NCBI GenBank assembly: GCA_018653365.1
Contig: JABIAG010000001.1
Coordinates: 326,951 to 390,950 of the forward strand
Length of the DNA: 64,000 bases
Direction of reading: 5' to 3'
Origin: Candidatus Woesearchaeota archaeon
GTDB lineage: Archaea; Nanobdellota; Nanobdellia; Woesearchaeales; JABIAG01
In this document: in pieces, positions 1 to 64,000 of the stretch
Numbering within the stretch: position 1 is the first letter of the stretch
Layout: each line of letters opens with the position of its first letter
Made by a program: the position numbers and the translations under genes
The notes under the pieces: generated by a model
Told to the model about the DNA's origin: nothing
Database searches by the model: none
The model's input: only the letters and a program-made list of their open reading frames with translations

Positions 1-271
1 GAGGTTTGTTATCTATAACAACAAATGTACAACCAATTTTTTCTTTTCTACTTGGACGAGTATTCACACCAACCTTGGCTTGGACTTTGCCCGAATTAAC
101 AGAAACAATATCTGTTCTTTGCTCTAAATCATAATACTGTTGTAACCCTTCTTTCAAACCAGTAATTTTTAGGTAGTCCTTATCAACATCTCGTTCATCA
201 ACATCTCCAGTAGAAATTTTACCATCAACAGAAGAAATCATAAACAATGTGTTAAAAGTTCGGAGTTTCAT
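1..271 (-). CDS. N-terminal part of a RibD C-terminal-domain-like reductase (dihydrofolate reductase-like fold); the gene continues beyond the window start
   Basis: Minus-strand ATG at 269-271. Translation MKLRTFNTLFMISSVDGKISTG... resembles the RibD_C/DHFR-like N-terminus. Truncated by the window edge. Confidence 0.4.
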   Translation of the reverse strand, partial: MKLRTFNTLFMISSVDGKISTGDVDERDVDKDYLKITGLKEGLQQYYDLEQRTDIVSVNSGKVQAKVGVNTRPSRKEKIGCTFVVIDNKP

Positions 272-312
272 TTTTAATAAAAAAATAAGAGAACACAACT
301 TTAATAATGTTT

Positions 313-522
313 CTATAACACAATTCCAAATAAAGAAATTAGTAAAAGAACAATACCTGCAATTATCAATCCAAAACCAGTTATTCTAACAGTAAATTCA
401 CGAGAACCAATTCCCACAACACGAATCCATCTTTGTGTTGCAATCCATCCCGCGAATGGAATGAGAATAAAACCAATAACTATGAATAATATGCTTCCAA
501 TAAATTGTTCTGCAAGAGTCAT
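313..522 (-). CDS. small hydrophobic membrane protein (2 TM), hypothetical
   Basis: 69-aa ORF, strongly hydrophobic. 4-nt overlap with the SRP54 start, suggesting an operon. Confidence 0.3.
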   Translation of the reverse strand: MTLAEQFIGSILFIVIGFILIPFAGWIATQRWIRVVGIGSREFTVRITGFGLIIAGIVLLLISLFGIVL

Positions 523-1865
523 AACTTAATATTAGCTCCTTGTAATTTTTTCATCATGTTCTGCATCTTCTTTTCACTACCGCCCATGTTCTTCATTAAC
601 TTCTTACTTTGTTTGTATTGTTTAAGAAGTTCACGAACTTCATGAGTAGAGGTACCTGCACCTTTAGCAATTCTCTCAACTCTATCACCAGTAATAACCT
701 TGTCCGGTTCTTCAAGCTCTTCTTTAGTACAAGAATCCATTATAAACCGCCACTTCTTTAACTTACCTTCTTGAACTTGTAAAGCCTCTTTAGGCATCTT
801 AACCTGAGACATTCCAGGAATCATCTCCATTACCTTAGACATAGGGCCCATCTTCTTCATAGCCTGCATTTGTTCATATAAATCAATTAAGTTGAACTCT
901 CCCTTTAGTAATTTCTTTCCCAAATCTTGAGCTTCTTCCTCATCAATAGCATCTTTGGCCTTATCCATTAAAGCCTCAATATCACCCATGCCAAGAATTC
1001 TAGAAACAAAACCAGGTGGATTAAATATTTCTAAATCATCAACTTTTTCACCAACCCCAATGAATTTGATCGGGGCTTTAGTGATTGAACAAGCAGTTAA
1101 AGCACCGCCACCTTTAGCAGTACCCTCCATTTTAGTAACTACAACACCAGTAATTCCACAACTTTCATGAAATTGTTCAGCTTGCTTCTGAGCAGCCTGA
1201 CCAATATCTGCAGAAATAATTAACAATTTTTCTTGAGGTTGAACCGCTTTAGTAATATCCTCAATTTCCTTAATTAACTCATCAGAAAGAGCATCTCTAC
1301 CTGCAGTATCAACAATAACAAGATCATACTCTGAAATTTTCTTTTCAACATTCTTCCAAAGTTTCAATGGATTCTTTTCTTTTAAATCAATAAAAGAGTC
1401 AACCTGAGCAGACTTTGCAACCTGTTCTAGTTGCTTCATCGCAGCAGGTCTCCAAACATCTAAACCCACAACACAAACCTTCTTCCCACGTTTCTTATAA
1501 TATTTCGCTAGTTTACCAGTTGTAGTAGTCTTACCACTTCCAAACAAACCAACCAACATAATCTTAGCAGACTTAGTATTTATGTCTAATTCCTTTTTTT
1601 CTTCACCAAGAAATTTCACTAACTCTTCATAAACAATTTTAACAAGAACTTCCTTCTTGTTTAAACCAGGAGAATCATCTTTTAAAGCACGTTTCTTAAT
1701 CTCTTGAGTAAGTTCAAGAACCAGTTTAACATTAACATCAGATTGTAATAATGCCTTTTGGATCTCTTTAATAACTTCATTAATTAGTTTTTCATCTACA
1801 AAAATAGCTTTAGTGATCTTACTCAAAGTATCTTTTAAACTACTACCTAATTTTTCTAATACCAT
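519..1865 (-). CDS. srp54: signal recognition particle protein SRP54
   Basis: 448 aa. GTPase motifs GLFGSGKTTT, DTAGR, TKMEG. M-domain is Met-rich at the C-terminus. Archaeal-type N-terminus. Confidence 0.9.
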   Translation of the reverse strand: MVLEKLGSSLKDTLSKITKAIFVDEKLINEVIKEIQKALLQSDVNVKLVLELTQEIKKRALKDDSPGLNKKEVLVKIVYEELVKFLGEEKKELDINTKSAKIMLVGLFGSGKTTTTGKLAKYYKKRGKKVCVVGLDVWRPAAMKQLEQVAKSAQVDSFIDLKEKNPLKLWKNVEKKISEYDLVIVDTAGRDALSDELIKEIEDITKAVQPQEKLLIISADIGQAAQKQAEQFHESCGITGVVVTKMEGTAKGGGALTACSITKAPIKFIGVGEKVDDLEIFNPPGFVSRILGMGDIEALMDKAKDAIDEEEAQDLGKKLLKGEFNLIDLYEQMQAMKKMGPMSKVMEMIPGMSQVKMPKEALQVQEGKLKKWRFIMDSCTKEELEEPDKVITGDRVERIAKGAGTSTHEVRELLKQYKQSKKLMKNMGGSEKKMQNMMKKLQGANIKL

Positions 1866-1906
1866 AACTAAGATTAAAGAATAATATGTTTATAAAGGTT
1901 ATTGGG

Positions 1907-2530
1907 TTATCTATAATCTGATCTTTTTCTTATGACTGGACGTTTAGAACTAACTCTTTTAGCAGCGTTTGTAAGATATTCTGGAAATTCAAATGTTGAA
2001 TCTTCATCTCGGTTCCATAACTGACAATTTCGTCCTACACCCACATACTCAAGAAAATCATCAACAAATTCTGCTTGGGATGTTTCTAATCGTTTAATGG
2101 CACTAATTCTTATTTCAGCTCCTAATCTTGAATTACCTGCTCGTTCAATATTCTTCCAAGTACCAAGTATGCTTGTTGCTTCCTGTCTTAATGCTGAATC
2201 GTATTTCCACATTCCAACTATGTTTTTAGCAGTAGCAACATAAGTTAAAAAGCGTCTTGCTTCAAAATGATTAGTCTGGCCGATTTCGCTTAACTCCACT
2301 AGTTTATCTCTAGAATTTAAATATGAATTGTTAACTGATTTGATATTCTCCCAAACTCCATTTAATGTGATTTCAATAAGTTCAATCTCTCTACGACCTT
2401 GTTCAAGAACTTCTTCCCTATTAGTTTCAGTGAGTCTATCTTCCGAACGATGCCTAATTGTTCTTTCTGCCTGATTCAAAACTGCCTTAATTCTAGCAGC
2501 TCTCTTTCGTTTATCCCATGGATTTCCCAT
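1907..2530 (-). CDS. hypothetical protein (composition-atypical, R/E/A-rich)
   Basis: 207-aa ORF. No recognisable motif. Amino-acid composition unlike neighbouring K/I/N-rich proteins. Confidence 0.4.
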   Translation of the reverse strand: MGNPWDKRKRAARIKAVLNQAERTIRHRSEDRLTETNREEVLEQGRREIELIEITLNGVWENIKSVNNSYLNSRDKLVELSEIGQTNHFEARRFLTYVATAKNIVGMWKYDSALRQEATSILGTWKNIERAGNSRLGAEIRISAIKRLETSQAEFVDDFLEYVGVGRNCQLWNRDEDSTFEFPEYLTNAAKRVSSKRPVIRKRSDYR

Positions 2531-2627
2531 TTTAAACTTAGAGAGAAAGAATAGCTTAAAAAGCTTTCTTTATAAAGAACTACTGTAAAATAACAATATT
2601 TAAATACGCTAATACCGTAATTTAAGC

Positions 2628-3257
2628 ATGATTATCGAATGGCTAGGTCATGCCAGTATAAAGATAAAAACCAAAGACAAAGTAATATACATCGATCCTT
2701 ATTCTGGAGATTATACAAATGCAGAAAAAGCAGACATAATCTTAATAACACACTCACACTATGACCATTTCTCCAAAGAAAAAATATCACAAATAATGGC
2801 AGATGATACAATAATTGTAGCTCCTCTTACTGTTGGAACACAAATAGAAACCGAACTAATGAAAAACGGCGACAAAAAAGAAATAAACGGACTAAATATT
2901 GAAGCAGTACCCGCATACAATGTGACCAAATCATTTCATCCAAAAGGAGAAGGAAACGGGTACATATTTGAAATTGAGGGAAAAAAGATTTACTATTCTG
3001 GCGATACTGATTTAATACCTGAAATGAATTTAATGGAAGCAGACCTAGTCTTATTACCTATTGGGGGAACGTACACAATGGATGCAGAAGAAGCAGCATC
3101 AGTTGCAAAAGTAATCGGACCCGATCTAGCAATTCCAATCCATTGGGGAGAAATCGTGGGACACGAAGATGACGCACAACAATTCAAAGAAGAAATAATT
3201 AATGATACTGAAATAGAGGTTAAAATAATTAAACCTGGCGAAAGTATAGAATTCTGA
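2628..3257 (+). CDS. metallo-beta-lactamase-fold metal-dependent hydrolase
   Basis: ILITHSHYDHF (HxHxDH) motif, plus downstream His/Asp ligands. Confidence 0.7.
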   Translation: MIIEWLGHASIKIKTKDKVIYIDPYSGDYTNAEKADIILITHSHYDHFSKEKISQIMADDTIIVAPLTVGTQIETELMKNGDKKEINGLNIEAVPAYNVTKSFHPKGEGNGYIFEIEGKKIYYSGDTDLIPEMNLMEADLVLLPIGGTYTMDAEEAASVAKVIGPDLAIPIHWGEIVGHEDDAQQFKEEIINDTEIEVKIIKPGESIEF

Positions 3258-3361
3258 TATTAAGTCTTTTTTAAATTCGAAAAACTATTGTTCTACTTAA
3301 CAACAATGTTTAAAAAAGAATCTATGAGAAGAACAATATAAAAATTTGAAGGTGATAAAAA

Positions 3362-4537
3362 ATGGCATTTGAAAATGGAATATTTACTTCTGAAAGCGTA
3401 ACTGAAGGACATCCTGATAAGGTATGTGATCAAATTTCTGACGGGGTAGTTGATGCAGCGCTAGCACAAGATCCTGGAGCGCGAGTTGCGTGTGAGACCT
3501 CAGCAAAGGGAAATAATGTACTTTTGGCAGGAGAAATAACTTGTGATGGTGAGTTTGATGGAGAAATGATAGTAAAAAGCACTTTGGAAGACATTGGATA
3601 TGACCGAGATGAATTTGGAACAAACTGGGAAAATACCCAGGTTACACAATGGTTGACACAACAATCTCCGGATATTTCACAAGGTGTATCTTTAGGACAA
3701 GGCTTGTATGAAGAACAAGGTGCGGGCGATCAAGGGATGATGTTTGGATATGCATGTAATGACACTCCTGAATTAATGCCTTTACCAATTGCATTAGCTC
3801 AACGGCTAGCAAGACGATTAACCGACGTGAGAAAAACTAATGTAGTGGGGTATTTAGGACCTGATGGAAAATCACAAGTATCTGTTGTGTATAGTGCGGG
3901 AAGACCTGTAAGATTATCAAATGTTGTAATTTCAACACAACATCTTCCTGATGCAGAACACGGTCAAATAGTTGAGGATATGGCAAATTATGTAATCTCT
4001 GAGGTGTGTCATGGATGGATGGATGATGATACAATAATTCATGTAAATCCTACTGGAAGATTTGTATTGGGGGGACCTTTTGCAGATGCTGGATTGACCG
4101 GAAGAAAAATTATAGTAGATACCTATGGTGGAATGGGAAGGCATGGAGGGGGAGCATTTTCAGGAAAAGACCCTTCTAAAGTAGACCGTTCTGGAGCTTA
4201 TGCAGCAAGATTCATTGCAAAAAATGTTGTCGCAGCTAACTTAGCTGATAAGGCTGAAGTCCAAATAGCATTTGCTATAGGTGTAGCAGATCCTGTCTCT
4301 ATAGCAATCGAAACATATGGAACCGAACGTGTGTGTCCGGAAAAGCTAGAACGTGTTGTGAGGGAAACTTTTCCTGTGAAACCTGCAGATATACTGAGTC
4401 ATTTTGATTTAAGAGAACCACATCAAAATGGGTGGTCTTATAAGGACACTGCAGCATATGGACATTTTGGAAGAACTGATGTTGCGTTTCCTTGGGAAAG
4501 TACAGAAAAGGTAGCAGAATTAATTCGGAGATTTTAA
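3362..4537 (+). CDS. metK: S-adenosylmethionine synthetase, bacterial/eukaryotic type
   Basis: 391 aa. N-terminal FTSESVTEGHPDKVCDQISD, GHPDK signature, and the C-terminal glycine-rich MetK motifs. Confidence 0.9.
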   Translation: MAFENGIFTSESVTEGHPDKVCDQISDGVVDAALAQDPGARVACETSAKGNNVLLAGEITCDGEFDGEMIVKSTLEDIGYDRDEFGTNWENTQVTQWLTQQSPDISQGVSLGQGLYEEQGAGDQGMMFGYACNDTPELMPLPIALAQRLARRLTDVRKTNVVGYLGPDGKSQVSVVYSAGRPVRLSNVVISTQHLPDAEHGQIVEDMANYVISEVCHGWMDDDTIIHVNPTGRFVLGGPFADAGLTGRKIIVDTYGGMGRHGGGAFSGKDPSKVDRSGAYAARFIAKNVVAANLADKAEVQIAFAIGVADPVSIAIETYGTERVCPEKLERVVRETFPVKPADILSHFDLREPHQNGWSYKDTAAYGHFGRTDVAFPWESTEKVAELIRRF

Positions 4538-5664
4538 AGCCGTTTGTAAGAAGCATGCATCAACCTTAACATTTTTTTTATTTTTTTATCTTTTATTTTA
4601 AAGAAAAGCACAATTCGAATAAGTTGATAAGCCAACCTAACCTTAAACGGAGGTGGAGAATCATCCATTAAAGTCTCTGCTAATTGATTACTAGGAATAT
4701 TAAAATATTTTTCAAACTTTCTATTACTAAACCCTAAAACTATTGCAGTAGTAGCCATAATACTGCACTTAAGAGTATTACCCAAACTTTCTTTCCAAGC
4801 CAATTCATAATCTCTCATTTTACCTTTATTGTTAAGAACTCCACTAATAGTTTCAGCCGCAAGCTTTCCTGATTTTAAAGCAAGATAAATGCCCTCGCCA
4901 GTACCCGCACATGTTAATCCGGCAGCATCACCACACACTAACATTCGATTCGTATAAGTTTTTTTGATTGGGCCAGTAGTTGGAAAAGATCCACCAAAAG
5001 ATAATTTTCCTTCAAGACGTATACTAAATTTATCTAGTGAATCATAAAAAACATCTTTAATATTTAGATCAGAAAAGGGAAATATGCCAATCCCTGCATT
5101 AACTAAACTACCTTTAGGGAAAGACCAAGAACACGAATAAGTGCTTGGATCAAAGAAAAAAGACAAGTTATCACTCTTAGCTCCTTTAAACAATCCTCCC
5201 ACACAAGGAACTAAACAGGGGGGTTGGCTAAGAAGTTTAAACTTTTTTTGAATACCATAATGAATTCCATAAGCAAGCACAACATACTTTGCTTCAATAC
5301 TTCCTTTATTTGTTAATATCTCTAAATGAGTTTCATGTTCAACTAGGTCCTTGCAAAAAGTTTCAAGTTGAATATTTAATCCATTAGCTAACCACTGTTC
5401 AAATTTTGGACGATTAAGCATAATATAAGAAAGATCAAAGGTTCTCTTACTTTTACCAACAACAACATCTAATTTTTTACATTCATTCTCTACAAAGGGA
5501 TAATCTGTGTGTTGAAATAATTCTTTAAAACCTTTAGTTCTGATACCTTCACCACATCGTAAAGGCAGTCCTATTTTTTTACGAGAATCAATAACTAAAC
5601 AATTTAATTGCTTAGCAGCCATCAAGCCTGCAATCCCTGCACCAATAACTACAACATCATACAT
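4534..5664 (-). CDS. geranylgeranyl reductase family FAD-dependent oxidoreductase (archaeal lipid saturation)
   Basis: N-terminal Rossmann motif MYDVVVIGAGIAGL. Length about 376 aa, typical of archaeal GGR. Confidence 0.7.
   Translation of the reverse strand: MYDVVVIGAGIAGLMAAKQLNCLVIDSRKKIGLPLRCGEGIRTKGFKELFQHTDYPFVENECKKLDVVVGKSKRTFDLSYIMLNRPKFEQWLANGLNIQLETFCKDLVEHETHLEILTNKGSIEAKYVVLAYGIHYGIQKKFKLLSQPPCLVPCVGGLFKGAKSDNLSFFFDPSTYSCSWSFPKGSLVNAGIGIFPFSDLNIKDVFYDSLDKFSIRLEGKLSFGGSFPTTGPIKKTYTNRMLVCGDAAGLTCAGTGEGIYLALKSGKLAAETISGVLNNKGKMRDYELAWKESLGNTLKCSIMATTAIVLGFSNRKFEKYFNIPSNQLAETLMDDSPPPFKVRLAYQLIRIVLFFKIKDKKIKKMLRLMHASYKRL
4560..4600. terminator. T/A-rich bidirectional terminator region between convergent metK and GGR
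   Basis: TTTTTTTTATTTTTTTATCTTTTATTTT tract between convergent stops. Confidence 0.35.
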
Positions 5665-5689
5665 TATAAATAAAGAAAAAAGAGGTTAG

Positions 5690-7582
5690 TTAAAGCTTTT
5701 TCGCTTTCATCTCTTTAACAACCCGTTTAGCAAACTCTTCACTCTTAACAGCACCCTCAACCTGATTATCTCTGGTTCGTACAGTAACAGTTTTATCCTT
5801 AATTTCCTTTTCACCAACAACTAAGATATAATTATAATGTTGAAGTTCAGCATCCCGTACTTTTCTTGAAATACTCTCGGTTCGACCATCTACATCCGCC
5901 CTAATTCCCACTTCACGGAAAGATTGAGCAACCTTGTCAGCATATTCTTGAAATCGATCTGCCACAGGAAGAATCACAACCTGATTTGGATTTAACCATA
6001 ATGGAAACTTGCCAGAATAGTGTTCAACTAAAATTCCCATAAATCTTTCTAAACTACCATACACTGTTCTGTGAAGCATGATTGGACGGTGTTTTTTACC
6101 ATCTTTACCTTCATAAGACAAATCAAAGTTTTCAGGTTGAGCCATATCAAACTGAATTGTTCCACACTGCCAAGTTCTACCAATCGCATCCTTTAAATGA
6201 AAATCGATTTTAGGACCATAGAATGCACCATCTCCTGGATTAAGCGTGTAATCTATCTTAACCTTTTCTAGTGCTTTTTTAAGAGCATCTTCAGCAATCT
6301 TCCATTGTTCGTCAGTTCCAATACTTTTACTTGGGCGAGTTGAAAGTTCAACACTATACTCAAAACCAAATAGCTTGTAAAACTTATCTTCTAGGTTAAT
6401 GATATTGATAATTTCTTGTTCAACCTCTTCAGGAGTTGAATAAATATGTGCATCATCCTGAGTGAACACTCTTACTCTAAATAATCCATTAAGAACTCCT
6501 GACTTTTCATGACGATGAACAGTGCCAAGCTCACCAACTCTCATTGGTAAATCGCGGTATGAACGGATCTTAGTTTTGTAGATAAGCATTCCTCCCGGGC
6601 AGTTCATTGGTTTGATTGCATAGTCTTCATTATCAACTTTAGAGATATACATGTTTTCTTTATAATTATTCCAATGTCCAGATTGTTCCCACAAAAATTG
6701 TTTTAACATAATTGGAGTTTGAATTTCAACATAACCTGCTTTGGTGTGTTCTTTTCTCCAATAATCTACCAAAGTGTTCTTAATTACCATGCCTTTAGGA
6801 TGAAAAAAAGGAAAACCTGGACCTTCTTCATGAAAACTATACAAATCAAGATGCTTACCTATCTTAATATGATTACGTTTTTCTGCCTCTTCTAACAAAT
6901 TCAAATGTTGTTTTAGGAGTTTCTTATCTGGAAATGCAATACCATAAATTCGTTGCAAAGAATCATTCTCTGCATTACCCTTCCAATAAGCAGCAGAAGT
7001 TTTTGTTAACTTAATTGATTTAATGTATTTAGTGGACGGAACGTGCGGTCCTCTACACAAATCTCGAAAGTTATCATTAGTGTAAATAGTTAAATTATCT
7101 TTGTATTCTTGAATAAGCTCAAGTTTGTATTTATTATCCTTAAACATGTCTTCCGCTTCGCTCTTAGAAACTGAAACCTTAACAAAAGGAATATCTGCTT
7201 CAATAATTTCTTTTATCTTAGCTTCAATTTTTTCAAGATCTTCAGGTCTAAATGGTTCTGAAGCAAAGTCATAATAAAAACCATTATCTATTGCAGGGCC
7301 CATAGTTAGCTTAGCATCCGGATACAAACTTTTAACAGCCATAGCTAAAATGTGGGCAGAAGAGTGCCAGAATACCTGTTTGCCCTCTTCATCATTGAAT
7401 GTTAATATTGATACTTTAGAATCTTCAGTAATTGGAGTTGTTAAATCAGTAGTGGTATCATTAATTTTAATCGCTAAAGCATCTTTAGCTAATCGTTCAC
7501 CAATACTCTGCGCAACTTCTAATCCAGTAATTCCTGAATCGAATTCTTTTTTACTTCCATCGGGAAATTCTATATTTATCAT
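5690..7582 (-). CDS. thrS: threonyl-tRNA synthetase (bacterial-type, with N-terminal TGS domain)
   Basis: 630 aa. TGS-like N-terminus (MINIEFPDGSKKEF). Class II aaRS core, and an editing domain with HxxxH/CxxxH motifs. Confidence 0.9.
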   Translation of the reverse strand: MINIEFPDGSKKEFDSGITGLEVAQSIGERLAKDALAIKINDTTTDLTTPITEDSKVSILTFNDEEGKQVFWHSSAHILAMAVKSLYPDAKLTMGPAIDNGFYYDFASEPFRPEDLEKIEAKIKEIIEADIPFVKVSVSKSEAEDMFKDNKYKLELIQEYKDNLTIYTNDNFRDLCRGPHVPSTKYIKSIKLTKTSAAYWKGNAENDSLQRIYGIAFPDKKLLKQHLNLLEEAEKRNHIKIGKHLDLYSFHEEGPGFPFFHPKGMVIKNTLVDYWRKEHTKAGYVEIQTPIMLKQFLWEQSGHWNNYKENMYISKVDNEDYAIKPMNCPGGMLIYKTKIRSYRDLPMRVGELGTVHRHEKSGVLNGLFRVRVFTQDDAHIYSTPEEVEQEIINIINLEDKFYKLFGFEYSVELSTRPSKSIGTDEQWKIAEDALKKALEKVKIDYTLNPGDGAFYGPKIDFHLKDAIGRTWQCGTIQFDMAQPENFDLSYEGKDGKKHRPIMLHRTVYGSLERFMGILVEHYSGKFPLWLNPNQVVILPVADRFQEYADKVAQSFREVGIRADVDGRTESISRKVRDAELQHYNYILVVGEKEIKDKTVTVRTRDNQVEGAVKSEEFAKRVVKEMKAKKL

Positions 7583-7629
7583 TGTAAACTAAAGAAAAAG
7601 AAATTGATTAATAAATTTAACTATTACTT

Positions 7630-8235
7630 TTAATTATTGAGGGAATAGCGTAATTCAATTTCAGCTATTTCTGCAATACGCTCATTAAGGGTTTCAGTAC
7701 TTAAAACTGGAAATCCATGTTTTGAATGACTGAAGGAAGCTCGTGGAGTGTTTAATTGGTCCATTCTTTCAGAAAGTTTGCTTGCAGTAGCGTACTGTGT
7801 TTTTGCACGTTCAAGAACGATTCTGCTTCTTTCATTATGGCCGCGAGTTTCAAGTGTATGAGCAAGTCTCATATTATAAAGAGCAGCATGACAAATTCCA
7901 CTAAATTGAAGTACGATCGCTTCATCAATGTTTGCCTCACTTGCACCTTTACTTCTTAATTTGGCTTCTGCAATACGTGCACGAGCCCAGGCAGTTTTAA
8001 ATTTTTGAACTGCTAAAGCGGTATGTTCAATACAGTCTTTTGTAGAAATGTAGCCTGTAGGAGTGGCTTTTCCTTCCCCAATAAGCTGACCAATACCATC
8101 TAAACAGACATCATAACGTGGTTCAACTCGCTCTTGTTTAGGTGTTGCAGGTGTTGCAACTTCTTCAACTTTTGGAGCACAGCCTGTTAAAAAGGTAATA
8201 AGTCCTAAGCTTGTTATTAATCGTCTATTCATCAT
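7630..8235 (-). CDS. putative lipoprotein, hypothetical (composition-atypical)
   Basis: Signal peptide with lipobox-like LTGC. A/R-rich mature protein with 4 Cys. Last gene of a 3-gene operon, overlapping the upstream gene by 1 nt. Confidence 0.45.
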   Translation of the reverse strand: MMNRRLITSLGLITFLTGCAPKVEEVATPATPKQERVEPRYDVCLDGIGQLIGEGKATPTGYISTKDCIEHTALAVQKFKTAWARARIAEAKLRSKGASEANIDEAIVLQFSGICHAALYNMRLAHTLETRGHNERSRIVLERAKTQYATASKLSERMDQLNTPRASFSHSKHGFPVLSTETLNERIAEIAEIELRYSLNN

Positions 8236-8975
8236 TATCTCCAGACTAATGTGTCAACATTGTCTCTTTTTCCCTCGGTGTGACCCGCTTCTATAAGGGT
8301 ACTTAACGTCCAATTTGGCGCGGATGATATTTTTGAGCCAGTCTCACTAAAAGTTTTAGCCTTACCTGTATAGGTTCGATTCTCTCCTTCGGGAGAGGTA
8401 ACCTCTACAGAATAACTAAATGTAGATCCCATTTGGTTTCCAATAAGTGTTTGCTCGGGTTTGTTAGAGTGAATTGTAAGTGTTGCATTAGGAAATTCAA
8501 ATTTTTGACCATCTGCGGCAGCCATAATTAAGGGATCTAAATAAAGCATCCAAGATCTAATTCTTATTCTTCTTCGATCTTCTTCTGGTTGACGTTGATA
8601 AGCCTCGGTGGCAGTATATGCTGGAACTAGATGTGTTAGTGCCGCAGCACATCTTCGCCAATTATTTGTAAGTAGACTGGAGTCTACTTCGTTTTCTAAA
8701 GATGTAAGTAAATGAAATTGGGGTGATTGAGTGTTAGAAACATTAACAAGTTTAGCATATTGGGAAGGGTCCATTGGATTTTTGAGTTCATCACCTTTAA
8801 GACAATTATGATGAAAGTTTCCCCAAGCAAGCGCGGTTAAAATTGGTGCAGAAACAGCAACGATTACGCTTCCGATTGTGAGATTTCTTCTAAATATTCT
8901 TTTTTGCTCTGCTTTTTCTTCTGCTTGATCTCTTCGTTGAGCTTCTCTGCTTCCTGGACTAAATTCTTTATGCAT
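8235..8975 (-). CDS. membrane-anchored hypothetical protein (one N-terminal TM, large extracytoplasmic domain)
   Basis: 246 aa. Charged N-terminus, then TM LTIGSVIVAVSAPILTALAW. Composition-atypical. Confidence 0.4.
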   Translation of the reverse strand: MHKEFSPGSREAQRRDQAEEKAEQKRIFRRNLTIGSVIVAVSAPILTALAWGNFHHNCLKGDELKNPMDPSQYAKLVNVSNTQSPQFHLLTSLENEVDSSLLTNNWRRCAAALTHLVPAYTATEAYQRQPEEDRRRIRIRSWMLYLDPLIMAAADGQKFEFPNATLTIHSNKPEQTLIGNQMGSTFSYSVEVTSPEGENRTYTGKAKTFSETGSKISSAPNWTLSTLIEAGHTEGKRDNVDTLVWR

Positions 8976-8980
8976 TTTAG

Positions 8981-9385
8981 TTACCCCATTGAGTTTTCAC
9001 GAGCCCAATTTTCTTCATTAGGATCTCTATATTCACTTAAGTAACCCATCATACGTCTACCTACTTCTCCACTAGATGCATTTGCTGTTGCTTCTGCAAC
9101 ACAAAGGTTAACACCTCTTGGAATTACTACGGATTCTTCTTTGGGTACTTGAATTCCATATGCTTCTGCAATTCTTAAAGCATCTGATCTAAATCTAGGA
9201 TCGGTAATGTATTCGGTTATAAATAATTGTGCCATTTCATGATTTGGTAATCTTTGTTTAAGTGCACTTTTAAGGTTTACAACTGCAACGACTGGACTAC
9301 CAAGAACGGTATCTCTATCAACACTTCTTTCTAATTTAAGTTTTAGTTGTCTGGCCCGTTCGGGGTCAAATTTTGTGTTTGCCAT
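8981..9385 (-). CDS. hypothetical cytoplasmic protein (first gene of a 3-gene operon)
   Basis: 134-aa ORF, R/A-rich, no motif recognised. Preceded by a GC-rich palindromic leader. Confidence 0.4.
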   Translation of the reverse strand: MANTKFDPERARQLKLKLERSVDRDTVLGSPVVAVVNLKSALKQRLPNHEMAQLFITEYITDPRFRSDALRIAEAYGIQVPKEESVVIPRGVNLCVAEATANASSGEVGRRMMGYLSEYRDPNEENWARENSMG

Positions 9386-9419
9386 TTTGTGTATGTTTTA
9401 TTTTTTTTAAGTATAAAAA

Positions 9420-9545
9420 GGTTCCGTGCACATTTGAATGTACACGGAGATGTTTGAAAGTGGGTTTGCCCGGAAGAAATCGAGTGTGGGGGGATCAATT
9501 CCGGGCGACAAGCCTAGGCTTGTACCTATTAGTAGGTAGTGAATA
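9420..9545. other. GC-rich intergenic segment with four hairpin-forming palindromes (candidate structured RNA or operator cluster)
   Basis: TCCGTGCACATT/AATGTACACGGA, GCCCGGAA(23 nt)TTCCGGGC, CAAGCC-TA-GGCTTG, TACCTA-TTAG-TAGGTA. All lie within a divergent promoter region. Confidence 0.3.
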
Positions 9546-9626
9546 ACTGATATATAAATGTTTTGCTTTTATGCTACTATTGAGTGGTAAATCTTATTTA
9601 TATAGTTGTTTTTGAAATAATGCCCT

Positions 9627-10253
9627 ATGGTATCTGTTTTACGAGAATCTATTGGGGCTTTAGATAATATTGGATTCTTAAACGTACTATTGCCTTTCAT
9701 ATTTGTATATTTGATTGTGTTTGCTTTATTAGAAAAAACTAAAGTACTGGGAATAGAGAGAAATGGAAAATCAAAGAAAAATCTTAACGCAATGGTGTCA
9801 TTTGTACTGGGATTTGTATTTATTGCATCTACATCTCATGTAGTTAGTTTACTGCTTTACTTACAAATATTGGGAATGGCATTAGTGTTTGTAATGGCAT
9901 TACTTTATGGATTTGCAGCATTTAAGGAAGACAAGGCGTTTGAATTCAAAAATTTCATTTATGTAGTTGTGTTAATCTTCATAATTGTCGCATTCTTTTA
10001 TGCAATGGGCTTCCTTAACAACGCAAAATGGGATTTTGTACTAGAATTAATATTTAACCCAGTAGTTATTACTGTTGTTTGTTTTTATCTAATAATCATG
10101 TTCGTAACTGGTGGTGGGAAGAAGAAGGCGGGTACGCGTGGTGCAACAAGCAGTAAAACAGAAAAAGGTTATGTTGAAAGTATTGGTGAGAAAAAAGAAG
10201 AAGTTGATCATGCAGCTAGGGGTTCAGACTCTTCGGATGAAGAATCCTCTTGA
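9627..10253 (+). CDS. polytopic membrane protein with an acidic Ser/Asp/Glu C-terminal tail
   Basis: About 5 predicted TM helices. C-terminus ...ARGSDSSDEESS. Confidence 0.45.
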   Translation: MVSVLRESIGALDNIGFLNVLLPFIFVYLIVFALLEKTKVLGIERNGKSKKNLNAMVSFVLGFVFIASTSHVVSLLLYLQILGMALVFVMALLYGFAAFKEDKAFEFKNFIYVVVLIFIIVAFFYAMGFLNNAKWDFVLELIFNPVVITVVCFYLIIMFVTGGGKKKAGTRGATSSKTEKGYVESIGEKKEEVDHAARGSDSSDEESS

Positions 10254-11317
10254 GGTTCGGTTTCCGCAGGTTCTTCTGCTGGAAAGTCTATTGGTTCTGG
10301 AGCTTCGGGATTATCTTGGGGTGTTTCTTGGGGGGCTTGATTTTGTTGTAATTGGGCTTGTTGATCCATAAAACTATCCCAATGATCTTTACTGAATGCA
10401 ATTACTGGCTTACCATCTGTGGTTTGAAGTCTTTGGCTTGGAAGCGGAAAGCTCAAACATTTTTTGATATTTTCTGGAGTGTCATGGAAAGCAACAAATT
10501 TTTCTCCATTCTGGCCAGGTAATACGAATGGTCTGGATTTATCTTCATTAAATTCTTCTGGAGCTAAACGTTCTGCCTCTTCGTAAATCTTGCTAACAGA
10601 AACCTCGTAGATGGTATCTTTTGCTCCTTCGTGTAGTATAAAATATGCTGAACCTCGTTTTTGTTGAGTATAAGAACGTACTGTAGTTATGCCATCTTCG
10701 TTAGTGGTCTGGGGTTTGTGAGCATGACCACATAAGTTAATTAAGGGACGTTTAGCTGCCCGAGCTTTTGCTTTCTTATTTAATTTAGAATTGTAACTTG
10801 TTTTACCTGCACAACTTTCAGGGGTAATACCTTCGTGAGTAACAATCCAATCTGCCTTGTTTAATTTATCATCGAGAGTGGCTTCTCTTTCTTTAATTGT
10901 GCTATGTCTGTCTTCTTTTCGATTAAACACATTTCCAGATGAATGAGATATACCATAAACATTTCGACCATTGATTCTGTATGTTTTATCTTCTGCATCA
11001 AGAAAGGTCATGTTGGTAATCACTTCTCTTGCTTCGGGACAGTCGTTATTTCCTAAAACGCCATAAACCTCGGCGTCAAATTTACCTAGTTCTTCATTTA
11101 TTGCTTCATATTTTGGTCGACGTGAATCTATTGCTTCTGCAGGATCTAAAACTCCCTGTTGTACGCCCATAAATGCTTCGTCTTTACTTGAGAAATTACC
11201 ACCATGAATGACTGTGTGTTTGCCTTTGGATATCTTGTTAATGTGGTTACTAACTATTCTATACCTTTCTAAGAATCCACTGTCGTGATCGTCGGAAATA
11301 AATCCAGTGATGGCCAT
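10208..11317 (-). CDS. calcineurin-like metallophosphoesterase
   Basis: Motifs DDHDSG, GNNDCPE, GHAHKPQ. Acidic Pro/Glu-rich C-terminal tail. Confidence 0.6.
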   Translation of the reverse strand: MAITGFISDDHDSGFLERYRIVSNHINKISKGKHTVIHGGNFSSKDEAFMGVQQGVLDPAEAIDSRRPKYEAINEELGKFDAEVYGVLGNNDCPEAREVITNMTFLDAEDKTYRINGRNVYGISHSSGNVFNRKEDRHSTIKEREATLDDKLNKADWIVTHEGITPESCAGKTSYNSKLNKKAKARAAKRPLINLCGHAHKPQTTNEDGITTVRSYTQQKRGSAYFILHEGAKDTIYEVSVSKIYEEAERLAPEEFNEDKSRPFVLPGQNGEKFVAFHDTPENIKKCLSFPLPSQRLQTTDGKPVIAFSKDHWDSFMDQQAQLQQNQAPQETPQDNPEAPEPIDFPAEEPAETEPQEDSSSEESEPLAA

Positions 11318-11415
11318 GTGCTTAGTGACGTAGAACTAATATATAAATGTTTTGATTCTGTTGTCACTTTCAAGTAGTTATGCGAAAGATTTAAATAGTA
11401 ATCTGTGTTAATTCG

Positions 11416-12051
11416 TTGGATATGTTATACCTGGCAGTGAGACACGAAGGAAAAGAAGTTGGAAGAAGAGAGCTTGCTGAGAGAGTTATGATAAGTATGC
11501 GTGAAGGCGCAGCTTCTAGTGTAGGGGAATGTGTAAATGAATCTGACCGGTTGATTTTACCTTACGATCAACATGTGGGGGTATTAACACATGCATTAAT
11601 TGGGGTTGTAATTCCGAAAAAAGATGTTGCTTCTTTTATGCCTATGTTTGATGTTAAAACAATTCCTTTGCGTGTAGGTTATGAAAGAGTTAACGGAACT
11701 AACGTGAGAAATGTGGGAAATAATTGGGTGGCTTTAGATGGAAACGATACTATTGTTATGAGTGTGAAAGGAAAGCATCAAAGGACTTTGGTGAATGTTT
11801 TTGATTGGGATTTTATTCTGAATTATGAACCAGATCCCTTGCCGTTGGTTGTTGAAACACCAGCTTCATCAGAAACACAACACATGGATATTTCTGAATT
11901 GGGACTAGAAGTTAGACAACCTGTGGGAGATTCTCCTATGTCTAGAACACGACGAATGAATGTTGAAGATTTTAAATCTAAACCGCATATCTCAAGATGG
12001 CAGCGACTTTGCCAATATCTTTCAACTGTGCACCTTCCCGGGTCTCGGTAG
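11416..12051 (+). CDS. hypothetical protein (composition-atypical)
   Basis: 211-aa ORF. The 3' end converges on and overlaps aRF1 by about 74 nt. No motif recognised. Confidence 0.3.
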   Translation: MDMLYLAVRHEGKEVGRRELAERVMISMREGAASSVGECVNESDRLILPYDQHVGVLTHALIGVVIPKKDVASFMPMFDVKTIPLRVGYERVNGTNVRNVGNNWVALDGNDTIVMSVKGKHQRTLVNVFDWDFILNYEPDPLPLVVETPASSETQHMDISELGLEVRQPVGDSPMSRTRRMNVEDFKSKPHISRWQRLCQYLSTVHLPGSR

Positions 12052-13072
12052 AAATAATTTTGATTTCAGAAGACATCTTTTCTGCCTCAGCCTCAAACTT
12101 ATCAATTAATTCATCACTTAATTCTTCAGAAAGTAAAAGTGTATCAACTGCACCCATGCGAATTTTTTCTAAAACGTCATTTTCACCATAAGCTGTTTTA
12201 TCTGGTTCTTTAGCTAAAATATCAAAAAAATTTTGCATAATTTTTTTCTCTGTAGCTACCTCTGTTTCAGCTAGAATGTCTGCGGACTTTTCTAATAACT
12301 CTTGTAACCCGAACTCTCCAGTATAACTTAAATCTTTTATGGCAATGATTTTTTTCTTAACTTCATTAGTAATATAATTTCCATCAACAAAAGTGTACTT
12401 GGTCGGACCGGGACCACCAACAATGATTCCCTTAAGATTCTCCATCATAAGAAATTGTTCTTTAACATACTCACCAACTTTATTATAATGATCTTTAGCA
12501 GCACCCTCTCTTAATCGAGCAAAACGTTGTGCACTCTGACCTCCTGCTCTAAACTTTCCTGGAACTTCTGAATGTGTTTTCATTAAAGGAATGATTGTTT
12601 TACCTTTTAGTAAAGCAATAATTGCATCTCTCCTATCCATAATAATCATGCCGTACACTTCTTTAATTTGTAATTGTTCTAATAGGGGTTCAAGAATGAA
12701 TGTTTTATCACATCGATAAATTTTAGTTTTTAGGGGTGTTGGAGGTTCAATACTCCAAACTTGTAAATCTTGTTGACCCTCTTTTTTTGAAACATTACCT
12801 GAAAAAGCAGCTAATCCATGTTCAGGGGTGCGCTTGTAAAGTTTAAGATGTTGAAGCATTCTTTCCAGGGCATCAATAACATTTTTTCTATTAGTGGCAG
12901 ACTTAATATTAACGGCAGTTCCTTGTTCTTGAGATAATTGTTGGTTTATTTTATTAATATCATAACCTGCAGGAATGTAAACTGTAACTAATTCAGTATG
13001 GCGCCCTCTATGTGAACCTAATTCCTTAATTAATTTTTTCAGTTTATGCTTTTGTTGAGCATCAATTGCCAT
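11978..13072 (-). CDS. prf1: peptide chain release factor aRF1
   Basis: NIKS motif (TAVNIKSATNR) and GGQ motif (RAGGQSAQRF). The likely start is the internal Met (MAIDAQQKHKL...) at 13072 rather than the ORF-track start at 13138. Confidence 0.85.
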   Translation of the reverse strand: MAIDAQQKHKLKKLIKELGSHRGRHTELVTVYIPAGYDINKINQQLSQEQGTAVNIKSATNRKNVIDALERMLQHLKLYKRTPEHGLAAFSGNVSKKEGQQDLQVWSIEPPTPLKTKIYRCDKTFILEPLLEQLQIKEVYGMIIMDRRDAIIALLKGKTIIPLMKTHSEVPGKFRAGGQSAQRFARLREGAAKDHYNKVGEYVKEQFLMMENLKGIIVGGPGPTKYTFVDGNYITNEVKKKIIAIKDLSYTGEFGLQELLEKSADILAETEVATEKKIMQNFFDILAKEPDKTAYGENDVLEKIRMGAVDTLLLSEELSDELIDKFEAEAEKMSSEIKIISTETREGAQLKDIGKVAAILRYAV

Positions 13073-13106
13073 ACTGATTAGTGTAAGAAATGGGTTTATA
13101 AACATT

Positions 13107-13808
13107 GTGGTTAAAAACGGATTGTTTTTTCGATACATTTATATTGTGTTTGTACTAAAAATTAGTATGAATAAAAAAGAGAGGTGGATAATTTATTCAG
13201 GTTTTATCTTAGTTTATTTAATTTTCTTATGTTTTAATATTAGTGTGACATCTCAGTGGTGGATAGATAATGTTATGACAATTGCGATTCTTACTTTAGT
13301 AATACTAATAATTGAAAAGTTAGAGTTTGGACGAGTTGAATTCTGGTTATTCAATCTGGCATTCTTAGTTCATAATTTGGGAACATTTGGATTTTATGAA
13401 TTTCAGTGGGGGATCATAGCATATGATAATTTAACACACTTATTTGGTTCAATTGTTGCAGCATATATTGTATTCAATTTTGTATCTAAAAGACTAAAAC
13501 TAAAGTTAAAATTAAAAAAATCCTTCACGGGTGAATACAAAGTTATATTATTATTTTTAGTTATAGCATCGGTTGCAATGTTGGGAGTTGGAGTGGAGCT
13601 AATGGAATTCTTTGGATATAATTACCTTGGTCTAGGAGATGGAATCCTATTTGTGGGTTCAGGAGATTCAACTAGTGGAAATGCAGGACAATATCTTGAT
13701 ACGATGGGGGATATAATCATGAACACAATAGGGTCTTTTATAGGGGCGTTTATTTATTTAGGAGTTAAGAAAAAAAGCTTTTTGAATAGAGCGGGAGCGT
13801 TATTTTAG
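13107..13808 (+). CDS. polytopic membrane protein, hypothetical
   Basis: Multiple hydrophobic helices. Host-like K/I/F-rich composition. Confidence 0.4.
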   Translation: MVKNGLFFRYIYIVFVLKISMNKKERWIIYSGFILVYLIFLCFNISVTSQWWIDNVMTIAILTLVILIIEKLEFGRVEFWLFNLAFLVHNLGTFGFYEFQWGIIAYDNLTHLFGSIVAAYIVFNFVSKRLKLKLKLKKSFTGEYKVILLFLVIASVAMLGVGVELMEFFGYNYLGLGDGILFVGSGDSTSGNAGQYLDTMGDIIMNTIGSFIGAFIYLGVKKKSFLNRAGALF

Positions 13809-13866
13809 CATTCTAAACATAATTTACTACACAAATATTTATAAACTATTTTTTTAGAAAATAAGT

Positions 13867-14400
13867 ATGATAGGAACGAAAGAACTTCTAAGATTAGTAA
13901 AGGAGTGTAAATTAGTAGATGGGTTGTGTGATAGAGAGTTGAATAACCCAGAAGGTTCCGGATTTGATCTAAGAGTGGGAGAGGTATTTCAAATTAAAAA
14001 AGGTGAAGCATTTCTTGGAGAGGTAGATCGAAGTACACCTGATGTTAAATCAATAGCAAAATATGGAAAAGAAAAAGGAATTGTACTGAAGCCAGGAGAT
14101 TATGTATTAGTAAAAACAATAGAAACAGTAAATTTTCCAGAAAACATATCAGCAATATGCAGACCACGTACAACTTTACAACGAAGTGGAGTTATGCTAA
14201 TAACTGGAGCAACCGACCCAGGGTATTGCGGCGAGTTAACTTTTGCAATGTGCAATATGGGTAAATGTGATTTTAAATTAGAATTAGGGGCAAGAATAGT
14301 AAGAATGTTATTTTTTGAGGTAAGCGAAGTAGTTTCACAATATCGAGGACAATGGAAAGGTGGAAGAGTAAGTACTGGTGGAAAAGAAAAACAAGTTTAA
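13867..14400 (+). CDS. dcd: dCTP deaminase / dUTPase-family protein
   Basis: 177 aa. ITGATDPGYCGELTF motif, typical of Dcd/Dut beta-barrel enzymes. Confidence 0.75.
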   Translation: MIGTKELLRLVKECKLVDGLCDRELNNPEGSGFDLRVGEVFQIKKGEAFLGEVDRSTPDVKSIAKYGKEKGIVLKPGDYVLVKTIETVNFPENISAICRPRTTLQRSGVMLITGATDPGYCGELTFAMCNMGKCDFKLELGARIVRMLFFEVSEVVSQYRGQWKGGRVSTGGKEKQV

Positions 14401-15122
14401 ACTTTTTCTGCAATAAACACAATATATGGAGATAAAAATCTGGTTTTGATTTTAGTTTTGACTTTTTTTCCAATGAACTTTAAAATGTTAAAAAACATTT
14501 TTTGAAAATTATTAGAGAGGTTAGATAACCCCCATACTTTAAACAATCTTCCAGAATAATCCAGGTGTAAAACTTTGAGATTATATTCTTTAGATATTTT
14601 TTTATAATAAGATAAGCTCATTGTAGTAAGGTTGTGCTCTTTAAGCCGTTTCTTATCTAGAATGAAAAGAATCAAATATCTTAAATAACGAAAGTTTGGA
14701 ACAGTTATTATTAATTTTCCACCTTTCTTTAACAAGTCAATATGTTTTCTTATTACTTCCTTATTTGTTTTACCACTAAAGTGTTCAACAAAACCAAATG
14801 AACAAACCAAATCATATTTTTTATTGTTATTCCACTCTAAAAAGTTAGCTTCATGAATAGTACTTGTTTTTATTCCATTAGCACTAAGGGTTTTGTTAAC
14901 AATTGCTTTAGTGTCTTTTACATAATCAACACCTTCAGCAGAATACTGAAAAGTTTTACAAATATACGCTAAAAAAGAGCCTGGAACACACCCAATTTCT
15001 AAACAGGTCTTGTTTTCAACAGGAGTTAAATATTTATGAAAAATATCAGAAAAAACCACGGAATTAATCTCGCCTTTGCTTTTACGACCTTCCCAACCGC
15101 TTTTCGAACTTATCTGCGACAT
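14397..15122 (-). CDS. class I SAM-dependent methyltransferase
   Basis: LEIGCVPGSF (motif I) and a downstream acidic motif II. Confidence 0.6.
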   Translation of the reverse strand: MSQISSKSGWEGRKSKGEINSVVFSDIFHKYLTPVENKTCLEIGCVPGSFLAYICKTFQYSAEGVDYVKDTKAIVNKTLSANGIKTSTIHEANFLEWNNNKKYDLVCSFGFVEHFSGKTNKEVIRKHIDLLKKGGKLIITVPNFRYLRYLILFILDKKRLKEHNLTTMSLSYYKKISKEYNLKVLHLDYSGRLFKVWGLSNLSNNFQKMFFNILKFIGKKVKTKIKTRFLSPYIVFIAEKV

Positions 15123-15313
15123 TATCTTTCTTCTACAACTAACACAAAATCTACTTTAGCTGTTGCTCCCATAAGTTGAAAAGTGGGTTTAACATTCGGA
15201 ATCACGGCAAGAATCTTTCCATCAAGCCTATTTAAAAATTGTTCCAACTTATCCTGCATATTATCGCTCTTAACATCTAGGCGATGAACTTTGTATTTCA
15301 TTTTTTCTTTCAT
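15122..15313 (-). CDS. small hypothetical protein (63 aa), apparently translationally coupled to the methyltransferase
   Basis: ORF with a 1-nt overlap with the downstream gene. Confidence 0.3.
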   Translation of the reverse strand: MKEKMKYKVHRLDVKSDNMQDKLEQFLNRLDGKILAVIPNVKPTFQLMGATAKVDFVLVVEER

Positions 15314-15417
15314 ACATCACATATTAAAACTTTAGTATTTAAAACTTTCTTTATGAATCAAAACAAGTTTAGTTAAACAAAAAATTTATAGGTAATTAAA
15401 ACACAATTATTTTAGAG

Positions 15418-15846
15418 GTGAGAAAAATGAAAAAAATATTTTTAATAACTTTGGTTATAGCAATAGTTTTCATAGCTGGATGTGCAGTTGAAGAACCTGC
15501 GAAACAAACAAGCTCTGAAGACACAGAAAGTACAACATATATGGACGTATCCCCGGTAAAAGCTAAAGAACTTATTGAAATGAATCCTGATTTAATAATA
15601 ATAGATGTGTCTTCAAATTATGACAGCGGACATCTGCCTGGAGCAGTAAATTATTATCTGGGAGATGGATCTTTAGATGATGTAATACCTACTCTAAACC
15701 CTGAAGCCGAATACTTGGTATACTGCCATGTAGACTCAGTAGCAATAGCAGGAGCACAAAAGCTTATCGATGCAGGATTTACAACAGTATACAGACTTGA
15801 AGGAAACTATGCAGCCTGGGTAAATGCAGGATATTTAATAGAATAA
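15418..15846 (+). CDS. secreted/lipoprotein rhodanese-like domain protein
   Basis: Signal peptide plus FIAGC lipobox. Candidate active-site Cys in LVYCHVDSVA. Confidence 0.5.
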   Translation: MRKMKKIFLITLVIAIVFIAGCAVEEPAKQTSSEDTESTTYMDVSPVKAKELIEMNPDLIIIDVSSNYDSGHLPGAVNYYLGDGSLDDVIPTLNPEAEYLVYCHVDSVAIAGAQKLIDAGFTTVYRLEGNYAAWVNAGYLIE

Positions 15847-15901
15847 ATTTTTTTATTTTTACTTTCTAAATATTTATAAAACACGCCAATACTATTTATT
15901 T

Positions 15902-17128
15902 ATGAAATTTGCACATTTAGCAGACTGCCATATTGGTGGATGGAGAGATGAACGATTAAAAGATCTGAATTTAACAGCTTTTGTCACATCAATAGATAAA
16001 TGTATTGAGAAAAAAGTTGATTTTATTCTAATAAGTGGAGATTTATTTAATACATCCATACCAGGAATAGATAAATTAAAAGAGTGTGTAAAATGTTTAC
16101 GTAAACTAAGACGACAACAAATTGCAGTTTACATAATTGCAGGTAGTCACGATTTCTCCCCTTCAGGAAAGACAATGCTAGATGTACTAGAAGAAGCAGG
16201 ACTGGTTAAAAATGTTGTAAGTGGCGAAGTTGTAGAAGATAAACTGAAGTTAAAGTTTACCATCGATGCTAAAACAGGAGCAAAAATTACAGGAATGTTA
16301 GGAAAAAAAGGAATGCTTGAAAAAAGTTATTACGAAAATCTAGAAGTTTCAAATTTAGAACAAGAAGAGGGATTCAAAATATTCATGTTTCACACAGCAA
16401 TAACCGAACTCAAAACAAAAGAGATGGAAAACATGGACTCTGCACCAATTTCATTATTACCTAAAGGATTTGACTATTATGCTGGAGGACACGTACATAT
16501 TGTTAATAAGTTCCATTTTGATGATTATAATCACGTCGTTTATCCAGGACCAACATTTCCCAACAATTTCGGAGAACTAGAAAAACTAAAAAAGGGGGGT
16601 TTTTATCTTTACGAAGATGGATTAATATCATATGAACCAATTTCTGTTTGTAACGTATTCTGCATAAAAAAAGACTGTACTGAAAAATCTCCTGAAGAAA
16701 TAGAGGCCGAACTAAGAAGGGAGGTGTTAGAAAAAACATTTGACAACACAATCGTGCTAATTCGACTAAAAGGAACGTTGAAAACAGGCAGGCCATCTGA
16801 TGTAAACCTTAATGAAATTATTAAATTACTTTATGACAAATCTGCATTATTTGTGATGAAAAATACTAACGCACTAGAATCAAAAGAGTTTGAAGAGGTA
16901 AAAGTACAAGAAAGTTCTGTAGAAAAAGTAGAAGCAAAACTAATCAAAGAACATCTGGGACAGAATAAAGATCTAGGACTGGATGTTGAAAAAGAAGAAG
17001 ATCTAACAAAAGAACTAATCCAAGCACTATCTGAAGAAAAACAGGAAGGTGAGAAGGTTTACGAATTTGAATCTAGAGTTAAGAAAAATGCGCGAAGTGT
17101 TATAGCAAAAGAAATATTTCAGAATTAA
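15902..17128 (+). CDS. Mre11/SbcD-like metallophosphoesterase nuclease
   Basis: Motifs HLADCHIGG, DFILISGDLF, AGSHD. No Rad50-like ATPase adjacent. Confidence 0.6.
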   Translation: MKFAHLADCHIGGWRDERLKDLNLTAFVTSIDKCIEKKVDFILISGDLFNTSIPGIDKLKECVKCLRKLRRQQIAVYIIAGSHDFSPSGKTMLDVLEEAGLVKNVVSGEVVEDKLKLKFTIDAKTGAKITGMLGKKGMLEKSYYENLEVSNLEQEEGFKIFMFHTAITELKTKEMENMDSAPISLLPKGFDYYAGGHVHIVNKFHFDDYNHVVYPGPTFPNNFGELEKLKKGGFYLYEDGLISYEPISVCNVFCIKKDCTEKSPEEIEAELRREVLEKTFDNTIVLIRLKGTLKTGRPSDVNLNEIIKLLYDKSALFVMKNTNALESKEFEEVKVQESSVEKVEAKLIKEHLGQNKDLGLDVEKEEDLTKELIQALSEEKQEGEKVYEFESRVKKNARSVIAKEIFQN

Positions 17129-17496
17129 CCTTGTTGGGCTAAGGAGGCAAGAGTTAACATGCCGGCAAGAGAACTTACTGTGCTTTCGAGAGCAGGCGAA
17201 AGACGTCTGAACGCAACTCCGCTTTTTTCACAAACCTCTGCTAAAACTTCTTCAGTTCTTGCCTTAGTTGGAGCGGAAACAGTAAGTAACAAAATGTTTC
17301 CCGTTTGTGGTAATCTAGTCATACTAACCATATAACCGTGTTGTTCTGTGCCTCGTCTAACACAACAACCGTTATATCTTGGAAATTGTCCGTCAAGCTC
17401 TTCAAAATTAGGCTCGTATCTAGCAAGAACAGTTCTAACATCTGTTGGGTCATCGGAAACTCTAATTCCTATATTCGGTATTGGCATGATTGTCAA
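17125..17496 (-). CDS. hypothetical protein (composition-atypical)
   Basis: 123-aa ORF. Convergent 4-nt overlap with the Mre11-like gene. Confidence 0.35.
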   Translation of the reverse strand: MTIMPIPNIGIRVSDDPTDVRTVLARYEPNFEELDGQFPRYNGCCVRRGTEQHGYMVSMTRLPQTGNILLLTVSAPTKARTEEVLAEVCEKSGVAFRRLSPALESTVSSLAGMLTLASLAQQG

Positions 17497-17519
17497 GAAT
17501 GATTGAGGGTTTAAAAAGC

Positions 17520-18917
17520 TTACTCAAGAAGTTCTTTAATAATTTTTTGTACCTCTGCAGGGTTGGCAGCACCTCGAGTTTTACGCATTACAACACCCAC
17601 AATAGCATGAAATGCTTTCTCATTACCTGATTTGTAATCTTCAACAGCCTTGGAAGACTCTTTAATTGCTTCTTCACATAGTGTTTTTAATTCGCCACTA
17701 TCTGAAACAGCATTTAATTTATTCTCTTTAACATAATCTTCAACATCAAAAGACTCTTCAATCAGTTTTTCTAAAATCTTTTGAGCAACATTTTCAGTAA
17801 TTGTTTTCTTCTCAATAAGTTTTAGTAAATTAATCAGTTGTACTTCATCAAGTTTAACCTCTTCCAATGATTTCTTGTTATAATTAAGTACTCTATTAAG
17901 TTCATGACGAATCCAACTAACAGCAAGCGTTGGAGAAACGTGTTCAACTGCCTTTTCAAACAATTCAGCCAACTCTTTTTCTTGAGATAATACTAAAGCA
18001 TCTTCTTCACGTATTTTATGTTTTTCAACAAATTTTAAAGCCTTATCTCTTGCTAATTCAGGAAGATCTTGTTTAATCTTATTAATTAATGAATCCTCAA
18101 TTTTAGTGGTGGTAAGATCGGGATCAATGATGTACCCATACTCTTCTTCTGTTTCTTTTTTTCTTAAAGAACGAGTAACGCCAGTTTCAGCATCCCATGC
18201 ACGTGTCTCTTGAACAACATCTTCACGTTTTTGTCTCTCAAGTTCATAATTTAGGGCACGTTCAATTTCTTTAAAACCAGTAATGTTCTTTATCTCTACT
18301 CTAGTGTAATCTTTCTCTTTAATTGAAATATTAGCATCTGCTTTTATGATACAATTATCTTGATCAAATATTTTTAAGTAATTTAGGACAGCAATTAATT
18401 GTTTCATAAAATCTCTTGCTTCATCAGGACTAGTAAGTTCGGGTTCAGTGACTACTTCACATAAAGGATTACCGCTTCTATTATAATCAATTAAAACAAA
18501 CTTAGAATCAACCATGCCATTAGGATGTACTAATGCGGCAGGATCTTCCTCCATATGAACTCTAGTAATTCCAATAGTTTTACCTGATTTAAGATGTAAT
18601 TTGCCTTTAATACCTAGAGGAATTTCATACTGAGAAATTTGATAATTCTTTGCAAGATCAGGATAAAAATATGACTTTCGACTAAATGTTAAATTTGATG
18701 AAATCTCACACTCTAGCGCCAAAGCAAGCTTTAAAGCATACTCTAATGCCGCTTTGTTAAGAACGGGTTTAGAGCCGGGCATTCCTAAACAGACTTCACA
18801 CGTTCTAGTATTAGGTTCTTCACTGCCCTGAGTAGGACAAGAACAAAATAGTTTAGTTTTAGTATTTAATTGAACATGAATTTCAAGTCCGATAACTATA
18901 TCCGAAGTGAAATTCAC
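17520..18917 (-). CDS. gatB: aspartyl/glutamyl-tRNA amidotransferase subunit B
   Basis: N-terminal IGLEIHVQL...LFCSC motif. C-terminal YqeY-like tail. Confidence 0.85.
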   Translation of the reverse strand: MNFTSDIVIGLEIHVQLNTKTKLFCSCPTQGSEEPNTRTCEVCLGMPGSKPVLNKAALEYALKLALALECEISSNLTFSRKSYFYPDLAKNYQISQYEIPLGIKGKLHLKSGKTIGITRVHMEEDPAALVHPNGMVDSKFVLIDYNRSGNPLCEVVTEPELTSPDEARDFMKQLIAVLNYLKIFDQDNCIIKADANISIKEKDYTRVEIKNITGFKEIERALNYELERQKREDVVQETRAWDAETGVTRSLRKKETEEEYGYIIDPDLTTTKIEDSLINKIKQDLPELARDKALKFVEKHKIREEDALVLSQEKELAELFEKAVEHVSPTLAVSWIRHELNRVLNYNKKSLEEVKLDEVQLINLLKLIEKKTITENVAQKILEKLIEESFDVEDYVKENKLNAVSDSGELKTLCEEAIKESSKAVEDYKSGNEKAFHAIVGVVMRKTRGAANPAEVQKIIKELLE

Positions 18918-20218
18918 TTTTCCACCTCACTAGCAACCTGAATTATTTTACTTTCTTGTAAATGATCTCCCATGATCATAAAACCAATTGGAAGTGTTTG
19001 TTCTCCAACAGGAATAGAAATGTGAGGAAGTCCAGCTAAATTAGGACCACAAACCAAAACATCCATCATATAATTTTGTAAAGGAGTAAGTTTTTTTACA
19101 TCTTCAATTTTAGGCGCAACATTAGGCATCGTAGGACTAACTAAAACATCATAATTCTTGAAAAGTTCTTTATACTCATTTATTATAAGCGTTCTTATCT
19201 TAGCAGCCTTGATGTAATATGCATCCCTAAATCCCGACATTCTAGCAAAAGTACCTAGAATAATTCTTCGTTTAGCTTCTTCATTAAAGTTTTCACTCCT
19301 AACTTTAGAAAAGTATTCATTAAAATTTCCTTCAGGTTTTTCTTCAGCACCATATCTTATTCCACATAATTTAGCTAAATTAGTTGAAGCCTCACACATG
19401 GCAATTAAGTAATAAACCGAAATTCCATATTTGAAAGTTAATGGAAGAGAGACTTCTTCAACAATTGCACCTTTATCTTTTAGTTTGTTAATTGTTAACT
19501 CGAATGCAGCTTTAACTTCAGATTCAATACCTTCTTGTAAAGACTCTTTTATGATCCCAATTTTTAATCCTTTGATATCTTTGTTCAAGAATTTAGTATA
19601 TTGATCAACAGGGGCATCAATAGATGTTGAATCTTTTTCATCATGTCCCGCAACAATTTCTAAAACTTCCGCACATTGTTTAACGGTTTTAGCAATAAGC
19701 CCTAATTTATCTAAACTATTACCATAATCAATCAAACCATATCTAGAAATTCTACCATACGTAGGAGTGAATCCAACAACACCACAATAAGCAGCAGGAC
19801 AGGCAATACTCCCTCCAGTAGATTCACCAAAAGAAACATGATCAAAATCAGCAAGTTTAGTTAAACAAGCAGAACCCCCCGAACTACCTCCTGTAACTCG
19901 GGTTTTGTCAATTGGGTTTAGGGGTTGACTAAAACCGATTCCTGTATTCATAGAAAAACTACCAAAACCAAAACAGTCTTGACTAGTCTTACCAATGATG
20001 GTTGCACCCTCATTTAAAACCTTTTGAACAGCAGTAGCATGAAATACTGGTTTGTACCCCTCTAACATTTTACTGCCAGCAGCACTTTCCATATCCTTAA
20101 CACAAATACTATCCTTAACAGATATTTTTAGACCTTTTAATTTACCTTCCTCTTTTTCTTGAAGATCTTGGATTATGTTAAAACAATGATACTCTTGATT
20201 TAATTGTTCAAGATTCAT
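18914..20218 (-). CDS. gatA: aspartyl/glutamyl-tRNA amidotransferase subunit A (amidase)
   Basis: Amidase signature GGSSGGSA. Confidence 0.85.
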   Translation of the reverse strand: MNLEQLNQEYHCFNIIQDLQEKEEGKLKGLKISVKDSICVKDMESAAGSKMLEGYKPVFHATAVQKVLNEGATIIGKTSQDCFGFGSFSMNTGIGFSQPLNPIDKTRVTGGSSGGSACLTKLADFDHVSFGESTGGSIACPAAYCGVVGFTPTYGRISRYGLIDYGNSLDKLGLIAKTVKQCAEVLEIVAGHDEKDSTSIDAPVDQYTKFLNKDIKGLKIGIIKESLQEGIESEVKAAFELTINKLKDKGAIVEEVSLPLTFKYGISVYYLIAMCEASTNLAKLCGIRYGAEEKPEGNFNEYFSKVRSENFNEEAKRRIILGTFARMSGFRDAYYIKAAKIRTLIINEYKELFKNYDVLVSPTMPNVAPKIEDVKKLTPLQNYMMDVLVCGPNLAGLPHISIPVGEQTLPIGFMIMGDHLQESKIIQVASEVEK

Positions 20219-20951
20219 CTTTATACTCCTTCAGGTTTTTTGACTTGATGAATGTCTTTAATTCTTCAAGATTATTATTGATAATTAAATCTTCAGTTAG
20301 TCCTAATTCTTCTTTAAACTCCTCTAGTGCTGAATCATCCCCAAGTTCGTGAAGAAAATGAGTATCTGAATTTACAATAACTTTCTTGTTATTCTTTTTA
20401 ACAATTTCAATTATTTTTTTAAATCCTTCTTTGGTTTTTTCACAATTTTCTTTTTTCATATAACTTATTTGAGAAAGATTAATTTCTAAAAGAATGTTTT
20501 TTTCACATGCCTTTTCAAAAACTGCTTCTAGATCAAAGTCATAAATTTGATAGTGTGGGTGAGTCATAATGTGAAAGGGGTATTTGTCTAAACATTTTAA
20601 GATTACTTCAGTATTCTTTTCTTTTCTTTGATCAACAAACCCGTTACCTGGATGTAACCCAACATTAAGGAGGTCTAATCTATTAATTGCTTTTTCATCT
20701 AAATCAATTGTGCCATCACTTTTGAAGTTGGCTTCTGCCCCCCATAATATATCTAACCCTTTTACTTTTCTTGGCGCTCTATGTAATACATAAAATCCTC
20801 CAAGTGAAAGCGAATTAGGAGTTAAAGGGCCATGTTCAGTAATTGCTAAAAGTTTTAAACCCTTTTTTATGGCTTCGTCAATAAGCTCGTAAGCACTAGC
20901 AAATGCATGTCCGCTTAATACTGAGTGGGTGTGTAAATCTGCTTTTAACAT
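20208..20951 (-). CDS. PHP-domain phosphoesterase (histidinol-phosphatase-like)
   Basis: N-terminal DLHTHS...HG metal-binding motifs. Embedded between gatC and gatA with overlapping ends. Confidence 0.7.
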   Translation of the reverse strand: MLKADLHTHSVLSGHAFASAYELIDEAIKKGLKLLAITEHGPLTPNSLSLGGFYVLHRAPRKVKGLDILWGAEANFKSDGTIDLDEKAINRLDLLNVGLHPGNGFVDQRKEKNTEVILKCLDKYPFHIMTHPHYQIYDFDLEAVFEKACEKNILLEINLSQISYMKKENCEKTKEGFKKIIEIVKKNNKKVIVNSDTHFLHELGDDSALEEFKEELGLTEDLIINNNLEELKTFIKSKNLKEYKDES

Positions 20952-20952
20952 T

Positions 20953-21237
20953 TTATACTGATTTTGGTCCTACAAAATATCCTCCTTGTTTATTCTTAGT
21001 TTGAGAAAGTGATTGTTCTTGGGTTAAACACTTTTTAGGAACGTCTTCACGTAACGCATTACCTAATTTAACTGGTTGAATAGACATCTTAACATTCTCA
21101 GTATTAACCTCTTCTATCTTAGAGAATGCCTCAAGAACATCACTTAAATCTTTTTTTAGCTTACCAATTTCTAAATTAGTTAGGTTTAATCTAGCAACTT
21201 TAGCTATGTTTTTAACAAGTTCTGTATCGAGTTCCAT
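20953..21237 (-). CDS. gatC: aspartyl/glutamyl-tRNA amidotransferase subunit C
   Basis: 94 aa. Position directly upstream of gatA/gatB. GatC-like helical N-terminus. Confidence 0.65.
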   Translation of the reverse strand: MELDTELVKNIAKVARLNLTNLEIGKLKKDLSDVLEAFSKIEEVNTENVKMSIQPVKLGNALREDVPKKCLTQEQSLSQTKNKQGGYFVGPKSV

Positions 21238-21271
21238 ATTGTTTGGGATAAGAAGTGTTATTTAAAAGTTT

Positions 21272-21550
21272 TTATGTTTGATCTTTATACTGATCATGTA
21301 AGTCCCGATAGTGACATACTGTATTAATATGCCAAAACAAACCATGAACAACGGCTAGAGTGCCGCCTGCTACAGTCGAAATATACGGAAGTACATCTTT
21401 AGCGAACTCAAGTTGTTTTGGCTCTTGAATCTGGTTGCCAAGAAAAAAACAACCCGCACCAACTAAAGCAACACCTGCAATGGTCTCAAGAAGACTTATA
21501 GCCAGGTTTCTTTCTACTCGTTCAGGAGGTAAAATGTCTGTATTTGCCAT
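21272..21550 (-). CDS. small membrane protein, hypothetical
   Basis: 92 aa, with 2 hydrophobic helices. Confidence 0.35.
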   Translation of the reverse strand: MANTDILPPERVERNLAISLLETIAGVALVGAGCFFLGNQIQEPKQLEFAKDVLPYISTVAGGTLAVVHGLFWHINTVCHYRDLHDQYKDQT

Positions 21551-21585
21551 ATGACTTTAGAATCGAAAGTAGTTTATAAAGATAA

Positions 21586-21945
21586 TTAGAATTCGTCTAA
21601 ATCTTCAATTTTTTTCAAATAACCTTTTTTCTTTAAGAAAACAACTTGAGTAGGGTTGTACTTGTAAATAATATCTCCTTTTTCATCCCCGCCAAATTCC
21701 CAGGGTTTGATAATAACAAAGTTTCCTTCACGAACCCATAAATGTTTTTTCAATCTACCGGGAATTCGACAAATACGATTATGACCATCTAAGCATCTTG
21801 CTTTAACTCTAGAAGCACCTAAACGTTGTTCAACTAAGCCAAAAGTTTCACCCTCTCGTGGAAGTTTGATCCTAACTGGTTGATCAGTAGGAGGGCCATG
21901 CCTCTTAAGATTCTTCTTTTGGGGCTTTTTAGCTTTTTTATACAT
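21586..21945 (-). CDS. eif1a: translation initiation factor aIF-1A
   Basis: S1/OB-fold core (GETFGLVEQRLGASRVKARCLDG...RGRLKKHLWVREGNFVII). The true start is probably the internal Met (MYKKAKK...). The 31-aa hydrophobic N-terminal extension in the ORF track looks spurious. Confidence 0.8.
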   Translation of the reverse strand: MYKKAKKPQKKNLKRHGPPTDQPVRIKLPREGETFGLVEQRLGASRVKARCLDGHNRICRIPGRLKKHLWVREGNFVIIKPWEFGGDEKGDIIYKYNPTQVVFLKKKGYLKKIEDLDEF

Positions 21946-22053
21946 TAAGCATAAAAAATTGTATACGTTATATAAGTGTTTCGTAAAAACTACTATAAAA
22001 AAATTTAAATAAGACCTAGTTAAAGTTAATATAATCACTTTGGGGGTGGTAAC

Positions 22054-22218
22054 ATGTCAATAGTAGTAAAAGCCAAAATAAAAGAAATCGCAGAAAATTT
22101 TAATGTAGCTGGTGATTTTGCAGATGCATTAGATAAGGTTGTAGTAGAATTAGTTAAGAAAGCAACAGAAAGAGCAGAATCAAATGGTCGAAGAACAGTG
22201 ATGGCTAAAGACTTATAA
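22054..22218 (+). CDS. small histone-fold-like protein (54 aa), not in the ORF track
   Basis: GGTGG Shine-Dalgarno sequence 5 nt upstream. Helix-loop-helix-loop-helix pattern, with a C-terminal GRRTVMAKDL that resembles archaeal histone GRKTIKAEDI. Lies antisense to the listed ORF 22035..22253. Confidence 0.4.
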   Translation: MSIVVKAKIKEIAENFNVAGDFADALDKVVVELVKKATERAESNGRRTVMAKDL

Positions 22219-22713
22219 AGAATTTTTAAGTCTTTTAATTCTTGCTTTAACAATTTTTAATTGTTCAGAACTAACATTTTTGTTTTTAGATAATGCAAGA
22301 TATTTATCTTCTAACAATTTAACTTTTTTACTATAAATGCCTTTGTTCTGAGAGGTACGTTTAGATTTCCTGGTGGAAGTTGAATCTTTATTCTTAACCA
22401 GTTCTTCTTTTAAAATTGAGATTTCATCTTCAATCAATATATTCTTTTTAGTTAACAAATTAATAACGTCTTTTAATTGTTGAACTCGACTAGAATCAAC
22501 CAAATTATTGCGTGCTAGGTCAGTTTCTTTTTGCATTGCATTTTGAATTAAATCAGGAAGTTTATCTAAACTTGTCTTAGTTGGACGATTCTTTATTTTA
22601 TTAATATGTGCTCGAAGAGCTAATCTTGCTTGTTCTCTAGCATGTAACCTGTTAGAGATAGCACCAATCTTCTTAAGAAATACCCTTGCTTTATCCAACC
22701 CTTTTCGATTCAT
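22213..22713 (-). CDS. K-rich coiled-coil protein, hypothetical
   Basis: 166 aa, heptad-like charged repeats. Confidence 0.35.
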   Translation of the reverse strand: MNRKGLDKARVFLKKIGAISNRLHAREQARLALRAHINKIKNRPTKTSLDKLPDLIQNAMQKETDLARNNLVDSSRVQQLKDVINLLTKKNILIEDEISILKEELVKNKDSTSTRKSKRTSQNKGIYSKKVKLLEDKYLALSKNKNVSSEQLKIVKARIKRLKNSL

Positions 22714-23201
22714 TATTTAAAGAACCCCTTCTTCTCTTTCATAGGAGGCGGAGGGGGCATATTGCCAGGTGGCGGAGGAAGTGAAGGTGCTGGAAAATCA
22801 TTGAAAATTGGTTCAGGTCCGGCCGGAATTCTAGGTTCGGGCATTGGAGGATTAATTGGTCTCTGTACTGGTCGAGGTTGTTTCTTAATAATATCCGCTA
22901 ATGCAAGAATGCCTTCAGCTATATCTCTATTTTGATCTTCTAAAACATTCATCTTGTCAATTACTGGTTGAACTTTTTCTTCAAAACTTTTCTCCTCAAT
23001 TTTGTCATGTTCAATTTCAGTTGCAGCAACTTCAAATAATTGGAATAATTTTTCTAAACTACTTGCTAAACGTTCTAGTGTGTTAGAAATTGCAAATGCT
23101 GGAGATCCAGCTTTCTCTTTTTTTAATCTTTCAATTTCGTCTTTAAGTTTCTTAACTTCTTTTAAAGGAATAATTTCGTAATCTTCATTCATGCATATCA
23201 C
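22713..23201 (-). CDS. coiled-coil protein with proline-rich C-terminus, hypothetical
   Basis: 162 aa. C-terminal PPPPGNMPPPPPM. Coupled by a 1-nt overlap to the downstream gene. Confidence 0.35.
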   Translation of the reverse strand: MICMNEDYEIIPLKEVKKLKDEIERLKKEKAGSPAFAISNTLERLASSLEKLFQLFEVAATEIEHDKIEEKSFEEKVQPVIDKMNVLEDQNRDIAEGILALADIIKKQPRPVQRPINPPMPEPRIPAGPEPIFNDFPAPSLPPPPGNMPPPPPMKEKKGFFK

Positions 23202-23257
23202 CCACTTTTATTAACTAAATCTTGAATTATGTAGTATTTAAATGTTGCGAAAAGAAA

Positions 23258-23353
23258 GCGGGCCCCACGAGATTCATGTCATCACTTCACTTCGTTTCGT
23301 TCTGGACGAATCTCTAAGTCCCTTAAAAGAATTTGGCGGGCCCCACGAGATTC
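23258..23353. repeat. 18-bp perfect direct repeat GCGGGCCCCACGAGATTC (copies at 23258-23275 and 23336-23353); the second copy is the 3' end of tRNA-Lys
   Basis: Both copies read directly from the sequence. att-core-like duplication of a tRNA 3' end, with 78-bp spacing. Confidence 0.7.
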
Positions 23354-23426
23354 GAACTCGCAACCTTCCGATTTCTTTTTTTAAAATTAAGAGTCGGATG
23401 CTCTAACCAGATTGAGCTAGAGGCCC
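23334..23426 (-). tRNA. tRNA-Lys (anticodon CUU) with an intron of about 15 nt at the canonical 37/38 position; CCA encoded
   Basis: Reverse complement folds as acceptor GGGCCUC/GGGGCCC, D-stem GCUC/GAGC, anticodon stem UCCGA/UCGGA with loop CUCUUAA interrupted by AUUUUAAAAAAAGAA, T-arm GCGAG-UUCGAAU-CUCGU, then GCCA. Confidence 0.8.
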
Positions 23427-23533
23427 ATAATTTGAGATGTTTTTCTGGCATTTAAATAACTTTTCATCAAACCCTTTTTCTAAAGTATATGTTCTAAACT
23501 ATAAATATTTAAAAACAAAACAAATAAAGAAAA

Positions 23534-23580
23534 ACACAACATCTTGTGGTTTGAAACTGTTAGAACACAACATGTTGTAG
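23534..23580 (+). promoter_or_regulatory. two tandem NrdR-box-like 16-bp palindromes (ACACAACATCTTGTGG at 23534-23549; ACACAACATGTTGTAG at 23565-23580), 31 bp start to start, upstream of nrdR-nrdD-nrdG
   Basis: Matches the bacterial NrdR box consensus acaCwAtATaTwGtgt. Spacing of about three helical turns, as in bacterial NrdR operators. Confidence 0.55.
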
Positions 23581-23690
23581 TAACTGTCCAGTAGGACAAA
23601 CCAATTACTTTCCTTGGGTGAGTCTTAGGAAACACATAAATTCGGTCTCTCGCGTCATGCGAGAACCATTAATTATTAAGGAGATAAAAG

Positions 23691-24137
23691 ATGCGATGCC
23701 CATACTGTTTAAGTGAAAATACGAAAGTTGTAGATAAAAGAGATAGTGAAAACTTTACTAAAAGAAGAAGAGAATGTCTAAAATGCAAAAAGAGATTTAC
23801 AACACACGAACGAGTAGAAAGTGTTGATATGATTGTAGTGAAAAAAGCGGGCGAAAGAGAACGTTACGATCGAGACAAAATAAAACGAGGATTAATTAGA
23901 GCATGCGAAAAAAGACAAATTACGCTGGAACAAATTGATGATACTTTAGATAAAATAGAAACCGAATTAAGAAAATCAAACTCTACAGAAATACCCTCTT
24001 CCAAAGTCGGTAATGTAGTAATCAAATATTTAAAAAGATTAGATAAAGTAGCATACATACGATTCGCATCAGTTTACAAAGATTTCAAAGATGTAGAAGA
24101 ATTTCAAGAAGAACTAAAAACACTATTAAAGAGGTAG
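23691..24137 (+). CDS. nrdR: transcriptional repressor NrdR (zinc ribbon + ATP-cone)
   Basis: N-terminal MRCPYC...CLKC zinc ribbon, followed by an ATP-cone. 148 aa. Confidence 0.85.
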   Translation: MRCPYCLSENTKVVDKRDSENFTKRRRECLKCKKRFTTHERVESVDMIVVKKAGERERYDRDKIKRGLIRACEKRQITLEQIDDTLDKIETELRKSNSTEIPSSKVGNVVIKYLKRLDKVAYIRFASVYKDFKDVEEFQEELKTLLKR

Positions 24138-24144
24138 AGAAAAA

Positions 24145-27100
24145 ATGGCACCAGCACCACTAACAGTTGTAAAAAGAAAAAAACCCTGGGAAACAGAAAC
24201 TCGGGAAGAGGGTTATGATTCTGAAAGAATAATAGTTGCAATGCAATGCTCATTTCATGAAAAAGGAAAACAGGTTTCTGAAGACCAATTAAGAACAATG
24301 CTTCCAGCAATAGAAACAAGGTTAAAACCTACTAGAGCAGGAAAGGTGCACCGAGCTGCAATAGATCGAGCAGTAGTGGCGGTATTAAATGAATCTATGC
24401 ATGAAGAGGTGGCAGCGGAATATAAAAATTATGCAGAAACAAGATTAAAAGAATTACGAAGAATTAAAATCAAACCAGATGCAAAAGGATCAAACGCAAC
24501 AGATGCAATGTTATTAATTGAGAGTGCATCAAGTGGTACAGCATCACCTTTTGATAAGCATGCCATCTCAAAATATTTAAGAAGATCTGGCGCAGAAATG
24601 CCTGAACACCTAATTAAGAGCGTGGCAAGCGCGGTAGAAACCGATGTTCGAGAATGGATTAATGATGTTAAGGAAGATGGAGAAGTACTAGAATTAACTA
24701 CATCTGAAATACATGCACTTGCAACAGCAGAACTAATTAAACATGGAGTAAATCCTCAAGAACTTTTTGCTTCAAGAAACTTTGTGGTATCAAGAGAAAA
24801 TATAGATATGTTGATGGGCAGCAAATCTAATGAAAATGGAAATGTCAATTCAAACAATCCAGAAGCAGTTAATCTAGAAATTGCTGAATGGGTATTAAAA
24901 CGATGGGCACTGAGTTCCATATTTGAAAAAGATGTACGAACCGCACACGATGCTGGAGCAATGCATGTACATGATCTTGGGTATCCTCATAGGGTGTACT
25001 GTTCAGGACATTCACTAGAATATATAAAAAAATACGGACTAAGAGACCTACAAAACTTATCAACAAGATCATCTCCTCCAAAACACGCAATAACCTTAGT
25101 TGGACACACATCAACATTCTTGGCATCAATGCAAGCATATTATGCAGGAGCGTTAGGGATGGCTTATGTGAATCTAGCTTTTGCACCATTTCTAGAAGGT
25201 ATGTCGAGAACAAATGTTGGAAGAGTAAAAGAGGAAGTATTGGCCGCTCTTGTAGGGGATCAGAGTTTGCATGGACGATTATCAAGCTATCTTGGTGCTG
25301 CTGAAGATTGGAAAAGAGTTTCTGGAGAGTTAGCTAATCGAAGTGTATCTGATTCAGATTTAGAAACAATAGTGGGTTCGGTTTCAACAAAATTAGAGGG
25401 TAAACCAGAACTAGAACAATTTATGACTTTAGTTAATGATTATCGAGACATGCGAAGACAGGCAAAAGAACTGAATGCAATGTTAACAGACCCAACTCTT
25501 GTTGGAAGTTTAATGGAAGATATTCTTGAACGATTTGAGGGCAATGACGTGTTATCAGACGAATTCCAACGATTAATGGTACAATATACTGACATGAAAC
25601 AAATAGCGCAAAATTTTGTTTTTACACTATCACAATGCGCATTCTCTAGAGGAAGTCAAACAATATTCACTGATGCAAACTTACATACTGGAGTGCCAAC
25701 TGCACTGAAAGATATACCTATAGTAGTTCCAGGGGGAAGATATAGATTAATAGATAAAGAAACTGGAGAGACTGAAGATTTGCGAGCAAGAAAAGAACCA
25801 ACAAGTAAAGATGGGTTCATATATACTGATTCCGAAGGAAATGTATTCTTAGATGGTGAAGGAAATTTTAATTACAAACTTGCAAAAGAACAAGGAAGAC
25901 GATTTGTAACTTATGGAGATTATGAAGAGACCTCACAAGAATTTCTAGAAGCATTACTTGATGTTTACATGGAGGGAGATGAAATAGGAATGATGTTCCC
26001 ATTCCCAAAATGTGACGTACATGTAGATGCCAATACCTTCAAACACGAAAGACAAAGACAACTATTAAGAAAAACATGTGAAGTGGCAGCTAAAAATTCA
26101 AGCGCATACTTTATCTTTGACAGAGATGCAGTAACCCTTGCTGCATGTTGCAGATTAAAAACTGCAGTAGACCCAAAAGCATTAGAACATCCCGAATCAT
26201 TAAGATTTTGTGGATTCCAAAACGTAACCATAAACGTTCCACAAGCATCATACCGAGCAGCAGAAGCTGGAAATTTAAATCTTGATGGAATTATTGATGA
26301 AGTTTTAGAAACCATGGAAACAGCACTTCAAGCTCATATCCAAAAAAGAGTAAAAACAGAAGAATTAATGCAACCAGGAGGACCATTGCACCAAATTGGA
26401 AAACCAAGCATGGATGGAAATCCTTATGTTGACTTAGATAAAGCAACATACATAGTTGGAATGATTGGAGTAAATGACGCTGTCAAATTATTGACTGATT
26501 CTGAATTGCATGAAAATGAGGAATCAATGCAGGCAGGATTAGAGATCATTGCTGCAATGTATCAAAAAGCAAAAGAGATGAGTGAAAGAACAGGATGGAA
26601 AATTTCCCTAGAAGAAAGTCCTGCAGAAAGTGCAGCAAGAAACTTAGCATTAAGAGACTTACGTCATCCTGTTTACGGAAAATACGCAAAACAGGTAATA
26701 CAAGGAACTGAAGAGGACCCATACTATACAAACTCTGTACACCTAAGAGCAGATGCAAAAGATGTAGGCCCAATAGAAAGAATACAAAAACAATCAATGT
26801 TCCACCCAGTAATAGAATCTGGGGCAATTATCCATTTATTCACGGGCGAAGCAGATATAGATCCAGATGCATTATATGATTTAGTACAAAATATTTACGA
26901 AAATACACAATGTGCACAAATAACTGTATCTGGAACACATTCATTCTGTCCAGGATGTGGAACCCAAACAAGAGGAGAAGCGTTTGAATGTCCAAGATGT
27001 GGGACAGAAACAGATGTAATGCAAAAAGTTGTTGGATACAATTCTAAAATGGTAAATTGGAATGGATCAAAACGAAGAGAATCAGAGGCAAGAGGAAGAG

Positions 27101-27591
27101 GAAGTTATGCTGCAGATGCATCTGAATGTATTGCAAAAGGAGACGATCTTGCTGAAGCATTAATACCCGGACAACCCGCAGTAAAAGCAGTAGTATATGG
27201 AATAAAACATCACCATCATTGTGACTGGTGTGAAGACCTGAATGATGCAGTAACCAAATTGGTAGGAAACAATTACAAAGGAAAAGTAGATGTAGAATTT
27301 GTAGATGTAACTGCACCAGGAGTAGAGGGAAGACAAAACTTAGCAAGAGCAATGCGAGCAGGTATAAATATGGGTACTACTCCCGGAGTGGGATTCGAAT
27401 ATAATACTGAAGGAATTCCTAGGCCCGTAGATACCGTGCGACCTTTAGAAACAGAAAGTCTTGTACGACAAAATAGAGAAACTGGACACTTAGATGTGAA
27501 ATATAAATTTCTAGACAAAGCCGGAGCTCCAAAAGTAAGAAAAGCACTTGACGCGGTTCTTGCAGAAGCAGAAAGATATCTCACAACATAA
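24145..27591 (+). CDS. nrdD: anaerobic ribonucleoside-triphosphate reductase (class III, NrdD) with a C-terminal thioredoxin/NrdH-like extension
   Basis: Zn site CPGCG...CPRCG. Glycyl-radical motif KVVGYNSKMVNWNGSKRRE (RxxGY...N.GK..E). An extra C-terminal domain of about 180 aa carries HHHHCDWC, then a TPGV cis-Pro-like motif. Confidence 0.8.
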   Translation: MAPAPLTVVKRKKPWETETREEGYDSERIIVAMQCSFHEKGKQVSEDQLRTMLPAIETRLKPTRAGKVHRAAIDRAVVAVLNESMHEEVAAEYKNYAETRLKELRRIKIKPDAKGSNATDAMLLIESASSGTASPFDKHAISKYLRRSGAEMPEHLIKSVASAVETDVREWINDVKEDGEVLELTTSEIHALATAELIKHGVNPQELFASRNFVVSRENIDMLMGSKSNENGNVNSNNPEAVNLEIAEWVLKRWALSSIFEKDVRTAHDAGAMHVHDLGYPHRVYCSGHSLEYIKKYGLRDLQNLSTRSSPPKHAITLVGHTSTFLASMQAYYAGALGMAYVNLAFAPFLEGMSRTNVGRVKEEVLAALVGDQSLHGRLSSYLGAAEDWKRVSGELANRSVSDSDLETIVGSVSTKLEGKPELEQFMTLVNDYRDMRRQAKELNAMLTDPTLVGSLMEDILERFEGNDVLSDEFQRLMVQYTDMKQIAQNFVFTLSQCAFSRGSQTIFTDANLHTGVPTALKDIPIVVPGGRYRLIDKETGETEDLRARKEPTSKDGFIYTDSEGNVFLDGEGNFNYKLAKEQGRRFVTYGDYEETSQEFLEALLDVYMEGDEIGMMFPFPKCDVHVDANTFKHERQRQLLRKTCEVAAKNSSAYFIFDRDAVTLAACCRLKTAVDPKALEHPESLRFCGFQNVTINVPQASYRAAEAGNLNLDGIIDEVLETMETALQAHIQKRVKTEELMQPGGPLHQIGKPSMDGNPYVDLDKATYIVGMIGVNDAVKLLTDSELHENEESMQAGLEIIAAMYQKAKEMSERTGWKISLEESPAESAARNLALRDLRHPVYGKYAKQVIQGTEEDPYYTNSVHLRADAKDVGPIERIQKQSMFHPVIESGAIIHLFTGEADIDPDALYDLVQNIYENTQCAQITVSGTHSFCPGCGTQTRGEAFECPRCGTETDVMQKVVGYNSKMVNWNGSKRRESEARGRGSYAADASECIAKGDDLAEALIPGQPAVKAVVYGIKHHHHCDWCEDLNDAVTKLVGNNYKGKVDVEFVDVTAPGVEGRQNLARAMRAGINMGTTPGVGFEYNTEGIPRPVDTVRPLETESLVRQNRETGHLDVKYKFLDKAGAPKVRKALDAVLAEAERYLTT

Positions 27592-27592
27592 A

Positions 27593-28315
27593 ATGAATTT
27601 TGGTAACATATCTTCATCAGTGGATTTAGTCAGTTTCAGTAATGCAGAAGAACCCACAACAGTTCTATTTTATCAGGGATGCAATTTTGGGTGCGGGTAT
27701 TGTCATAATAGCAACTTATGGCATGCCGAGGACGATACGCTAACTGAAAAAGGATTAAACGCAGTACTTTCAACTGCAAGAAGCAGATGGGTAAAGCTCG
27801 TGAACGTTTCTGGGGGAGAGCCAACAGAACAATTTGGTAATTTATGGGATCTAACTGGTTATTTGAAACAACAAGGTTTTAAAGTAAAACTTGATACAAA
27901 CGGAAGTCATCCCGAAGTTCTAGAAACCTTACTTGAATATGCTTTAGTAGATTATGCTGCGATGGACATTAAAGGAACACTGGCACAGTATCCAGAAATA
28001 ACTGGGTTTAGTGATGTTGAAAAAATAAGAAACTCAATAGAGTTAGTACAATTTATGGGCAATCAAGGATTTGGTTACGAATTCAGAACAACAGCAGTTC
28101 CTGGCATTCATGGTGAATCGGAAATAAGGGAGATTGGGGAGATGTTACGCGGATCAAGAAGATATGCAATACAACAATTCAGACCTGATCTAGATGGGGG
28201 ATGCTTAAACCCCCAATTTTGCAAGAAAGAATCCTATCCTGGTGAAACATTAAGAGAGTTTGCAGAAGTAGTAAAAGACGATTTTGAAACAGTAATAGTT
28301 AGAGCAAGAGATTAG
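27593..28315 (+). CDS. nrdG: anaerobic RNR activating enzyme NrdG (radical SAM)
   Basis: CNFGCGYC (CxxxCxxC) motif. Start taken at the ATG immediately after the nrdD stop (the ORF track start 27548 overlaps nrdD). Confidence 0.85.
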   Translation: MNFGNISSSVDLVSFSNAEEPTTVLFYQGCNFGCGYCHNSNLWHAEDDTLTEKGLNAVLSTARSRWVKLVNVSGGEPTEQFGNLWDLTGYLKQQGFKVKLDTNGSHPEVLETLLEYALVDYAAMDIKGTLAQYPEITGFSDVEKIRNSIELVQFMGNQGFGYEFRTTAVPGIHGESEIREIGEMLRGSRRYAIQQFRPDLDGGCLNPQFCKKESYPGETLREFAEVVKDDFETVIVRARD

Positions 28316-28656
28316 AAAACACTTAAAGAACTAGTAATATCATCAATTTTTTCTTCTTTATCAGGACCAATACCCATACAGGTTTCAGTACCTGCTGGAA
28401 CCTCAGTTAAGCCTGCATCACTAATCACACAAGTCTTCAAACCAGCATCTTTAGCAGCTTGTTCATACTTATGAAGTTCACCATCATTTTTAACTTTAAG
28501 AACAACTTTTTTAGCACCAAAACTGTTCCACTCTCGAACAAGATCATTATCTGACTTCATAACACAATTAACAGCAGCATGAGCTACCTGAGCAGCCATT
28601 TTACCCGCAGACAATTTAATGTCTGTTCTTACCAAAATCACTTGTTTTAGTTCCAT
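28312..28656 (-). CDS. pth2: peptidyl-tRNA hydrolase, archaeal/eukaryotic type (Pth2)
   Basis: 114 aa, with the MELKQVILVRTDIKLSAGKMAAQVAHAA... Pth2 signature. Confidence 0.8.
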   Translation of the reverse strand: MELKQVILVRTDIKLSAGKMAAQVAHAAVNCVMKSDNDLVREWNSFGAKKVVLKVKNDGELHKYEQAAKDAGLKTCVISDAGLTEVPAGTETCMGIGPDKEEKIDDITSSLSVF

Positions 28657-28782
28657 AAAGCTATAGGTTTGAAAATGTATTTTTAAAGGTTTTTATTAAA
28701 AAGACAAATTATTGAGTTATTGACGTTTAACATATACTGTAAATTAGAAAGTTTTTTAAATAAACTCAAAAGGTAAATAGGT

Positions 28783-28977
28783 ATGGACGACGATTTTAAC
28801 CCTGAAGAAAGTGAGGAGAATGTTTACTCAGAAGAAGGACGAGAAGGCTACGTAGAAAGCGGTGAAATTTCAGCTGAAGAAGAAGCATTCATGAAAGGAT
28901 ATGAAGATGCGGAAGATGACAAAGACGATAAAGATGACAAAGAAGGCGAAGAAAATACCGACGAAGCCGAACAATAA
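28783..28977 (+). CDS. small extremely acidic protein (64 aa, D/E-rich)
   Basis: ORF with good upstream spacing. More than 45% Asp+Glu. Confidence 0.4.
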   Translation: MDDDFNPEESEENVYSEEGREGYVESGEISAEEEAFMKGYEDAEDDKDDKDDKEGEENTDEAEQ

Positions 28978-29031
28978 TTCTTTTTTGCAAATATTTATAA
29001 ATGTAGCTAGCTAATTTTTTAATGGATCAAA

Positions 29032-30690
29032 ATGGATTTTCAAAAAGAAATTAAGAAAGCACTAAAAAAAGAGATAGGAAAGGAATTAGACCTAGAAATT
29101 CCACCAAATCCTGATTTAGGAGATTATGCAATTCCCTGTTTTATTCTAGCAAAACAATATAAAAAAGATCCTTCAGAAATAGCTAAAGAACTAGCGGATA
29201 AGTTAGAAATAAAAGAGGTAAGAATAAATGCAACCGGACCTTATCTAAATTTTTTTGTTGATAAATCAACAACAGCAAAAAACGTCTTATCAGAAATATT
29301 CAAACAAGAGGATTATGGAAGTGGAAGTAAAAAGAAAGAAACAATAGTAATAGACTTTTCTGCGCCAAATGTCGCAAAACATATGGGCATACATAATTTA
29401 AGATCTACAGTTATAGGGCATGCCCTAAGTAATACTTACAAATATCTTGGATATAATGTAATTGGAGTAAATCATCTGGGAGACTGGGGAACCAATTTTG
29501 GACAATTAATTGTAGGAATAAAAAAACATTCTTCATTAAGTAAAATAAAAAACGTACAAGATTTAAACAAAATTTATGTACAATTTCATAAAGATGTAAA
29601 AAAACATCCAGAAATGGAACAACAAGCAAGAGACGAATTTGTAAATTTAGAAAATAAAAAACCAGAGGCAAAAAAGTACTGGCAAAAATTTGTTAATGTC
29701 TCTTTGAAAGACTATGATAAAATATATGATAGATTGGGCGTTAAATTTGAATCTACAAAAGGGGAATCAGAATACACAAGACTAGTTAATGGTGCAATTA
29801 AACTATTAGAACAAAAAAAACTAACCAAAATAAGTGATGGAGCACTAGTGGCAGATGTTGGAAAAGACATGCCTCCTTGTTTGCTAAAAAAAACAGACGG
29901 ATCGACTTTATACGGGTCAAGAGACATCGCAGCAGGTATGTTTCGATTAAAAAAATATTCTCCAAACAAAATTTTGTATGTTGTTGATGTAGCTCAATCA
30001 TTACATTTTAAACAATGGTTCAAGGTAATGGAAAAGTTAAACAAAAAAAATAAAACAATATTTGAACATATAGTGTTTGGAAGATTAAGTTTTAAAGATG
30101 GAACTATGTCAACAAGAAAAGGAAAAGTAGTAATCTTAGAAGATGTGTTAGATAAGGCTGCAAAAAAATCATTACAAATAATAAAAGAAAAAAATCCAAA
30201 ACTGAAAAATAAAGCCAAGGTAGCAGAAAAAGTGGGAGTTGGCGCGGTAATTTTTAGTGATTTATTTAATGATAGAATTCATAACATAACTTTTGATTGG
30301 GACAAAGTACTTGATTTTGAGGGATCAACAGGTCCGTACATTCAATACGCATATGCAAGATGTAATTCAATACTAAAAAAATATGATAAAAAAATTGATG
30401 ACAAAATAGCGTTTGAATTACTAAACGAAGATGCAGAATCAGCATTACTCAAAATGCTACAATTATTTCCAGAAGTAGTAGAAAGTGTAATCAAAGATAA
30501 CAAACCATCCTTATTAGCAAAATACTCAGTAAAACTAGCACAAACATTCAATAACTTCTATAGTGCTTGCCATGTAATCACAGAGGATGAAGAGTTAACA
30601 AAAGCAAGATCATTACTAGTTCATTGCACAAAAAAAGTTCTAGAAAAAGGATTAACTTTATTAGGAATAAGCGCACCTTCAGAGATGTGA
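29032..30690 (+). CDS. argS: arginyl-tRNA synthetase
   Basis: Class I HIGH-like SAPNVAKHMGIHNLRS. C-terminal DALR anticodon-binding domain. Confidence 0.9.
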   Translation: MDFQKEIKKALKKEIGKELDLEIPPNPDLGDYAIPCFILAKQYKKDPSEIAKELADKLEIKEVRINATGPYLNFFVDKSTTAKNVLSEIFKQEDYGSGSKKKETIVIDFSAPNVAKHMGIHNLRSTVIGHALSNTYKYLGYNVIGVNHLGDWGTNFGQLIVGIKKHSSLSKIKNVQDLNKIYVQFHKDVKKHPEMEQQARDEFVNLENKKPEAKKYWQKFVNVSLKDYDKIYDRLGVKFESTKGESEYTRLVNGAIKLLEQKKLTKISDGALVADVGKDMPPCLLKKTDGSTLYGSRDIAAGMFRLKKYSPNKILYVVDVAQSLHFKQWFKVMEKLNKKNKTIFEHIVFGRLSFKDGTMSTRKGKVVILEDVLDKAAKKSLQIIKEKNPKLKNKAKVAEKVGVGAVIFSDLFNDRIHNITFDWDKVLDFEGSTGPYIQYAYARCNSILKKYDKKIDDKIAFELLNEDAESALLKMLQLFPEVVESVIKDNKPSLLAKYSVKLAQTFNNFYSACHVITEDEELTKARSLLVHCTKKVLEKGLTLLGISAPSEM

Positions 30691-31466
30691 TAATTAAAAT
30701 TCCACTTTATGCTGGCGGCCTAGGAAAAACAAACGGGGTAGAGAAAGCTCCAGACAAAATCTTAGAAAAACTAAAAGAATTGAATTGTAATGAAGACGGA
30801 TTTAAAGCACCATTAAACGAACTCGAAATCCAAATTGATAACTCAAATATTGAAGCTAGTCAAAAAACCATTGAAGAAGAAATGAAAAAAGCCTTCACTA
30901 ATTATCCTTGTCCAATAATTATTGGGGGAGATCACTCTATTACCTATGCCACATTTAAAGCATTTAACCAAGAAAATTGTGGATTATTAATATTTGATGC
31001 ACATCCTGATTTGATGCAAGAATTTGATCCTGCAACACACGAAAATTACTTACGAAACTTAGTTCGAGATGGTTTAGATCCTTCTAACATAATCCTTGTG
31101 GGAACAAGAAATCAAGATGCAGAAGAACTGAATTTCATAGCTCAAAATAAAATAAAAAACTTTAACATGAAAAAAATAAGTTACATGGGAAAAGAAGAGG
31201 TGTGCGACGCGATTATGGAAACCTGTAATAAGTTTGATAAAGTATACCTCTCAATAGATATAGATGCAGTAGATCCATCATTCGCACCAGGAACAGGACA
31301 CTGTGAACCCGGCGGGTTAACATCACGCGAATTATTATACTTCTTACACCGATTGAAGAATTTAAAGAACATTAAGGCAATAGATTTAGTGGAGATCAAT
31401 CCAGAAAAAGAAGAACGCCTAACTATTGGATTAGGAGCTAAAATAGTTAACGAAATGATGAATTGA
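30687..31466 (+). CDS. arginase/agmatinase-family ureohydrolase
   Basis: Motifs GGDHSI, DAHPD, SIDIDAVDP. Probable GTG start at 30687, overlapping the argS stop (GTGA). Confidence 0.75.
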   Translation: MIIKIPLYAGGLGKTNGVEKAPDKILEKLKELNCNEDGFKAPLNELEIQIDNSNIEASQKTIEEEMKKAFTNYPCPIIIGGDHSITYATFKAFNQENCGLLIFDAHPDLMQEFDPATHENYLRNLVRDGLDPSNIILVGTRNQDAEELNFIAQNKIKNFNMKKISYMGKEEVCDAIMETCNKFDKVYLSIDIDAVDPSFAPGTGHCEPGGLTSRELLYFLHRLKNLKNIKAIDLVEINPEKEERLTIGLGAKIVNEMMN

Positions 31467-31505
31467 ACATAAATCTTTAAAAAAAGGTCTTTGTTACTAC
31501 TTTAA

Positions 31506-33209
31506 ATGGGGGATGAATCTTTGTCGGGAATGAACGCTTCAGTACAACAAACATATATTTCTTTAGATGAAAGAGCAGAACAAGTCTATCATAGTATTCT
31601 AGAAGGAAGTCCCGAGTTTGCATTGTGGATAACAACTCCAAAACAAATAACCTTTAATGATGAACAAAAGATGCAGATATTATTCTCAAATGCGTTAACA
31701 GCAGAAATGGCTTTGAAACGTTATGAGGAAGCATTAAGTGCAGCAGCAAGAAGAACAGGGAACTTTTCAGGAATGGATGTGCCGAGAGTTAGTAAGCTAT
31801 GTTATGATGCAATAGCACCAAAAGCTGATGAAACAGTTCCTGAGCCAAAACCTCGAAGAAAAAGTGAAATAAGTGCAGAAGGCCATTATGCTAACACCGA
31901 TTTTGAAGCGGCATTAGCAAAACTAACTGTGAGAGGTGCAATAGACCGATCAGAATACTTTCGTGGTGATTATAATGGAAGAGCATTTGCAAAGGGTATG
32001 GCCGTAATAGATAGTTTAAGATCAAAAAAAGCCATACGAAGAGCACTAAGAATCGTTGGCGATAACAGTTCAGGAAAAACAACTCTTCTAATGTACCTTG
32101 CGACCGTAGCAATAGAACATGGATTGACTCCTTTTTATTTAGATTTAGTGTACTTAGCAGATCAATATGATGCAATGGCAAAAAGTCCAACTAAGCCAAC
32201 AAAAGAAGACTGGGCAAAGGTGAATTACAGTCCACAAGCACAAGCAGCAGATCTGATCTTATTAGATGGTTGGGAAGGAATAATGAAAAAAGGGGATCCT
32301 AAAACAAATCAGGGGGCTCAAAGAAAAGCCCTTGAACTAACTAATGCAGGTTTAAGTAGAGGAAAAGGAGTTGTAATGGCATATTCCGGAGATGTGGCAA
32401 GCTGGGTTAAAATGATTGAAGGATTAAAAATTTTGGGAACCCAACAACCTGATGAACATTTTAGACATCTGTCAGCAAGAATGTCACGAGCAAGTCGCGC
32501 TGAATTACGTTATCCTTCTGTAGAAGAGAGACCTGATTTTATAAAAGATGCAATCCTTTCACTTACTGCAAGATGTAACGGACAATTAGATGAAGTTGCA
32601 GCACATTTGGACGGGATTTTAGGAAGAAATGCTGATCCTGGAACAATCATGGCAAATGTGGAAGATCTAGTGGACGAAGCAGATGATGAAGATTGTGAAA
32701 TAGACTTAGAATTTATCAAAGCAATATTGGGTGATGATCCAATCTTGGTGGAAGTCCCAGGACAAAGAGAGGATGCTATAAATGCATTAGTATTTAGAAC
32801 AGCTTTAGACGCTATAGGTTTACCAAAAAGTTATGTGACTGGGAAAGGACGAGAACCTACAAGAGTGAGAGCAAGAAATATGTTGTTAGCAGCAAGAAAA
32901 GCCTATACTGGTATGACTACTGCCGAACTAGTAGATGATTTACCAATAGGAAGAGCAACAGTAACACATAGTTTGAATAGTGTGGAAGAACAAGTGGGGG
33001 CAAATGACTTAGATGGATTCTTAACTCACATAGGTGCAACTCTTTTCGCAGCAGGATATAAAGATGTAGAACGAAAACCAATAACTCCTGGAAAAAGAGA
33101 TAAAAAACAACCAGCTACACAAACAAAACCAGTTAATGCAGGGTCTGGCGATCTTGGATTGAGTGGAAATGTTTCAGATGTTAAGGGAGGAAGTATTTTT
33201 CGTCGTTAA
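31506..33209 (+). CDS. P-loop NTPase with DnaA domain-IV-like C-terminal HTH (DnaA-like protein); composition-atypical
   Basis: Walker A GDNSSGKTTLLMY. Walker B-like LILLDGWEG. C-terminal GKGREPTRVRARNMLLAARKAYTGMTTAELVDDLPIGRATVTHSLNSVEEQ aligns with DnaA domain IV ([48 protein letters not shown]). Confidence 0.5.
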   Translation: MGDESLSGMNASVQQTYISLDERAEQVYHSILEGSPEFALWITTPKQITFNDEQKMQILFSNALTAEMALKRYEEALSAAARRTGNFSGMDVPRVSKLCYDAIAPKADETVPEPKPRRKSEISAEGHYANTDFEAALAKLTVRGAIDRSEYFRGDYNGRAFAKGMAVIDSLRSKKAIRRALRIVGDNSSGKTTLLMYLATVAIEHGLTPFYLDLVYLADQYDAMAKSPTKPTKEDWAKVNYSPQAQAADLILLDGWEGIMKKGDPKTNQGAQRKALELTNAGLSRGKGVVMAYSGDVASWVKMIEGLKILGTQQPDEHFRHLSARMSRASRAELRYPSVEERPDFIKDAILSLTARCNGQLDEVAAHLDGILGRNADPGTIMANVEDLVDEADDEDCEIDLEFIKAILGDDPILVEVPGQREDAINALVFRTALDAIGLPKSYVTGKGREPTRVRARNMLLAARKAYTGMTTAELVDDLPIGRATVTHSLNSVEEQVGANDLDGFLTHIGATLFAAGYKDVERKPITPGKRDKKQPATQTKPVNAGSGDLGLSGNVSDVKGGSIFRR

Positions 33210-33264
33210 TCAAAAAGTTTACCAATTAGTTAAATTTAAATAAATTCAATATATTTTCTAATTT

Positions 33265-34233
33265 ATGTATACGAAATATCTTTTTTTAGTGATGTTATTG
33301 CTTTGTATAAGTTTTGTTACAGCAGCTGAGAACGCCAATGTATTTCTTAGTTTGAAAGAGGCAACAACTAATATCGATATTAACAAAGTGGTTGTTTACA
33401 TAGAAGAAAATGAACAGGTCATGAATAAATATGTTCCTAAAGGAGAAATTCTAAAATTAAGTCTAGAAAATGGCGAACACCATGTTACAATCAAAGTTGA
33501 TGACCTAACAACCGAAGGAATAGACTATTTTGCTAAAACACAATTAACAGTACAAACAAGTCTGATTGAGGGAGTGTTTCTTTACTCTGTAGGTTCATTA
33601 AGAGGAATAGTAAAAGACGAACTTGATAATGTAATACCAAATGCTGAAATAAAAATCGAATGCGGTTCAGATTATGGATTAAACTTACCTACAAAAGCCG
33701 ATTCTTTTGGCACATTTAATACCGAAGTACCAATCGGGAACTGTAAGGTTTTTGCCCGGTCTGAAGAAGCAGTTAGCATGCAAGAATTTGAGGTAAGTAA
33801 GGGAGATGTGATTGATCTAGAACTAAATTTGGACAAAGTAAAAAAAGAAAAATCAAACCTGCTTGCCTGGAGTTTGATTATCTTGCTTGTAGTTATAATT
33901 GTTATCTTTCGGTGGAAACCGATTAAGAAAAAAACAAAAAAACCTGAAACGATCATTAAAAAAGAGGTAAAATTAGTAGAACGATCAAAAGATGTATACA
34001 ACACCTTAAAAGAAAAAGAAAAAGAAATAATTGACTTCATATTAGAGAGTAAGGGAAGTACAACCCAAGCAAAAATACACTATGGCACTGGAATTCCAAA
34101 AGCATCATTATTTAGATATGTACAATCATTAGAACAAAAAAATGTTATTCAAACACAAAAAATTGGAAAGGTAAAAAAAATCAGGTTTACCGACTGGTTT
34201 TTAGGTAAAAACACTTCTGAAAACGAACAATAG
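33265..34233 (+). CDS. single-pass membrane protein: signal peptide, extracellular CarboxypepD_reg-like beta domain, TM, cytoplasmic C-terminal winged-HTH (putative transmembrane transcription regulator)
   Basis: Signal peptide. TM LLAWSLIILLVVIIVIF. C-terminal segment ...QAKIHYGTGIPKASLFRYVQSLEQKNVIQTQKIGKVKKIRF, typical of wHTH. Confidence 0.5.
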   Translation: MYTKYLFLVMLLLCISFVTAAENANVFLSLKEATTNIDINKVVVYIEENEQVMNKYVPKGEILKLSLENGEHHVTIKVDDLTTEGIDYFAKTQLTVQTSLIEGVFLYSVGSLRGIVKDELDNVIPNAEIKIECGSDYGLNLPTKADSFGTFNTEVPIGNCKVFARSEEAVSMQEFEVSKGDVIDLELNLDKVKKEKSNLLAWSLIILLVVIIVIFRWKPIKKKTKKPETIIKKEVKLVERSKDVYNTLKEKEKEIIDFILESKGSTTQAKIHYGTGIPKASLFRYVQSLEQKNVIQTQKIGKVKKIRFTDWFLGKNTSENEQ

Positions 34234-34280
34234 TTCCACATCGTTCCAATCGTTCCACTCAACCTATTTATATAGTTCCA
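34233..34280 (+). promoter_or_regulatory. four direct GTTCCA(C) repeats (34233, 34243, 34252, 34275) flanking a TTTATATA TATA box; candidate operator/iteron array
   Basis: Read directly. Spacings of 10, 9 and 23 bp. The TATA box at 34266-34273 lies between repeats 3 and 4. Confidence 0.45.
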
Positions 34281-34304
34281 CCTTTCTAATTTTTATTAAA
34301 AATT

Positions 34305-36218
34305 GTGAGGTTAATCAAAATGAAAAAAATATTTGGTATAATGTTGTTGATGATGCTTGTACTCTCTATGAGCGCAATTGCAGATACAACTATAAAAGAA
34401 AAAAAATTACCTGCTTTTGTTGTAGCAATAGCGGAGGATGCACCTGCTTCAGATAGTGTATTGGGAACAAACATAGCAGTAGAACTAAAAAAAGCAGGAT
34501 ATGGAGATCTGCCTGTAAGTACATTTAAACTATTTAAAGATGTACAAAGAGGAGGCTTAGATGGCCGAGTAATCTTAGTATTGTATAAAGGTGAAGCAAA
34601 AATTATTGTTGGTTCAGATCTTGAATCCAGTGGTATATTGTTTGCTACAGACTTAGCAACAATTCTTAAATACTACTCTGTCGATGTTGGACAGATAATG
34701 TTGAGTAAAGAAACCTCTTCTGATCTTATATCTTTATTTGAAGAGGGTCACGTAGAGGATGTAATCATAACTAAAGAAACAGTTAAATGCGTATTTGAGG
34801 ATTCAAGTGAAAAACAAGAATGTTACTTGGATGAACAAAACGAAATTGGTTGCAGTGGCGAAGAAACATGCACTGTGGAATCAATTGGTGTTAAAGGAAC
34901 AAAACAAGTATGGAAAAGTACTTGTGGTGGTTATGCATATACTGTGCTTGATGGAGATAATGAATACGCAGAATTCGACTGTGGAATTTCAATTCCAGAA
35001 AAGATTGATCTAGTAATTAAAGAACTTGAGTTTGTTAGAAAAAGTGATAAATTGGCAACAATAGAATTTGATGTTGTTAATGCTGGACTAGCAGATGTTA
35101 AAGGATCTTTTGCAATGGCAGTATATATTAATGGAGAATTAACAACACATACTGCATATCATGGATATGATAATGAGTTAGATGCTGGAGAAAGTATGCA
35201 TAGATCATTAAGCAATTATTACTGGTTGAATAATGGAGAATACGAAATAACCGTTGTTGTAGATCGTTTTGAAGGGGGAGAAAAGGATAATCCTGTTTTT
35301 GATGGATTCTATGATAACATGGTTAAGGAATCTAACGAAGCAAACAATAAAGCAACAATAAGCGTGAACAATAAAATAGTTCATCATACGTTTGATCTAA
35401 CAAACTATCCTGAACTATTTATTAAAAATGGAAAGTTCAATGGATATATTGTTGTAGGAGACAATGCCCCTGCATCAGATGTGATCAGTGCAATTGATAT
35501 TGCTCAAAGCTTGCAACTTTATGATGCTGGCGAGGGCCAAATTGATGTTGGCGCAGCAAAATTAGCAAGTGAAATATCTGATCCCTATGCTATGAATGTT
35601 ATTTCTGTAGGAAATGCATGCACTAATGCTGTTTCCGCTCGATTATTGGGAGATAAAAAAATCGAAGCGATTAATCGTTGTTCTCAACACTTTCAGAAAG
35701 GAGAGAGTACAATAAGATTATTCAACAATAATGGAAACGCACAATTACTTGTGGCGGGATATGGTGAGGCAGATACAAGATATGCAGCGAAAATGTTGGT
35801 TAATTACAAAGAGTATGATCTGGAAGGAATGGAAGTTGAATTCAATACTATTTTTCCTGTTGAGGATAGTGTGGAAATCGAAATCTTAAATATTCCAGAA
35901 CCAACACTTTATCCAACAACTCCGGGAGAAGTTTCACCTTCATTACCTGTAACTGCAACATGTAATAATGGCTGTTTACTTGAAGATACTTGCTTGCCTT
36001 TCGGAACCAGATTAGTTGATAATGAGGTTGCTAAGTACTGCGCAATAACAAAAGAACTTGTTGAACAACAAGCAAAAGAAGCACAGTGTCAAAACAACTA
36101 TGAGTGTTCAACCAACCAGTGTAACGACGGAGCTTGTGGAAGTCTATCTGAAGAGTTAGAAGAAACAAGAGGTATGTTGAAACAGGTAATGAATTGGCTT
36201 TCAGGCTGGTTTAACTAA
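34305..36218 (+). CDS. secreted surface protein with CARDB-like domain and Cys-rich C-terminus
   Basis: Signal peptide. ESNEANN motif (CARDB E.NE.NN). C-terminal cluster of about 10 Cys. Confidence 0.5.
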   Translation: MRLIKMKKIFGIMLLMMLVLSMSAIADTTIKEKKLPAFVVAIAEDAPASDSVLGTNIAVELKKAGYGDLPVSTFKLFKDVQRGGLDGRVILVLYKGEAKIIVGSDLESSGILFATDLATILKYYSVDVGQIMLSKETSSDLISLFEEGHVEDVIITKETVKCVFEDSSEKQECYLDEQNEIGCSGEETCTVESIGVKGTKQVWKSTCGGYAYTVLDGDNEYAEFDCGISIPEKIDLVIKELEFVRKSDKLATIEFDVVNAGLADVKGSFAMAVYINGELTTHTAYHGYDNELDAGESMHRSLSNYYWLNNGEYEITVVVDRFEGGEKDNPVFDGFYDNMVKESNEANNKATISVNNKIVHHTFDLTNYPELFIKNGKFNGYIVVGDNAPASDVISAIDIAQSLQLYDAGEGQIDVGAAKLASEISDPYAMNVISVGNACTNAVSARLLGDKKIEAINRCSQHFQKGESTIRLFNNNGNAQLLVAGYGEADTRYAAKMLVNYKEYDLEGMEVEFNTIFPVEDSVEIEILNIPEPTLYPTTPGEVSPSLPVTATCNNGCLLEDTCLPFGTRLVDNEVAKYCAITKELVEQQAKEAQCQNNYECSTNQCNDGACGSLSEELEETRGMLKQVMNWLSGWFN

Positions 36219-36221
36219 TTT

Positions 36222-36247
36222 TTTCTTTTTTTCTTTTTTTCTTTAAG
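36222..36247 (+). terminator. oligo-T archaeal terminator (TTTTTTTCTTTTTTTCTTTTTTTCTTT)
   Basis: T-tract run immediately after the stop of the upstream CDS. Confidence 0.5.
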
Positions 36248-36313
36248 TTCTACATTTTAAGCATAAAGTTTATTGAGGAAAACTTTATAAATAGATTAAG
36301 GCTACTTTAGGGT

Positions 36314-36502
36314 ATGGGACGAATTAAAACACAACTAATAAAGCGAGTATCACATAAACTGATAGAAACCCATCCAACAAGGTTCAAAAAGACTTTTGAG
36401 GAAAACAAACAATTAGTGACAGAATCTGCAGACATAAAAAGTAAAAAACTACGAAATGTCATAACAGGATATGTTACCAGATTAGTAAAAACAAGGAGGT
36501 AA
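36314..36502 (+). CDS. rps17e: 30S ribosomal protein S17e
   Basis: MGRIKTQLIKRVSHKLIETHPTRF...SKKLRNVITGYVTRLVK matches the eS17 family. Confidence 0.85.
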   Translation: MGRIKTQLIKRVSHKLIETHPTRFKKTFEENKQLVTESADIKSKKLRNVITGYVTRLVKTRR

Positions 36503-36504
36503 AA

Positions 36505-36789
36505 ATGGCTGAGGACAACTCAATATTTATTGGGAACCGACCGTTTATGAATTACGTTACGGGAGTAGTAATGCAATTTACCACCAAGGGCGCAGAAGAA
36601 GTGATAGTGAAGGCAAGAGGTAAGTTTATTGCACGAGCTGTAGATGTATCAGAAGTGGCTGCAAAAAGATTTCTAGAAGGAAGTGTTGGAGTGAAAGATA
36701 TTAAAATTGATAGTGAAGAATTTGAAAATAAAGAAGGAAAACAAGTACGTGTTTCCACAATAGAAATCACACTAGAAAAAAATAAATAA
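36505..36789 (+). CDS. albA: DNA/RNA-binding protein Alba
   Basis: IFIGNRPFMNYVTGVVMQF...EVIVKARGKFIARAVDVSE matches the Alba (Sso10b) core. Confidence 0.85.
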   Translation: MAEDNSIFIGNRPFMNYVTGVVMQFTTKGAEEVIVKARGKFIARAVDVSEVAAKRFLEGSVGVKDIKIDSEEFENKEGKQVRVSTIEITLEKNK

Positions 36790-36857
36790 ATTATTTTTCT
36801 TTTTTAACTTTTATTACAACGATAAATTTATAAACATGTTAATGAAGAAAATGACTG

Positions 36858-37739
36858 ATGAAAAGAAGAAAGCTTCCTGTTTGGGTAATCATATTACTTG
36901 TTCTAATTATTCTCTCAGTTATTGGGTATATGATGCCCGAGCATAGTGGAAATATAGCACTAATAAAAGTTGAGGGAGTGATAACAACCCAGGGAATGAG
37001 TTCAATCTTCATGGACAGTCCATCATCAGTCAGTATAGTAGAAAAAATACAAAGTGCAGAAGATGATAGACGAATAAAAGCAATAATACTAGAAATTAAT
37101 TCTCCGGGAGGAAGCCCAGTAGGAAGTAAAGAAATTGTGGATACAATTATAAAAACAGAAAAACCAGTAATAGCATACGTTCGCGATGTTGGAGCATCAG
37201 GAGGATACTGGGTAGCATCAGCAGCAGACACGATCTTAGCATCAGAACTCTCATTAGTCGGAAGTGTGGGAGTAAACGGAGCATATCTAGAATTCTCAGG
37301 ATTACTTGATGAATATAATATTAGCTACGTACCTTTAACTTCAGGAAAATATAAAGATATCAAGAGCCCATTTAAAAATTTGGGAATGGAAGAAGAGATT
37401 AGACTAAGAGAAAAATTAGATTTAATGCATGAATATTTCATAAATTCAGTAAAAGAAAATAGGGGATTAACTGAAGAACAAGTTAATGAGATTAAAGAAG
37501 CAGATATTTATTTAGGACTACAAGCTAAAGACTTGGGCTTGATAGATGAATTTGGGGGAAGAGAGGAGGCTGTTAAATTAATCGAAGAAAAATTAGAATT
37601 AAACGCAGAAATAGAATTATTTGAAGACGAAGTAAGTTTATTAAGTTTATTTTCAAAAATAGTGGCAGAACAAAGTTTTAATTTCGGAAAAGGAATGAGT
37701 AGTAACTTATTCCAAAATGAAGGTTTAATGCTAAAATAA
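36858..37739 (+). CDS. sppA: signal peptide peptidase SppA (S49 family)
   Basis: N-terminal TM. Motifs ILEINSPGGS and VGASGGYWVASAAD. Confidence 0.75.
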   Translation: MKRRKLPVWVIILLVLIILSVIGYMMPEHSGNIALIKVEGVITTQGMSSIFMDSPSSVSIVEKIQSAEDDRRIKAIILEINSPGGSPVGSKEIVDTIIKTEKPVIAYVRDVGASGGYWVASAADTILASELSLVGSVGVNGAYLEFSGLLDEYNISYVPLTSGKYKDIKSPFKNLGMEEEIRLREKLDLMHEYFINSVKENRGLTEEQVNEIKEADIYLGLQAKDLGLIDEFGGREEAVKLIEEKLELNAEIELFEDEVSLLSLFSKIVAEQSFNFGKGMSSNLFQNEGLMLK

Positions 37740-37740
37740 A

Positions 37741-40700
37741 ATGAAGTGGGGGATAATATTAGTTTTATTGATTTCTTTAACTACCTTAGTTCTAGCTTCA
37801 GATAATGCAGGTAATGAAGAACTCCATGACGTAATAATCATGTTTGAAGACGGGGAAACTCTTGATTTACACTCGGCTACAACTCGAAGTGGATATTCAG
37901 TACAAACCCTTAATGAGGTAGTGCCTGGAAAAGAAATCGAACATGTATTTACTTCGTTTAATGGAATAAGCGGAAAATTCACAACTTCAGAATTAGAAAA
38001 TATTCGAAAAAATAAAAAAGTAAAAGCAATAGAAGAAACACAAGCATATCAAGCAACACTGGATGTTTCCGTACCGTTAATGAATTCAACTTTGTTTCAA
38101 AATGTATCATTTAATGGAACTAAATTAAACGGAACTGGCGTAACAGTATGTATTTTAGATACAGGAATCGATGACACTCATGCAGCACTGAATGCTTCAT
38201 TGATACCTGATGCTGGAAATTCAAGGGGGTTTGTAGGTTGGGACTATGTAAATGATGATGACTACCCTTATGACGATCAGGTTTTTAACACTTATGGTGT
38301 TCCCACTGTTGGAGGCCATGGAACACATGTGGCGGGAATAGTGGGTTCAAGAGATGCAACCTATCCTGGAATCGCTCCAGGTGTTAATATAATCCCCATA
38401 AAAGTGTTAAACGCATCTGGCGGAACAACAGTCACTCCTTTCTTAGCGGGAATAGAATGGTGTGTGAACAATGCAACACGTTTTAATATAAGTGTTATTT
38501 CAATAAGTATTGGAGGATCAACATATATTTCTGTATGTGATGGTGAGTCTATCCCTTCTTTGTTTGTTCCGGTAATAAATGAAGCAGTGTCTAAAAATAT
38601 CACGGTAATGGTCTCTGCAGGAAATGATTATAGTGCGTTGGGTTTGACTGATCCCGCATGTATAGCTAATGCAACGTCAGTGGGAAGAACTAATGATGAT
38701 GATACAATAAGTTCAAATTCAAAAACCGCTTCTTTTTTAGATTTTTTAGCACCCGGAACTGGAATTATATCCACAAAAAGAACAGGCGGATTTACAAGTA
38801 AAGATGGAACCTCAATGTCAACTCCTCATGTAGCAGCAACAGTAGCACTATTACAACAATACTATCATAAATATTATGGAAGATTTACAGACACAGAAAC
38901 AATCAAAGCAGCACTAAATGCATCTGGACCAAAAATAAATGATACCAGATTAGGCTTAGATCAAGAATTTACTAGAGTTGATGTATACGGTGCTTATGAA
39001 GCATTAATTACTGATGCACCTGTGTTAGCATTTATAGATCCAACACCTGCAAATGGTTCTGGGTTACTAACTTTGGATTATACTTTTAACGTATCAATAA
39101 ATGATACCTCTCATAACATATCTTATTGTTATTTGACCTTTAATTCAACACGATATGTGATGGGAGTAAATGACACAACAGTACAAAATGCAACTTGTAA
39201 TGTAAGTGTGAATCTAGGAATGCCAGAAAAAGGCAATTATTCATATTATGTAACTGGATTAGATGATAAAGGTGAATTGGGCATATCTGAAACCTGGCAA
39301 GTAGAAGTACTCAATACCCCTCCAACAATAAATAATGTTTCCGAATACGGAAATTTAAGTAGTAAAGAAACAGAATTATTAACACTAACAGTTAACGTAT
39401 CAGACTTTAATGGTGACACGTTAACATTTAATTGGTTATTAAATGAAACCAGTATAGCAACAACACAAAACCTAAGTCACACTTTTAATCATTCCCAAGC
39501 AGCAACATATTGGAATCTAACCCTAAACGTAAGCGATGGAGAAAATTATACAACTCAGGTGTGGAACGTATCAGTAAATAACACAAACCGTTTACCTGTA
39601 TTCAACAATCCAACTTCTTATGTTGTGAACGAATCTCAAATGATCAATATAACTTTAAACGTAACAGACAATGATGATGACGACACCCTAACTTATGGAA
39701 CAAATGCCTCACTGTTCACACAGAACGTCAATGATTTTAACTGGACAACAAACTATACTGATGCCGGAACATATTCAATACTGTTCAATGTGACTGATGG
39801 AACTGTGGTTGTAAATCAAACCGTAACACTTACGGTTAATGACAAAGCAAGACTTAACGCAAACTCATCAAATATAACCTCCTCAGTAGAACTTAACATT
39901 TTTGTTAATGGAAGTTTAAATGATACTGAACTAACTGAGGTTATTGCACTGAATTTAACAGATACATCAAATAATACATTAATAACTTTTGACTGGAACT
40001 TTAGTAGTGCAAATATGAGTGTAGATATAGACTATGTTGCAGGAAGTGGAACCTTGATTGTAAGAGGACTAGATCTAAGTTCACAAAGTGTTACAAAAAC
40101 AGTTTACGTAAACAAATCTACCTCTACTTTTGATTACGTTTGTGTAGTTGATAAAGAGGTTGACTCAATAGCAACTTTATCATCAGACTGTTCTAATGCT
40201 AACGAAACAAACGTACCCTGTCCCGGAACTAATGGCGCCTATTCTTGCGCTGTAGAAGGATCATATTTCAAAGTATCTGGACTAAATCACTCAGCAATAA
40301 AAGGCATGACAACACCTGCTGTAGGCGATCCGGGAGGAAGTGGAACGGGGGGCAGTGGTGGAGGAGATGATAGCGATGATGATGTACTTGTTGTATGTCA
40401 AGAAGATTGGATTTGTGAAGGATTTAAAGAATGTATTGATGAAAAGTTAACAAGAAGATGTTTTGATGGCAATAATTGTGGAACAACCCTACGACAACCC
40501 TTGTTAGAAAAAGAGTGTGTAGAAGAAACTTATCAAACACAAGAACCTGAAGTTGAACCAACGCCAGAAGTAGTTCCAGAAGTAGTACCTGAAGTAAAAA
40601 AATCAGGATTTCAACAAGTCATAAACAATATTGGGAACTGGTTTAAAAATCTAAATAAAGAAAAAACAGATACAGAAGAGGTAGACTCAAATAAGTTTAA

Positions 40701-40788
40701 CTTAGAAGGAAAAGGACAAAGAATATTACTATTCTTAATAGGAATATTTGCATTTTTATTAGTAATGCTTATCGTTTGGAAACGATAA
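37741..40788 (+). CDS. cell-surface subtilisin-like serine protease (S8) with a long glycosylated beta-rich stalk and C-terminal TM anchor
   Basis: Catalytic triad motifs VCILDTGID, HGTHVAGIV, GTSMSTPHVAA. Dozens of N-x-S/T sequons. PEV repeat linker, then a C-terminal TM. Confidence 0.85.
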   Translation: MKWGIILVLLISLTTLVLASDNAGNEELHDVIIMFEDGETLDLHSATTRSGYSVQTLNEVVPGKEIEHVFTSFNGISGKFTTSELENIRKNKKVKAIEETQAYQATLDVSVPLMNSTLFQNVSFNGTKLNGTGVTVCILDTGIDDTHAALNASLIPDAGNSRGFVGWDYVNDDDYPYDDQVFNTYGVPTVGGHGTHVAGIVGSRDATYPGIAPGVNIIPIKVLNASGGTTVTPFLAGIEWCVNNATRFNISVISISIGGSTYISVCDGESIPSLFVPVINEAVSKNITVMVSAGNDYSALGLTDPACIANATSVGRTNDDDTISSNSKTASFLDFLAPGTGIISTKRTGGFTSKDGTSMSTPHVAATVALLQQYYHKYYGRFTDTETIKAALNASGPKINDTRLGLDQEFTRVDVYGAYEALITDAPVLAFIDPTPANGSGLLTLDYTFNVSINDTSHNISYCYLTFNSTRYVMGVNDTTVQNATCNVSVNLGMPEKGNYSYYVTGLDDKGELGISETWQVEVLNTPPTINNVSEYGNLSSKETELLTLTVNVSDFNGDTLTFNWLLNETSIATTQNLSHTFNHSQAATYWNLTLNVSDGENYTTQVWNVSVNNTNRLPVFNNPTSYVVNESQMINITLNVTDNDDDDTLTYGTNASLFTQNVNDFNWTTNYTDAGTYSILFNVTDGTVVVNQTVTLTVNDKARLNANSSNITSSVELNIFVNGSLNDTELTEVIALNLTDTSNNTLITFDWNFSSANMSVDIDYVAGSGTLIVRGLDLSSQSVTKTVYVNKSTSTFDYVCVVDKEVDSIATLSSDCSNANETNVPCPGTNGAYSCAVEGSYFKVSGLNHSAIKGMTTPAVGDPGGSGTGGSGGGDDSDDDVLVVCQEDWICEGFKECIDEKLTRRCFDGNNCGTTLRQPLLEKECVEETYQTQEPEVEPTPEVVPEVVPEVKKSGFQQVINNIGNWFKNLNKEKTDTEEVDSNKFNLEGKGQRILLFLIGIFAFLLVMLIVWKR

Positions 40789-41932
40789 ACACTAAATCAT
40801 TCTTTCTAACTTTGGTTGTTTCAAATGTTACAGAACCTCGTTTAACGTTAGATACAGATCTATTATTTTGTACGAGCTTAATGGGCTTTAAATTAATAAC
40901 TCCTGTTGTAGGCCCTTGAATCATTAACTCGTCGCCTTTCTTGAACACATTACTTTCTACTAATATTTCAGCCACTCCCTTTTTGTTATAATAGTTGGTA
41001 ACTTTGCCAACATACTGTTTAGTTTTAGTTGATTTAGAACCATACGCGTTAGTAAACTCATTAACAGGTTGGTTAAGATAAAATCCTGATGAAAAATCAC
41101 GATTATAAACAGTTTTTAACTTTTTTATTAGTTGTTGAGTTCTGGTTTTTGTTAATTTAGTGTCAATAGCTTCACGATAAACTTCCGTTACAGTCTTGAT
41201 ATATTCAGGAGAACGATTTCGACCCTCAATTTTAAATGATGATATCTTTGCTTGTTTAAGTTTATCTAAAAATTCTAAAGTACAAAGGTCTTTAGCAGAC
41301 ATAACAAAATTATTATCCAGTTTAAGTTCAAACTTCTCATCAACATCTTTTATTGTATATTCTCTTCTACAGTTCTGTAAACACTCCCCTCTATTTGCAG
41401 ATTTACCAAAAGTAAATTGTGAAGTAAAACATCTGCCGGATACTGCTACGCACATTGCACCGTGAATAAAGACCTCTAAATCTATTTTTACTTTAGAACT
41501 TATTTCTTTTATTTGTTTTAGTGAACACTCTCTAGCTAGGATGATACGTTTAGCACCAAGCTTCTTGTAAAACAAAGCCGCTTGCGAATTCGAAACTGAG
41601 GCCTGAGTTGAAATATGAAATGGAACTTTATGTTTCTTACATAATTGAATGATACTAAGATCCCAACAGATTACTGCCGTGATAAATGGTTTAGCAGTTT
41701 TAATTATTTTTTCTGCTTGTTTTAATTCAGACTCGTATATGATTGTGTTTAATGTTAGATAACGCTTAACACTTTTACAAATTGTTTTAATTTTCTTTAG
41801 ATCTGATAATTTGAAATTCTTAGTACGCATATTTAATTTGTCAATTCCAAAGTAAACAGCGTCAGCACCGCCCTGAATCGCAGCCTTTAAACTAGTAAAA
41901 TTGCCAGCTGGAGCGAGTAATTCTGGTTTCAT
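40769..41932 (-). CDS. peptidase U32 family protein
   Basis: N-terminal MKPELLAPAGN...GADAVYFG U32 signature. Confidence 0.75.
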   Translation of the reverse strand: MKPELLAPAGNFTSLKAAIQGGADAVYFGIDKLNMRTKNFKLSDLKKIKTICKSVKRYLTLNTIIYESELKQAEKIIKTAKPFITAVICWDLSIIQLCKKHKVPFHISTQASVSNSQAALFYKKLGAKRIILARECSLKQIKEISSKVKIDLEVFIHGAMCVAVSGRCFTSQFTFGKSANRGECLQNCRREYTIKDVDEKFELKLDNNFVMSAKDLCTLEFLDKLKQAKISSFKIEGRNRSPEYIKTVTEVYREAIDTKLTKTRTQQLIKKLKTVYNRDFSSGFYLNQPVNEFTNAYGSKSTKTKQYVGKVTNYYNKKGVAEILVESNVFKKGDELMIQGPTTGVINLKPIKLVQNNRSVSNVKRGSVTFETTKVRKNDLVFIVSKR

Positions 41933-42576
41933 TGTAATTCAGAAATGTTTAAACAACAAAAATCCTCAATAATTCTGGGACAGGCAGTGTTAACCCATGC
42001 TTTAATAAATGGAAAATCTTCTAATGATTGGAAGTTAATATTGTTGGCAATTAAGATAAATGCAGTCTTCTTTTCTTTTTTTAGTTTTTCTTTTAGTTTA
42101 AGAGCAGACTTAAGATCTTCTTGGCCTGGTTTAGTGGAGACAAGAATTCCAATATTCTTAGCAGAATGATATTTTAGTAAAGCTGAACGCTTTTTAATTT
42201 CAATACGTTTGATCTCGTCTTGATTAAGCTTAGTTATGGTTCCATTCATTGGATTAAGTGTAAAAACTGGTTTGTTGGTTTCTAGTGCAGCATTAATGGG
42301 GTGAAATTTTCCTGTACCCATATATAAAATTGCATCAACATTAGGAATGTTAGCAGAACTAGATTCACAGCCTAAAACCTGTCCGGCAAAAGGTTGCTTG
42401 GCTTTATTTATGACGACTTTCTTTCCTGCTTTTTCAAGTGCAGATTTAACTTCCTTAAGTTGGTTAACAAATTGAATTGTTGTAATCAAGCCTATTTTAG
42501 TGGGAAGTTTAGTAAACGAAGATTTATTTAGTTTAATTGTTCCCTTGTACGCTGCGTTAACAAGTAGGGTTTTCAT
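41929..42576 (-). CDS. dph2: diphthamide synthase Dph2 homolog lacking the N-terminal domain (domains 2-3 only)
   Basis: FAGQVLGCESSS...GTGKFHP and VSTKPGQ...EDFPFIKAWVNTACPRI align with domains 2 and 3 of P. horikoshii Dph2. The first roughly 90-100 residues (domain 1, Cys59) are absent. Confidence 0.6.
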   Translation of the reverse strand: MKTLLVNAAYKGTIKLNKSSFTKLPTKIGLITTIQFVNQLKEVKSALEKAGKKVVINKAKQPFAGQVLGCESSSANIPNVDAILYMGTGKFHPINAALETNKPVFTLNPMNGTITKLNQDEIKRIEIKKRSALLKYHSAKNIGILVSTKPGQEDLKSALKLKEKLKKEKKTAFILIANNINFQSLEDFPFIKAWVNTACPRIIEDFCCLNISELQ

Positions 42577-42661
42577 GATTGTAAAATATAAGTTAGAGTA
42601 TATAAACCTTATCGCTATGAGGGCGGAATCTTTTTAAATGAGTCATCACTTTTGAAGTTTT

Positions 42662-43216
42662 ATGACTACTACAGACGCTGATGCACAAGTTCGTTTTCCA
42701 GGTATGGGAATAGCAAGTGAAGAAAGACTTGCGAGAACGGCTGAACTTTTTGGCGAAGTATTCTTAAATTATTGTGCAGGACTTGTTGGAGATGAACAGG
42801 CTTCTGATCTATATCAAGATGTTTTCCAAACAGCAGTAGAACAGACTGATAGTCTAGGCCCAGATCAAGACGCGCTAATTTGGCTTCGTAATATGGCTCG
42901 AAACAGAGCAAGAGGTTATCATAAATCTCGTGAAATGCAGCTAAAACGTTTTGGCGAAGCAGATGAAGCTGATCTTTCAGATGAGGGATTAAGTCCGCGT
43001 GATATGGCACAAAGATCAGACTTACATAACGCAGTAAGAGCACAAGTAGATGCTTTACAACCCACTTACCAAGAAGCAATTAGACTAACACTTTTAGAAG
43101 GTCATTCACAAAGACGGGCAGCAGAACTGGCAGGTTGTTCTCCAAGTACAATTCAATACAGAGTAGGAAAAGCAAAAGAGGCATTAAGAACCAGTTTAGG
43201 TCAAATTCTAGATTAA
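42662..43216 (+). CDS. ECF-type sigma-70 family protein (regions 2 and 4); composition-atypical
   Basis: Region 2-like ASDLYQDVFQTAV...WLRNMARNRARGYHKSR. Region 4-like YQEAIRLTLLEGHSQRRAAELAGCSPSTIQYRVGKAKEALR. Confidence 0.65.
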   Translation: MTTTDADAQVRFPGMGIASEERLARTAELFGEVFLNYCAGLVGDEQASDLYQDVFQTAVEQTDSLGPDQDALIWLRNMARNRARGYHKSREMQLKRFGEADEADLSDEGLSPRDMAQRSDLHNAVRAQVDALQPTYQEAIRLTLLEGHSQRRAAELAGCSPSTIQYRVGKAKEALRTSLGQILD

Positions 43217-44184
43217 TTAAAAAACAAAAATTGTCCAACTAAAAATATTATATAAAACAATATAAGAATAATTCCATTAAGCCGAGTTAAAGATTTCTTC
43301 TTAACAAAATAAAATAATAACATGCTTGAAGCCAGGGTTAATATTCCAATAAAAATAGCATTAAAAACACCAAACTCTAATGTGGTCATTAAAGCAAAGA
43401 TTCCAAAAAACAAAAGTGATTTAAGAATCATACTTCCAATAATGTCCCCAAATGCAACTCCTTCATGACCTTTATCGATAGAATTTAAACCCAAAAATAA
43501 ATCAGGAACTGAGGCACCTAAACCAATAAGAATTGTGGCAACAATGAATGCGGGCCAATTCATAATATAAGAAATTTGCATGGACGAATCAACTAAAAAT
43601 CTAGACGCAAGTAAAATTACAACTAAACTTAAAAGAAAAATAAGGGAATCTTTCCAAATAAAATTAATTTCAACTCCTTTCTTTAACTTGCCAAGCTGAC
43701 CCTCTCTTTTCCAAAGTAAAGAAACATAGAAAATGAACGCAACAAGCAAAACTCCGCCATCAATTGCGGTTAATTTACCATCCAATAATAAAAGAAAGGG
43801 CAGAGCAATAAGAATTAAAACATCCCACTTAGTTTTATCAAAAACTTTCTGATTCATTGGGATTTTTTTGCCAACAATTGCTAATAAACCAATAACTAAG
43901 GTAACACCTAATAGATTAGAACCAAAAATAGTTCCAAATACAATTGGGGAGGCACCATAAAAGACCCCGCTTAATGAGGCTAAAAATTCAGGTGCTGAAG
44001 CTCCTGCAGCAACAATAAGTAAACCAACTAAGTATTCAGAAATTCCAAGCTTCTTAGCATAATTTGAAATACTTAAGACTAAAAAATATGATGCTTTAGC
44101 TAATAATGCCAAAGAAACAATTACTATGATTAGATGATACCAAACAGGGAAATTAAAAGCAAATTGTTGTAATATGGAAATCAT
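43213..44184 (-). CDS. Na+/Ca2+ exchanger (CaCA family) membrane protein
   Basis: Alpha-repeat motifs GASAPEF and GASVPDLF. Confidence 0.7.
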   Translation of the reverse strand: MISILQQFAFNFPVWYHLIIVIVSLALLAKASYFLVLSISNYAKKLGISEYLVGLLIVAAGASAPEFLASLSGVFYGASPIVFGTIFGSNLLGVTLVIGLLAIVGKKIPMNQKVFDKTKWDVLILIALPFLLLLDGKLTAIDGGVLLVAFIFYVSLLWKREGQLGKLKKGVEINFIWKDSLIFLLSLVVILLASRFLVDSSMQISYIMNWPAFIVATILIGLGASVPDLFLGLNSIDKGHEGVAFGDIIGSMILKSLLFFGIFALMTTLEFGVFNAIFIGILTLASSMLLFYFVKKKSLTRLNGIILILFYIIFLVGQFLFFN

Positions 44185-46790
44185 TTTTTAAACACCTTAA
44201 ATATTTCGCCCCCAATTAAAACCGTAACTGAGGTTAGTAAAGCAAGCCCCCAATCTTTTAGGGTTAAAGGAACAGTACCAAAAATGTTTGATAAAATTGG
44301 TAAGTACACTACTCCTAATTGTAATAGTATGGAGATGGATACTGCTAATAATAAAAACTTATTACCAAAAAATTTGAGTTTGAAAATACTAACTTTTTCA
44401 GACCTATTATTGAATACATTAAACATTTGAAACAACATCAAAGTACAGAATGCCATTGTAGAGGCATAAGCATAGCCTTTAGGAAGATATTTTACAAATA
44501 AGAAAATAGTTCCTACCATCATAATAATTCCCACTAAGAACACAAATTTGGCTTCACTCTTTGTTACAATCTTTTCTTTACTATCCCTTGGAGGGCGTTC
44601 CATAATGTTTGGCTCTGCTTTCTCAACACCTAATGCTAACGCAGGAAGTCCATCTGTAATTAAATTAATCCATAAAATCTGAATTGCGGTAATGGGAAGT
44701 GCAAGACCCATTAACATGGCTCCAAAAACTGTAAATACCTCTCCCACGTTTGAACTAAGTAAATAGGAAACGAATTTTTTGATATTACTAAAAATTGTTC
44801 TACCCTCTTTAACTGCATTAACAATTGAGGCAAAGTTATCATCAGTTAAAATCATATCTGAGGCTTCTTTTGCAACATCTGTTCCTGTAATTCCCATAGA
44901 AATTCCAATATCTGCCTCTTTTAGAGCAGGGGCATCATTAACACCATCTCCAGTCATCGCAATAAAATAACCTTTATGTTGTAACGCATCAACTAATCTA
45001 GATTTGTGTTTTGGATCAACTCTTGCATAAATGTTAGTTTCATCAATGACATCTGTTAAATCAGCTAGTTTCTCTATCTCCTCACCAGTTAAAGAATTGC
45101 CCTCAATTCCAAGCTCATGAGCAATGGCAAGAGCAGTAGTTTTATGATCGCCTGTAATCATAACAACCTTAATTCCTGCATTTTTACATTCATGAATTGC
45201 ATTCTTAACTTCCTCTCTTGGAGGGTCAATCATACCTTGTAGGCCAAGAAAGATCATATTATTCTCAACATTTTTTCCTTTAAGAATTTTATACGCAAAA
45301 CCCAGTACTCGTAATGCTTCAGAAGCAAAATGTTCATTAACCTCAAGAAGATGTTTCTTCATATCAGGAGTTAAATGTCTAACTGTATTGTTAATAAGAA
45401 TTCTATCACACTGATTTAATAAAACATCTGGTGCACCTTTTGAAAAAGCAACCTTGCTTGTAGCGTGTTTATGAATTGTAGTCATCATTTTTCTTTCAGA
45501 AGAAAAAGGAACTTCATCAACTCGTGGATAATGTTCAGTAAGATGAGTTCGAGAAAATCCTGCTTTCATTGCAGAAACAACCAAGCAACCCTCAGTAGGG
45601 TCGCCCATGATGTTAAACTCTTCACCTTTCTTAACAAGTTTAGAATCATTACATAACATGCCTGCCATTAATAAATGGTGTAATTTTTTAGGATCATTAG
45701 AAAATTCACCCATTGGAGCATAGCCCGCACCCGAAACTTCGGTGACTTCAGTATTAGCATAAATCTTTCTAACGGTCATCTCATTATGAGTTAACGTGCC
45801 AGTTTTATCACTGCAAATAACATTACATGCACCCAGTGTTTCAACAGAAGAGAGTTTTCTAACTAGAGCATTCCTCTTAACCATCTTCTTAACACCAATT
45901 GCTAAGGATATGGTAACAACTGCAGGAAGTCCTTCAGGAATTGCAGCAACAGCTAAAGCAACAGCGAAAATAAACATGTTAATAATATTTTCAGTAGCAA
46001 ACCCTGAACGAATAACTCCTGTAGCAAAAATTACTGTTGCAATTATTAAAACAATAATTCCCAACCACTTAGCTAAATCTTTTAATTGTTTTTGTAGTGG
46101 GGTGATACCTTCTTCTGCATCTTCAATTAGTTTGGCAATCTTACCAATCTCAGAATCTTTTCCAATATGAGTAACTACAACTTTACATCTTCCCTTAGTA
46201 ACTATCGTAGAAGAATAAACTACATTCTTTCTATCTCCCAGGGCAAGTTCACCATTTAAAATTTTATTACTTTTCTCAACAGGAACAGACTCACCAGTTA
46301 AGGTCGCTTCTTGAATTTCTAGGTTTGACGATTCAATAATTCTTCCATCAGCAGGCACTTTATCCCCGGTCTCTAATACAATGATGTCACCCGGAACCAA
46401 GAACTTAGTATTAATAGCCTTAATTTGGCCCTGTCTTATTACTTTAGCTTGTAATGCCGACATTTTTTTTAAAGCATCAATAGCTTTCTCTGCCTTGAAT
46501 TCCTGAATAAAACCAAATAATGCATTAAGAATAAGAATAGTAAGAATAACATAACCTTCAGTAGTTTCTCCTAAAGCAAAAGAAATAACTGTAGCAGCAA
46601 TTAAAATCCAAACTAGGGGTGAATTGAATTGAGCCAATAATATTTTCAGAGCGGAAATTTTCTTTTTTTGTTGTAACTCATTGAGTCCGTATAAAGTTCT
46701 ACGTCTGTCAACTTCAGCATCAGAAAGCCCTTCTATATTAGTATTGAGTTCATGTAATGATTCTTCTGGACTTTTGTTGTAGTAAAACAT
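44181..46790 (-). CDS. P-type cation-transporting ATPase (type II, Ca2+-ATPase-like)
   Basis: Motifs CSDKTGTLT, MITGDHKTTA, TGDGVNDAPAL. 869 aa with 10 TM. Confidence 0.85.
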   Translation of the reverse strand: MFYYNKSPEESLHELNTNIEGLSDAEVDRRRTLYGLNELQQKKKISALKILLAQFNSPLVWILIAATVISFALGETTEGYVILTILILNALFGFIQEFKAEKAIDALKKMSALQAKVIRQGQIKAINTKFLVPGDIIVLETGDKVPADGRIIESSNLEIQEATLTGESVPVEKSNKILNGELALGDRKNVVYSSTIVTKGRCKVVVTHIGKDSEIGKIAKLIEDAEEGITPLQKQLKDLAKWLGIIVLIIATVIFATGVIRSGFATENIINMFIFAVALAVAAIPEGLPAVVTISLAIGVKKMVKRNALVRKLSSVETLGACNVICSDKTGTLTHNEMTVRKIYANTEVTEVSGAGYAPMGEFSNDPKKLHHLLMAGMLCNDSKLVKKGEEFNIMGDPTEGCLVVSAMKAGFSRTHLTEHYPRVDEVPFSSERKMMTTIHKHATSKVAFSKGAPDVLLNQCDRILINNTVRHLTPDMKKHLLEVNEHFASEALRVLGFAYKILKGKNVENNMIFLGLQGMIDPPREEVKNAIHECKNAGIKVVMITGDHKTTALAIAHELGIEGNSLTGEEIEKLADLTDVIDETNIYARVDPKHKSRLVDALQHKGYFIAMTGDGVNDAPALKEADIGISMGITGTDVAKEASDMILTDDNFASIVNAVKEGRTIFSNIKKFVSYLLSSNVGEVFTVFGAMLMGLALPITAIQILWINLITDGLPALALGVEKAEPNIMERPPRDSKEKIVTKSEAKFVFLVGIIMMVGTIFLFVKYLPKGYAYASTMAFCTLMLFQMFNVFNNRSEKVSIFKLKFFGNKFLLLAVSISILLQLGVVYLPILSNIFGTVPLTLKDWGLALLTSVTVLIGGEIFKVFKK

Positions 46791-46833
46791 ACACTAATTC
46801 TTGAATTATATGTATATAAATGTTTGGAAATGA

Positions 46834-47427
46834 GTGAATCTTTTTAAACACTACAAACTTACTTTTTTTATGGTAAATCCCTTATACTTAACCCCTCCTA
46901 CTGTTGGAGAACTTTGTTGGGCTTCATTAATTAGAAACGAGTCTCCCTTATTTGCTCTGGCAAAAATGAGGAGTCTTCTAGGTCCAGTAGGAGTGCCTAA
47001 TCTGCTCCGAGAACAGTTTGCAATGGATGAATTATGCAATGTTGTAGAACAAGAACCTAATGATGTACTAAGAGGTCTGACTTACATTGAACTTGATTTA
47101 CTGACGACGGGTGATAATGCTTTCGAACAATTAGCGGCAGTACAGTCCTTTTTATCTCCAAACGCAACCCTGCGAAGAGGGGGTGGCGATTGTAAATCCT
47201 TTGTTATATTATATGTGGCGTTACAAAGAGCAAAAGGAAGAGCAGCAAGGTTTGGAACTTATGAAGGAAACCATATAATTACAGAATTAGATGTTGAGGG
47301 GGGTTGTAATTCAAGAATGTGGTTAAGACACGATCCCCGATGGTTTCCCCTTACTGGACCTTTAACTAATTCTGATGAAGGTTATAGTGAAGCATACGAA
47401 ATAGCACTTGATATGTTAAACCAATAA
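46834..47427 (+). CDS. transglutaminase-like cysteine protease fold protein (composition-atypical); start uncertain
   Basis: GGGDCKSFVILYVAL (Cys), then GNHII (His) and a downstream Asp. Only 43 bp separate it from the divergent ATPase start, so an internal Met start is possible. Confidence 0.4.
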   Translation: MNLFKHYKLTFFMVNPLYLTPPTVGELCWASLIRNESPLFALAKMRSLLGPVGVPNLLREQFAMDELCNVVEQEPNDVLRGLTYIELDLLTTGDNAFEQLAAVQSFLSPNATLRRGGGDCKSFVILYVALQRAKGRAARFGTYEGNHIITELDVEGGCNSRMWLRHDPRWFPLTGPLTNSDEGYSEAYEIALDMLNQ

Positions 47428-47479
47428 CCTAAAGTTCTTTACCACAAACTTTTTATACACTCAGGAATGTCTTTCGTTT

Positions 47480-48913
47480 ATGAGTAAAGATGAAAAAGGA
47501 ATCACTGCAGAAAAAGATGAGTTTTCAGAATGGTTTACCCAAATCATGCTAAAAGCAGATCTAGCAGATTACACCAAAGTATCAGGTTGTATAGTATTCA
47601 AACCAACAGCCTGGGCAATATGGGAGAAAATAAGAGATCTAGTAGATATACGTATGAAAAAAATGGGAGTACAAAATGTTAGTTTTCCCTTATTCATCCC
47701 AGAATCATTACTAGTAAAAGAAGAAGAACACGTAGAAGGATTTACTCCAGAAGTAGCCTGGGTAACACATACAGGAAAAACTAAATTAGCAGAACGGTTA
47801 GCTGTACGTCCTACTTCAGAAGCAATAATGTACGATTCATTCTCAAATTGGATAAGAAGTTGGAGAGACTTACCATTAAAATATAATCAATGGGCAAACG
47901 TAGTAAGATGGGAATTTAAACACCCTGTGCCTTTTCTAAGAACAAGAGAATTTCACTTTAATGAAGGACATACCGTATACGCAACAGAAGCAGAAGCCGA
48001 AGCAGAAAAAGATCAGGTATTAGGTATGTATAAAGACATCTGTGATAATTATTTGGCAATGCCCTCTTTAATCGGTAAAAAAACAGAAAAAGAAAAATTT
48101 GCAGGAGCAGTATATTCCTGCTCATTAGAACATTATATGCCAAATGGCAAGGCAATCCAGGGAGCAGCATTCCATTCTGATGGACAAAATTTTGCAAAAG
48201 CATATGAGATTAAGTTTGTAAATCAAAAAGAAAAAAGCGAATATGCCTGGCAAAATACCTGGGCAATTTCAACAAGAACATTAGGAATAGTGTTTGCATT
48301 ACACTCAGATGATAAAGGATTAATTATGCCCCCAAAAGTAGCACCAAATAAGGTAGTAATAGTACCAATCATATTCGCAGATACAAAAGACAAAGTACTT
48401 GGTAAAGCAAGCAGTATAAAACAAAAACTCGAAAAGTACGGCACAATATTAGATGATCGAGAAGAATACAAGCCAGGATTTAAATTTAATGAATGGGAAA
48501 TGAAAGGAATTCCAATCAGAATAGAACTAGGACCTAAAGACCTAGAAAAAAATTCAGTAATGATTGCAAGAAGAGATACTGGAGAGAAGAAGAGTGTTAA
48601 AATAGATCAGGTTGAGGAAGAGGTAGAAAAATTACTCGAAGAAATTCAGATTAACCTATTCAATAAGGCTAAAAAATTGTTAGATGAAGCACAAGTTAAC
48701 GTAACTGATCTGGCTGAACTAAAAAAAGCAATTAAAGATAAAAAAATAGCAATAGCCCCTCTTTGTAAAGAGACAAGATGTGAAGAAGATCTTAAATTCA
48801 AGACTGGGGGAGCAAAAGTACTAAACATCCCTGATGAACAACCTGCTAAGACCAAATGTGTGATGTGTGGAGAAGACTCAGACTATGTAGCTAGAGTTGG
48901 AAAAAGTTATTAG
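47480..48913 (+). CDS. proS: prolyl-tRNA synthetase (archaeal/eukaryotic type)
   Basis: Class II motifs. Archaeal-type architecture with a C-terminal zinc-binding domain. 477 aa. Confidence 0.85.
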   Translation: MSKDEKGITAEKDEFSEWFTQIMLKADLADYTKVSGCIVFKPTAWAIWEKIRDLVDIRMKKMGVQNVSFPLFIPESLLVKEEEHVEGFTPEVAWVTHTGKTKLAERLAVRPTSEAIMYDSFSNWIRSWRDLPLKYNQWANVVRWEFKHPVPFLRTREFHFNEGHTVYATEAEAEAEKDQVLGMYKDICDNYLAMPSLIGKKTEKEKFAGAVYSCSLEHYMPNGKAIQGAAFHSDGQNFAKAYEIKFVNQKEKSEYAWQNTWAISTRTLGIVFALHSDDKGLIMPPKVAPNKVVIVPIIFADTKDKVLGKASSIKQKLEKYGTILDDREEYKPGFKFNEWEMKGIPIRIELGPKDLEKNSVMIARRDTGEKKSVKIDQVEEEVEKLLEEIQINLFNKAKKLLDEAQVNVTDLAELKKAIKDKKIAIAPLCKETRCEEDLKFKTGGAKVLNIPDEQPAKTKCVMCGEDSDYVARVGKSY

Positions 48914-48969
48914 TTTTTCTAAAATTAATTTAAATAAAAAAAATGGGTGTTAAAGTACACCCTAAAACT

Positions 48970-49122
48970 TTACTTAGCATTACCTAATATTTTGTACATA
49001 CCACAATTACAAACAGAACATTTGCCTTTCATAGCATTTCTTCCATTTTTCATGGTTACTTTTGTTGCACTTGCCATTTCTCTTTTTTCTTTACATTTAA
49101 CACAATATCCTTCTTCAGCCAT
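48970..49122 (-). CDS. small zinc-ribbon protein (50 aa; CxxC...CxxC), not in the ORF track
   Basis: Translation MAEEGYCVKCKEKREMASATKVTMKNGRNAMKGKCSVCNCGMYKILGNAK. Antisense to the listed ORF 48947..49153. Confidence 0.5.
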   Translation of the reverse strand: MAEEGYCVKCKEKREMASATKVTMKNGRNAMKGKCSVCNCGMYKILGNAK

Positions 49123-49376
49123 GTATATCACCTTTATAGTTTATAGAGAATAGATAACTGGGTCATTTATAAATTTTTAGAAAAAACAAGGCCAAAAACG
49201 AAAAAATGAGTTGTTTCTTGTGAGTGGTGTGAAAGTTAATTTTTGATGTTTTGATCTAACAAATTTGTCTTTTTTTGTGGATTATTCTTACTTGGTAGTA
49301 GATGCAGTTTGATCACAACATTTAAATATAATATGGTTAGGTTAGGACTTGGGGTGAAAAGATTTACATAAGTTTA

Positions 49377-50303
49377 TTGTGGTTAATACTATCTTTAGTA
49401 GCTTTAGTACTAAGTAGTCATTGGATGGTAAAATCTTTAGTAATCATATCTCGCTTCTTAAGAATGAGTGAATTTTTAGCAGCCTATATAATCATGGCAA
49501 TTTCAACTTCTCTGCCCGAGCTGTTTATAGGAATAAATGCGGCAATAAACCTGAATTCTTCTCTCTCACTGGGAAATGTAATCGGTGCAAATTTAGTTAA
49601 TTTATCTCTTGTAGCGGGAATTGGGTTAATTTTTGTGGGGAAGTTTACAGTAAAATCAAAAGAGATCAAACGTGATTCTCTACATATGTTCTTTATAGCA
49701 TTAGTTCCCTTGTTTTTGATGATTGTTGGGGGAGGACTGTCAAGAATTGATGGGGCAATATTAGTTTTTATCTTTGTAGTGTATAATTATTTGTTAATAA
49801 AAAAACAAGCAGCGCATACCAAATTACTTGAAAATCATGTAAAAAAATATCAGATGATTATCGCACCAGTTATTTTTGTTGGATGTTTGTTATTATTATT
49901 TGGAAGTTCACACTTTGCAATATTATTCGCATTAGAGGTATCGGGTGGGTTAGGTGTGCCAGCAATCTTAATTGGATTAGTTTTATTGGCTTTAGGAACA
50001 ACCCTTCCAGAACTATCCTTTACCTTGAGTTCTTTTATGAGCCATCATGGTGAATTAAGTTTAGGTAATCTGGTTGGATCCGTAATTACTAATTCAACGT
50101 TGGTTTTAGGAATTACTGCAATGATCTTTCCAATAGTTGCAGGATTTTTCACGTTTTTAATCGCATCATTGTTTATGGTGTTCGCGTTGTTCTTATTTGT
50201 GACTTTTATTGGTAGTGGAAAGTTGGGATATAAAGAAGGCATGTCTTTAGTGGGATTGTACGTGTTATTTATAATAATTCAAATATATGTTAATGTTTTA
50301 TAG
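49377..50303 (+). CDS. second CaCA-family cation/Ca2+ exchanger
   Basis: Alpha-repeats STSLPELF and GTTLPELS. 10 TM. Confidence 0.65.
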   Translation: MWLILSLVALVLSSHWMVKSLVIISRFLRMSEFLAAYIIMAISTSLPELFIGINAAINLNSSLSLGNVIGANLVNLSLVAGIGLIFVGKFTVKSKEIKRDSLHMFFIALVPLFLMIVGGGLSRIDGAILVFIFVVYNYLLIKKQAAHTKLLENHVKKYQMIIAPVIFVGCLLLLFGSSHFAILFALEVSGGLGVPAILIGLVLLALGTTLPELSFTLSSFMSHHGELSLGNLVGSVITNSTLVLGITAMIFPIVAGFFTFLIASLFMVFALFLFVTFIGSGKLGYKEGMSLVGLYVLFIIIQIYVNVL

Positions 50304-50451
50304 TCATATGTTGTGACTATAATGGGTGCAAGATGAAACTATGTTGGTTTCAGGGTGTTGCTTAAATAGTTATTGGTTGGCACCTAAATAGCTACAGGTT
50401 ATGACTATAAATCAAAAGGTTTAAAAGAGAAATCAGGTTAATTGAACTAGA

Positions 50452-50685
50452 ATGAAAAGAACTTACGACAAAATACGGAAATCAATCCTTGCAGCAATTG
50501 ATGGACCGCAAAAAATAATAAATGAAATTGCTAGAGTATCTAAGGTTAATTGGAAAACAGTACAAAGACATCTAACCTATTTTAAAGGAATGGGATTCAT
50601 AGAAGAAACATTCTCTTCACCGTATGTAAGAATATTTGAAATAACCGAAAAAGGAAAACAGGAGTTAAAAGAATGGAAATCCTAA
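50452..50685 (+). CDS. small winged-helix DNA-binding protein
   Basis: 77 aa. wHTH-like ...IINEIARVSKVNWKTVQRHLTYFKGMGFIEE. Overlaps the downstream glycogen synthase by 13 nt. Confidence 0.5.
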   Translation: MKRTYDKIRKSILAAIDGPQKIINEIARVSKVNWKTVQRHLTYFKGMGFIEETFSSPYVRIFEITEKGKQELKEWKS

Positions 50686-51875
50686 TGTTTGGATGGGAAT
50701 TTCCTCCAATGAAATCAGGGGGGTTAGGAACTGCTTGTTATGATCTATGTAAGGGTCTGTTTAAACAAGGAACCAAGGTAACTTTTGTAGTTCCAAGACT
50801 GCCCAAAACAATAAAAAGTAACTTTGTAAAATTATTAGGCGCAAATCAATATGCTAAATTAACTGAAGTGGATTCAATACTAACACCGTACATGACATCT
50901 AACCAATATTTGGATGTGTACGATAATCTTGATGTTGCAACAAAACAAAACTATGGGAAAAATCTTTTAGCTGAGGTAAAAAGATATACTCAAGCTGCAA
51001 TAAAGATAACTGAAAATGAAAATTTTGACATAATACATGTACATGACTGGATGACCTATGAAGCAGGACAGATCGCAAAAGAAAAATCAGGAAAGTCACT
51101 AGTTGCACATATTCATGCAACAGAGTTTGATCGAACAGGGGGCAATCCTAACATGGAAATTTCCCACAAAGAATATTTGGGATTGAATGCAGCAGATATG
51201 ATAATTGCAAACTCGGAATACACTAAAGATAATGTAATCAAAAACTATAAGGTCGATGCAGATAAGTTACGAGTTGTACACTGGGGAATAGCTGAAGACA
51301 GCCCAAGCTATCATTTGAATGCAGAATCTCCATTTAAAGACAGTAAAGTTGTTTTATTTTTAGGTAGAGTGACGATACAAAAAGGACCTGACTATTTTGT
51401 TGATATGGCAGAAAAAGTAAAAAAATACGTACCAAATGTTAAGTTTGTTTTTGCAGGAGATGGAGACATGTTTCCAAAAATTGTAGATCAGGTAATGGAA
51501 CGAGATCTAGCTGAGAATTTCGTATTCACTGGATTCTTAAGGGGAGAAGACGTACATAAAGCATTTCAAATGGCAGATTTATACGCAATGCCCTCTGTAT
51601 CTGAACCGTTTGGGTTAGTAGCACTAGAATCAATAAAAAACGGAACTCCTGTTTTGCTCTCAAAACAATCAGGAGTTGCAGAAGTATTAACCAATGCCTT
51701 TAAAGTTAATTTTTGGGATGTAGATGAAATGGCAAATAAAATAGTTTCATTTCTTAACCATCCTGCATTAAGTCATGATCTAAAAGCAAACACAATTGAA
51801 GAAGCAAAAGGATTTAATTTAGATGACCCTGCCAAAAAATGTTTGGACTGTTATGACGAGGTAAAAAAATGGTAG
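50673..51875 (+). CDS. glgA: archaeal-type glycogen synthase (GT5, Pyrococcus GS-like)
   Basis: FGWEFPPMKSGGLGTA (KxGGL motif) and SEPFGLVALESI match the P. abyssi glycogen synthase. Confidence 0.65.
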   Translation: MEILMFGWEFPPMKSGGLGTACYDLCKGLFKQGTKVTFVVPRLPKTIKSNFVKLLGANQYAKLTEVDSILTPYMTSNQYLDVYDNLDVATKQNYGKNLLAEVKRYTQAAIKITENENFDIIHVHDWMTYEAGQIAKEKSGKSLVAHIHATEFDRTGGNPNMEISHKEYLGLNAADMIIANSEYTKDNVIKNYKVDADKLRVVHWGIAEDSPSYHLNAESPFKDSKVVLFLGRVTIQKGPDYFVDMAEKVKKYVPNVKFVFAGDGDMFPKIVDQVMERDLAENFVFTGFLRGEDVHKAFQMADLYAMPSVSEPFGLVALESIKNGTPVLLSKQSGVAEVLTNAFKVNFWDVDEMANKIVSFLNHPALSHDLKANTIEEAKGFNLDDPAKKCLDCYDEVKKW

Positions 51876-53086
51876 ATATATGTTTTTATTTTCAGGTACA
51901 CCAACCCTTTAGAATGAAAAAATACTCTATTTTTCAAATAGGTAATGATGAAAAATATTTTGATTCAACAAAAAATCAAGAAATAATGCAAAAAGTAACA
52001 AAAAAATGTTATTTACCAACAAATAAATTGATGTTAGAACTTTTAAGAAAACATCCCGAATTCAAAATTGCATACTCCATTTCTGGAACTGCAATAGATC
52101 AATTTGAAAAATATAGTCCTGAAGTATTAGATACATTCAAAGAGCTAGCAAAAACAAAACAAGTTGAATTCTTGGATGAAACATACCACCATAGCTTGTC
52201 ATTTTTATACTCTAAAAAAGAATTTTACGACCAAGTAGAAATGCACACCCAGAAAATGCAAAAACTATTTGGAGTAAAACCCAAAGTTTTCAGAAACACC
52301 GAGTTAATATATAATAATGAACTTGCAGAATACGTAGAAAAAATGGGTTATAAAGGAATACTTGCCGAAGGTGCAGATCATGTTTTAGGCTGGAAAAGTC
52401 CGAATTTCTTATATCAACCAAGAAATACAAAAAAAATAAAATTATTATTAAAAAATTATAAATTAAGTGACGATATCGCATTTAGATTCTCAGATAAATC
52501 CTGGCCCGAACATCCACTTACAACAAAAAAGTTCGGGGGTTGGTTAAACAAAGTAAATGGAAATGGAATCTGTGTTAACTTATTTATGGATTATGAAACG
52601 TTTGGAGAGCATCAGTGGAGCGACACAGGAATATTCAAATTTATGAAAGGTTTACCTGCAGAACTATTAAAGCATCCTGATAACCAGTTTAAAACTCCGC
52701 TGGAGGTAGTAAACAGTCATGAAGCAGTAGACGAATTACATGTACCTCACACTGTAAGCTGGGCAGATACTGAACGAGATGTTTCAGCATGGTTAGGAAA
52801 CAAAATGCAACAAGCAGCAATATCTCGACTATATGCAATAGAAGAAGAGGTAAAACAATCAGAAGATAAAAAATTACTAGAAACCTGGAGAAGATTAACA
52901 ACATCAGACCATTTTTACTATATGTGCACTAAATGGTTCTCAGATGGAGATGTACACAAATACTTTAATCCCTATGAAACCCCCTACGATTCATTCATAA
53001 ACTTCATGAATATACTAAACGACATGCTTATCAGACTTAAGACTTCAAATTCACAAACAGGGATAGAAAAAGCTAAAGTATATTAA
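51869..53086 (+). CDS. glycoside hydrolase family 57 protein (alpha-amylase/glucanotransferase-like)
   Basis: N-terminal FQVHQP motif. DYETFGEH acidic catalytic region. Confidence 0.55.
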   Translation: MVDICFYFQVHQPFRMKKYSIFQIGNDEKYFDSTKNQEIMQKVTKKCYLPTNKLMLELLRKHPEFKIAYSISGTAIDQFEKYSPEVLDTFKELAKTKQVEFLDETYHHSLSFLYSKKEFYDQVEMHTQKMQKLFGVKPKVFRNTELIYNNELAEYVEKMGYKGILAEGADHVLGWKSPNFLYQPRNTKKIKLLLKNYKLSDDIAFRFSDKSWPEHPLTTKKFGGWLNKVNGNGICVNLFMDYETFGEHQWSDTGIFKFMKGLPAELLKHPDNQFKTPLEVVNSHEAVDELHVPHTVSWADTERDVSAWLGNKMQQAAISRLYAIEEEVKQSEDKKLLETWRRLTTSDHFYYMCTKWFSDGDVHKYFNPYETPYDSFINFMNILNDMLIRLKTSNSQTGIEKAKVY

Positions 53087-53114
53087 TGAGAAAAATAAAA
53101 AGAATAAAAAAGAG

Positions 53115-53573
53115 GTGAAAATGGCAAAGAAAACAGCAAAAAAAACTGCCAAAAAGAGTTCTAAGAAGAAAGTAGTCCGAAAACCAAAGAAAGCAGCAAA
53201 AATTGTAAAAAAGGTAAAAGTAAAACTTGTTAAGAAAAAAGTGGCAGCTAAAAAAGCTAAAACTCGAGTTGCAGTAACCGTAACAAGAAAAAGATTAGGA
53301 ACTGCACCCGAAGAATACCATTTTGTATTAAATGACGGGAATCGACTGAAAAACATACAGGAATTAACTGATGCTCTAGAAACAATGAGTGAAGATGTAT
53401 TCAAATATCACGCAAATGAATTCAAAAACGATTTTGCAAATTGGATCAGTGATGTGTTTGAGGAAAGCGATTTAGCAGAAGAAATAAAAAAAGCAAAGAG
53501 CAGAATAGAAACAAGAATAAAACTCTTGCAACGATTAGTAGATGAAGTAGTAAAACAAGGAAGAAAAAAATAA
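53115..53573 (+). CDS. protein with histone-H1-like lysine-rich N-terminal tail plus a helical C-terminal domain; hypothetical
   Basis: The first 55 aa are more than 50% Lys/Ala (AKKTAKKTAKK...). Sits inside the glycogen cluster. Confidence 0.4.
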   Translation: MKMAKKTAKKTAKKSSKKKVVRKPKKAAKIVKKVKVKLVKKKVAAKKAKTRVAVTVTRKRLGTAPEEYHFVLNDGNRLKNIQELTDALETMSEDVFKYHANEFKNDFANWISDVFEESDLAEEIKKAKSRIETRIKLLQRLVDEVVKQGRKK

Positions 53574-53585
53574 AAAAAGAGGGTT

Positions 53586-55385
53586 ATGATGAGTGAAAAG
53601 GCAAATGCAGATATATTACTAGAAGTAAGTTGGGAAGTTTGTAATAAAGTTGGTGGAATAAACACGGTTATTAAATCAAAAACTCCCCGAATACTTGAAC
53701 AGTATGGAGATAAAAAATATATTGCCATAGGCCCATATTTTGCAAATAAAGTTGCTGGAGAGTTCGAAGAGCTTCCTCACCCAAAAACATTTCACAAAAT
53801 ATGTAATGATCTTGAAAAAGAAGGAATAAAGTTACATTTTGGAAAATGGCTCATAAAAGGCGAACCTAAAACAATTCTACTAGATTTTCAAGATTATCTC
53901 AAGGCTGGAGACCAAATAAAAAAAGAGTTATGGGAAAAAAATGGCATAGATTCATTACGATCAGGATCAGATTATGGAGACCCCTTAATCTGGGGATATG
54001 CTGTAGGAAAGGTAATACAAAAAATAACTACTATTTTTCCAGACAAAAAATTAGTTGCACAATTCCATGAATGGCTAGCAGGATCAGCACTACTTTATCT
54101 AAAAAATAATAATGTTAAAATCTCAACCGTGTTCACAACACACGCAACAATACTTGGAAGAACACTAGCATCAAGCAATGTGGATCTGTATAAATATATC
54201 AAAAAATTTGATCCAACTAAAGAGGCATACAATTATGGAATAGAAGCCAAATTTTTACTGGAAAAGCAAGCAGCACAAAAATCAGATGTGTTTACAACAG
54301 TATCAGAAATAACAGGAATTGAAGCACAATACTTACTTGGTAGAAAGCCAGATGTCTTATTACCTAACGGATTAGACATGGAAAAATTTCCTACTTTTGA
54401 AGAAGCATCAATACAACATAGAATTACGAGAAACAGAATAAAATCTTTCTTATCATACTACTTTTATCCCTATTATCAAGTTAATATGGGTGATGTGCTA
54501 ATATACTTTTTAGCAGGAAGATACGAATTTAAAGATAAAGGAATAGATGTTTTCATCTCAGCATTATCAAAATTAAATGCTAAAATGAAAAAAGATAAGG
54601 TTAAAAAAACGGTAGTAGCATTCATTTGGGTTCCTGCAGATGCAGAAGCAATTAAACAACAAATTTTGATTAACAAAACAAACTTTGGGGATATAAAAGA
54701 CGAGCTAGCGGATGAAATGTCAGAAATAAATGAACGAATAATGTTTAACATATTAGCGGGTAAAGAGATCAAAACTAGTACTATTTTTGATTCTGCATTT
54801 ATTGCAACAACCAAGAAAAAAATAATGAAGTTTAAAGCAAAAGGTAACCCTGCAATGTCAACACACACATTGAGAAATAAAAATGACATAATCTTAAAAG
54901 AATTAGCAAAAGCAGGACTAGACAATTCTGAAAAAAATCCAGTGAAAGTAATATTTTATCCAATATATTTAACTGGAGCAGATGGTTTGCTGGACTTGAA
55001 CTATTATGAATGTATGCAGGGAAGTCATTTGGGAGTGTTCCCATCATTTTATGAACCCTGGGGATATACACCACTAGAAGCAGGAGCACTAGGCACAAGT
55101 TCAGTAACAACAGACCTAGCAGGATTTGGAAGATACATACAAAAAACTAAACTCAACCCAAAAACTCCCGGCGTTTTTGTACTAGAACGTGAAGGAAAAA
55201 GTGATGAAGCAATAAGTAATTCTTTAACTGACCTTATGTTCAAGTTTGCTAACTTTACTCGACATGAAAGAGTACAAAATAAAATTAATGCAAAAGCCAT
55301 AGCTGCGAAAGCAGATTGGAAATTTTTAATTAAAGAATACATCAAAGCACATAATTTAGCATTGAGGAAGATAGATTGGACCTAA
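53586..55385 (+). CDS. glycogen synthase, eukaryotic-like GT3 family
   Basis: N-terminal EVSWEVCNKVGGINTVIKSK, matching the GT3 glycogen synthase motif EVAWEVANKVGGIYTV. 599 aa. Confidence 0.8.
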   Translation: MMSEKANADILLEVSWEVCNKVGGINTVIKSKTPRILEQYGDKKYIAIGPYFANKVAGEFEELPHPKTFHKICNDLEKEGIKLHFGKWLIKGEPKTILLDFQDYLKAGDQIKKELWEKNGIDSLRSGSDYGDPLIWGYAVGKVIQKITTIFPDKKLVAQFHEWLAGSALLYLKNNNVKISTVFTTHATILGRTLASSNVDLYKYIKKFDPTKEAYNYGIEAKFLLEKQAAQKSDVFTTVSEITGIEAQYLLGRKPDVLLPNGLDMEKFPTFEEASIQHRITRNRIKSFLSYYFYPYYQVNMGDVLIYFLAGRYEFKDKGIDVFISALSKLNAKMKKDKVKKTVVAFIWVPADAEAIKQQILINKTNFGDIKDELADEMSEINERIMFNILAGKEIKTSTIFDSAFIATTKKKIMKFKAKGNPAMSTHTLRNKNDIILKELAKAGLDNSEKNPVKVIFYPIYLTGADGLLDLNYYECMQGSHLGVFPSFYEPWGYTPLEAGALGTSSVTTDLAGFGRYIQKTKLNPKTPGVFVLEREGKSDEAISNSLTDLMFKFANFTRHERVQNKINAKAIAAKADWKFLIKEYIKAHNLALRKIDWT

Positions 55386-56308
55386 GACGAGATTATTTTT
55401 TGGATAGATGGGTAATTATTAATCCTAAAAGAGGATTAAGACCACATCAGTTTACACATAAACCGAATCCAGGAAAAGCAAAAAAAGATTATTTTGCACC
55501 AGGAAATGAAATGACCACCCCAATGGAACTTGGGAGAGTTGGAACGGATAAAAAATGGGAAATAATGTGGTTCATGAATAAATTTCCAGCAGTACAAACA
55601 GACGGGGATTACACTATTCAAAGACACAACAAGTTTTACACTTTTTCTGCATCATACGGGTGGCACGAAGTAATCGTTGAAACACCTTCAGGAACAAAAC
55701 AATTATACAGTTTTACAAAAAAACAAGTAATGAAGCTATTGCGCGTGTATCAACAAAGGATCAAGGACGTACGTGGAAAAGAGGGAGTCAAATATGCCTC
55801 TCTGTTTAAAAATCATGGACCTGATGCAGGAACATCAATCGCGCACTCACATTCACAATTAATCGGCTATAATTTAGTGCCTGAAATAATAAAGCAAAAG
55901 TTAAAAAAATCACGAAAACACGGAAAGTGTTTGTATTGTGAAGTAATAGAGGCAGAAAAAGATTCTGATCGAAGATGTTTTGAAAATGAAATGTTTATAG
56001 CCTTTACTCCTTACGCATCTAGATTTAATTATGAAATTTGGCTAATGCCTAAAAAACACATATCTGACTTTAGTAAGTTAAATCCTTGGCAACTAGACCA
56101 ATTTTGTGATATATTTATGTTAATCTTAAAGAAATTAAAGAAAATAGGGTGTAGCTTTAATTTTTACTTTCAAAATTATGGCAAAATGCACTTTCATGTC
56201 GAGTTTTGTCCACGTATAGCAACCTGGGCAGGATTTGAATTTTCAACAGACACAATTATTAACTCAATGTCACCAGAAGAAGCAGCAAAGTTTTATCGGG
56301 ATAAATAA
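55376..56308 (+). CDS. galactose-1-phosphate uridylyltransferase-like HIT-family nucleotidyltransferase
   Basis: Zn Cys pair CLYCE. HIT-like AHSHSQL motif. 310 aa. Confidence 0.6.
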   Translation: MDLRRDYFLDRWVIINPKRGLRPHQFTHKPNPGKAKKDYFAPGNEMTTPMELGRVGTDKKWEIMWFMNKFPAVQTDGDYTIQRHNKFYTFSASYGWHEVIVETPSGTKQLYSFTKKQVMKLLRVYQQRIKDVRGKEGVKYASLFKNHGPDAGTSIAHSHSQLIGYNLVPEIIKQKLKKSRKHGKCLYCEVIEAEKDSDRRCFENEMFIAFTPYASRFNYEIWLMPKKHISDFSKLNPWQLDQFCDIFMLILKKLKKIGCSFNFYFQNYGKMHFHVEFCPRIATWAGFEFSTDTIINSMSPEEAAKFYRDK

Positions 56309-56323
56309 TTTTTTGGGGGAATT

Positions 56324-58033
56324 ATGAAGGTAACTTACAAACTAGGACAGCATGCCCTTTCTAAAGAAGGCAACGGAAACTTACTTTTAACTAATTCAAA
56401 AGGGGGATTTCTTAATTTAGGCCAGCCAACATCTAAGTTTCAGGGCTGGTTCATAAAAGATTCTGGAGTGTTTAAAATACTTGAAGAAATTAAATTAGAG
56501 GGAGAGGTTAAAGAGCTTATTAGTGAAGTATACCAAATAAAGCGTAAGAAAAGTGTTACAGAAAGTTATATGCTACCTAAAAACTTTAATTCATTAGTTT
56601 ACGAACTTAGTAAAGAGAGCGAGGTAGAATTAGTATTTGATGTACGAAAAGCATACGATCTTTCTGAAGAGGGAAGAGAATATAAACTAGATAAATACGG
56701 GAAAAAAATAATTCTTTGTTATCCAAAAGAAAAGATTTACGTTGTTATCGGGAATGTTAGTAAGTTTGAAGAAAAAAATGAATGGAAGGAATATGCGTAT
56801 TTAGAAGATGAAAAAAGAAATTCCCCTCCCTTCTCAAGATATAATTATCTTGCACTGAAGTTCAAATGTAAAAAAATAGTAATAACTGCAGGATGTAATA
56901 GAGTAAAAGTATTAGAAGAAAACGAACTAATCTTAAAAGACTTAAATAAAATAAAAAAAGCAGAAAAAAATTCTGTTAAACTTGTTTCTAAAGCTAAAAA
57001 GAATTTTGCAGTTAATCTAGCATCCAATTCAGTACTTGGACTTGTTGTAGAAGAGGGGATATACGCAGGGCTTCCTTGGTTCTTTCAAAAATGGACAAGA
57101 GATGAAATGATCTCACTCAAGTCACTAACATTAATTGGAGAAGAACAACTAACCAAAAAAATATTATTAGAACGAATAAAACAAATTAATAGCAATGGAA
57201 GGTTGCCAAACCGAATAGGGTTAGATGGGCTGGACTCTGCAGACTCAATAGGCTGGATGTTTCTACGATTTAATGATGTAATGAAATTACTTGATAAAAA
57301 AGAAAAAGAATTACTGAAAGTAGGATTAAAAAATTCAATAGAATTGATAATCAAAAACTATCATTTACACGGATTTTTTGTTAATGGACCAAAAGAAACC
57401 TGGATGGATACAGACTTTGGAGGAGATGTGCGGGGAGGGGTTCGTATTGAGATACAAGCACTAATGATAAACATGTTTGATCTTACGTTTAAGTTAACTA
57501 AATCTCAAATTTATGGAAAGCTACGTGATAGTTTAATACATAATGTTAAAGAGAAAATGTTTGATGGCATGTTACACGATGGAGCAGGGGACAGGACTGT
57601 ACGTCCAAACGTGTTTATTGCGTATTATGTTTATCCCAAATTGTTAAGTAAGAAAGAGTGGGGTATAGTTTTTGAAACTGCTTTAGATAAATTATGGTTA
57701 GACTGGGGTGGACTGAGTACAATAGATAAGAATAATTTATTATTTTGTTCCGAATACACTGGTGAGGATAATAAAAGTTATCATCGAGGGGATAGTTGGT
57801 ATTGGATAAATTGTTTAGCTGCAGTATGTATGCTAAAAGTTAATAAGAAAAAGTTCAAAGCATATGTTGATATGATATATTCTGCTACTGAACAGAATAT
57901 TTTGTTGCAAGGTGGATTGGGATGTTGTTCGGAAGTAAGTTCTGCTTCTAGTCAGACTGCAGATGGTTGCTTAAACCAAGCCTGGAGTAACGCAATGTTT
58001 ATAGAGTTATGGAAAGAACTTAATAAAAAATGA
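56324..58033 (+). CDS. glycogen debranching enzyme (amylo-alpha-1,6-glucosidase, GDE C-terminal-domain type)
   Basis: GLPWFFQKWTRDEMISL matches the GDE signature. (alpha/alpha)6-like length. Confidence 0.65.
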   Translation: MKVTYKLGQHALSKEGNGNLLLTNSKGGFLNLGQPTSKFQGWFIKDSGVFKILEEIKLEGEVKELISEVYQIKRKKSVTESYMLPKNFNSLVYELSKESEVELVFDVRKAYDLSEEGREYKLDKYGKKIILCYPKEKIYVVIGNVSKFEEKNEWKEYAYLEDEKRNSPPFSRYNYLALKFKCKKIVITAGCNRVKVLEENELILKDLNKIKKAEKNSVKLVSKAKKNFAVNLASNSVLGLVVEEGIYAGLPWFFQKWTRDEMISLKSLTLIGEEQLTKKILLERIKQINSNGRLPNRIGLDGLDSADSIGWMFLRFNDVMKLLDKKEKELLKVGLKNSIELIIKNYHLHGFFVNGPKETWMDTDFGGDVRGGVRIEIQALMINMFDLTFKLTKSQIYGKLRDSLIHNVKEKMFDGMLHDGAGDRTVRPNVFIAYYVYPKLLSKKEWGIVFETALDKLWLDWGGLSTIDKNNLLFCSEYTGEDNKSYHRGDSWYWINCLAAVCMLKVNKKKFKAYVDMIYSATEQNILLQGGLGCCSEVSSASSQTADGCLNQAWSNAMFIELWKELNKK

Positions 58034-58965
58034 AACTCGGAAGTCTAACAGTTAAAAACAAATTTCTTTTAGCACCAATGGATATGTATGCAGATAGTGC
58101 ATTTCGTAAATTATGTCATGATTATAACTGTGGATATTCTTGTACTGAATTAATCGCGACAGCAGGCTTTATACGTAAAAATGAAAGCTTTAGACGAAAA
58201 GTTGATCTGCACGTTAAAGGTGGGTTACAATTTGTTACTAATTCTACTTCTGAACTAAAAGAATCCATAAGAATAGTAAACGAAAAAGAATTTTATGCAG
58301 GATTAGGTAATGTAAATTGTATAGACATTAATTTAGGATGTCCTTCCCTGAAAATGATGAATCAGAATATGGGCTCAGCATTACTAAACCAACCAAAATT
58401 AGTTCGTTCATTGTTTAAGGTAATGAAAAAACATTCTTCTCTTTCTGTATCTGCTAAGATTCGTTTAGCTATTAATTCCAAACACAAAAAACAATCCAAA
58501 CCTTATCTGAAAATAGCACAAATAGCAAAAGAAGAAGGCATAGATTTTATTATAGTTCATGGTCGAACAGCTGGACAAATGTACTCGGGAGAGGTAGATG
58601 TTGAGGCAATTAAAGAGTTGAGTGAAAAAGTAGATATTCCGTTAGTTGGAAATGGGAATATAATTGATGAAGAAAGTTGTAACAACTTTGAATTTTGCGA
58701 TGCCGTAATGATTGGAAGAGAGGCACTGAAACGACCGTTCATATTTTCATTGTTACAGGGTAAAAAGTTTGATGATGAAAAAGAGAAGAAAAAATGTGTT
58801 AAACAGTATTTGAAGTATGCAAAAGAGTTAGATACTGGATTTCAACACATAAAAATTCACACTCAAGCATTTTTGAGAGGAATAGAGGGAAGTAAAGAGA
58901 TCATTCGTGCACTAACTCATACAAAAACACTTGAAGATATTAAAGAATGCCTAAAACAACTATAA
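58030..58965 (+). CDS. tRNA-dihydrouridine synthase-like TIM-barrel flavoprotein
   Basis: LAPMDMYADSAFRKLC is Dus-like. Has the conserved Cys region. Confidence 0.55.
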   Translation: MKLGSLTVKNKFLLAPMDMYADSAFRKLCHDYNCGYSCTELIATAGFIRKNESFRRKVDLHVKGGLQFVTNSTSELKESIRIVNEKEFYAGLGNVNCIDINLGCPSLKMMNQNMGSALLNQPKLVRSLFKVMKKHSSLSVSAKIRLAINSKHKKQSKPYLKIAQIAKEEGIDFIIVHGRTAGQMYSGEVDVEAIKELSEKVDIPLVGNGNIIDEESCNNFEFCDAVMIGREALKRPFIFSLLQGKKFDDEKEKKKCVKQYLKYAKELDTGFQHIKIHTQAFLRGIEGSKEIIRALTHTKTLEDIKECLKQL

Positions 58966-60004
58966 TTCCTAAAAGTAACATTACTATCCCCGCAATTAAA
59001 TGAAGCATTCTAAGATTTTTATCTTTCCAAGCATTAGCTTTTTTAACATCGGTTTTACCTATTGAAATAAGTACTGTGATAACAATTAAAGGAATTACAA
59101 AAAATAAATTATAAATTAAAAGAATGGGGATTGCACTCATTCGAGTAGTTTTTTCTGCTAATAGCCCTAAAATAAATAAGTATGGGCCACCGGTACAAGG
59201 GAGTTCAAATAAACAAACAACAAAACCAATAAGGAAAGCCCCCCAGGGAGTTGTAACCTTTCTTAGTAATTTTTTAAGCGTAGGACGCCATTTTCGAGGA
59301 ATTTCCATAACAAATCCTAACTTGGCATACCAAAAGTAATCTTTTAAATTAGCTAAACCAATAAGTATTGCAAGAACGCCCACAATTTTATAAAACCATA
59401 ATGACAAACCACTAACTTGAATGGCAGAAAAAAGACCTAAACCAAATAAAAAATAAATTACATAAATTGCAATGGTAAATGCAAAGCCTGCTTTTATGGC
59501 TCGCTTTTTATTACCTGCAGCTAAAAGAGCACTTAATAATATGAGTAAAACAGCAATAGCACAGGGATTGATGGAATCAACTAGTGCAGCACCAATAACA
59601 GTTAATAAAGAAAGAGACGAAATTTCTTGTTTTTCTGTTTGATTTAATAAGGGACAAGAAATTCCTGGATTGTTTTTGATGACGGGTTTTAGTTTTGAAT
59701 TAATCATGGAATCGCCAATGAGAATTTCATCTCCAACAATTACTGTTGGAACACCACGAAGATCTTTATCAACATCAAATTGATTAAAAAAATTTTGTAA
59801 CAACCCAATATTTGATCTATTATTATAAATCTCAAAAACATGTACTTCAACAGAGGAATTTGCTTTTAATTCATCCATTAAGGGATATGCTTTAGCACAA
59901 TGTTGACAACCATCTCCATGAAAAAAATAAACACAGGTATCTGCTAGAGCAATTCCTGAAAAGATAATAATAAAAATTAGGGGTATGATGATTTTGAGTT
60001 TCAT
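58940..60004 (-). CDS. thiol:disulfide interchange membrane protein (DsbD/CcdA-like) with N-terminal thioredoxin-like CxxC domain
   Basis: N-terminal CQHC. Membrane domain with conserved Cys in CAIAVL and LPCTGGPYL. Confidence 0.55.
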   Translation of the reverse strand: MKLKIIIPLIFIIIFSGIALADTCVYFFHGDGCQHCAKAYPLMDELKANSSVEVHVFEIYNNRSNIGLLQNFFNQFDVDKDLRGVPTVIVGDEILIGDSMINSKLKPVIKNNPGISCPLLNQTEKQEISSLSLLTVIGAALVDSINPCAIAVLLILLSALLAAGNKKRAIKAGFAFTIAIYVIYFLFGLGLFSAIQVSGLSLWFYKIVGVLAILIGLANLKDYFWYAKLGFVMEIPRKWRPTLKKLLRKVTTPWGAFLIGFVVCLFELPCTGGPYLFILGLLAEKTTRMSAIPILLIYNLFFVIPLIVITVLISIGKTDVKKANAWKDKNLRMLHLIAGIVMLLLGIIVVLGIL

Positions 60005-60294
60005 TTTAGTTTAAAATTGCCGCCCTCAATCTTAATGGCTTTACCATTAACAATTGCATCTGCGACTTTTTTTCTTGCCAACTTTACTAACCGATGAAAA
60101 GTGGGTTGAGATATGTTCATCTTATCTGCTGCGTCATTCTGATCTAATTCTTCTAAATCGTTTAATCTTAATGCTTCAAATTCTCCCAGGGTTAAGATGG
60201 AATAATCTAGTTTGTGCATTCTTACTCCTGCGGGTTTAAAAAAGTTAGAATGAGGCATTTGCCCCACTCTCCTACACATTTTTGGACGTGGCAT
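60001..60294 (-). CDS. DUF134 (UPF0251) putative DNA-binding protein
   Basis: MPRPKMCRRV...LTLGEFEALRLNDLEELDQNDAA..MNISQPTFHRLVKLARKKVADAIVNGKAIKIEGG matches the family pattern. Confidence 0.65.
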   Translation of the reverse strand: MPRPKMCRRVGQMPHSNFFKPAGVRMHKLDYSILTLGEFEALRLNDLEELDQNDAADKMNISQPTFHRLVKLARKKVADAIVNGKAIKIEGGNFKLK

Positions 60295-60296
60295 TT

Positions 60297-60461
60297 TTAT
60301 TCATCAATTGCTTTAGCAAAGCAGACCTCTATGCACTGTTTGCAATTATTACACTTTTTTTTGTTAATAATTGCTTTGCCGTTTTCAACAGTTATTGCGT
60401 CTTTTGGACATACGGCAGCACAAGCTCCACAACCAAAACATTTATCGTTTATTGTAGGCAT
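60297..60461 (-). CDS. 2x[4Fe-4S] ferredoxin (54 aa), not in the ORF track
   Basis: Translation MPTINDKCFGCGACAAVCPKDAITVENGKAIINKKKCNNCKQCIEVCFAKAIDE, with two CxxCxxCxxxC(P) motifs. The listed + strand ORFs here are antisense. Confidence 0.7.
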   Translation of the reverse strand: MPTINDKCFGCGACAAVCPKDAITVENGKAIINKKKCNNCKQCIEVCFAKAIDE

Positions 60462-60462
60462 T

Positions 60463-60714
60463 TTAGTTTAACTCCTTTAATTGTTTTTCGATTTCTTCTT
60501 GTTCTGCGTTGAGTTCAGCAAGTTCAGCTTCAAGAATTTTTTTCTTTTGTTCAGAACTAAATTCTATGGTTCTGGCAAAACCTCGACCAAAACCTCTTCC
60601 TCTACCGCAAGGTCCAAATCCTCGTCCACGAGAAAGTGCACCTTCACAATTTCCGAGTTGTCTTCCTGTTAATTTTCCTTTACCGGCAGGGCCGGTTCCA
60701 TCTAATCTTGGCAT
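60463..60714 (-). CDS. DUF5320-family protein (Gly/Arg-rich N-terminus, coiled-coil C-terminus)
   Basis: MPRLDGTGPAGKGKLTGRQLGNC... N-terminal signature. GGAGG Shine-Dalgarno sequence 9 nt upstream. Start taken at the internal Met, not the ORF-track 60792. Confidence 0.55.
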   Translation of the reverse strand: MPRLDGTGPAGKGKLTGRQLGNCEGALSRGRGFGPCGRGRGFGRGFARTIEFSSEQKKKILEAELAELNAEQEEIEKQLKELN

Positions 60715-60730
60715 TTTATTTTTCCTCCGT

Positions 60731-60805
60731 TTATTTACATGGGCCTTTTTTTCGCCCTGTTTTTGGTCCTTCTCCATCTGGTCCTGTTCCATCTCTATTT
60801 GGCAT
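60731..60805 (-). CDS. 24-aa upstream mini-ORF duplicating the DUF5320 N-terminal motif (MPNRDGTGPDGEGPKTGRKKGPCK)
   Basis: 35-bp direct repeat of SD + start + first codons (60691-60727 vs 60791-60828). Own GGAGG. Stop lies 17 nt before the main start. Confidence 0.3.
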   Translation of the reverse strand: MPNRDGTGPDGEGPKTGRKKGPCK

Positions 60806-60928
60806 TTTATTTACCTCCATAATGAATCCATATTCATTATTAGTAATGAATACTAATTCATAATACTATATAAAGCTTTTGTTTAAATTGTCAAAAAACA
60901 TATAAATCAGGAATAAAGTCCGTTAGGC

Positions 60929-61333
60929 ATGAGATATCGAAAAGTATATGGGCAAAGTAAGGTTGCAACTTGTATGTTCTGTTCAAAACAGGCAACAACT
61001 CAAAACGAACAAGAAATTCCTGTCTGTATAGCTCATAAAAATTCTGAATTAAACGCGTTTAAGTGCGCATGTGGCGACTATCTTGATTTAATGCATGGAA
61101 AGTATGGTCCTTTTTTTAAATGCGAAAGATGCGGCCTAATTAACATGAAAAAAGCATTAGAACTGAATGAAATAAAAGATTTAAGTGAACAGGCTGAGAC
61201 AGTAGAAAAAACAACGAATGATACTTCTTCTGAGTCTCAGGATAAGCCTAAGAAAGTAAACTTATTTGGTGAAGAAGATCCAGAAAATGCAGAAGAGATA
61301 GTACTGCCTGGAGATCCAATGTACTTTGATTAA
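60929..61333 (+). CDS. zinc-finger protein with topoisomerase-type C4 zinc-ribbon-like motif
   Basis: CMFC...C...H and KCACGDYLDLMHGKYGPFFKCERCG, resembling zf-C4_Topoisom. Confidence 0.4.
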   Translation: MRYRKVYGQSKVATCMFCSKQATTQNEQEIPVCIAHKNSELNAFKCACGDYLDLMHGKYGPFFKCERCGLINMKKALELNEIKDLSEQAETVEKTTNDTSSESQDKPKKVNLFGEEDPENAEEIVLPGDPMYFD

Positions 61334-61379
61334 AACATTAAAACAAACTTTTATAAAGGCCTTCTAACTTAGTTGACAT

Positions 61380-61823
61380 ATGAAACTAATGAAAATAATG
61401 TGGATTCTTTTATTGTTCATAATTATTGTTGGATTGTTCTATCCTTTGGTGGGATGGATAGTTCCCGTATTAATGATTATCTTATTAGTTACTGCATTTA
61501 AGAGAAAAAGATATTTTTGTTCAACAATGTGTCCAAGAGGAAGTTTTCTCTCAATGTTTATCAGAACAAAACGAGCCTCACCAAAACTATTTCATAAAAC
61601 AGGATTTAGGTTGGTAATATTATTAGTGTTCTTTGTACTGTTCACACTTAGAATGATGCGAACAGAAATGATATTGGAACAGCTAGGACTGGCATTTGTA
61701 ATGATTTGTCTAGCATCAACAATACTCTCTGTAATCTTGGGACTAATCTATAGTTCTAGAACCTGGTGTGTAATCTGCCCAATGGGACTAGTACAAGAAG
61801 GAATAAATAAAATTAAGAAATAA
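61380..61823 (+). CDS. small membrane protein with two CxxCP motifs
   Basis: 4 TM. CSTMCPRG and WCVICPMG. Confidence 0.3.
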   Translation: MKLMKIMWILLLFIIIVGLFYPLVGWIVPVLMIILLVTAFKRKRYFCSTMCPRGSFLSMFIRTKRASPKLFHKTGFRLVILLVFFVLFTLRMMRTEMILEQLGLAFVMICLASTILSVILGLIYSSRTWCVICPMGLVQEGINKIKK

Positions 61824-61827
61824 GTTT

Positions 61828-62280
61828 TTAATCTTGTTCTAATAATCTAAAGTGATATTGGGGGGTAATTGCAGTAAAGTTTTGTTTAGCAAGAAATGCC
61901 AATGCGTGAGGATTACCTTGTTCAACAATCCAATATAGTGCTTTACATCCAATTTCTAACGCATCTTCTGTTAACCTTTTGAGCGTTGCAGAGCCAACTC
62001 CACACTGTCTTAAATGCGGATTTTTGTGGGTTGCTCTACCATTAGGGAAAAATAAGTTGATGTTAGCAAGAAGATCATCATGAGAAAGGCCTGCTGCAAT
62101 AAGTTGCTGATATGAATTGGGTTGTTGTCGATCACTAACTGGACCAATAATAACTTGAGCATCTCCAGTAGGTCTTGTAGGATCAGAAAAAGTGGTATTA
62201 TAACAAAGTGTAGTTCGTTTTCCTACAAAAGGAACATATATTTCTCTTTCAGTTCTTGTAATATTAAATCTTGGAACCAT
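61828..62280 (-). CDS. GNAT family N-acetyltransferase (composition-atypical)
   Basis: RQCGVGSATLKRL...GCKALYWIV acetyl-CoA binding motif A. Start taken at MVPRF (62280), just after the upstream stop. Confidence 0.6.
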   Translation of the reverse strand: MVPRFNITRTEREIYVPFVGKRTTLCYNTTFSDPTRPTGDAQVIIGPVSDRQQPNSYQQLIAAGLSHDDLLANINLFFPNGRATHKNPHLRQCGVGSATLKRLTEDALEIGCKALYWIVEQGNPHALAFLAKQNFTAITPQYHFRLLEQD

Positions 62281-62281
62281 T

Positions 62282-63277
62282 TTAAGCACTCGCAGCAACT
62301 AAATACATTGACTGAGCCCAACCTAATGGAGTGTTCTCATTCTGAATAATTGAGTTGCCTAAGTATAATTCGGGCATTTCTTTATCAGGTGTCATAACAT
62401 CCAAAGTTTTACGCATATAATAAGCATACTTATCTGGCTTGTTAAGAACTTTATAAATTTGAGCTAACCAGGGAAAACCCATGGTCCAACTAGGTTCTTG
62501 ACCATTATTGTAGTACAAATCTCCAACATAACGAATAACGCCTTGTTTTCGAACTAACTTATTCTCAATGTTAGTGAGTATTTGTTCAGCCTGTTCTTTA
62601 GAAACAATGTTATAGGGATATATTAATGAAAGTAATGCTAAATCACAATCTTTGGTTGCAGATTCATTAGGTAATAATTTGTTTAATGTTTCTTCTCCTT
62701 TTTTAATAAGTGAGAGAGGGACATTAACAATTTTTGAAATCTTTTTTAAACCAGCAACGCAAGCACCAACGCTAGAAGCATGAACTTCTTCGTTTTCTTC
62801 CCACATACCATTATCTTTATCTTGCCAGTATTCGATTGATAATAAGTAATCAACTAATTTCTGTAAAATTCTTCGATGAACATCACTTCTAATTATTTTA
62901 ATGCCTTTTTCTTCTAATTCTCCAACTTTAAATAAGAAAGCACCAATAGCATCATTCTGCTTATTGCCCCAATCTTCATAAATTTCATCAAAAGTAATTG
63001 GATCATAACGAGCATGAATGTATTGATATTTCTCAGTTGGTTTTTGTTTTATTGCATGATCGATTTTATACTCGTGTTTTAAGAAAATCTCAAATAAAGC
63101 CCAAAACGCTTTCTTAACTTCTTTTAAATTTTTAGTAGCTTCTAAACCCAGACTTTCATAAATACAATCTCGGATCCAAGCTTTATTATACCCTGTAGAA
63201 ACCTCTTTTTTACTAGCTGAAAATAGGCCTGAGGGATGTTGTAGTTCTTTTAATATGGTGATTGATTTTTCTATCAT
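62282..63277 (-). CDS. (alpha/alpha)6-barrel glycoside hydrolase-like protein (GH15/glucoamylase-related), tentative
   Basis: YNKAWIRDCIYE and a W/Y-rich helical repeat pattern. Weak. Confidence 0.35.
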   Translation of the reverse strand: MIEKSITILKELQHPSGLFSASKKEVSTGYNKAWIRDCIYESLGLEATKNLKEVKKAFWALFEIFLKHEYKIDHAIKQKPTEKYQYIHARYDPITFDEIYEDWGNKQNDAIGAFLFKVGELEEKGIKIIRSDVHRRILQKLVDYLLSIEYWQDKDNGMWEENEEVHASSVGACVAGLKKISKIVNVPLSLIKKGEETLNKLLPNESATKDCDLALLSLIYPYNIVSKEQAEQILTNIENKLVRKQGVIRYVGDLYYNNGQEPSWTMGFPWLAQIYKVLNKPDKYAYYMRKTLDVMTPDKEMPELYLGNSIIQNENTPLGWAQSMYLVAASA

Positions 63278-63294
63278 TTGTTCCTCTGTCTAGT

Positions 63295-63402
63295 TTATAC
63301 TGTTGCTTCTTGTGATTCACTTGATTTAGTCCAACATTCATCACACATTGGTTGATCCAAGTAAATTATTTCAGCTTCTTTATTACATTTAACACATTTC
63401 AT
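63295..63402 (-). CDS. 35-aa zinc-ribbon peptide (CxxC-x15-CxxC), not in the ORF track; ATGA overlap with the upstream gene
   Basis: Translation MKCVKCNKEAEIIYLDQPMCDECWTKSSESQEATV. Confidence 0.4.
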   Translation of the reverse strand: MKCVKCNKEAEIIYLDQPMCDECWTKSSESQEATV

Positions 63403-63812
63403 TTGGTTCTCCTTTCTTTATGATAAATTTCTACTGTTTTTGCATCACCTGCTTTAAGTTTTCTAACCACATCAATTCCTACTGATGCTCCTGAATCAAG
63501 GTTATATACTGGAACGGGGTCATCAGCTCCCATTGGTTGGATGTGCGCAAATTTAGCAGTATGAGTAACTCTTCTAACAACATAGTGCATTTCAGGCGGT
63601 AGGCTGTGTTCAACTGCAATTATTGCTGGTTCTCTGTTGTCTCTTAATGTAGGATCTTGACTGGGAGTTGCTAGGTCTCTGATGCTTGTTGTTCTTAACG
63701 CAGCTAATTTTTCTTCAGACTCTCGTAAACCTCGAAGTGTTTTTTGTGTTTCTTCTCTTTCTCTTGCCCAACGTGCTTCTTTTTCTGCAAATGTTTCTGT
63801 TAAAGGGTTCAT
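63399..63812 (-). CDS. hypothetical protein (composition-atypical, R/A/E-rich)
   Basis: 137-aa ORF. Start ATG abuts the TAG of the upstream partial gene. Confidence 0.35.
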   Translation of the reverse strand: MNPLTETFAEKEARWAREREETQKTLRGLRESEEKLAALRTTSIRDLATPSQDPTLRDNREPAIIAVEHSLPPEMHYVVRRVTHTAKFAHIQPMGADDPVPVYNLDSGASVGIDVVRKLKAGDAKTVEIYHKERRTK

Positions 63813-64000
63813 CTAGTCCTCCATACAAGCGCAAGGTGCAAAACCTTTGTTTAAAGCATCAATCTTTGAACTAAATGCAATCTTATTCTTTGAAATAATT
63901 CGTTTAGCAACAGGGCAGTTTTCAACATGAACTTTTTTACCTTTAATTGTGGCAATGAGCCGTTTAGCTGATTTTTGCACCTTAATTGAGTTAAGGTAAG
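63813..64000 (-). CDS. 3' end of a hypothetical CDS that starts beyond the window (C-terminus ...KVHVENCPVAKRIISKNKIAFSSKIDALNKGFAPCACMED)
   Basis: Open frame to the window edge, ending TAG at 63813-63815. Confidence 0.3.
   Translation of the reverse strand, partial: YLNSIKVQKSAKRLIATIKGKKVHVENCPVAKRIISKNKIAFSSKIDALNKGFAPCACMED

Follow-up and report, generated by a model that had tools for sequence, protein, structure and literature searches.

On balance, we take 11 open reading frames (ORFs) of unusual protein composition in a Candidatus Woesearchaeota (DPANN) genome to be resident accessory genes of a clonal population, with an amino-acid composition that is intrinsic to the proteins and selected, and with synonymous sites at an AT-biased equilibrium. 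The analysis covers 64 kb (the window) of this 1.1-Mb genome, which has 34% GC. The ORFs had been flagged in a sequence-only reading as orphans of foreign-like protein composition and host-like codon usage. The flagged set is heterogeneous, not one element, and includes a DnaA-family AAA+/HTH protein, an ECF sigma-70 factor, a GNAT protein, an operon of a putative lipoprotein and a membrane protein, and several true orphans (Table 1). The traits uniting them would be evolution several times faster than in housekeeping neighbours, or gain and loss between sister genomes, together with the retention of an Arg-over-Lys, Ala/Gly-rich make-up.

Table 1. Flagged ORFs of the window, followed by unflagged genes of like composition. 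Family searches for the small ORFs used Pfam, NCBIfam, PHROG and PADLOC.
Position	Strand	Feature	Setting, domains and family matches	Composition	Slot in sister genome or other relatives
1907-2530	-	207-aa Arg/Glu-rich orphan	between SRP54 and MBL-fold hydrolase; no Pfam, NCBIfam, PHROG or PADLOC match	GARP 0.256, R/(R+K) 0.68, GC3 0.19	148-aa ORF, same orientation (L004 13423-13869), R/(R+K) 0.60; 33% identity over 70 aa, pairwise E 5e-7
7630-8235	-	201-aa putative lipoprotein	last gene of three-gene operon-like cluster; no family match		absent; 8235 orthologue adjoins ThrRS
8235-8975	-	246-aa membrane-anchored protein	middle gene of cluster; single hydrophobic helix at N-terminus		syntenic orthologue of equal length, 40-42% identity
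8981-9385	-	134-aa orphan	first gene of cluster; no family match		unrelated Lys-rich ORF, opposite orientation (L004 8430-8981; GARP 0.158, R/(R+K) 0.23)
11416-12051	+	209-211-aa orphan	3' end convergent with aRF1 3' end, 74-nt overlap; publicly called as 209 aa from 11422; no family match	R/(R+K) 0.68	absent; 186-bp gap in its place
17125-17496	-	120-123-aa orphan	between metallophosphoesterase and GatB; no family match		89-aa ORF, same orientation (L004 2533-2802), R/(R+K) 0.67, no detectable similarity
31506-33209	+	567-aa DnaA homologue, highly divergent, full-length	domain I, linker, AAA+ domain III, HTH domain IV, disordered tail		syntenic orthologue, 44-46% identity
42662-43216	+	184-aa ECF-type sigma-70 factor, regions 2 and 4	TIGR02937 63.8 bits (cut-off 42.9); Sigma70_r4_2 36.5 bits (cut-off 25.7)		absent; 72-bp gap between Dph2 and Na/Ca exchanger
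46834-47427	+	~185-197-aa orphan	possible transglutaminase-like Cys motif; Pfam Transglut_core 19.7 bits, under cut-off 23; no match among PDB sequences		sister assembly broken on either side of locus
61828-62298	-	150-156-aa GNAT-family acetyltransferase	Pfam Acetyltransf_1 27.8 bits (cut-off 20.7), C-terminal part of domain only; in NCBI, GNAT family N-acetyltransferase		no homologue adjoining GH15 in two more distant relatives
63399-63812	-	137-aa orphan	charged helical N-terminus; no family match		no homologue adjoining GH15 in L131 or L133
3362-4537	+	bacterial-type MetK, unflagged	TIGR01034 501 bits	GARP 0.294, R/(R+K) 0.59, GC3 0.21	not in corresponding slot
24145-28315	+	nrdD and nrdG, unflagged	Pfam NRDD and Radical_SAM	R/(R+K) 0.50 each, GC3 0.20-0.28	orthologues, 79% (nrdD) and 70% (nrdG) identity

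The flagged ORFs are resident genes of a clonal population

The flagged ORFs are genuine chromosomal resident genes, not artefacts. All 11 were confirmed at their coordinates, and ten are called genes in public records by exact look-up, with NCBI locus tags, where shown, running from HN592_02435 to HN592_02780; 17125-17496 is represented solely by a called gene of 120 aa in the same place in L047/L138, and exact look-up gave no match for 46834-47427, which has a GTG start. Each flagged gene has four NCBI protein accessions, with identical proteins on 10-47 contigs each, and the gene neighbourhood is unchanged, with identical flagged genes, in at least 24 contigs read (58 collection blocks in the index). 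Across 10-18 kb, the window is 99.99-100% identical to other samples. Samples differ by one mismatch in 13-18 kb: the population is clonal, and turnover at present is not visible. Gaps between flagged ORFs and their neighbours range from -74 to +241 bp, a packing as tight as that of native genes, and base composition shows a coding-type periodicity (GC1 > GC2 > GC3).

An assembly or insertion artefact had been one of two origins proposed for the set. Beyond the odd amino-acid make-up, two genes of bacterial flavour and wrong taxonomic labels on some related MAGs, nothing points to chimerism in the assembly, bacterial contamination or ORFs that are spurious. Such an artefact is scarcely credible, being effectively refuted by identical sequence and context across many independent assemblies and samples, by host-type GC3 and codon choice, and by blocks conserved with sister orthologues. 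It is further opposed by coding periodicity across ORF lengths of 120-567 aa at a genomic GC of 34% and by the exclusion of mis-binning for Woesearchaeota sigma factors (Castelle et al. 2021, PMC8204110).

Protein composition is distinct and codon choice is host-like

Compared with the other 47 ORFs of the window, the flagged ORFs have high GARP (0.280 vs 0.197), low FYMINK (0.218 vs 0.333), and raised GC1 (0.525 vs 0.454) and GC2 (0.429 vs 0.328; Mann-Whitney p ~1e-6, a circular test, since the ORFs had been picked by composition). GC3 is 0.211 vs 0.229 (p = 0.1), and synonymous codon fractions correlate between the two groups at r = 0.98 (AGA 0.62 vs 0.53, GCA 0.58 vs 0.55, TTA 0.42 vs 0.48). 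The description of a compositionally distinct set with host-like codons is therefore borne out, and the flagged ORFs stand at the extreme of the distribution, not inside it. The sharpest discriminator is Arg/(Arg+Lys), or R/(R+K), which spans 0.51-0.83 in flagged ORFs (0.67 for the set) and averages 0.26 in the others. Two analyses are less circular than the Mann-Whitney test on reader-selected ORFs. Unsupervised 2-means clustering on amino-acid composition placed 11/11 flagged ORFs in one cluster, and R/(R+K) rose as conservation in the sister, an independent variable, weakened or vanished (Spearman -0.39, p = 0.015, n = 39).

The same cluster took in six further genes: metK (3362), a phosphoesterase (10208), a rhodanese (15418), nrdD (24145), nrdG (27548) and a subtilase (37741). 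The compositional class is thus not exclusive to the flagged ORFs, as MetK, NrdD and NrdG are alike in this respect. The premise that ordinary amelioration shifts amino acids along with codons lacks support on two counts: amelioration is slower at codon positions 1 and 2 than at position 3 (Lawrence & Ochman 1997, summarised in PMC2575891), and NrdD, which like NrdG is vertically shared with the sister genome, is equally 'decoupled'. An S8 protease with 46% identity to its sister counterpart is as divergent as the flagged genes yet native in composition, so fast evolution by itself does not yield the composition.

Flagged genes diverge rapidly or vary in presence between sister genomes

The closest available genome is a syntenic sister of 30% GC, the sole close one; gains and losses are compared between these two genomes, unpolarised. 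Three flagged ORFs (31506, 8235 and 1907) have very divergent positional homologues there, with 30-44% identity vs 67-95% in neighbours, and at least four (7630, 8981, 11416 and 42662) are missing from their syntenic slots; the slot of 17125, which holds an ORF that cannot be related to it, is a possible fifth absence. Syntenic homologues therefore exist for some flagged ORFs only, and these are distant. In every gene pair between window and sister, dS is 1.0-1.8. Synonymous sites are thus saturated, and a gene that predates the split is bound to have host-like GC3. Recent transfer, as earlier proposed, is not supported for 31506, 8235 and 1907, given their positional homologues at this dS, but 7630, 8981, 11416 and 42662, perhaps with 17125, may be recent arrivals from an AT-rich donor.

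Non-synonymous rates in the flagged orthologues are 3-8 times those of housekeeping genes; for 8235-8975, dN is 0.61 vs 0.06-0.25. This protein keeps strongly conserved blocks (CAAAL.HL.PAYT and YLDPLIM.A.DGQ.FEFP.ATLTI.SN.P), and its single-sequence AF2 model has a pLDDT of 43. The N-terminus of its neighbour 7630-8235, MMNRRLITSLGLITFLTGC, looks like a signal peptide with a lipobox as read off the sequence.

In the reading we favour, selection on the proteins themselves would maintain their composition, which in the bacterial-type members probably came from old inter-domain transfers. Synonymous sites would have reached the host's equilibrium under AT-biased mutation, possibly to a greater degree than in native genes, since residence in an AT-rich genome exceeds the synonymous saturation time. 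Given protein-level selection and mutation-driven third positions, the 'decoupling' is to be expected.

Alternatively, the composition might be a relic of ancestry, with genes from GC-richer, mainly bacterial donors having fully ameliorated third positions and first and second positions still moving towards what is usual in the host, and composition as such unselected. The flagged genes do resemble the partially ameliorated transferred genes of the Lawrence and Ochman model in having third positions at host equilibrium and atypical first and second positions, where amelioration is slowest. Moreover, two of the families (DnaA and sigma-70) are hallmarks of bacteria, the bacterial-type MetK shares the pattern, and GARP is somewhat lower in the orthologues of the AT-richer sister (0.26 vs 0.30, 0.22 vs 0.25 and 0.22 vs 0.26). 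With 36-40% GC in more distant relatives, a shift of this lineage towards AT is probable. Unlike such genes, however, the flagged genes show no apparent decay. Their sister counterparts are Arg-rich as well (R/(R+K) 0.46-0.67), and changed sites in flagged orthologue pairs are as GARP-rich (0.20-0.30) as conserved sites, whereas in housekeeping pairs the sister has few GARP residues at such sites (0.03-0.18). For the flagged genes, R-K exchange is balanced between the window and sister lineages (13 vs 12). Finally, their faster non-synonymous change should speed decay, yet the flagged genes are the most GARP-rich. Together with the deep stability of the DnaA-like family described below, this leaves a relic of ancestry an unlikely explanation.

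A DnaA-like family keeps its composition at deep divergence

A word-seeded search with the protein encoded at 31506-33209 returned itself alone, and full HMMER found seven relatives among 1.84 billion representatives. The family profile (A1) matches B. subtilis DnaA (8btg) with an E value of 2e-29 and T. maritima DnaA (2z4r) end to end. Pfam detects Bac_DnaA_C in five of the seven members and DnaA_N in two; the window protein alone falls under Pfam thresholds. Its AF2 model (pLDDT 73) has DnaA chains (8btg, 1l8q, 2hcb and 3r8f) as top Foldseek matches, making DnaA the best match of the family by profile and by fold. Like the bacterial replication initiator DnaA (Pfam DnaA_N, Bac_DnaA and Bac_DnaA_C; PDB 8btg, 2z4r, 1l8q), the window protein and six relatives keep the order of domain I, linker, AAA+ domain and C-terminal HTH domain IV, and the family has a Walker A motif (GxxxxGKT), a Walker B Asp, a box VII-like Arg and an invariant Arg in domain IV.

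Unlike DnaA, these proteins come from DPANN archaea, whose genes for them lie in ordinary chromosomal settings. The window protein shares just 14-18% identity with DnaA structures, carries an additional disordered tail of ~50 aa, and its gene has neither a dnaN neighbour nor DnaA-box enrichment. Judging from alignments, the second Walker B acidic residue of the family appears to be replaced, as does the sensor II Arg in the window copy. A 2026 survey that applied strict thresholds reported dnaA as absent in Nanobdellota.

The composition of this family is stable at deep divergence: all seven members have GARP of 0.23-0.30 and R/(R+K) of 0.40-0.53 despite 20-25% identity, that is, through multiple replacements per site and in several host backgrounds. 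In two unrelated DPANN contigs, R/(R+K) of the members is above that of their neighbours (~0.2 and 0.1-0.4) and GC3 is shared. Since it is kept at 20-25% identity, the composition looks protein-intrinsic. Long-term stability was seen in the DnaA-like gene, from which we extrapolate to the other ten; we infer that in members without homologues, too, selection and not ancestry maintains the composition. The selective cause of Arg-richness is itself putative.

A divergent ECF sigma-70 factor

The top PDB match of the sigma factor at 42662-43216 is CnrH (E 2e-8), and word-seeded searching among 5.8 billion proteins returned nothing but the query. Sigma-70/ECF factors (fam00359) have been described in DPANN, especially in Woesearchaeota (Castelle et al. 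2021, PMC8204110). Like these, the window protein is a two-domain ECF factor in a Woesearchaeota host without an adjoining anti-sigma gene; unlike them, it is divergent beyond word-seeded detection and missing in the closest sister. The claim of foreign origin stands for at least two members that are bacterial-type by ancestry, the DnaA homologue and this factor. Orphan status holds for most of the set, which lack detectable relatives, and not for the three in known superfamilies (DnaA, ECF sigma and GNAT).

Exchange with an accessory gene pool as an unlikely alternative

The other origin proposed earlier, listed there first, corresponds to ongoing exchange with an AT-rich accessory pool (other Woesearchaeota or undescribed DPANN viruses and plasmids with differing protein constraints), in which variable slots would be recombination hot spots that swap alleles or cassettes. 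In keeping with this, the slots of 8981, 17125, 7630, 11416 and 42662 carry genes that are unrelated, or barely relatable, between the sisters, and the sister assembly is broken on both sides of 46834. In four other DPANN contigs, unannotated ORFs modestly exceed annotated ORFs in Arg-richness (0.38 vs 0.29, p = 0.014), and the GC3 of some lies below that of their neighbours. We nevertheless consider such exchange quite unlikely, given the clonal population and the results of searches for mobile elements and donors. The flagged ORFs have no integrase, direct or inverted flanking repeats or tRNA association. There was no PHROG or PADLOC match for the ten non-sigma ORFs, no relative in IMG/VR of the two ORFs scanned (sigma and 8235), and no match in phage and plasmid records for nine small ORFs. 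Large-database homology searches covered two of the 11 ORFs (word-seeded) and one by full HMMER; the word-seeded searches found no donor sequence for the proteins searched.

A mobile island was rejected on the same lack of flanking repeats and of phage, plasmid or defence matches. As in genomic islands and integrated elements, the presence of flagged genes varies between sister genomes; unlike islands, they are single genes without an integrase, flanking repeats, a tRNA target or a third-position compositional break. Like the lineage-specific ORFans of reduced DPANN/CPR genomes, the flagged genes are small, lack annotation, show weak conservation and are dispersed among housekeeping genes. Unlike these ORFans, they share a GARP-rich, Arg-over-Lys composition that sets them apart as a class from the host's conserved Lys/Ile/Asn-rich hypotheticals, which are 67-86% identical in the sister genome.

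Arg-rich protein composition and host-like codon usage

The sequence-only reading had described scattered orphan ORFs with a foreign-like protein composition and the codon usage of the host, and had proposed recent transfer from an AT-rich donor or an artefact. Our analysis shows that the flagged ORFs belong to the ordinary accessory gene complement of a DPANN archaeon and are lineage-specific, with two notable points: one compositional regularity, and one member, a DnaA homologue. All 11 flagged ORFs are present in the window (overall GC, 34%), and by exact look-up ten were matched to public called genes; look-up of 46834-47427 with its GTG start gave no exact match in public records, and 17125-17496 is a 120-aa called gene in L047 and L138, near-identical contigs from other samples. 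NCBI has exact copies of window proteins under HN592_02435 to HN592_02780, in contigs that reach 1.11 Mb.

Both halves of the compositional description were confirmed. Compared with the other 47 ORFs, the flagged ORFs had a higher GARP amino-acid fraction (0.280 versus 0.197), a lower FYMINK fraction (0.218 versus 0.333), and a higher GC at first (GC1, 0.525 versus 0.454) and second codon positions (GC2, 0.429 versus 0.328). At third positions the difference was not significant (GC3, 0.211 versus 0.229), and the synonymous codon fractions of the two groups were correlated at r = 0.98. Synonymous sites were slightly more AT-biased in the flagged ORFs (GC3s 0.18 versus 0.20; AAA 0.89 versus 0.78), a pattern that, in our interpretation, suits weakly expressed genes at mutational equilibrium. 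The cleanest separator was Arg/(Arg+Lys), or R/(R+K), at 0.51-0.83 in the flagged ORFs versus a mean of 0.26 for the rest, where only metK (0.59), nrdD (0.50) and nrdG (0.50) reached 0.5.

Since the ORFs had been picked on composition, p-values for composition are circular. Two checks were less circular: unsupervised 2-means clustering recovered all 11 flagged ORFs together with six others, and composition correlated with how well a gene is conserved in the sister genome, an independent measure (Spearman -0.39, p = 0.015, n = 39). The observation is therefore real, yet the flagged class amounts to a distribution's upper tail, where bona fide enzymes are found too. The analysis covered 64 kb of the genome and one close sister genome, with deep homology searches for three of the 11 flagged ORFs.

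The highest GARP fraction in the window (0.33) was that of a DUF5320 gene, which carries an imperfect 64-nt direct repeat (60658-60721 and 60749-60812, 72% identity) and is overlapped by a 115-aa ORF on the opposite strand (region 60463-60856). R/(R+K) was also raised across the nrdR-nrdD-nrdG cluster (0.45-0.50), in window and sister alike; NrdR is a repressor typical of bacteria.

Flagged ORFs and other features of the window, with their counterparts in the sister genome or, where stated, in more distant relatives
Coordinates	Strand	Feature	Counterpart
1907-2530		flagged ORF	positional homologue, shorter, 33% identity over 70 aa
7630-8235		flagged; putative lipoprotein	absent
8235-8975		flagged; putative membrane-anchored protein	orthologue, equal length, 40-42% identity, strongly conserved blocks
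8981-9385		flagged ORF	slot taken by unrelated Lys-rich gene on opposite strand
11416-12051		flagged ORF	absent
17125-17496		flagged ORF	89-aa ORF, same slot and orientation, likewise Arg-rich, similarity not detectable
31506-33209		flagged; DnaA homologue	same-slot orthologue, 44-46% identity
42662-43216		flagged; ECF sigma-70 factor	absent
46834-47427		flagged ORF	assembly broken either side of locus
61828-62298		flagged; GNAT	no homologues beside GH15 in two more distant relatives (L131, L133)
63399-63812		flagged ORF	no homologues beside GH15 in two more distant relatives (L131, L133)
3362-5664		bacterial-type metK and geranylgeranyl-reductase-family gene	one unrelated 235-aa ORF (L004 11997-12704)
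5690-7582	-	ThrRS	orthologue, 67% identity
11978-13138		aRF1	
23334-23426	-	tRNA-Lys(CTT), 93 nt	
23691-28315	+	nrdR-nrdD-nrdG	
33265-36218		two native Lys-rich genes between DnaA-like gene and Alba	absent
37741-40788	+	S8 subtilase, 1015 aa	orthologue, 1115 aa, 46% identity, dN 0.50
60463-60792	-	DUF5320 gene	

Assembly artefact and mobile elements

An assembly artefact is refuted by the recurrence of the same context across samples. The DnaA-like gene 31506-33209 (567 aa) has the same neighbours in at least 24 contigs (index of 58 collection blocks), and each flagged protein looked up occurs in 10-47 contigs, with four NCBI accessions where any were carried. Furthermore, contigs from three other ENA samples (L047, L137 and L138) match the window at 99.99-100% identity over 10.6-17.6 kb, covering six flagged ORFs and their junctions. 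They differ from the window by 0-1 mismatch over these lengths and represent an essentially clonal population; one SNP alters the flagged 8235 protein and another ThrRS. With all three contigs at 99.99-100% identity, moderately diverged strains for unsaturated dN/dS were not found among them.

A recent island or mobile element was rejected as well. GC3 and synonymous fractions are those of the host, a repeat search found no direct or inverted repeats and no cassette-like flanks around the flagged ORFs, and the sole tRNA gene in the window is distant from all of them. Homologues in phages and plasmids were likewise lacking: tblastn of nine concatenated orphans gave no match in plasmid and phage records, IMG/VR held no relatives of the two proteins scanned (the sigma factor and 8235-8972), and PHROGs, PADLOC and NCBIfam gave no useful match for the orphan ORFs. 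In PADLOC, none of the ten flagged ORFs other than the sigma factor matched at E <= 0.01, and the NCBIfam DS8 match of 31506-33209 was weak (18.6 bits versus a cut-off of 790) and confined to residues 169-257, P-loop included. Prophage and defence-island explanations were rejected too. Shadow or antisense ORFs are countered by coding periodicity and conserved blocks, and an effect of strand or replication skew by the occurrence of flagged ORFs on both strands. Gaps between flagged ORFs and their neighbours are tight (-74 to +241 bp), and an all-versus-all BLASTP found no paralogy among them.

The tRNA-Lys(CTT) gene is about 20 nt above standard tRNA length and presumably carries an intron. The 3' ends of 11416-12051 and aRF1 are convergent and overlap by 74 nt (11978-12051), which is unusual with so conserved a gene.

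Comparison with the sister genome

The flagged ORFs are surrounded by archaeal housekeeping genes of an ordinary kind: SRP54, aRF1, eIF-1A, Alba, Dph2, ArgRS, ProRS, ThrRS, GatA/B, nrdR-nrdD-nrdG, a glycogen-metabolism cluster and S8, S49 and U32 peptidases. A scan with ThrRS yielded a syntenic contig, CAYRWJ010000002.1 (L004 and L048; 30% GC), which is mislabelled as Methanosarcinales and is collinear with the window from 519 to about 46000. Several public DPANN MAG records carry such wrong labels, for example 'uncultured Methanosarcinales archaeon' and 'Eubacteriales bacterium'; the gene content of these MAGs (L004/L048 and others) is archaeal and DPANN-like, and they are syntenic with the window. 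A ProRS scan of metagenomes, which might have given a counterpart of the 46834 slot, found only distant DPANN loci without synteny. L131 and L133, the relatives located through GH15, proved too distant.

Housekeeping orthologues of window and sister are 67-95% identical, with dN of 0.06-0.25; dS is 1.0-1.8, so that synonymous sites are essentially saturated. Given this saturation, and since amelioration is fastest at third positions (PMC2575891, summarising Lawrence & Ochman 1997), host-like codons need no special explanation, and the premise that native codons are oddly decoupled from a foreign-like protein composition was wrong. As for recent transfer, it is refuted for three to four of the flagged genes, and it is a possible but unsupported reading for those that the sister genome lacks.

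Other variable or fast-evolving genes have a native composition, among them a GGR-like reductase, a DUF2238 gene, a methyltransferase, a rhodanese, S-layer-like proteins and an S8 protease; accessory or fast-evolving status is therefore insufficient for the Arg-rich pattern. The S8 subtilase, a candidate fast-evolving secreted protein, is a useful control, as its divergence is like that of the flagged genes and its composition native; it gave no tblastn match at E <= 1e-4 despite a clear global alignment to its sister orthologue. The two genes at 33265-36218 encode DUF7343 plus CarboxypepD_reg domains in one case and CARDB plus S-layer domains in the other; since the sister lacks both, surface-protein content differs between the two genomes. 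The metK gene is Arg- and GARP-rich with a low GC3, as in the flagged ORFs. ThrRS is of bacterial type (TIGR00418, 710 bits versus 233 for the archaeal model), with its best genome matches outside DPANN in Clostridia (52-58%), and its low identity to the sister orthologue (82-92% for its neighbours) suggests accelerated evolution or replacement.

A divergent DnaA homologue

A full HMMER search of 1.84 billion representatives returned seven relatives of 31506-33209, the sister orthologue included, whereas a word-seeded search of 5.8 billion proteins matched this protein, like the sigma factor 42662-43216, to itself only, the tool being too insensitive at <=45% identity. The family profile aligned to full-length bacterial DnaA (8btg, E 2e-29; 2z4r, over residues 3 to 436), domain III included, and the Walker A P-loop reads GDNSSGKT, with G185, G190 and K191 invariant in the family. 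In Foldseek, the best matches to an AF2 model (pLDDT 73; folded domain at 22-103) were domain III-IV chains of DnaA. The domain IV HTH (Bac_DnaA_C) was found in five of the seven family members (best E 5e-18), the window copy alone being sub-threshold, and the profile also matched isolated domain IV structures (1j1v, E 2e-11; 3pvp, E 1e-9). As for domain I, DnaA_N was detected in two of the seven members, the profile matched the structure 4tps_B (E 1e-5), and the 8btg alignment begins at residue 14.

Distant family members are encoded in normal chromosomal surroundings for archaea, beside STT3, Spt5, L11, Spt4 and Rpb7, and one is annotated as Pacearchaeota. The family seems to represent a DnaA lineage that is rare and very divergent and has been overlooked. 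A four-domain DnaA homologue in chromosomal contexts of Woesearchaeota and Pacearchaeota contrasts with the negative result of a 2026 preprint, in which dnaA was absent from Nanobdellota at strict thresholds. A role as replication initiator is putative and unproven: DnaA boxes were not enriched in the window (TTATCCACA with at most one mismatch, 20 matches versus 22 expected), and no dnaN adjoins the gene, which is flanked by genes for arginase and a DUF7343/CarboxypepD_reg-domain protein. The presence of such a homologue prompts the question of which function a DnaA-type AAA+/HTH protein serves where replication is presumably initiated by Orc1/Cdc6.

Other flagged proteins

The protein encoded at 42662-43216 is an ECF sigma-70 factor, with regions 2 and 4 in one 184-aa protein and a score over the curated family threshold (TIGR02937, 63.8 bits versus a cut-off of 42.9, residues 32-178). 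Sigma70_r4_2 was over its cut-off, Sigma70_r2 scored 23.3 bits against a cut-off of 24, and the best PDB match was CnrH, aligned over residues 44-176. Archaea are not known to have a bacterial-type RNA polymerase core enzyme. No anti-sigma gene lies beside it, its neighbours being Dph2 and a Na/Ca exchanger; Castelle et al. 2021 (PMC8204110) describe Woesearchaeota sigma-70 genes that likewise lack anti-sigma partners.

The 61828-62298 product is a GNAT (Acetyltransf_1, 27.8 bits versus a Pfam gathering score of 20.7, matched only at profile positions 68-116), and a weak PHROG acetyltransferase match agrees. For 46834-47427, considered as a possible transglutaminase-like cysteine protease, Transglut_core was sub-threshold (19.7 bits; cut-off 23), a GDCKSF motif can be read in the sequence, and no PDB sequence matched. 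ORFs 7630, 8235 and 8981 form an operon-like trio, the first two looking from their sequences like the lipoprotein and membrane-anchored protein listed in the table; a single-sequence AF2 model of 8235-8972 was unusable (pLDDT 43).

Proposed maintenance of the Arg-rich composition

We argue that the composition is maintained rather than just inherited, because it is stable across the DnaA-like family, because the sister counterparts are Arg-rich, and because substituted sites are GARP-rich. All DnaA-like proteins have a GARP fraction of 0.23-0.30 and an R/(R+K) of 0.40-0.53 at a mutual identity of only 20-25%, and members in two unrelated contigs stand apart from their neighbours in composition with the same GC3. 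Sister counterparts of flagged ORFs have an R/(R+K) of 0.46-0.67. In flagged orthologue pairs GARP is as high at substituted as at conserved sites, with symmetric exchange of Arg and Lys; in housekeeping pairs the sister, the more AT-rich of the two, has few GARP and many FYMINK residues at its substituted sites. We infer the same from a simple two-state relaxation argument: each lineage has undergone 0.25-0.4 replacements per non-synonymous site since the two separated, so that a compositional relic free of selection should by now retain well under half of its excess. An old inter-domain origin is likely for part of the set, since DnaA, sigma and MetK are of bacterial ancestry, and explanations by ancestry and by selection are compatible.

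It is conceivable, though we consider it unlikely, that the Arg-over-Lys, Ala/Gly-rich genes form a selected 'second proteome', fast-evolving, position-keeping between sisters and acting in host interaction or regulation. Such a set would include DNA-binding regulators of bacterial type, namely a cryptic DnaA family missed by strict annotation pipelines and ECF sigma factors unable to pair with the archaeal polymerase, and its members could possibly be bacterial parts turned into DNA-binding regulators, or episymbiont surface or effector proteins.

For genome scanning, a 'foreign' amino-acid composition with native codons does not point to recent transfer or misassembly; old residents under protein-sequence constraint are expected to look this way. 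In this clade R/(R+K) >= 0.5 marks fast-evolving accessory genes, and the same simple threshold could single out candidates for host interaction or regulation in other genomes that are reduced and AT-rich. Arg-rich orphans may be a general class among Woesearchaeota and Pacearchaeota. In four more distant contigs from these groups (L131, L133, L135 and L136; 36-40% GC), ORFs without a Pfam match had a higher R/(R+K) than annotated ones (0.38 versus 0.29, p = 0.014), and several of the Arg-richest had a GC3 below that of their neighbours.

Follow-up and report, generated by a model that had tools for sequence, protein, structure and literature searches.

Three closely packed genes lie on the minus strand of the window (the whole 64-kb stretch of DNA analysed) and are preceded by a palindrome-rich non-coding block (Table 1). 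The open reading frame coordinates given by the first-pass annotation were borne out. Its description of the genes as tightly overlapping holds for their packing, but only genes 2 and 3 actually overlap (by 1 nt, at TAATG), whereas genes 1 and 2 are separated by a 5-nt gap. Ribosome-binding sites, GGGGT and GGAG, are located ahead of genes 2 and 3, respectively, and a Shine-Dalgarno (SD) sequence is absent before the ATG of the 134-aa gene; SDs of the GGAGG type occur on leadered or internal genes in the same genome. A TATA-like box (TTTTTATA) is found 26 nt upstream of the 134-aa ATG and, in a related lineage (L004, hereafter the sister lineage), 24 nt upstream of the ATG of the 246-aa homologue. 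The 26-nt spacing is slightly outside the genome norm of 20-24 nt, and strings resembling TATA occur often in AT-rich DNA. The trio does form an operon-like cluster, whose envelope-type products are unrecognisable.

Table 1. Features of the operon, the non-coding block and the associated promoter modules (positions in the window).
Feature	Position	Strand	Description
Gene 3	7630-8235	minus	201-aa lipobox (LTGC) protein
Gene 2	8235-8975	minus	246-aa protein with N-terminal transmembrane anchor
Gene 1	8981-9385	minus	134-aa soluble protein
TATA-like box TTTTTATA	9412-9419	minus	Candidate operon promoter; overlaps the U-tract of the RNA
Candidate small structured RNA	9415-9527	minus	About 109-113 nt; predicted start ~9527 (+/-2), end in U-tract 9419-9415
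Hairpin H4 and U-tract	9415-9447	minus	H4 (9447-9424), then AACC and U5 (9419-9415); terminator-like 3' end
Unpaired linker AAACCCACUUUCAAACAUCU	9448-9467	minus	First 17 nt invariant; second C-rich motif
Hairpin H3	9468-9506	minus	8-bp lower stem, 2x2 internal loop, 4-bp upper stem, 11-nt C-rich loop
Hairpin H2	9508-9523	minus	5' hairpin, ACAAGC-CUAG-GCUUGU; perfect 16-bp palindrome
Palindrome 1	9523-9538	minus	TACCTA-CTAA-TAGGTA; straddles the predicted transcription start
Conserved promoter module	9545-9588	minus	TATA box, A-rich BRE-like stretch and upstream 16-mer; conserved in the sister lineage
Twin promoter module	11328-11378	minus	Precedes the 369-aa metallophosphoesterase gene (10208-11317), which is leaderless

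The sequence features of the three products agree with their earlier description as a small cytoplasmic, a membrane-anchored and an LTGC protein. Gene 1 shows the GC1>GC2>GC3 pattern of coding DNA. The 246-aa protein contains a single N-terminal transmembrane helix followed by a region predicted to be helical and by a beta region; its AF2 model (pLDDT 45) is too weak for use. The N-terminus of the 201-aa protein reads MMNRR-LITSLGLITF-LTGC, i.e. a positive n-region, a hydrophobic h-region and a lipobox, and is followed by a Pro/Thr/Glu linker; residues 65-160 form the core, a bundle of long helices, for which the AF2 model reached a pLDDT of 72-87. Archaeal lipobox proteins are represented by the Haloferax model and the AliA/AliB pathway (PMC12462473, PMC2945643), and AliA is reported in DPANN 'with some gaps', where lipoproteins are predicted to be prevalent (PMC12462473). 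The signal of the 201-aa protein fits the motif [LVI][ASTVI][GAS]C, its lipidation being a prediction; its mature domain has no relatives. The window encodes a second lipobox protein, at 15427.

None of the three proteins had been recognised in the first-pass annotation, and searches of Pfam, NCBIfam, PHROGs, PADLOC and PDB sequences were likewise empty for all three. No defence-system or phage families were matched (PADLOC, PHROGs). Only self-matches were obtained among 5.8 billion proteins; for the 201-aa protein, HMMER run in full over 1.84 billion representatives yielded nothing beyond the protein itself and a low-complexity linker repeat. Of the structure searches that had been suggested, Foldseek with the AF2 model of the 201-aa protein found generic helical bundles only, nothing significant, and the 246-aa model was unusable. 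The sister lineage, which is the only related lineage found, was identified by a GTDB scan through ThrRS synteny. It lacks the 134-aa and 201-aa genes and contains a counterpart of the 246-aa protein, the sole trio member with a homologue (40-42% amino acid identity, 54% nucleotide identity, dN/dS about 0.48). The motifs CAAAL.HL.PAYT and YLDPLIM.A.DGQ.FEFP.ATLTI.SN.P are kept between the two proteins. The idea that the trio might recur together in other genomes was therefore not supported, as its only relative has just the middle gene. Judged from these sequence comparisons, the trio is most likely a real but poorly conserved, lineage-specific operon rather than a conserved three-gene system, and its products are probably lineage-specific, fast-evolving, cell-surface proteins.

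The proteins had also been called atypical in composition. They are indeed Ala/Arg-rich, but the deviation is mild (z about 1-2) and about ten further open reading frames in the window show the same profile. The deviation resides in codon positions 1 and 2, with R/(R+K) values of 0.59-0.68 (vs 0.31), and is a matter of amino-acid usage only because the GC3 of the trio (0.17-0.23) is similar to that of the host (0.22). Recent horizontal transfer was rejected on codon usage, as GC3 equals the host value. Across the gene content, Arg-rich composition and lineage specificity are correlated, and bacterial-type MetK shows an Arg-rich profile as well. Other bacterial-type genes in the host are those for ThrRS and nrdR-nrdD.

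All four of the near-perfect palindromes previously noted in the block are present, namely 9423-9448 (12-nt arms, 92%), 9468-9475/9499-9506 (8/8), 9508-9523 (a perfect 16-mer) and 9523-9528/9533-9538 (6/6). The block is also locally GC-rich, as had been claimed: the 80-nt segment 9446-9525 (53.7% GC) ranks first among 770 intergenic windows, for which the mean is 32.9% and the sd 7.0; its GC content also exceeds that of the tRNA-Lys gene. In AT-rich archaea, a high local GC content is classically the mark of RNA genes (after Klein, Misulovin and Eddy 2002). The minus-strand fold of the block gave a z-score of -7.1 against shuffles.

Conservation in relatives, which had been proposed as a check on the palindrome region, is evident from the sister lineage, with 88% identity over 191 nt and 93% over a 130-nt core. 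In the same comparison, synonymous sites are saturated (dS 1.1-1.7), coding DNA is 71.5-84.6% identical and the DNA encoding aRF1 is 81% identical, and no other segment of the ~19.6 kb of synteny is as well conserved as the non-coding block. The block is flanked by p208 and the 134-aa gene in the window and by a 183-aa open reading frame and the 246-aa homologue in the sister lineage. The 246-aa family is thus located downstream of the block and co-oriented with it in both lineages, with overall synteny conserved and a different gene immediately downstream. A single metagenome scan returned only L047, which is the same lineage as L004, and the block is known in two lineages; the covariance model, applied without filters to six further DPANN loci, detected no homologue, its best match lying inside an open reading frame. 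The population is clonal at the strain level.

The same three hairpins (H2, H3 and H4), with the same helices, were obtained from RNAalifold and from the single-sequence fold, and the RNAalifold structure includes a terminal helix that ACCU (9422-9419) and the 5' AGGU (9527-9524) can form. Palindrome 1 retains only four of its six pairs in the sister lineage, its pairing is not conserved, and it is probably outside the RNA. Of the seven stem substitutions between the two lineages, six leave the bases paired (a compensatory replacement of C-G by U-A and four changes of the wobble type), and the remaining one is a break at a loop edge. In H2, a C-G pair became U·G, with pairing kept on the minus-strand RNA only; in the stem of H3, the compensatory change is accompanied by a G·U pair turned into A-U; and H4 carries two wobble-type changes that again preserve pairing on the minus strand only. 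The G·U pairs are confined to the minus-strand RNA, and the plus strand would carry 2-3 C·A mismatches. Covariation, which had been proposed as a check, is statistically weak, with one true double change between two lineages and a sample size (n = 2) at which the shuffle control is uninformative. Two unpaired C-rich motifs are invariant in both lineages: the 11-nt loop of H3 (CCCCCACACUC, 9492-9482) and the start of the linker (AAACCCAC). The loop motif is unique in the window, and none would be expected there by chance.

Upstream of the block, the promoter module contains a perfect TATA box (TTTATATA, 9558-9551) and a conserved 16-mer (ACCACTCAATAGTAGC, 9588-9573). The exact 16-mer CAAAACATTTATATAT occurs in two copies in 64 kb, one at the RNA promoter and the other at 11339-11354, and TTTATATA lies inside a 16-mer that recurs unchanged in the promoter of the leaderless 369-aa gene. 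The twin module upstream of that gene is 86% conserved in the sister lineage. The start of the RNA was placed 22 nt from the TATA box, following the rule of TATA plus 20-24 nt that holds for 16 genes in the window. At the other end, H4 and the following T5 were flagged by a terminator-like scan. Archaeal termination does not require a hairpin. On the sense strand, runs of at least six T are depleted in genes (23 vs 46+/-6 expected) and T-runs are 4.4 times denser after stop codons; runs of at least five T number 106 inside genes. T5 is likely a leaky signal, and some read-through into the operon is therefore likely.

Known RNA families did not account for the block. The Rfam 15 gathering scan of the window detected only the tRNA-Lys at 23337-23426, permissive searches (E <= 10) of 9300-9700 and of the corresponding segment of L004 (8990-9260) gave unrelated sub-threshold matches, none shared by both copies, and ARAGORN found nothing at the block. 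With ARAGORN and Rfam empty for both copies, tRNA or split tRNA, 5S, SRP RNA, RNase P, C/D, H/ACA, Hgc/SscA, T-box and riboswitches were rejected. Inspection by eye likewise revealed neither C/D boxes nor an ACA-flanked pocket, nor a K-turn surviving G39A. A small protein-coding gene was discarded because one frame contains a stop codon in the sister lineage, the other frame has no start, and codon periodicity is lacking. A repeated or mobile element or an origin was also rejected, as only one copy was detected with the motifs and with the covariance model and no viral-contig or plasmid match was obtained; for an ORB-type origin in particular, the motifs are single-copy and no Orc1/Cdc6 family gene is present within +/-10 kb.

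We consider the element to be an independent gene for an unclassified structured RNA of ~110 nt in a Candidatus Woesearchaeota genome, located beside an orphan operon, with a probability of roughly 0.55. An independent gene is preferred to an operator or leader because the element is far better conserved than the genes it precedes, has different flanks in the two lineages, and possesses its own predicted promoter and a terminator-like end. The first-pass annotation had called the block a 5' leader and proposed that the trio has its own operator or riboregulator. A structured, functional, RNA-level element does lie upstream on the same strand, so that riboregulator comes close, but it looks independent of the operon, whose first gene has its own TATA-like box and no SD. 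In the main rival reading, the element would act in cis as a 5' leader (an attenuator, a riboswitch-like or a protein-binding element): transcription would start at ~9527, H4 and U5 would serve as a conditional terminator, and read-through would yield an operon mRNA with a ~140-nt leader. Its position on the same strand directly upstream of the 246-aa family in both lineages fits a cis role too and counts against an independent RNA. As in bacterial attenuators and riboswitch platforms, a structured region with a hairpin and a U-tract is located just upstream of an operon; T5 is probably leaky, and the C-rich segments could in principle sequester the G-rich SDs of genes 2 and 3. However, the first gene differs between the lineages (134-aa vs 246-aa homologue) and lacks an SD although leadered genes have clear ones, and the TATA-like box lies at a leaderless distance in both lineages, this motif evidence suggesting that the operon has a leaderless promoter of its own where a leader-regulated gene would have none. 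The element is also 88-93% identical as against 54% for the 246-aa gene, no Rfam cis-regulatory family or known aptamer was matched, and no conserved antiterminator pairing was identified. A cis-acting leader appears less likely, if still a serious contender.

Two further explanations are less probable still. The palindromes might act as DNA, i.e. as dimeric transcription-factor sites (operators), an origin or an integration site, as the perfect 16-bp palindrome and several dyads would allow; the compensatory change also keeps DNA dyad symmetry, and the extended promoter module common to a second gene suggests a common regulator. Dyad binding nevertheless leaves unexplained the invariance of the non-palindromic loop (11 nt) and linker (17/20 nt), and four transitions that give G·U on one strand only would be plain symmetry breaks in DNA. 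Moreover, the TATA box and start lie upstream of the dyads rather than beneath them, each motif occurs once in the window, and there is no Orc1/Cdc6 or integrase gene within +/-10 kb, all of which makes a DNA-level role highly improbable. It is also improbable that the trio is a horizontally acquired, co-functional envelope system to which the RNA is incidental, even though the operon is tight and translationally coupled, combines cytoplasmic, membrane-anchored and lipobox proteins, and shares its Arg-rich composition with lineage-specific genes and the bacterial-type MetK in a host that contains ThrRS and nrdR-nrdD of bacterial type. The sister lineage keeps only the 246-aa gene, GC3 is host-like, no defence-system or phage family was matched, and lipobox proteins are native to DPANN archaea; with no homologue elsewhere in the protein sets searched (5.8 billion proteins and, for the 201-aa protein, the HMMER representatives), no donor is visible. 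The earlier proposal of a horizontally acquired module was accordingly not supported, as the trio bears no foreign codon signature and is not co-conserved.

The independent RNA gene would be transcribed from its own consensus BRE/TATA promoter, fold into a 5' hairpin, a long hairpin with the invariant C-rich loop, the invariant C-rich linker and a 3' hairpin, and end, at least partly, at U5. The downstream trio would form a separate leaderless operon from the TATA-like box overlapping the U-tract, with translation of genes 2 and 3 coupled via the internal SD sites and the TAATG overlap, and would produce lineage-specific, fast-evolving proteins, of which one would be soluble, one membrane-anchored and one lipobox-anchored. 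We infer that the RNA may be released as a discrete transcript and act in trans. Its likeliest action would be pairing of the unpaired C-rich segments with G-rich, SD-like sites, as in RsaE/RoxS-type small RNAs; alternatively, it may bind protein. RNAduplex, applied to ~54 initiation regions within the 64 kb, found no target above chance, the best duplex (-16.6 kcal/mol) falling in the 1-2% tail of random windows.

The RsaE/RoxS-type C-rich small RNAs of Bacillota (Rfam RsaE; PMC2790875) resemble the candidate in size (about 100-114 nt), in the 5' hairpin, in a pair of unpaired C-rich motifs showing the strongest conservation within the RNA, in the terminator-like 3' hairpin with a U-tract, and in forming a GC-rich island in an AT-rich genome. 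There is, however, no sequence or covariance-model similarity, the host here is an archaeon and the promoter is of the TATA/BRE kind, CCCCCCAC and ACCCAC take the place of UCCC as C-rich motifs, and no SD target stands above chance; the link is therefore an analogy of architecture, not membership. The GC-rich non-coding RNA genes HgcC/E/F/G and SscA share with the candidate a local GC peak with stable structure, a predicted promoter of its own and an oligo-T end, but no Rfam match to them was found even at E <= 10, and the host here is a mesophilic DPANN archaeon. A more specific scenario, which we regard as speculative, is that of a clade-specific regulatory RNA of DPANN (Woesearchaeota), either an RsaE-like SD-masking small RNA or a new cis attenuator, that controls fast-evolving surface proteins (possibly involved in host-cell contact) and is co-regulated with the metallophosphoesterase through the shared promoter module.

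The impact of the candidate is limited by its presence in only two closely related lineages. Regulatory RNAs of DPANN archaea, which are host-dependent and uncultivated and have tiny genomes, are nonetheless barely known, and a non-coding RNA that is better conserved between two lineages than the DNA encoding aRF1 must do something important. The candidate RNA is a concrete, testable target in an organism that is present in many samples. The locus also illustrates how many of the organism's 'dark' envelope genes turn over fast around stable non-coding and housekeeping anchors.

The most noteworthy object at the locus is a small minus-strand RNA candidate lying 5′ of three closely packed genes (the trio; see table). 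Relatives were sought by fetching, from species-representative genomes, the regions that surround the flanking ThrRS gene, and this comparison yielded one related lineage, represented by contig L004 (from a MAG labelled Methanosarcinales), with amino acid identities to the window of 87% for aRF1, 86% for p208 (a 208-aa ORF) and 67% for ThrRS. A metagenome scan with the invariant motifs of the RNA recovered only the same lineage again (contig L047). Synonymous sites are saturated between the lineages (dS 1.1–1.7), and coding DNA is 71.5–84.6% identical. The non-coding block shows 88% identity over 191 nt between the window and L004 (93% in a 130-nt core), and no other segment is as well conserved across about 19.6 kb of synteny; the genes flanking it differ on both sides between the lineages. 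A conserved ORF was rejected as an explanation of the block: in L004, one frame is interrupted by a stop codon and the other has no start, and the substitutions are without codon periodicity.

The first-pass annotation had described a GC-rich, unusually structured leader with four palindromes at this position. All four palindromes are real, the most GC-rich segment (53.7%) ranks highest among 770 intergenic 80-nt windows in the 64 kb and exceeds the tRNA gene in GC content, and shuffled sequences fold far less stably than the minus strand (z = −7.1). No Rfam model, that of RsaE included, matched the element, which is a strongly constrained, unclassified small structured RNA candidate with a narrow known distribution (two lineages). 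The window itself is AT-rich archaeal DNA (about 34% GC), and its gene content includes aRF1, a geranylgeranyl-reductase-like gene and an intron-containing tRNA-Lys(CTT) (17-nt insertion of archaeal type after the anticodon loop), the sole RNA gene recognised in it by standard tools.

In 16 genes of the window, a TATA box (TTTATATA) ends 20–24 nt upstream of the ATG (mode, 22), so leaderless first genes are the rule; internal or leadered genes carry GGAGG-like SDs (GGAGG/GAGGTGA). The 16-mer containing the TATA box of the RNA candidate has just two copies in 64 kb, the second serving as promoter of the 369-aa metallophosphoesterase gene (p369), whose ATG lies exactly 22 nt after its TATA box. 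By the same spacing the RNA is predicted to start at about 9527, in which case palindrome 1 straddles the start site. Elsewhere in the window, four GTTCCA(C/A) direct repeats, directly 3′ of an HTH-domain protein gene, flank a TATA box 5′ of an S-layer-like protein gene (S_layer_C and CARDB domains) and are probably a transcription-factor binding array.

Coordinates of features at the locus and elsewhere in the window (and in L004/L047 where indicated)
Feature	Position	Strand	Remark
Gene 1	8981-9385	-	134-aa soluble protein
Gene 2	8235-8975	-	246-aa membrane-anchored protein
Gene 3	7630-8235	-	201-aa lipobox protein
RNA candidate	9415-9527	-	predicted start
Conserved block	9398-9588		191 nt
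GC-rich segment	9446-9525		53.7% GC
Palindrome 1	9523-9538		
TATA box TTTATATA	9558-9551	-	perfect; inside 16-mer CAAAACATTTATATAT
Hairpin H2	9523-9508	-	
Hairpin H3	9506-9468	-	invariant loop CCCCCACACUC
Linker after H3		-	first 17 nt, AAACCCACUUUCAAACA, invariant
Hairpin H4	9447-9424	-	then AACC-UUUUU (9419-9415)
Promoter module, RNA gene	9545-9588	-	
Promoter module, metallophosphoesterase gene	11328-11378	-	
Metallophosphoesterase gene (p369)	10208-11317		leaderless
p211 ORF	11416-12051	+	TTG start
ThrRS gene	5690-7582	-	
Second lipobox protein	15427		
tRNA-Lys(CTT)	23334-23426	-	intron
nrdR-nrdD leader	23560-23690		
nrdR-nrdD operon	23691-27591	+	
HTH-domain protein gene	33265-34233		
GTTCCA(C/A) x4	34234-34290	+	
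S-layer-like protein gene	34320-36218		
183-aa ORF, L004	8430-8981	-	
183-aa ORF, L047	5072-5623	+	
Ala/Arg-rich ORFs (examples)	1907-2530; 3362-4537; 17125-17487; 24145-28315; 31506-33209; 42662-43216; 46870-47427; 61828-62280; 63399-63812		

RNAalifold independently finds the three hairpins and a further helix of 4 bp between AGGU at the predicted 5′ end and the ACCU that precedes the U-tract, and a terminator-type scan flagged the arrangement of H4 and U-tract. The pairing of palindrome 1 is not conserved. The seven substitutions in paired columns comprise one compensatory double change (C-G to U-A), four wobble-type changes that keep pairing and a single break, located at a loop edge. These pairing-preserving changes are suggestive of a structured minus-strand RNA, being not statistically decisive with n = 2 sequences, for which a shuffle control of the substitutions is also uninformative. 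That the palindromes act as DNA-level operators seems very improbable; every G·U pair requires the minus strand as RNA, and the plus strand would contain C·A mismatches.

We favour an independent sRNA gene, with a probability of about 0.55. The element has its own consensus promoter and ends in a hairpin plus T5. Oligo-T is a termination signal in other archaea; here, sense-strand T-runs are depleted inside genes (for six or more T, 23 observed versus 46 ± 6 expected) and reach 4.4 times the density downstream of stop codons, so oligo-T acts as a termination signal in this genome as well. The immediate downstream gene is not the same in the two lineages; this first gene has no SD, and a TATA-like box (TTTTTATA) overlapping the U-tract ends 26 nt (window) or 24 nt (L004) upstream of its ATG. 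The same features speak against a cis-acting leader of the downstream operon, which we regard as unlikely, although the element is co-oriented with and adjoins the 246-aa gene family in both lineages, T5 is probably leaky (106 sense-strand runs of at least five T lie inside genes) and the 26-nt spacing is slightly beyond the norm.

The trio genes lie exactly where the first-pass annotation had placed them and are packed as in an operon: 5 nt separate the gene 1 stop codon from the gene 2 ATG, which GGGGT precedes, and the TAATG overlap between genes 2 and 3 has GGAG in front of it. In the 246-aa protein, one hydrophobic helix after a charged N-terminus forms the expected anchor, and the 201-aa protein starts with a textbook lipobox signal (MMNRR-LITSLGLITF-LTGC). 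The latter feature is native, not exotic, because a high prevalence of lipobox proteins has been reported for DPANN (PMC12462473) and a second one is encoded in the window. The proteins proved as unrecognisable as had been claimed, with no matches in Pfam, NCBIfam, PHROGs, PADLOC or PDB sequences. Each matches itself alone among 5.8 billion clustered proteins (NCBI names HN592_02460/65/70, Candidatus Woesearchaeota archaeon), and searching all 1.84 billion representatives by HMMER with the 201-aa protein as query added just a short low-complexity linker repeat. Single-sequence AF2 gave an unusable model for the 246-aa protein (pLDDT 45) and a moderately confident long-helix bundle core for the 201-aa protein (residues 65–160, pLDDT 72–87), which in Foldseek had generic matches only (designed helical proteins at best, E about 0.1).

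The gene order is aRF1/p211/p369/p208/non-coding block/134-aa/246-aa/201-aa genes/ThrRS in the window and aRF1/275-aa phosphoesterase/p208/183-aa ORF/non-coding block/246-aa homologue/ThrRS in L004, which is without the 134-aa and 201-aa genes. The 246-aa gene and its homologue share 40–42% identity and a few conserved motifs (dN/dS about 0.48), as expected of a real but fast-evolving gene. The trio, whose contigs examined here represent one near-clonal organism, is a lineage-specific orphan operon and, between these two lineages, not a conserved module. The first-pass observation holds up for the most part; the idea of an acquired envelope module with its own operator is only partly right. 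The noteworthy object is the RNA candidate, and the trio members are not co-conserved. Between p208 and the RNA gene the sister lineage has an additional ORF, whose product has a hydrophobic N-terminal segment and a coiled-coil-like region rich in Lys and Glu. Small lineage-specific genes therefore seem to be gained or lost unusually often on either side of the RNA gene. The orphan, Arg-rich and only possibly coding p211 ORF (211 aa) overlaps the aRF1 3′ end by 74 nt on the opposite strand and is absent from L004; it is called as a gene in public annotations. The labels of several public MAG contigs with Woesearchaeota-like ThrRS ('Methanosarcinales', 'Muribaculaceae' or 'Paceibacterota') look wrong, since L004 (CAYRWJ010000002.1) is clearly closely related to the window's organism. 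The ThrRS is of bacterial (Clostridia-like) type and probably an old bacterial acquisition, given identities of 67% to that of the sister archaeal lineage and 50–59% to the ThrRS of many Bacillota.

The trio had also been considered atypical in composition. It is mildly unusual (z about 1–2), but its GC3 (0.17–0.23) equals the host mean (0.22), and there is therefore no foreign codon signature; the GC excess lies in the first two codon positions, as the proteins are rich in Ala and Arg (R/(R+K) 0.59–0.68 versus a mean of 0.31). The trio is possibly an older acquisition with ameliorated third codon positions. The same profile is seen in about ten further ORFs of the window, and Ala/Arg-rich ORFs (R/(R+K) at least 0.5) with host-like GC3 are spread throughout it, including bacterial-type MetK and NrdD. 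In the roughly 20 kb comparable with the sister lineage, one of seven Arg-rich genes has a homologue there versus 9 of 14 ordinary genes, so this composition marks the accessory, fast-turnover fraction of the genome. The nrdR-nrdD operon (anaerobic ribonucleotide reductase) is of bacterial type, yet the host is archaeal; its leader is moderately structured (z = −2.3), relatively GC-rich and SD-bearing.

In architecture, and by analogy only, the RNA candidate most resembles the Shine-Dalgarno-masking sRNAs of the RsaE/RoxS type from Bacillota (PMC2790875): it has a 5′ hairpin, conserved unpaired C-rich motifs and a 3′ terminator hairpin within about 110 nt, and forms a GC-rich island in an AT-rich genome; the RsaE model of Rfam does not match it. 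A duplex scan against the initiation regions of the window gave nothing beyond chance, and a protein-binding structural role may stand on an equal footing with SD masking. The RNA gene and the metallophosphoesterase gene have in common an extended, roughly 45-nt promoter module, made up of CAAAACATTTATATAT and an upstream 16-mer (ACYACTYRAWAGTRRC); each copy is conserved in the sister lineage, and this hints that the two genes may be co-regulated by a common regulator.

Follow-up and report, generated by a model that had tools for sequence, protein, structure and literature searches.

Fusions of redoxins to RNR components, one Grx:NrdD included, are already present in the literature (PMC6187632). 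In the Grx::ATP-cone::NrdB protein of Facklamia ignava the fused Grx is an efficient and functional RNR reductant (Rozman Grinberg et al. 2018, PMC6187632), and one Grx:NrdD fusion has been recorded in RefSeq, an uncharacterised protein from Lachnospiraceae bacterium TWA4 that belongs to subclass NrdDd (PMC6187632). The NrdD3 operon of Methanosarcina barkeri, as it is summarised from Wei et al. 2015 in PMC9176816, contains an NrdH-like redoxin together with a ferredoxin:disulfide reductase. The strand-A reducing cysteine is conserved across all RNRs (PMC4493059), and the finger-loop motif of NrdD has been divided into the classes MGCR, MCCR, SCCR and QCCR (PMC9669993). According to PMC9669993, a methionine in this loop marks formate chemistry, and its absence is needed for the use of thiols only. 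The NrdD2 group (Wei et al. 2014) is outlined in PMC9669993, PMC4493059, PMC4390871 and PMC9176816 as having a double-cysteine xCCR motif, an active-site glutamate, no finger-loop methionine and use of thioredoxin. In the summaries of the thiol-dependent enzyme, Glu495 of T. maritima NrdD, with Glu438 as its N. bacilliformis counterpart, is proposed as the proton donor.

What is at stake in these systems is the route by which electrons enter the buried active site of thiol-dependent class III RNRs, which is closed by the glycyl-radical domain. In the structures of T. maritima NrdD the double-cysteine motif lies outside the active site. The archaeal locus described here is probably a case in which a thiol-dependent, NrdD2-type class III RNR has captured its dedicated, operon-encoded Trx-fold redoxin as a C-terminal domain that re-reduces the enzyme.

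The fused gene and its operon

The window is the whole stretch of 64,000 nt that was analysed, positions 326,951-390,950 of the forward strand of contig JABIAG010000001.1 from Candidatus Woesearchaeota archaeon (GCA_018653365.1); all feature coordinates below are window positions on the + strand. The nrdD fusion gene (24145..27591) is an uninterrupted open reading frame of 1148 aa, and its product is identical in sequence to protein P0001 (Candidatus Woesearchaeota archaeon HN592_02585), which is carried by 32 contigs. Pfam NRDD (PF13597) covers residues 230-983 with E 1.7e-107 and 360.9 bits (cut-off 26.2), and the TIGR02487 score of 327.5 bits exceeds its cut-off (326.35), which places the protein among the class III RNRs (NrdD) by profile. 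The glycyl-radical motif behind a four-cysteine Zn ribbon and the adjacent nrdG indicate the same class. The N-terminal part contains an ATP-cone at residues 20-100 (24202..24444; Pfam ATP-cone E 2.7e-7).

The first gene of the operon, nrdR (23691..24137), encodes a repressor of 148 aa with a zinc ribbon and an ATP-cone (Pfam Zn_ribbon_NrdR E 2.4e-14; ATP-cone E 5.2e-21). A repeat search and the sequence itself revealed, about 110 nt upstream of nrdR, a pair of 16-nt imperfect palindromes (23534..23580), ACACAACATCTTGTGG at 23534-23549 and ACACAACATGTTGTAG at 23565-23580, separated by 31 nt from start to start, which by their likeness to the consensus are putative NrdR boxes. Downstream of nrdD lies the gene of the radical SAM activase nrdG (27593..28315; TIGR02495 NrdG2 140.7 bits, cut-off 131.15; Pfam Radical_SAM and Fer4_12); its likely ATG is located 1 nt past the nrdD stop, and the TTG start at 27548 given by the ORF finder overlaps nrdD. 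The order nrdR-nrdD-nrdG is found also in four other archaeal loci (L001-L004), where nrdG has 234-237 aa and begins 2-6 nt after nrdD. A Pfam scan that covered 44 ORFs of the window, and the flanks of these four loci, yielded neither a thioredoxin reductase nor a ferredoxin:disulfide reductase.

A catalytic core with thiol-type motifs

The strand-A cysteine corresponds to Cys286 (25000..25002, in VYCSGH), which is aligned by HMMER to the Tyr124-Cys125 pair of T. maritima NrdD (4COI) and is invariant in 33 sequences. The putative finger loop carries the motif ACCR (Ala667-Cys668-Cys669-Arg670, 26143..26154), a double cysteine with no upstream methionine; Ala667 stands at the methionine position, and ACCRL is present in 120 of the 120 best homologues. 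Direct alignment of this segment to solved NrdDs (SCCR in T. maritima) failed, and the profile alignment begins only at the following strand, so the double-cysteine assignment is based on the motif and on its location 18 residues ahead of the strand that matches T. maritima 366-377. The finger-loop region is also poorly modelled (pLDDT 53-62 in the full-length AF2 model). Glu823 (26611..26613, in SLEESPAE) occupies the position of T. maritima Glu495, residue 495 of Q9WYL6, in pairwise and profile alignments and is invariant; the same position is Tyr in T4 and Leu in P. copri. Further downstream, the Zn ribbon of the glycyl-radical domain is made of CPGC 935-938 and CPRC 949-952 (26947..27000), all four cysteines being invariant, and Gly964 (27034..27036, in VVGYNS), likewise invariant, is the glycyl-radical site, which in the alignments coincides with RxxGY in NrdD from P. 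copri and from T. maritima.

The sequence-only reading had posed the question whether this NrdD retains formate-binding residues or a thiol-type active site. The formate-type MGCR is missing, and the thiol set of ACCR, Glu823 and Cys286 stands in its place. All three sequence features of NrdD2 are present, namely the xCCR double cysteine, a glutamate aligned with Glu495 of the T. maritima enzyme and no methionine in the finger loop, and by these active-site motifs the catalytic core is assigned to the thiol-dependent type, NrdD2. Because ACCR occurs without methionine, with Glu823 at the place of Glu495 and Cys286 at the place of T. maritima Cys125, the core would need a protein thiol as reductant. 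The core additionally contains a lineage-specific helical insertion of about residues 355-480 (25207..25584), recognised by homologue comparison and in the structure model. It is absent from the bacterial relatives, much shorter in three homologues (P0004, P0006, P0007) and modelled as six helices in the full-length AF2 prediction; it plays no part in the redoxin mechanism.

The C-terminal domain and its stand-alone homologue

The tail after the radical glycine has a median length of 47 residues in 118 homologous NrdDs, whereas in seven fused proteins it reaches 172-188. In the sequence-only reading this tail was described as an extra domain of about 180 aa, starting at 27050, and three strings were quoted, all of which are found in the protein: KVVGYNSKMVNWNGSKRRE, which holds Gly964, VVYGIKHHHHCDWCEDL with His1022-1025, Cys1026 and Cys1029 (27208-27231), and TTPGV with Pro1080 (27382-27384). 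The extra domain is indeed there, but position 27050 falls within the ordinary C-terminal helix of NrdD and the folded part has about 138 aa instead of 180. The extra part consists of a linker of about 27 aa, residues 984-1010 (27094..27174), and of a folded domain, residues 1011-1148 (27175..27588). The linker is modelled with low to moderate confidence (pLDDT below 50 at model residues 1-19 of the domain model and 54-77 in the full-length AF2 model) and differs in length between homologues, as seen from alignment indels. The NRDD match stops at residue 983, and residues 984-1148 had zero matches to Pfam or NCBIfam in a single-sequence scan.

The predicted structure of the domain has the topology β-α-β-α-β-β-α, which agrees with the thioredoxin fold suggested earlier. 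The putative redox-active motif Cys1026-Asp-Trp-Cys1029 (27220..27231) opens helix α1 of the model (the cysteines are model residues 47 and 50, the helix runs from 48) and is aligned with the active-site CxxC of 1J08 and DsbA. Pro1080 (27382..27384) is model residue 101, directly before β3, which starts at 102, so the model puts it at the cis-proline position of the Trx fold; it is aligned with the RIP of the stand-alone redoxins described below. Cys1026, Cys1029 and Pro1080 are invariant in 8 of 8 aligned fusion proteins, whose domains share 24-73% identity, and a ninth fused protein (L005) has a CxxC as well (CEWC), therefore the motif is more than a chance occurrence. The two residues within CxxC differ widely (DW, EW, SF, GW, SS, GD), hence the redox potential appears to be loosely conserved.

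As regards the family of the domain, single-sequence searches failed to connect it with Trx, Grx or NrdH, but a profile built on the domain reaches the Pyrococcus glutaredoxin-like protein/protein disulfide oxidoreductase (E 2.4e-6 and 1.4e-5) and DsbA (E 5e-6), in each case with CxxC aligned. Pfam Glrx-like (PF05768) gave weak, sub-threshold matches in 4 of 7 domain members (best E 5e-4), and the query domain had no Pfam or NCBIfam match, Thioredoxin (PF00085) and Glutaredoxin (PF00462) included, even at E <= 1 to 10. Thioredoxins are marked by WCGPC, and glutaredoxins by CPYC and GSH-binding motifs; the active-site motif of the present domain is C[DESG][WFSD]C. The hallmarks of NrdH-redoxins are the active site C[VM]QC and the motif WSGFRP, both missing from the sequence, and no NrdH or Grx model of Pfam or NCBIfam was matched. 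The domain represents a distinct, divergent family with the Trx fold, outside NrdH and Grx. The best single-sequence phmmer match in the PDB, the C-terminal domain of eIF2-alpha (E 2.9e-4, in a domain-duplicated construct), is a chance match: its per-domain E is only 2-5, other eIF2-alpha entries have E 0.5-1.7, and it is reproduced by neither profile nor structure searches.

The run His1022-His1025 (cat cac cat cat, 27208..27219) is located in the loop between β1 and CxxC. Its presence beside CxxC was noticed correctly, but it is no family trait, being a three-residue insertion found solely in the query, P0002 and L005. Four histidines directly before CxxC in these three sequences may bring to mind a Trx-fold module of structural, regulatory or metal-binding character that lacks disulfide-exchange activity, in which the His4-CxxC loop would bind Zn, Ni or an Fe-S cluster and might, for instance, sense metals or redox state or promote oligomerisation. 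Such a function would suit the variable residues inside CxxC, and non-catalytic Trx-fold proteins (ERp27, PDI b' domains and KaiB) are among the top structural matches of the domain. We nevertheless consider it improbable, since His4 is missing in 6 of 9 fused sequences and in 6 of 6 stand-alone homologues while both cysteines and the proline are invariant, CxxC is typically lost in non-catalytic Trx folds, and the domain is paired with a core that requires thiols.

The stand-alone homologues come from bacterial sister NrdDs, which are unfused and have about 900 aa. Between their nrdD and nrdG an unannotated CxxC ORF of 127-147 aa is present at each of six loci. These ORFs share V[FY]GKxGCxKC and RIP, one stand-alone protein of this kind is MBT3375063.1, and the loci in which the family occurs bear the labels Lentisphaerota, Gemmatimonadota, Bdellovibrionota and Deltaproteobacteria. 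The family is aligned with the fused domain by hhalign at 96% with E 4e-9 over 117 columns, i.e. full length, and the HMM matches are reciprocal. The fused domain belongs to this unnamed family of nrdD-nrdG operon redoxins by profile homology, by CxxC and proline, and by its location directly behind the NrdD core and ahead of nrdG. A separate redoxin gene is absent from the called genes listed for the archaeal fused loci L001-L004, where nrdG directly follows nrdD; the nrdD-nrdG arrangement in L005 and in the window is like that of L001-L004. The separate, operon-encoded redoxin of the bacterial sister clade is reported here as new.

A separate gene at the same position in bacterial relatives could also mean that a missed stop codon or a frameshift has merged nrdD with a separate downstream redoxin gene. 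The chance of such an artefact is negligible and this explanation is already effectively refuted: the frame is unbroken in the window and also in nine different sequences that stem from independent metagenomes and MAGs and have 24-78% domain identity, each stopping just before nrdG, and the query protein was found on 32 contigs. The fusion itself is very rare, being present in 2 of 185,579 species genomes. An exhaustive phmmer search of 1.84 billion representatives with the domain returned only NrdD fusions (P0005, P0121) and two repetitive false positives.

Proposed role and comparison with known systems

It had been proposed from the start that the fusion gives the RNR a built-in reductant. 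This proposal has gained support: the three checks suggested with it, on the predicted structure, on the profile searches and on the active-site residues, all turned out in its favour, and bacterial relatives carry the domain as a gene in its own right, placed between nrdD and nrdG. Because these relatives encode it as a gene of the operon, the tail domain most likely acts as electron donor to the enzyme that carries it. In each turnover, two reducing equivalents would be taken from Cys286 on strand A and from Cys668 or Cys669, leaving a disulfide. The domain 1011-1148, tethered by the flexible linker of about 27 residues straight after the glycyl-radical domain, would then re-reduce this disulfide by thiol-disulfide exchange via Cys1026 and Cys1029, and the oxidised domain would in turn be re-reduced by some cellular reductase. 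A redox-active domain of this kind, with the core disulfide as its target, could react within its own subunit or across subunits, and an upstream electron donor would have to supply it.

The position of the domain, right behind the Zn ribbon and the glycyl-radical domain, and the constant location of the gene or domain between nrdD and nrdG might instead suggest that a redox-active Trx serves in maintenance or activation, holding Cys935, 938, 949 and 952 of the Zn ribbon and glycyl-radical domain, or further cysteines, in the reduced state needed for radical installation by NrdG, the reductant of turnover being another one. This seems unlikely, as the redoxin is specific to the thiol-type clade (ACCR and Glu in 120 of 120 homologues), which fits a role in turnover, and activation alone would leave its absence from formate-type NrdDs unexplained. 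Turnover and activation roles can coexist. A rather doubtful extension of the built-in-reductant reading is that the fused domain and its stand-alone homologues form a family, overlooked until now, that is devoted to delivering electrons to class III RNRs and corresponds in function to NrdH. In genome-reduced DPANN archaea this family would do without a canonical thioredoxin reductase and draw on a low-potential donor (e.g. ferredoxin-linked), and in the His4 subclade a metal at the His4-CxxC loop might act as a gate.

A reductant tethered some 27 residues behind the glycyl-radical domain would constitute a natural 1:1, self-contained system, usable for trapping a mixed disulfide of redoxin and RNR and for solving the encounter complex. 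If a function is assigned to the unannotated "hypothetical protein" family between nrdD and nrdG, the annotation of these operons and the prediction of reductants in anaerobes would be improved. For DPANN archaea the question arises which reductase feeds the synthesis of DNA precursors.

Among the systems described so far, the NrdD2 enzymes of Neisseria bacilliformis and T. maritima (4COI/4U3E), working with free thioredoxin, are similar to the query in the double-cysteine loop without methionine, the glutamate, the strand-A cysteine, the Zn-ribbon glycyl-radical domain and NrdG. The query has ACCR and not SCCR, is much larger with its helical insertion, and only about 20% of it can be aligned to T. 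maritima NrdD (E 7e-6); its redoxin is covalent in archaea or operon-encoded in the bacterial sister clade, in contrast to a housekeeping thioredoxin. For NrdD3 of M. barkeri, too, a small Trx-fold redoxin of its own is encoded alongside the class III RNR and supplies its electrons (PMC9176816). NrdD3 is characterised by QCCR/A and no glutamate (PMC9669993), the query clade by ACCR with glutamate, and the M. barkeri operon includes a reductase whereas none accompanies the archaeal operon in L001-L004.

The fusions of F. ignava and TWA4 also join a redoxin to an RNR subunit; there it is a canonical Grx, found by standard models and written as N-terminal, while the query domain follows the glycyl-radical domain at the C-terminus and represents a separate family, invisible to Pfam and NCBIfam. 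The PDO/Grx-like proteins of P. horikoshii (1J08) and P. furiosus (1A8L) are the best profile matches of the domain, but over about 50 residues only (β1, CxxC, α1, β2). PDO is composed of two Trx units, and the query domain is distinguished by an extra β-hairpin between β3 and the last helix, a feature which it has in common only with the stand-alone operon redoxins.

Architecture, fold and distribution of the C-terminal domain

The nrdD gene (24145..27591, +; 1148 aa) belongs to a compact operon with nrdR (23691..24137, +) and nrdG (+), the latter running from a likely ATG at 27593, 1 nt past the nrdD stop, to 28315. Its product is identical to a Candidatus Woesearchaeota MAG protein annotated as hypothetical (32 contigs, the largest of 1.11 Mb), and the window combines neighbours of archaeal type (PTH2, ArgRS, S-layer protein, eRF1, diphthamide synthesis) with a G+C content of 28-40%. 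Pfam recognises an ATP-cone (residues 20-100) and the NRDD core (230-983) in this NrdD, and residues 984-1148 have no match in Pfam or NCBIfam. Past the radical glycine a median of 47 residues is found in 118 homologous NrdDs versus 172-188 in seven fused proteins, and the closest bacterial homologues of ~900 aa stop ~45 residues past it; the extension therefore consists of a linker of ~27 residues (984-1010), modelled with low to moderate confidence and variable in length among homologues, and a folded domain of ~138 residues (1011-1148). The extra domain had been noticed in a sequence-only reading, and this observation is confirmed together with all the motifs quoted there (Gly964 in VVGYNS, His1022-1025, Cys1026-Asp-Trp-Cys1029, and Pro1080 in TTPGV); its proposed start at 27050 falls within the ordinary C-terminal helix of NrdD. 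A fusion produced artificially, by a mis-joined gene, is ruled out because the reading frames are continuous in independent assemblies.

In the AlphaFold2 model of the domain, built from a seven-sequence alignment (pLDDT 80.3, pTM 0.74), strand b1 (model residues 34-40) is followed by the CxxC (47-50) at the start of helix a1 (48-64), b2 (69-75), a2 (80-92), Pro101 of the model directly preceding b3 (102-107), a b-hairpin (125-142) and a long helix at the C-terminus. The full-length model contains the same elements, at pLDDT 85-95. A single-sequence search with the domain gave no convincing match; a profile of seven homologues matched the P. horikoshii glutaredoxin-like protein (E 2.4e-6), S. 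aureus DsbA (E 5e-6) and P. furiosus protein disulfide oxidoreductase (E 1.4e-5), each with the active-site CxxC in register, and Pfam Glrx-like was matched weakly by four of the seven members. On the model and these profile matches, the domain belongs to the thioredoxin-fold superfamily as a divergent member, outside the curated Trx, Grx and NrdH families; of the thioredoxin/NrdH-like assignment made earlier, the fold stands and the membership in those families does not.

The fused architecture is common to nine distinct sequences (the window protein, its relatives P0002-P0007, the fragment P0121 and the protein of locus L005), with 24-78% identity over the domain. Both cysteines of the CxxC and the proline are invariant in all eight aligned fused sequences, and the CxxC is also present in L005; the residues inside the motif vary (DW, EW, SF, GW, SS, GD). 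The His4 run is a three-residue insertion in the b1-CxxC loop, restricted to the window protein, P0002 and L005. As a less probable rival explanation, the domain could be a non-catalytic or metal-binding module of thioredoxin fold. Among 1.84 billion cluster representatives searched exhaustively with phmmer, NrdD proteins were the only ones to contain the domain, and a scan of 185,579 GTDB species, one genome each, gave two fused loci. Both genomes (L005, L006) are titled 'uncultured Methanosarcinales archaeon'; the window protein, syntenic with them and of the same architecture, is labelled Candidatus Woesearchaeota, and one of the two labels is probably wrong.

The NrdD core and the putative operon-encoded redoxin

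Class III RNRs are divided by their active-site residues: an MGCR finger loop belongs to formate-dependent enzymes, thioredoxin-dependent NrdD2 have a second finger-loop Cys and a Glu where T. maritima has Glu495, exclusively thiol-dependent NrdD2 are without the finger-loop Met, and NrdD3 carry QCCR/A without the Glu (PMC9669993, PMC4493059). The window protein has ACCR at 667-670, Glu823 aligned with Tm Glu495 (Tyr in T4, Leu in P. copri) and Tyr285-Cys286 aligned with Tm Tyr124-Cys125; ACCRL and [LI]EE[ST]PAE recur in all 120 best homologues. By these motifs the core is of the type predicted to need a protein dithiol, with a finger-loop segment (pLDDT 53-62) that is not directly alignable to solved structures. 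Such a core was required by the earlier hypothesis of a built-in reductant, and its three residue signatures (ACCR, Glu823, Cys286) are in place.

Two further cysteines, Cys623 (26011-26013) and Cys689 (26209-26211), are invariant throughout the ACCR clade. In the full-length model Cys689 stands at the start of strand E688-697 after the finger loop; if T4 Cys290 is placed on Cys669 and T4 residue 315 on Val694, Cys689 adjoins the T4 Asn311 position, near the site of the second reducing cysteine of class I/II RNRs. The core also carries a helical insertion of ~125 residues (25207-25584, residues ~355-480; six predicted helices) between FLEGMS and MKQIAQ, present in P0001 (the identical database protein), P0002, P0003 and P0005, reduced to ~35 residues in P0004, P0006 and P0007, and absent from bacterial relatives; P. 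copri NrdD has an insertion at the same site.

Six bacterial loci with unfused nrdD were examined (Lentisphaerota, Bdellovibrionota, Deltaproteobacteria, Gemmatimonadota and two unlabelled), and in each an ORF of 127-147 aa lies between nrdD and nrdG. These ORFs have no Pfam match on record in the six loci and are called "hypothetical protein" wherever named; their shared motifs are V[FY]GKxGCxKC and RxP, the latter invariant and in most cases RIP. When their profile was compared with that of the fused domains, 117 columns aligned at 96% probability (E 4e-9); this is approximately the full length of both profiles and takes in CxxC and Pro as well as the hairpin region and the final helix; HMM searches were reciprocal, and the redoxin profiles found no match among other NrdDs. 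Archaeal fused loci are without a separate redoxin gene, and their nrdG starts a few nt past the nrdD stop. On the simplest reading, a dedicated redoxin encoded in the operon became joined to the C-terminal end of NrdD in a single archaeal lineage. Independently of the fold, the gene order links the domain to NrdD and NrdG in function.

Surroundings of the nrd operon

In the window and in L001-L004, the archaeal loci with listed called genes, nrdR lies directly 5' of the fused nrdD; the six bacterial sister loci show no adjacent nrdR. Upstream of the window operon two near-identical 16-nt imperfect palindromes, ACACAACATCTTGTGG (23534-23549) and ACACAACATGTTGTAG (23565-23580), stand 31 nt apart and presumably resemble the canonical tandem NrdR-box pair; if they are NrdR boxes, autoregulated NrdR control would operate in an archaeon. 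PTH2, on the opposite strand, is next after nrdG, and a dCTP deaminase/dUTPase-like gene (13867-14400, +) lies 13 kb away; nrdG has a dut/dcd gene as its direct 3' neighbour in relatives L001-L004, L011 and L012.

A tRNA-Lys(CTT) (23334-23426, -) suggests an intron because it is 93 nt long. Its end recurs 78 nt away as an exact 18-nt copy, GCGGGCCCCACGAGATTC (23258-23275), which could represent a second tRNA, split or with an intron, missed by ARAGORN, or a duplicated tRNA end, e.g. an integration scar. A glycogen-type carbohydrate cluster (50673-58033, +) comprises a GT4 glycosyltransferase, GH57, a GalT/HIT-like protein, an amylo-1,6-glucosidase (GDE_C) and a eukaryote-like glycogen synthase (PF05693, E 3e-155); a GH15 gene is at 62282-63277.

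Proposed mechanism and known systems

The thioredoxin fold, the thiol-type core and the operon-encoded homologue support, at the level of sequence, the earlier interpretation of the domain as a built-in reductant. In each turnover Cys286 would become disulfide-bonded to one finger-loop Cys, following the scheme suggested for N. bacilliformis NrdD; the tethered domain may then reduce this bond via Cys1026 and Cys1029 and would itself be recycled by a separate reductase. Neither the 44 window ORFs scanned nor the genes adjoining the archaeal operons include a reductase candidate. The only other thiol-redox candidate seen in the window is a 354-aa protein (58940-60004, -) with a DsbD_2/CcdA-like transmembrane thiol-disulfide transporter domain (residues 136-349) and ~135 N-terminal residues without domain assignment. 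A 309-aa Pyr_redox_2 protein of thioredoxin-reductase size, encoded two genes downstream of nrdG in the Lentisphaerota locus L008 (10672-11601), is a possible partner of the stand-alone redoxin; none was seen in the other five bacterial loci. According to a less probable rival explanation, the domain would act in activation or maintenance of the Zn-ribbon and glycyl-radical domain.

Read as carrying its own reductant, the fused NrdD provides a natural case of a tethered redoxin in which access to the class III active site can be studied, and a function is suggested for the hypothetical-protein family between nrdD and nrdG. A full-text search of a partial literature collection found no paper describing a C-terminal redoxin-NrdD family. 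The self-reducing RNR is already known as an idea: Facklamia ignava has a Grx::ATP-cone::NrdB that works as its own reductant, a Glutaredoxin:NrdD is listed as one protein in Lachnospiraceae bacterium TWA4 (PMC6187632), and M. barkeri NrdD3 is served by a dedicated NrdH-like redoxin (cited in PMC9176816). In contrast to these fusions and partners, the domain reported here is C-terminal, behind the glycyl-radical domain, its family is recognised by no curated model, and several bacterial phyla also encode members of the same family as an operon gene without annotation.
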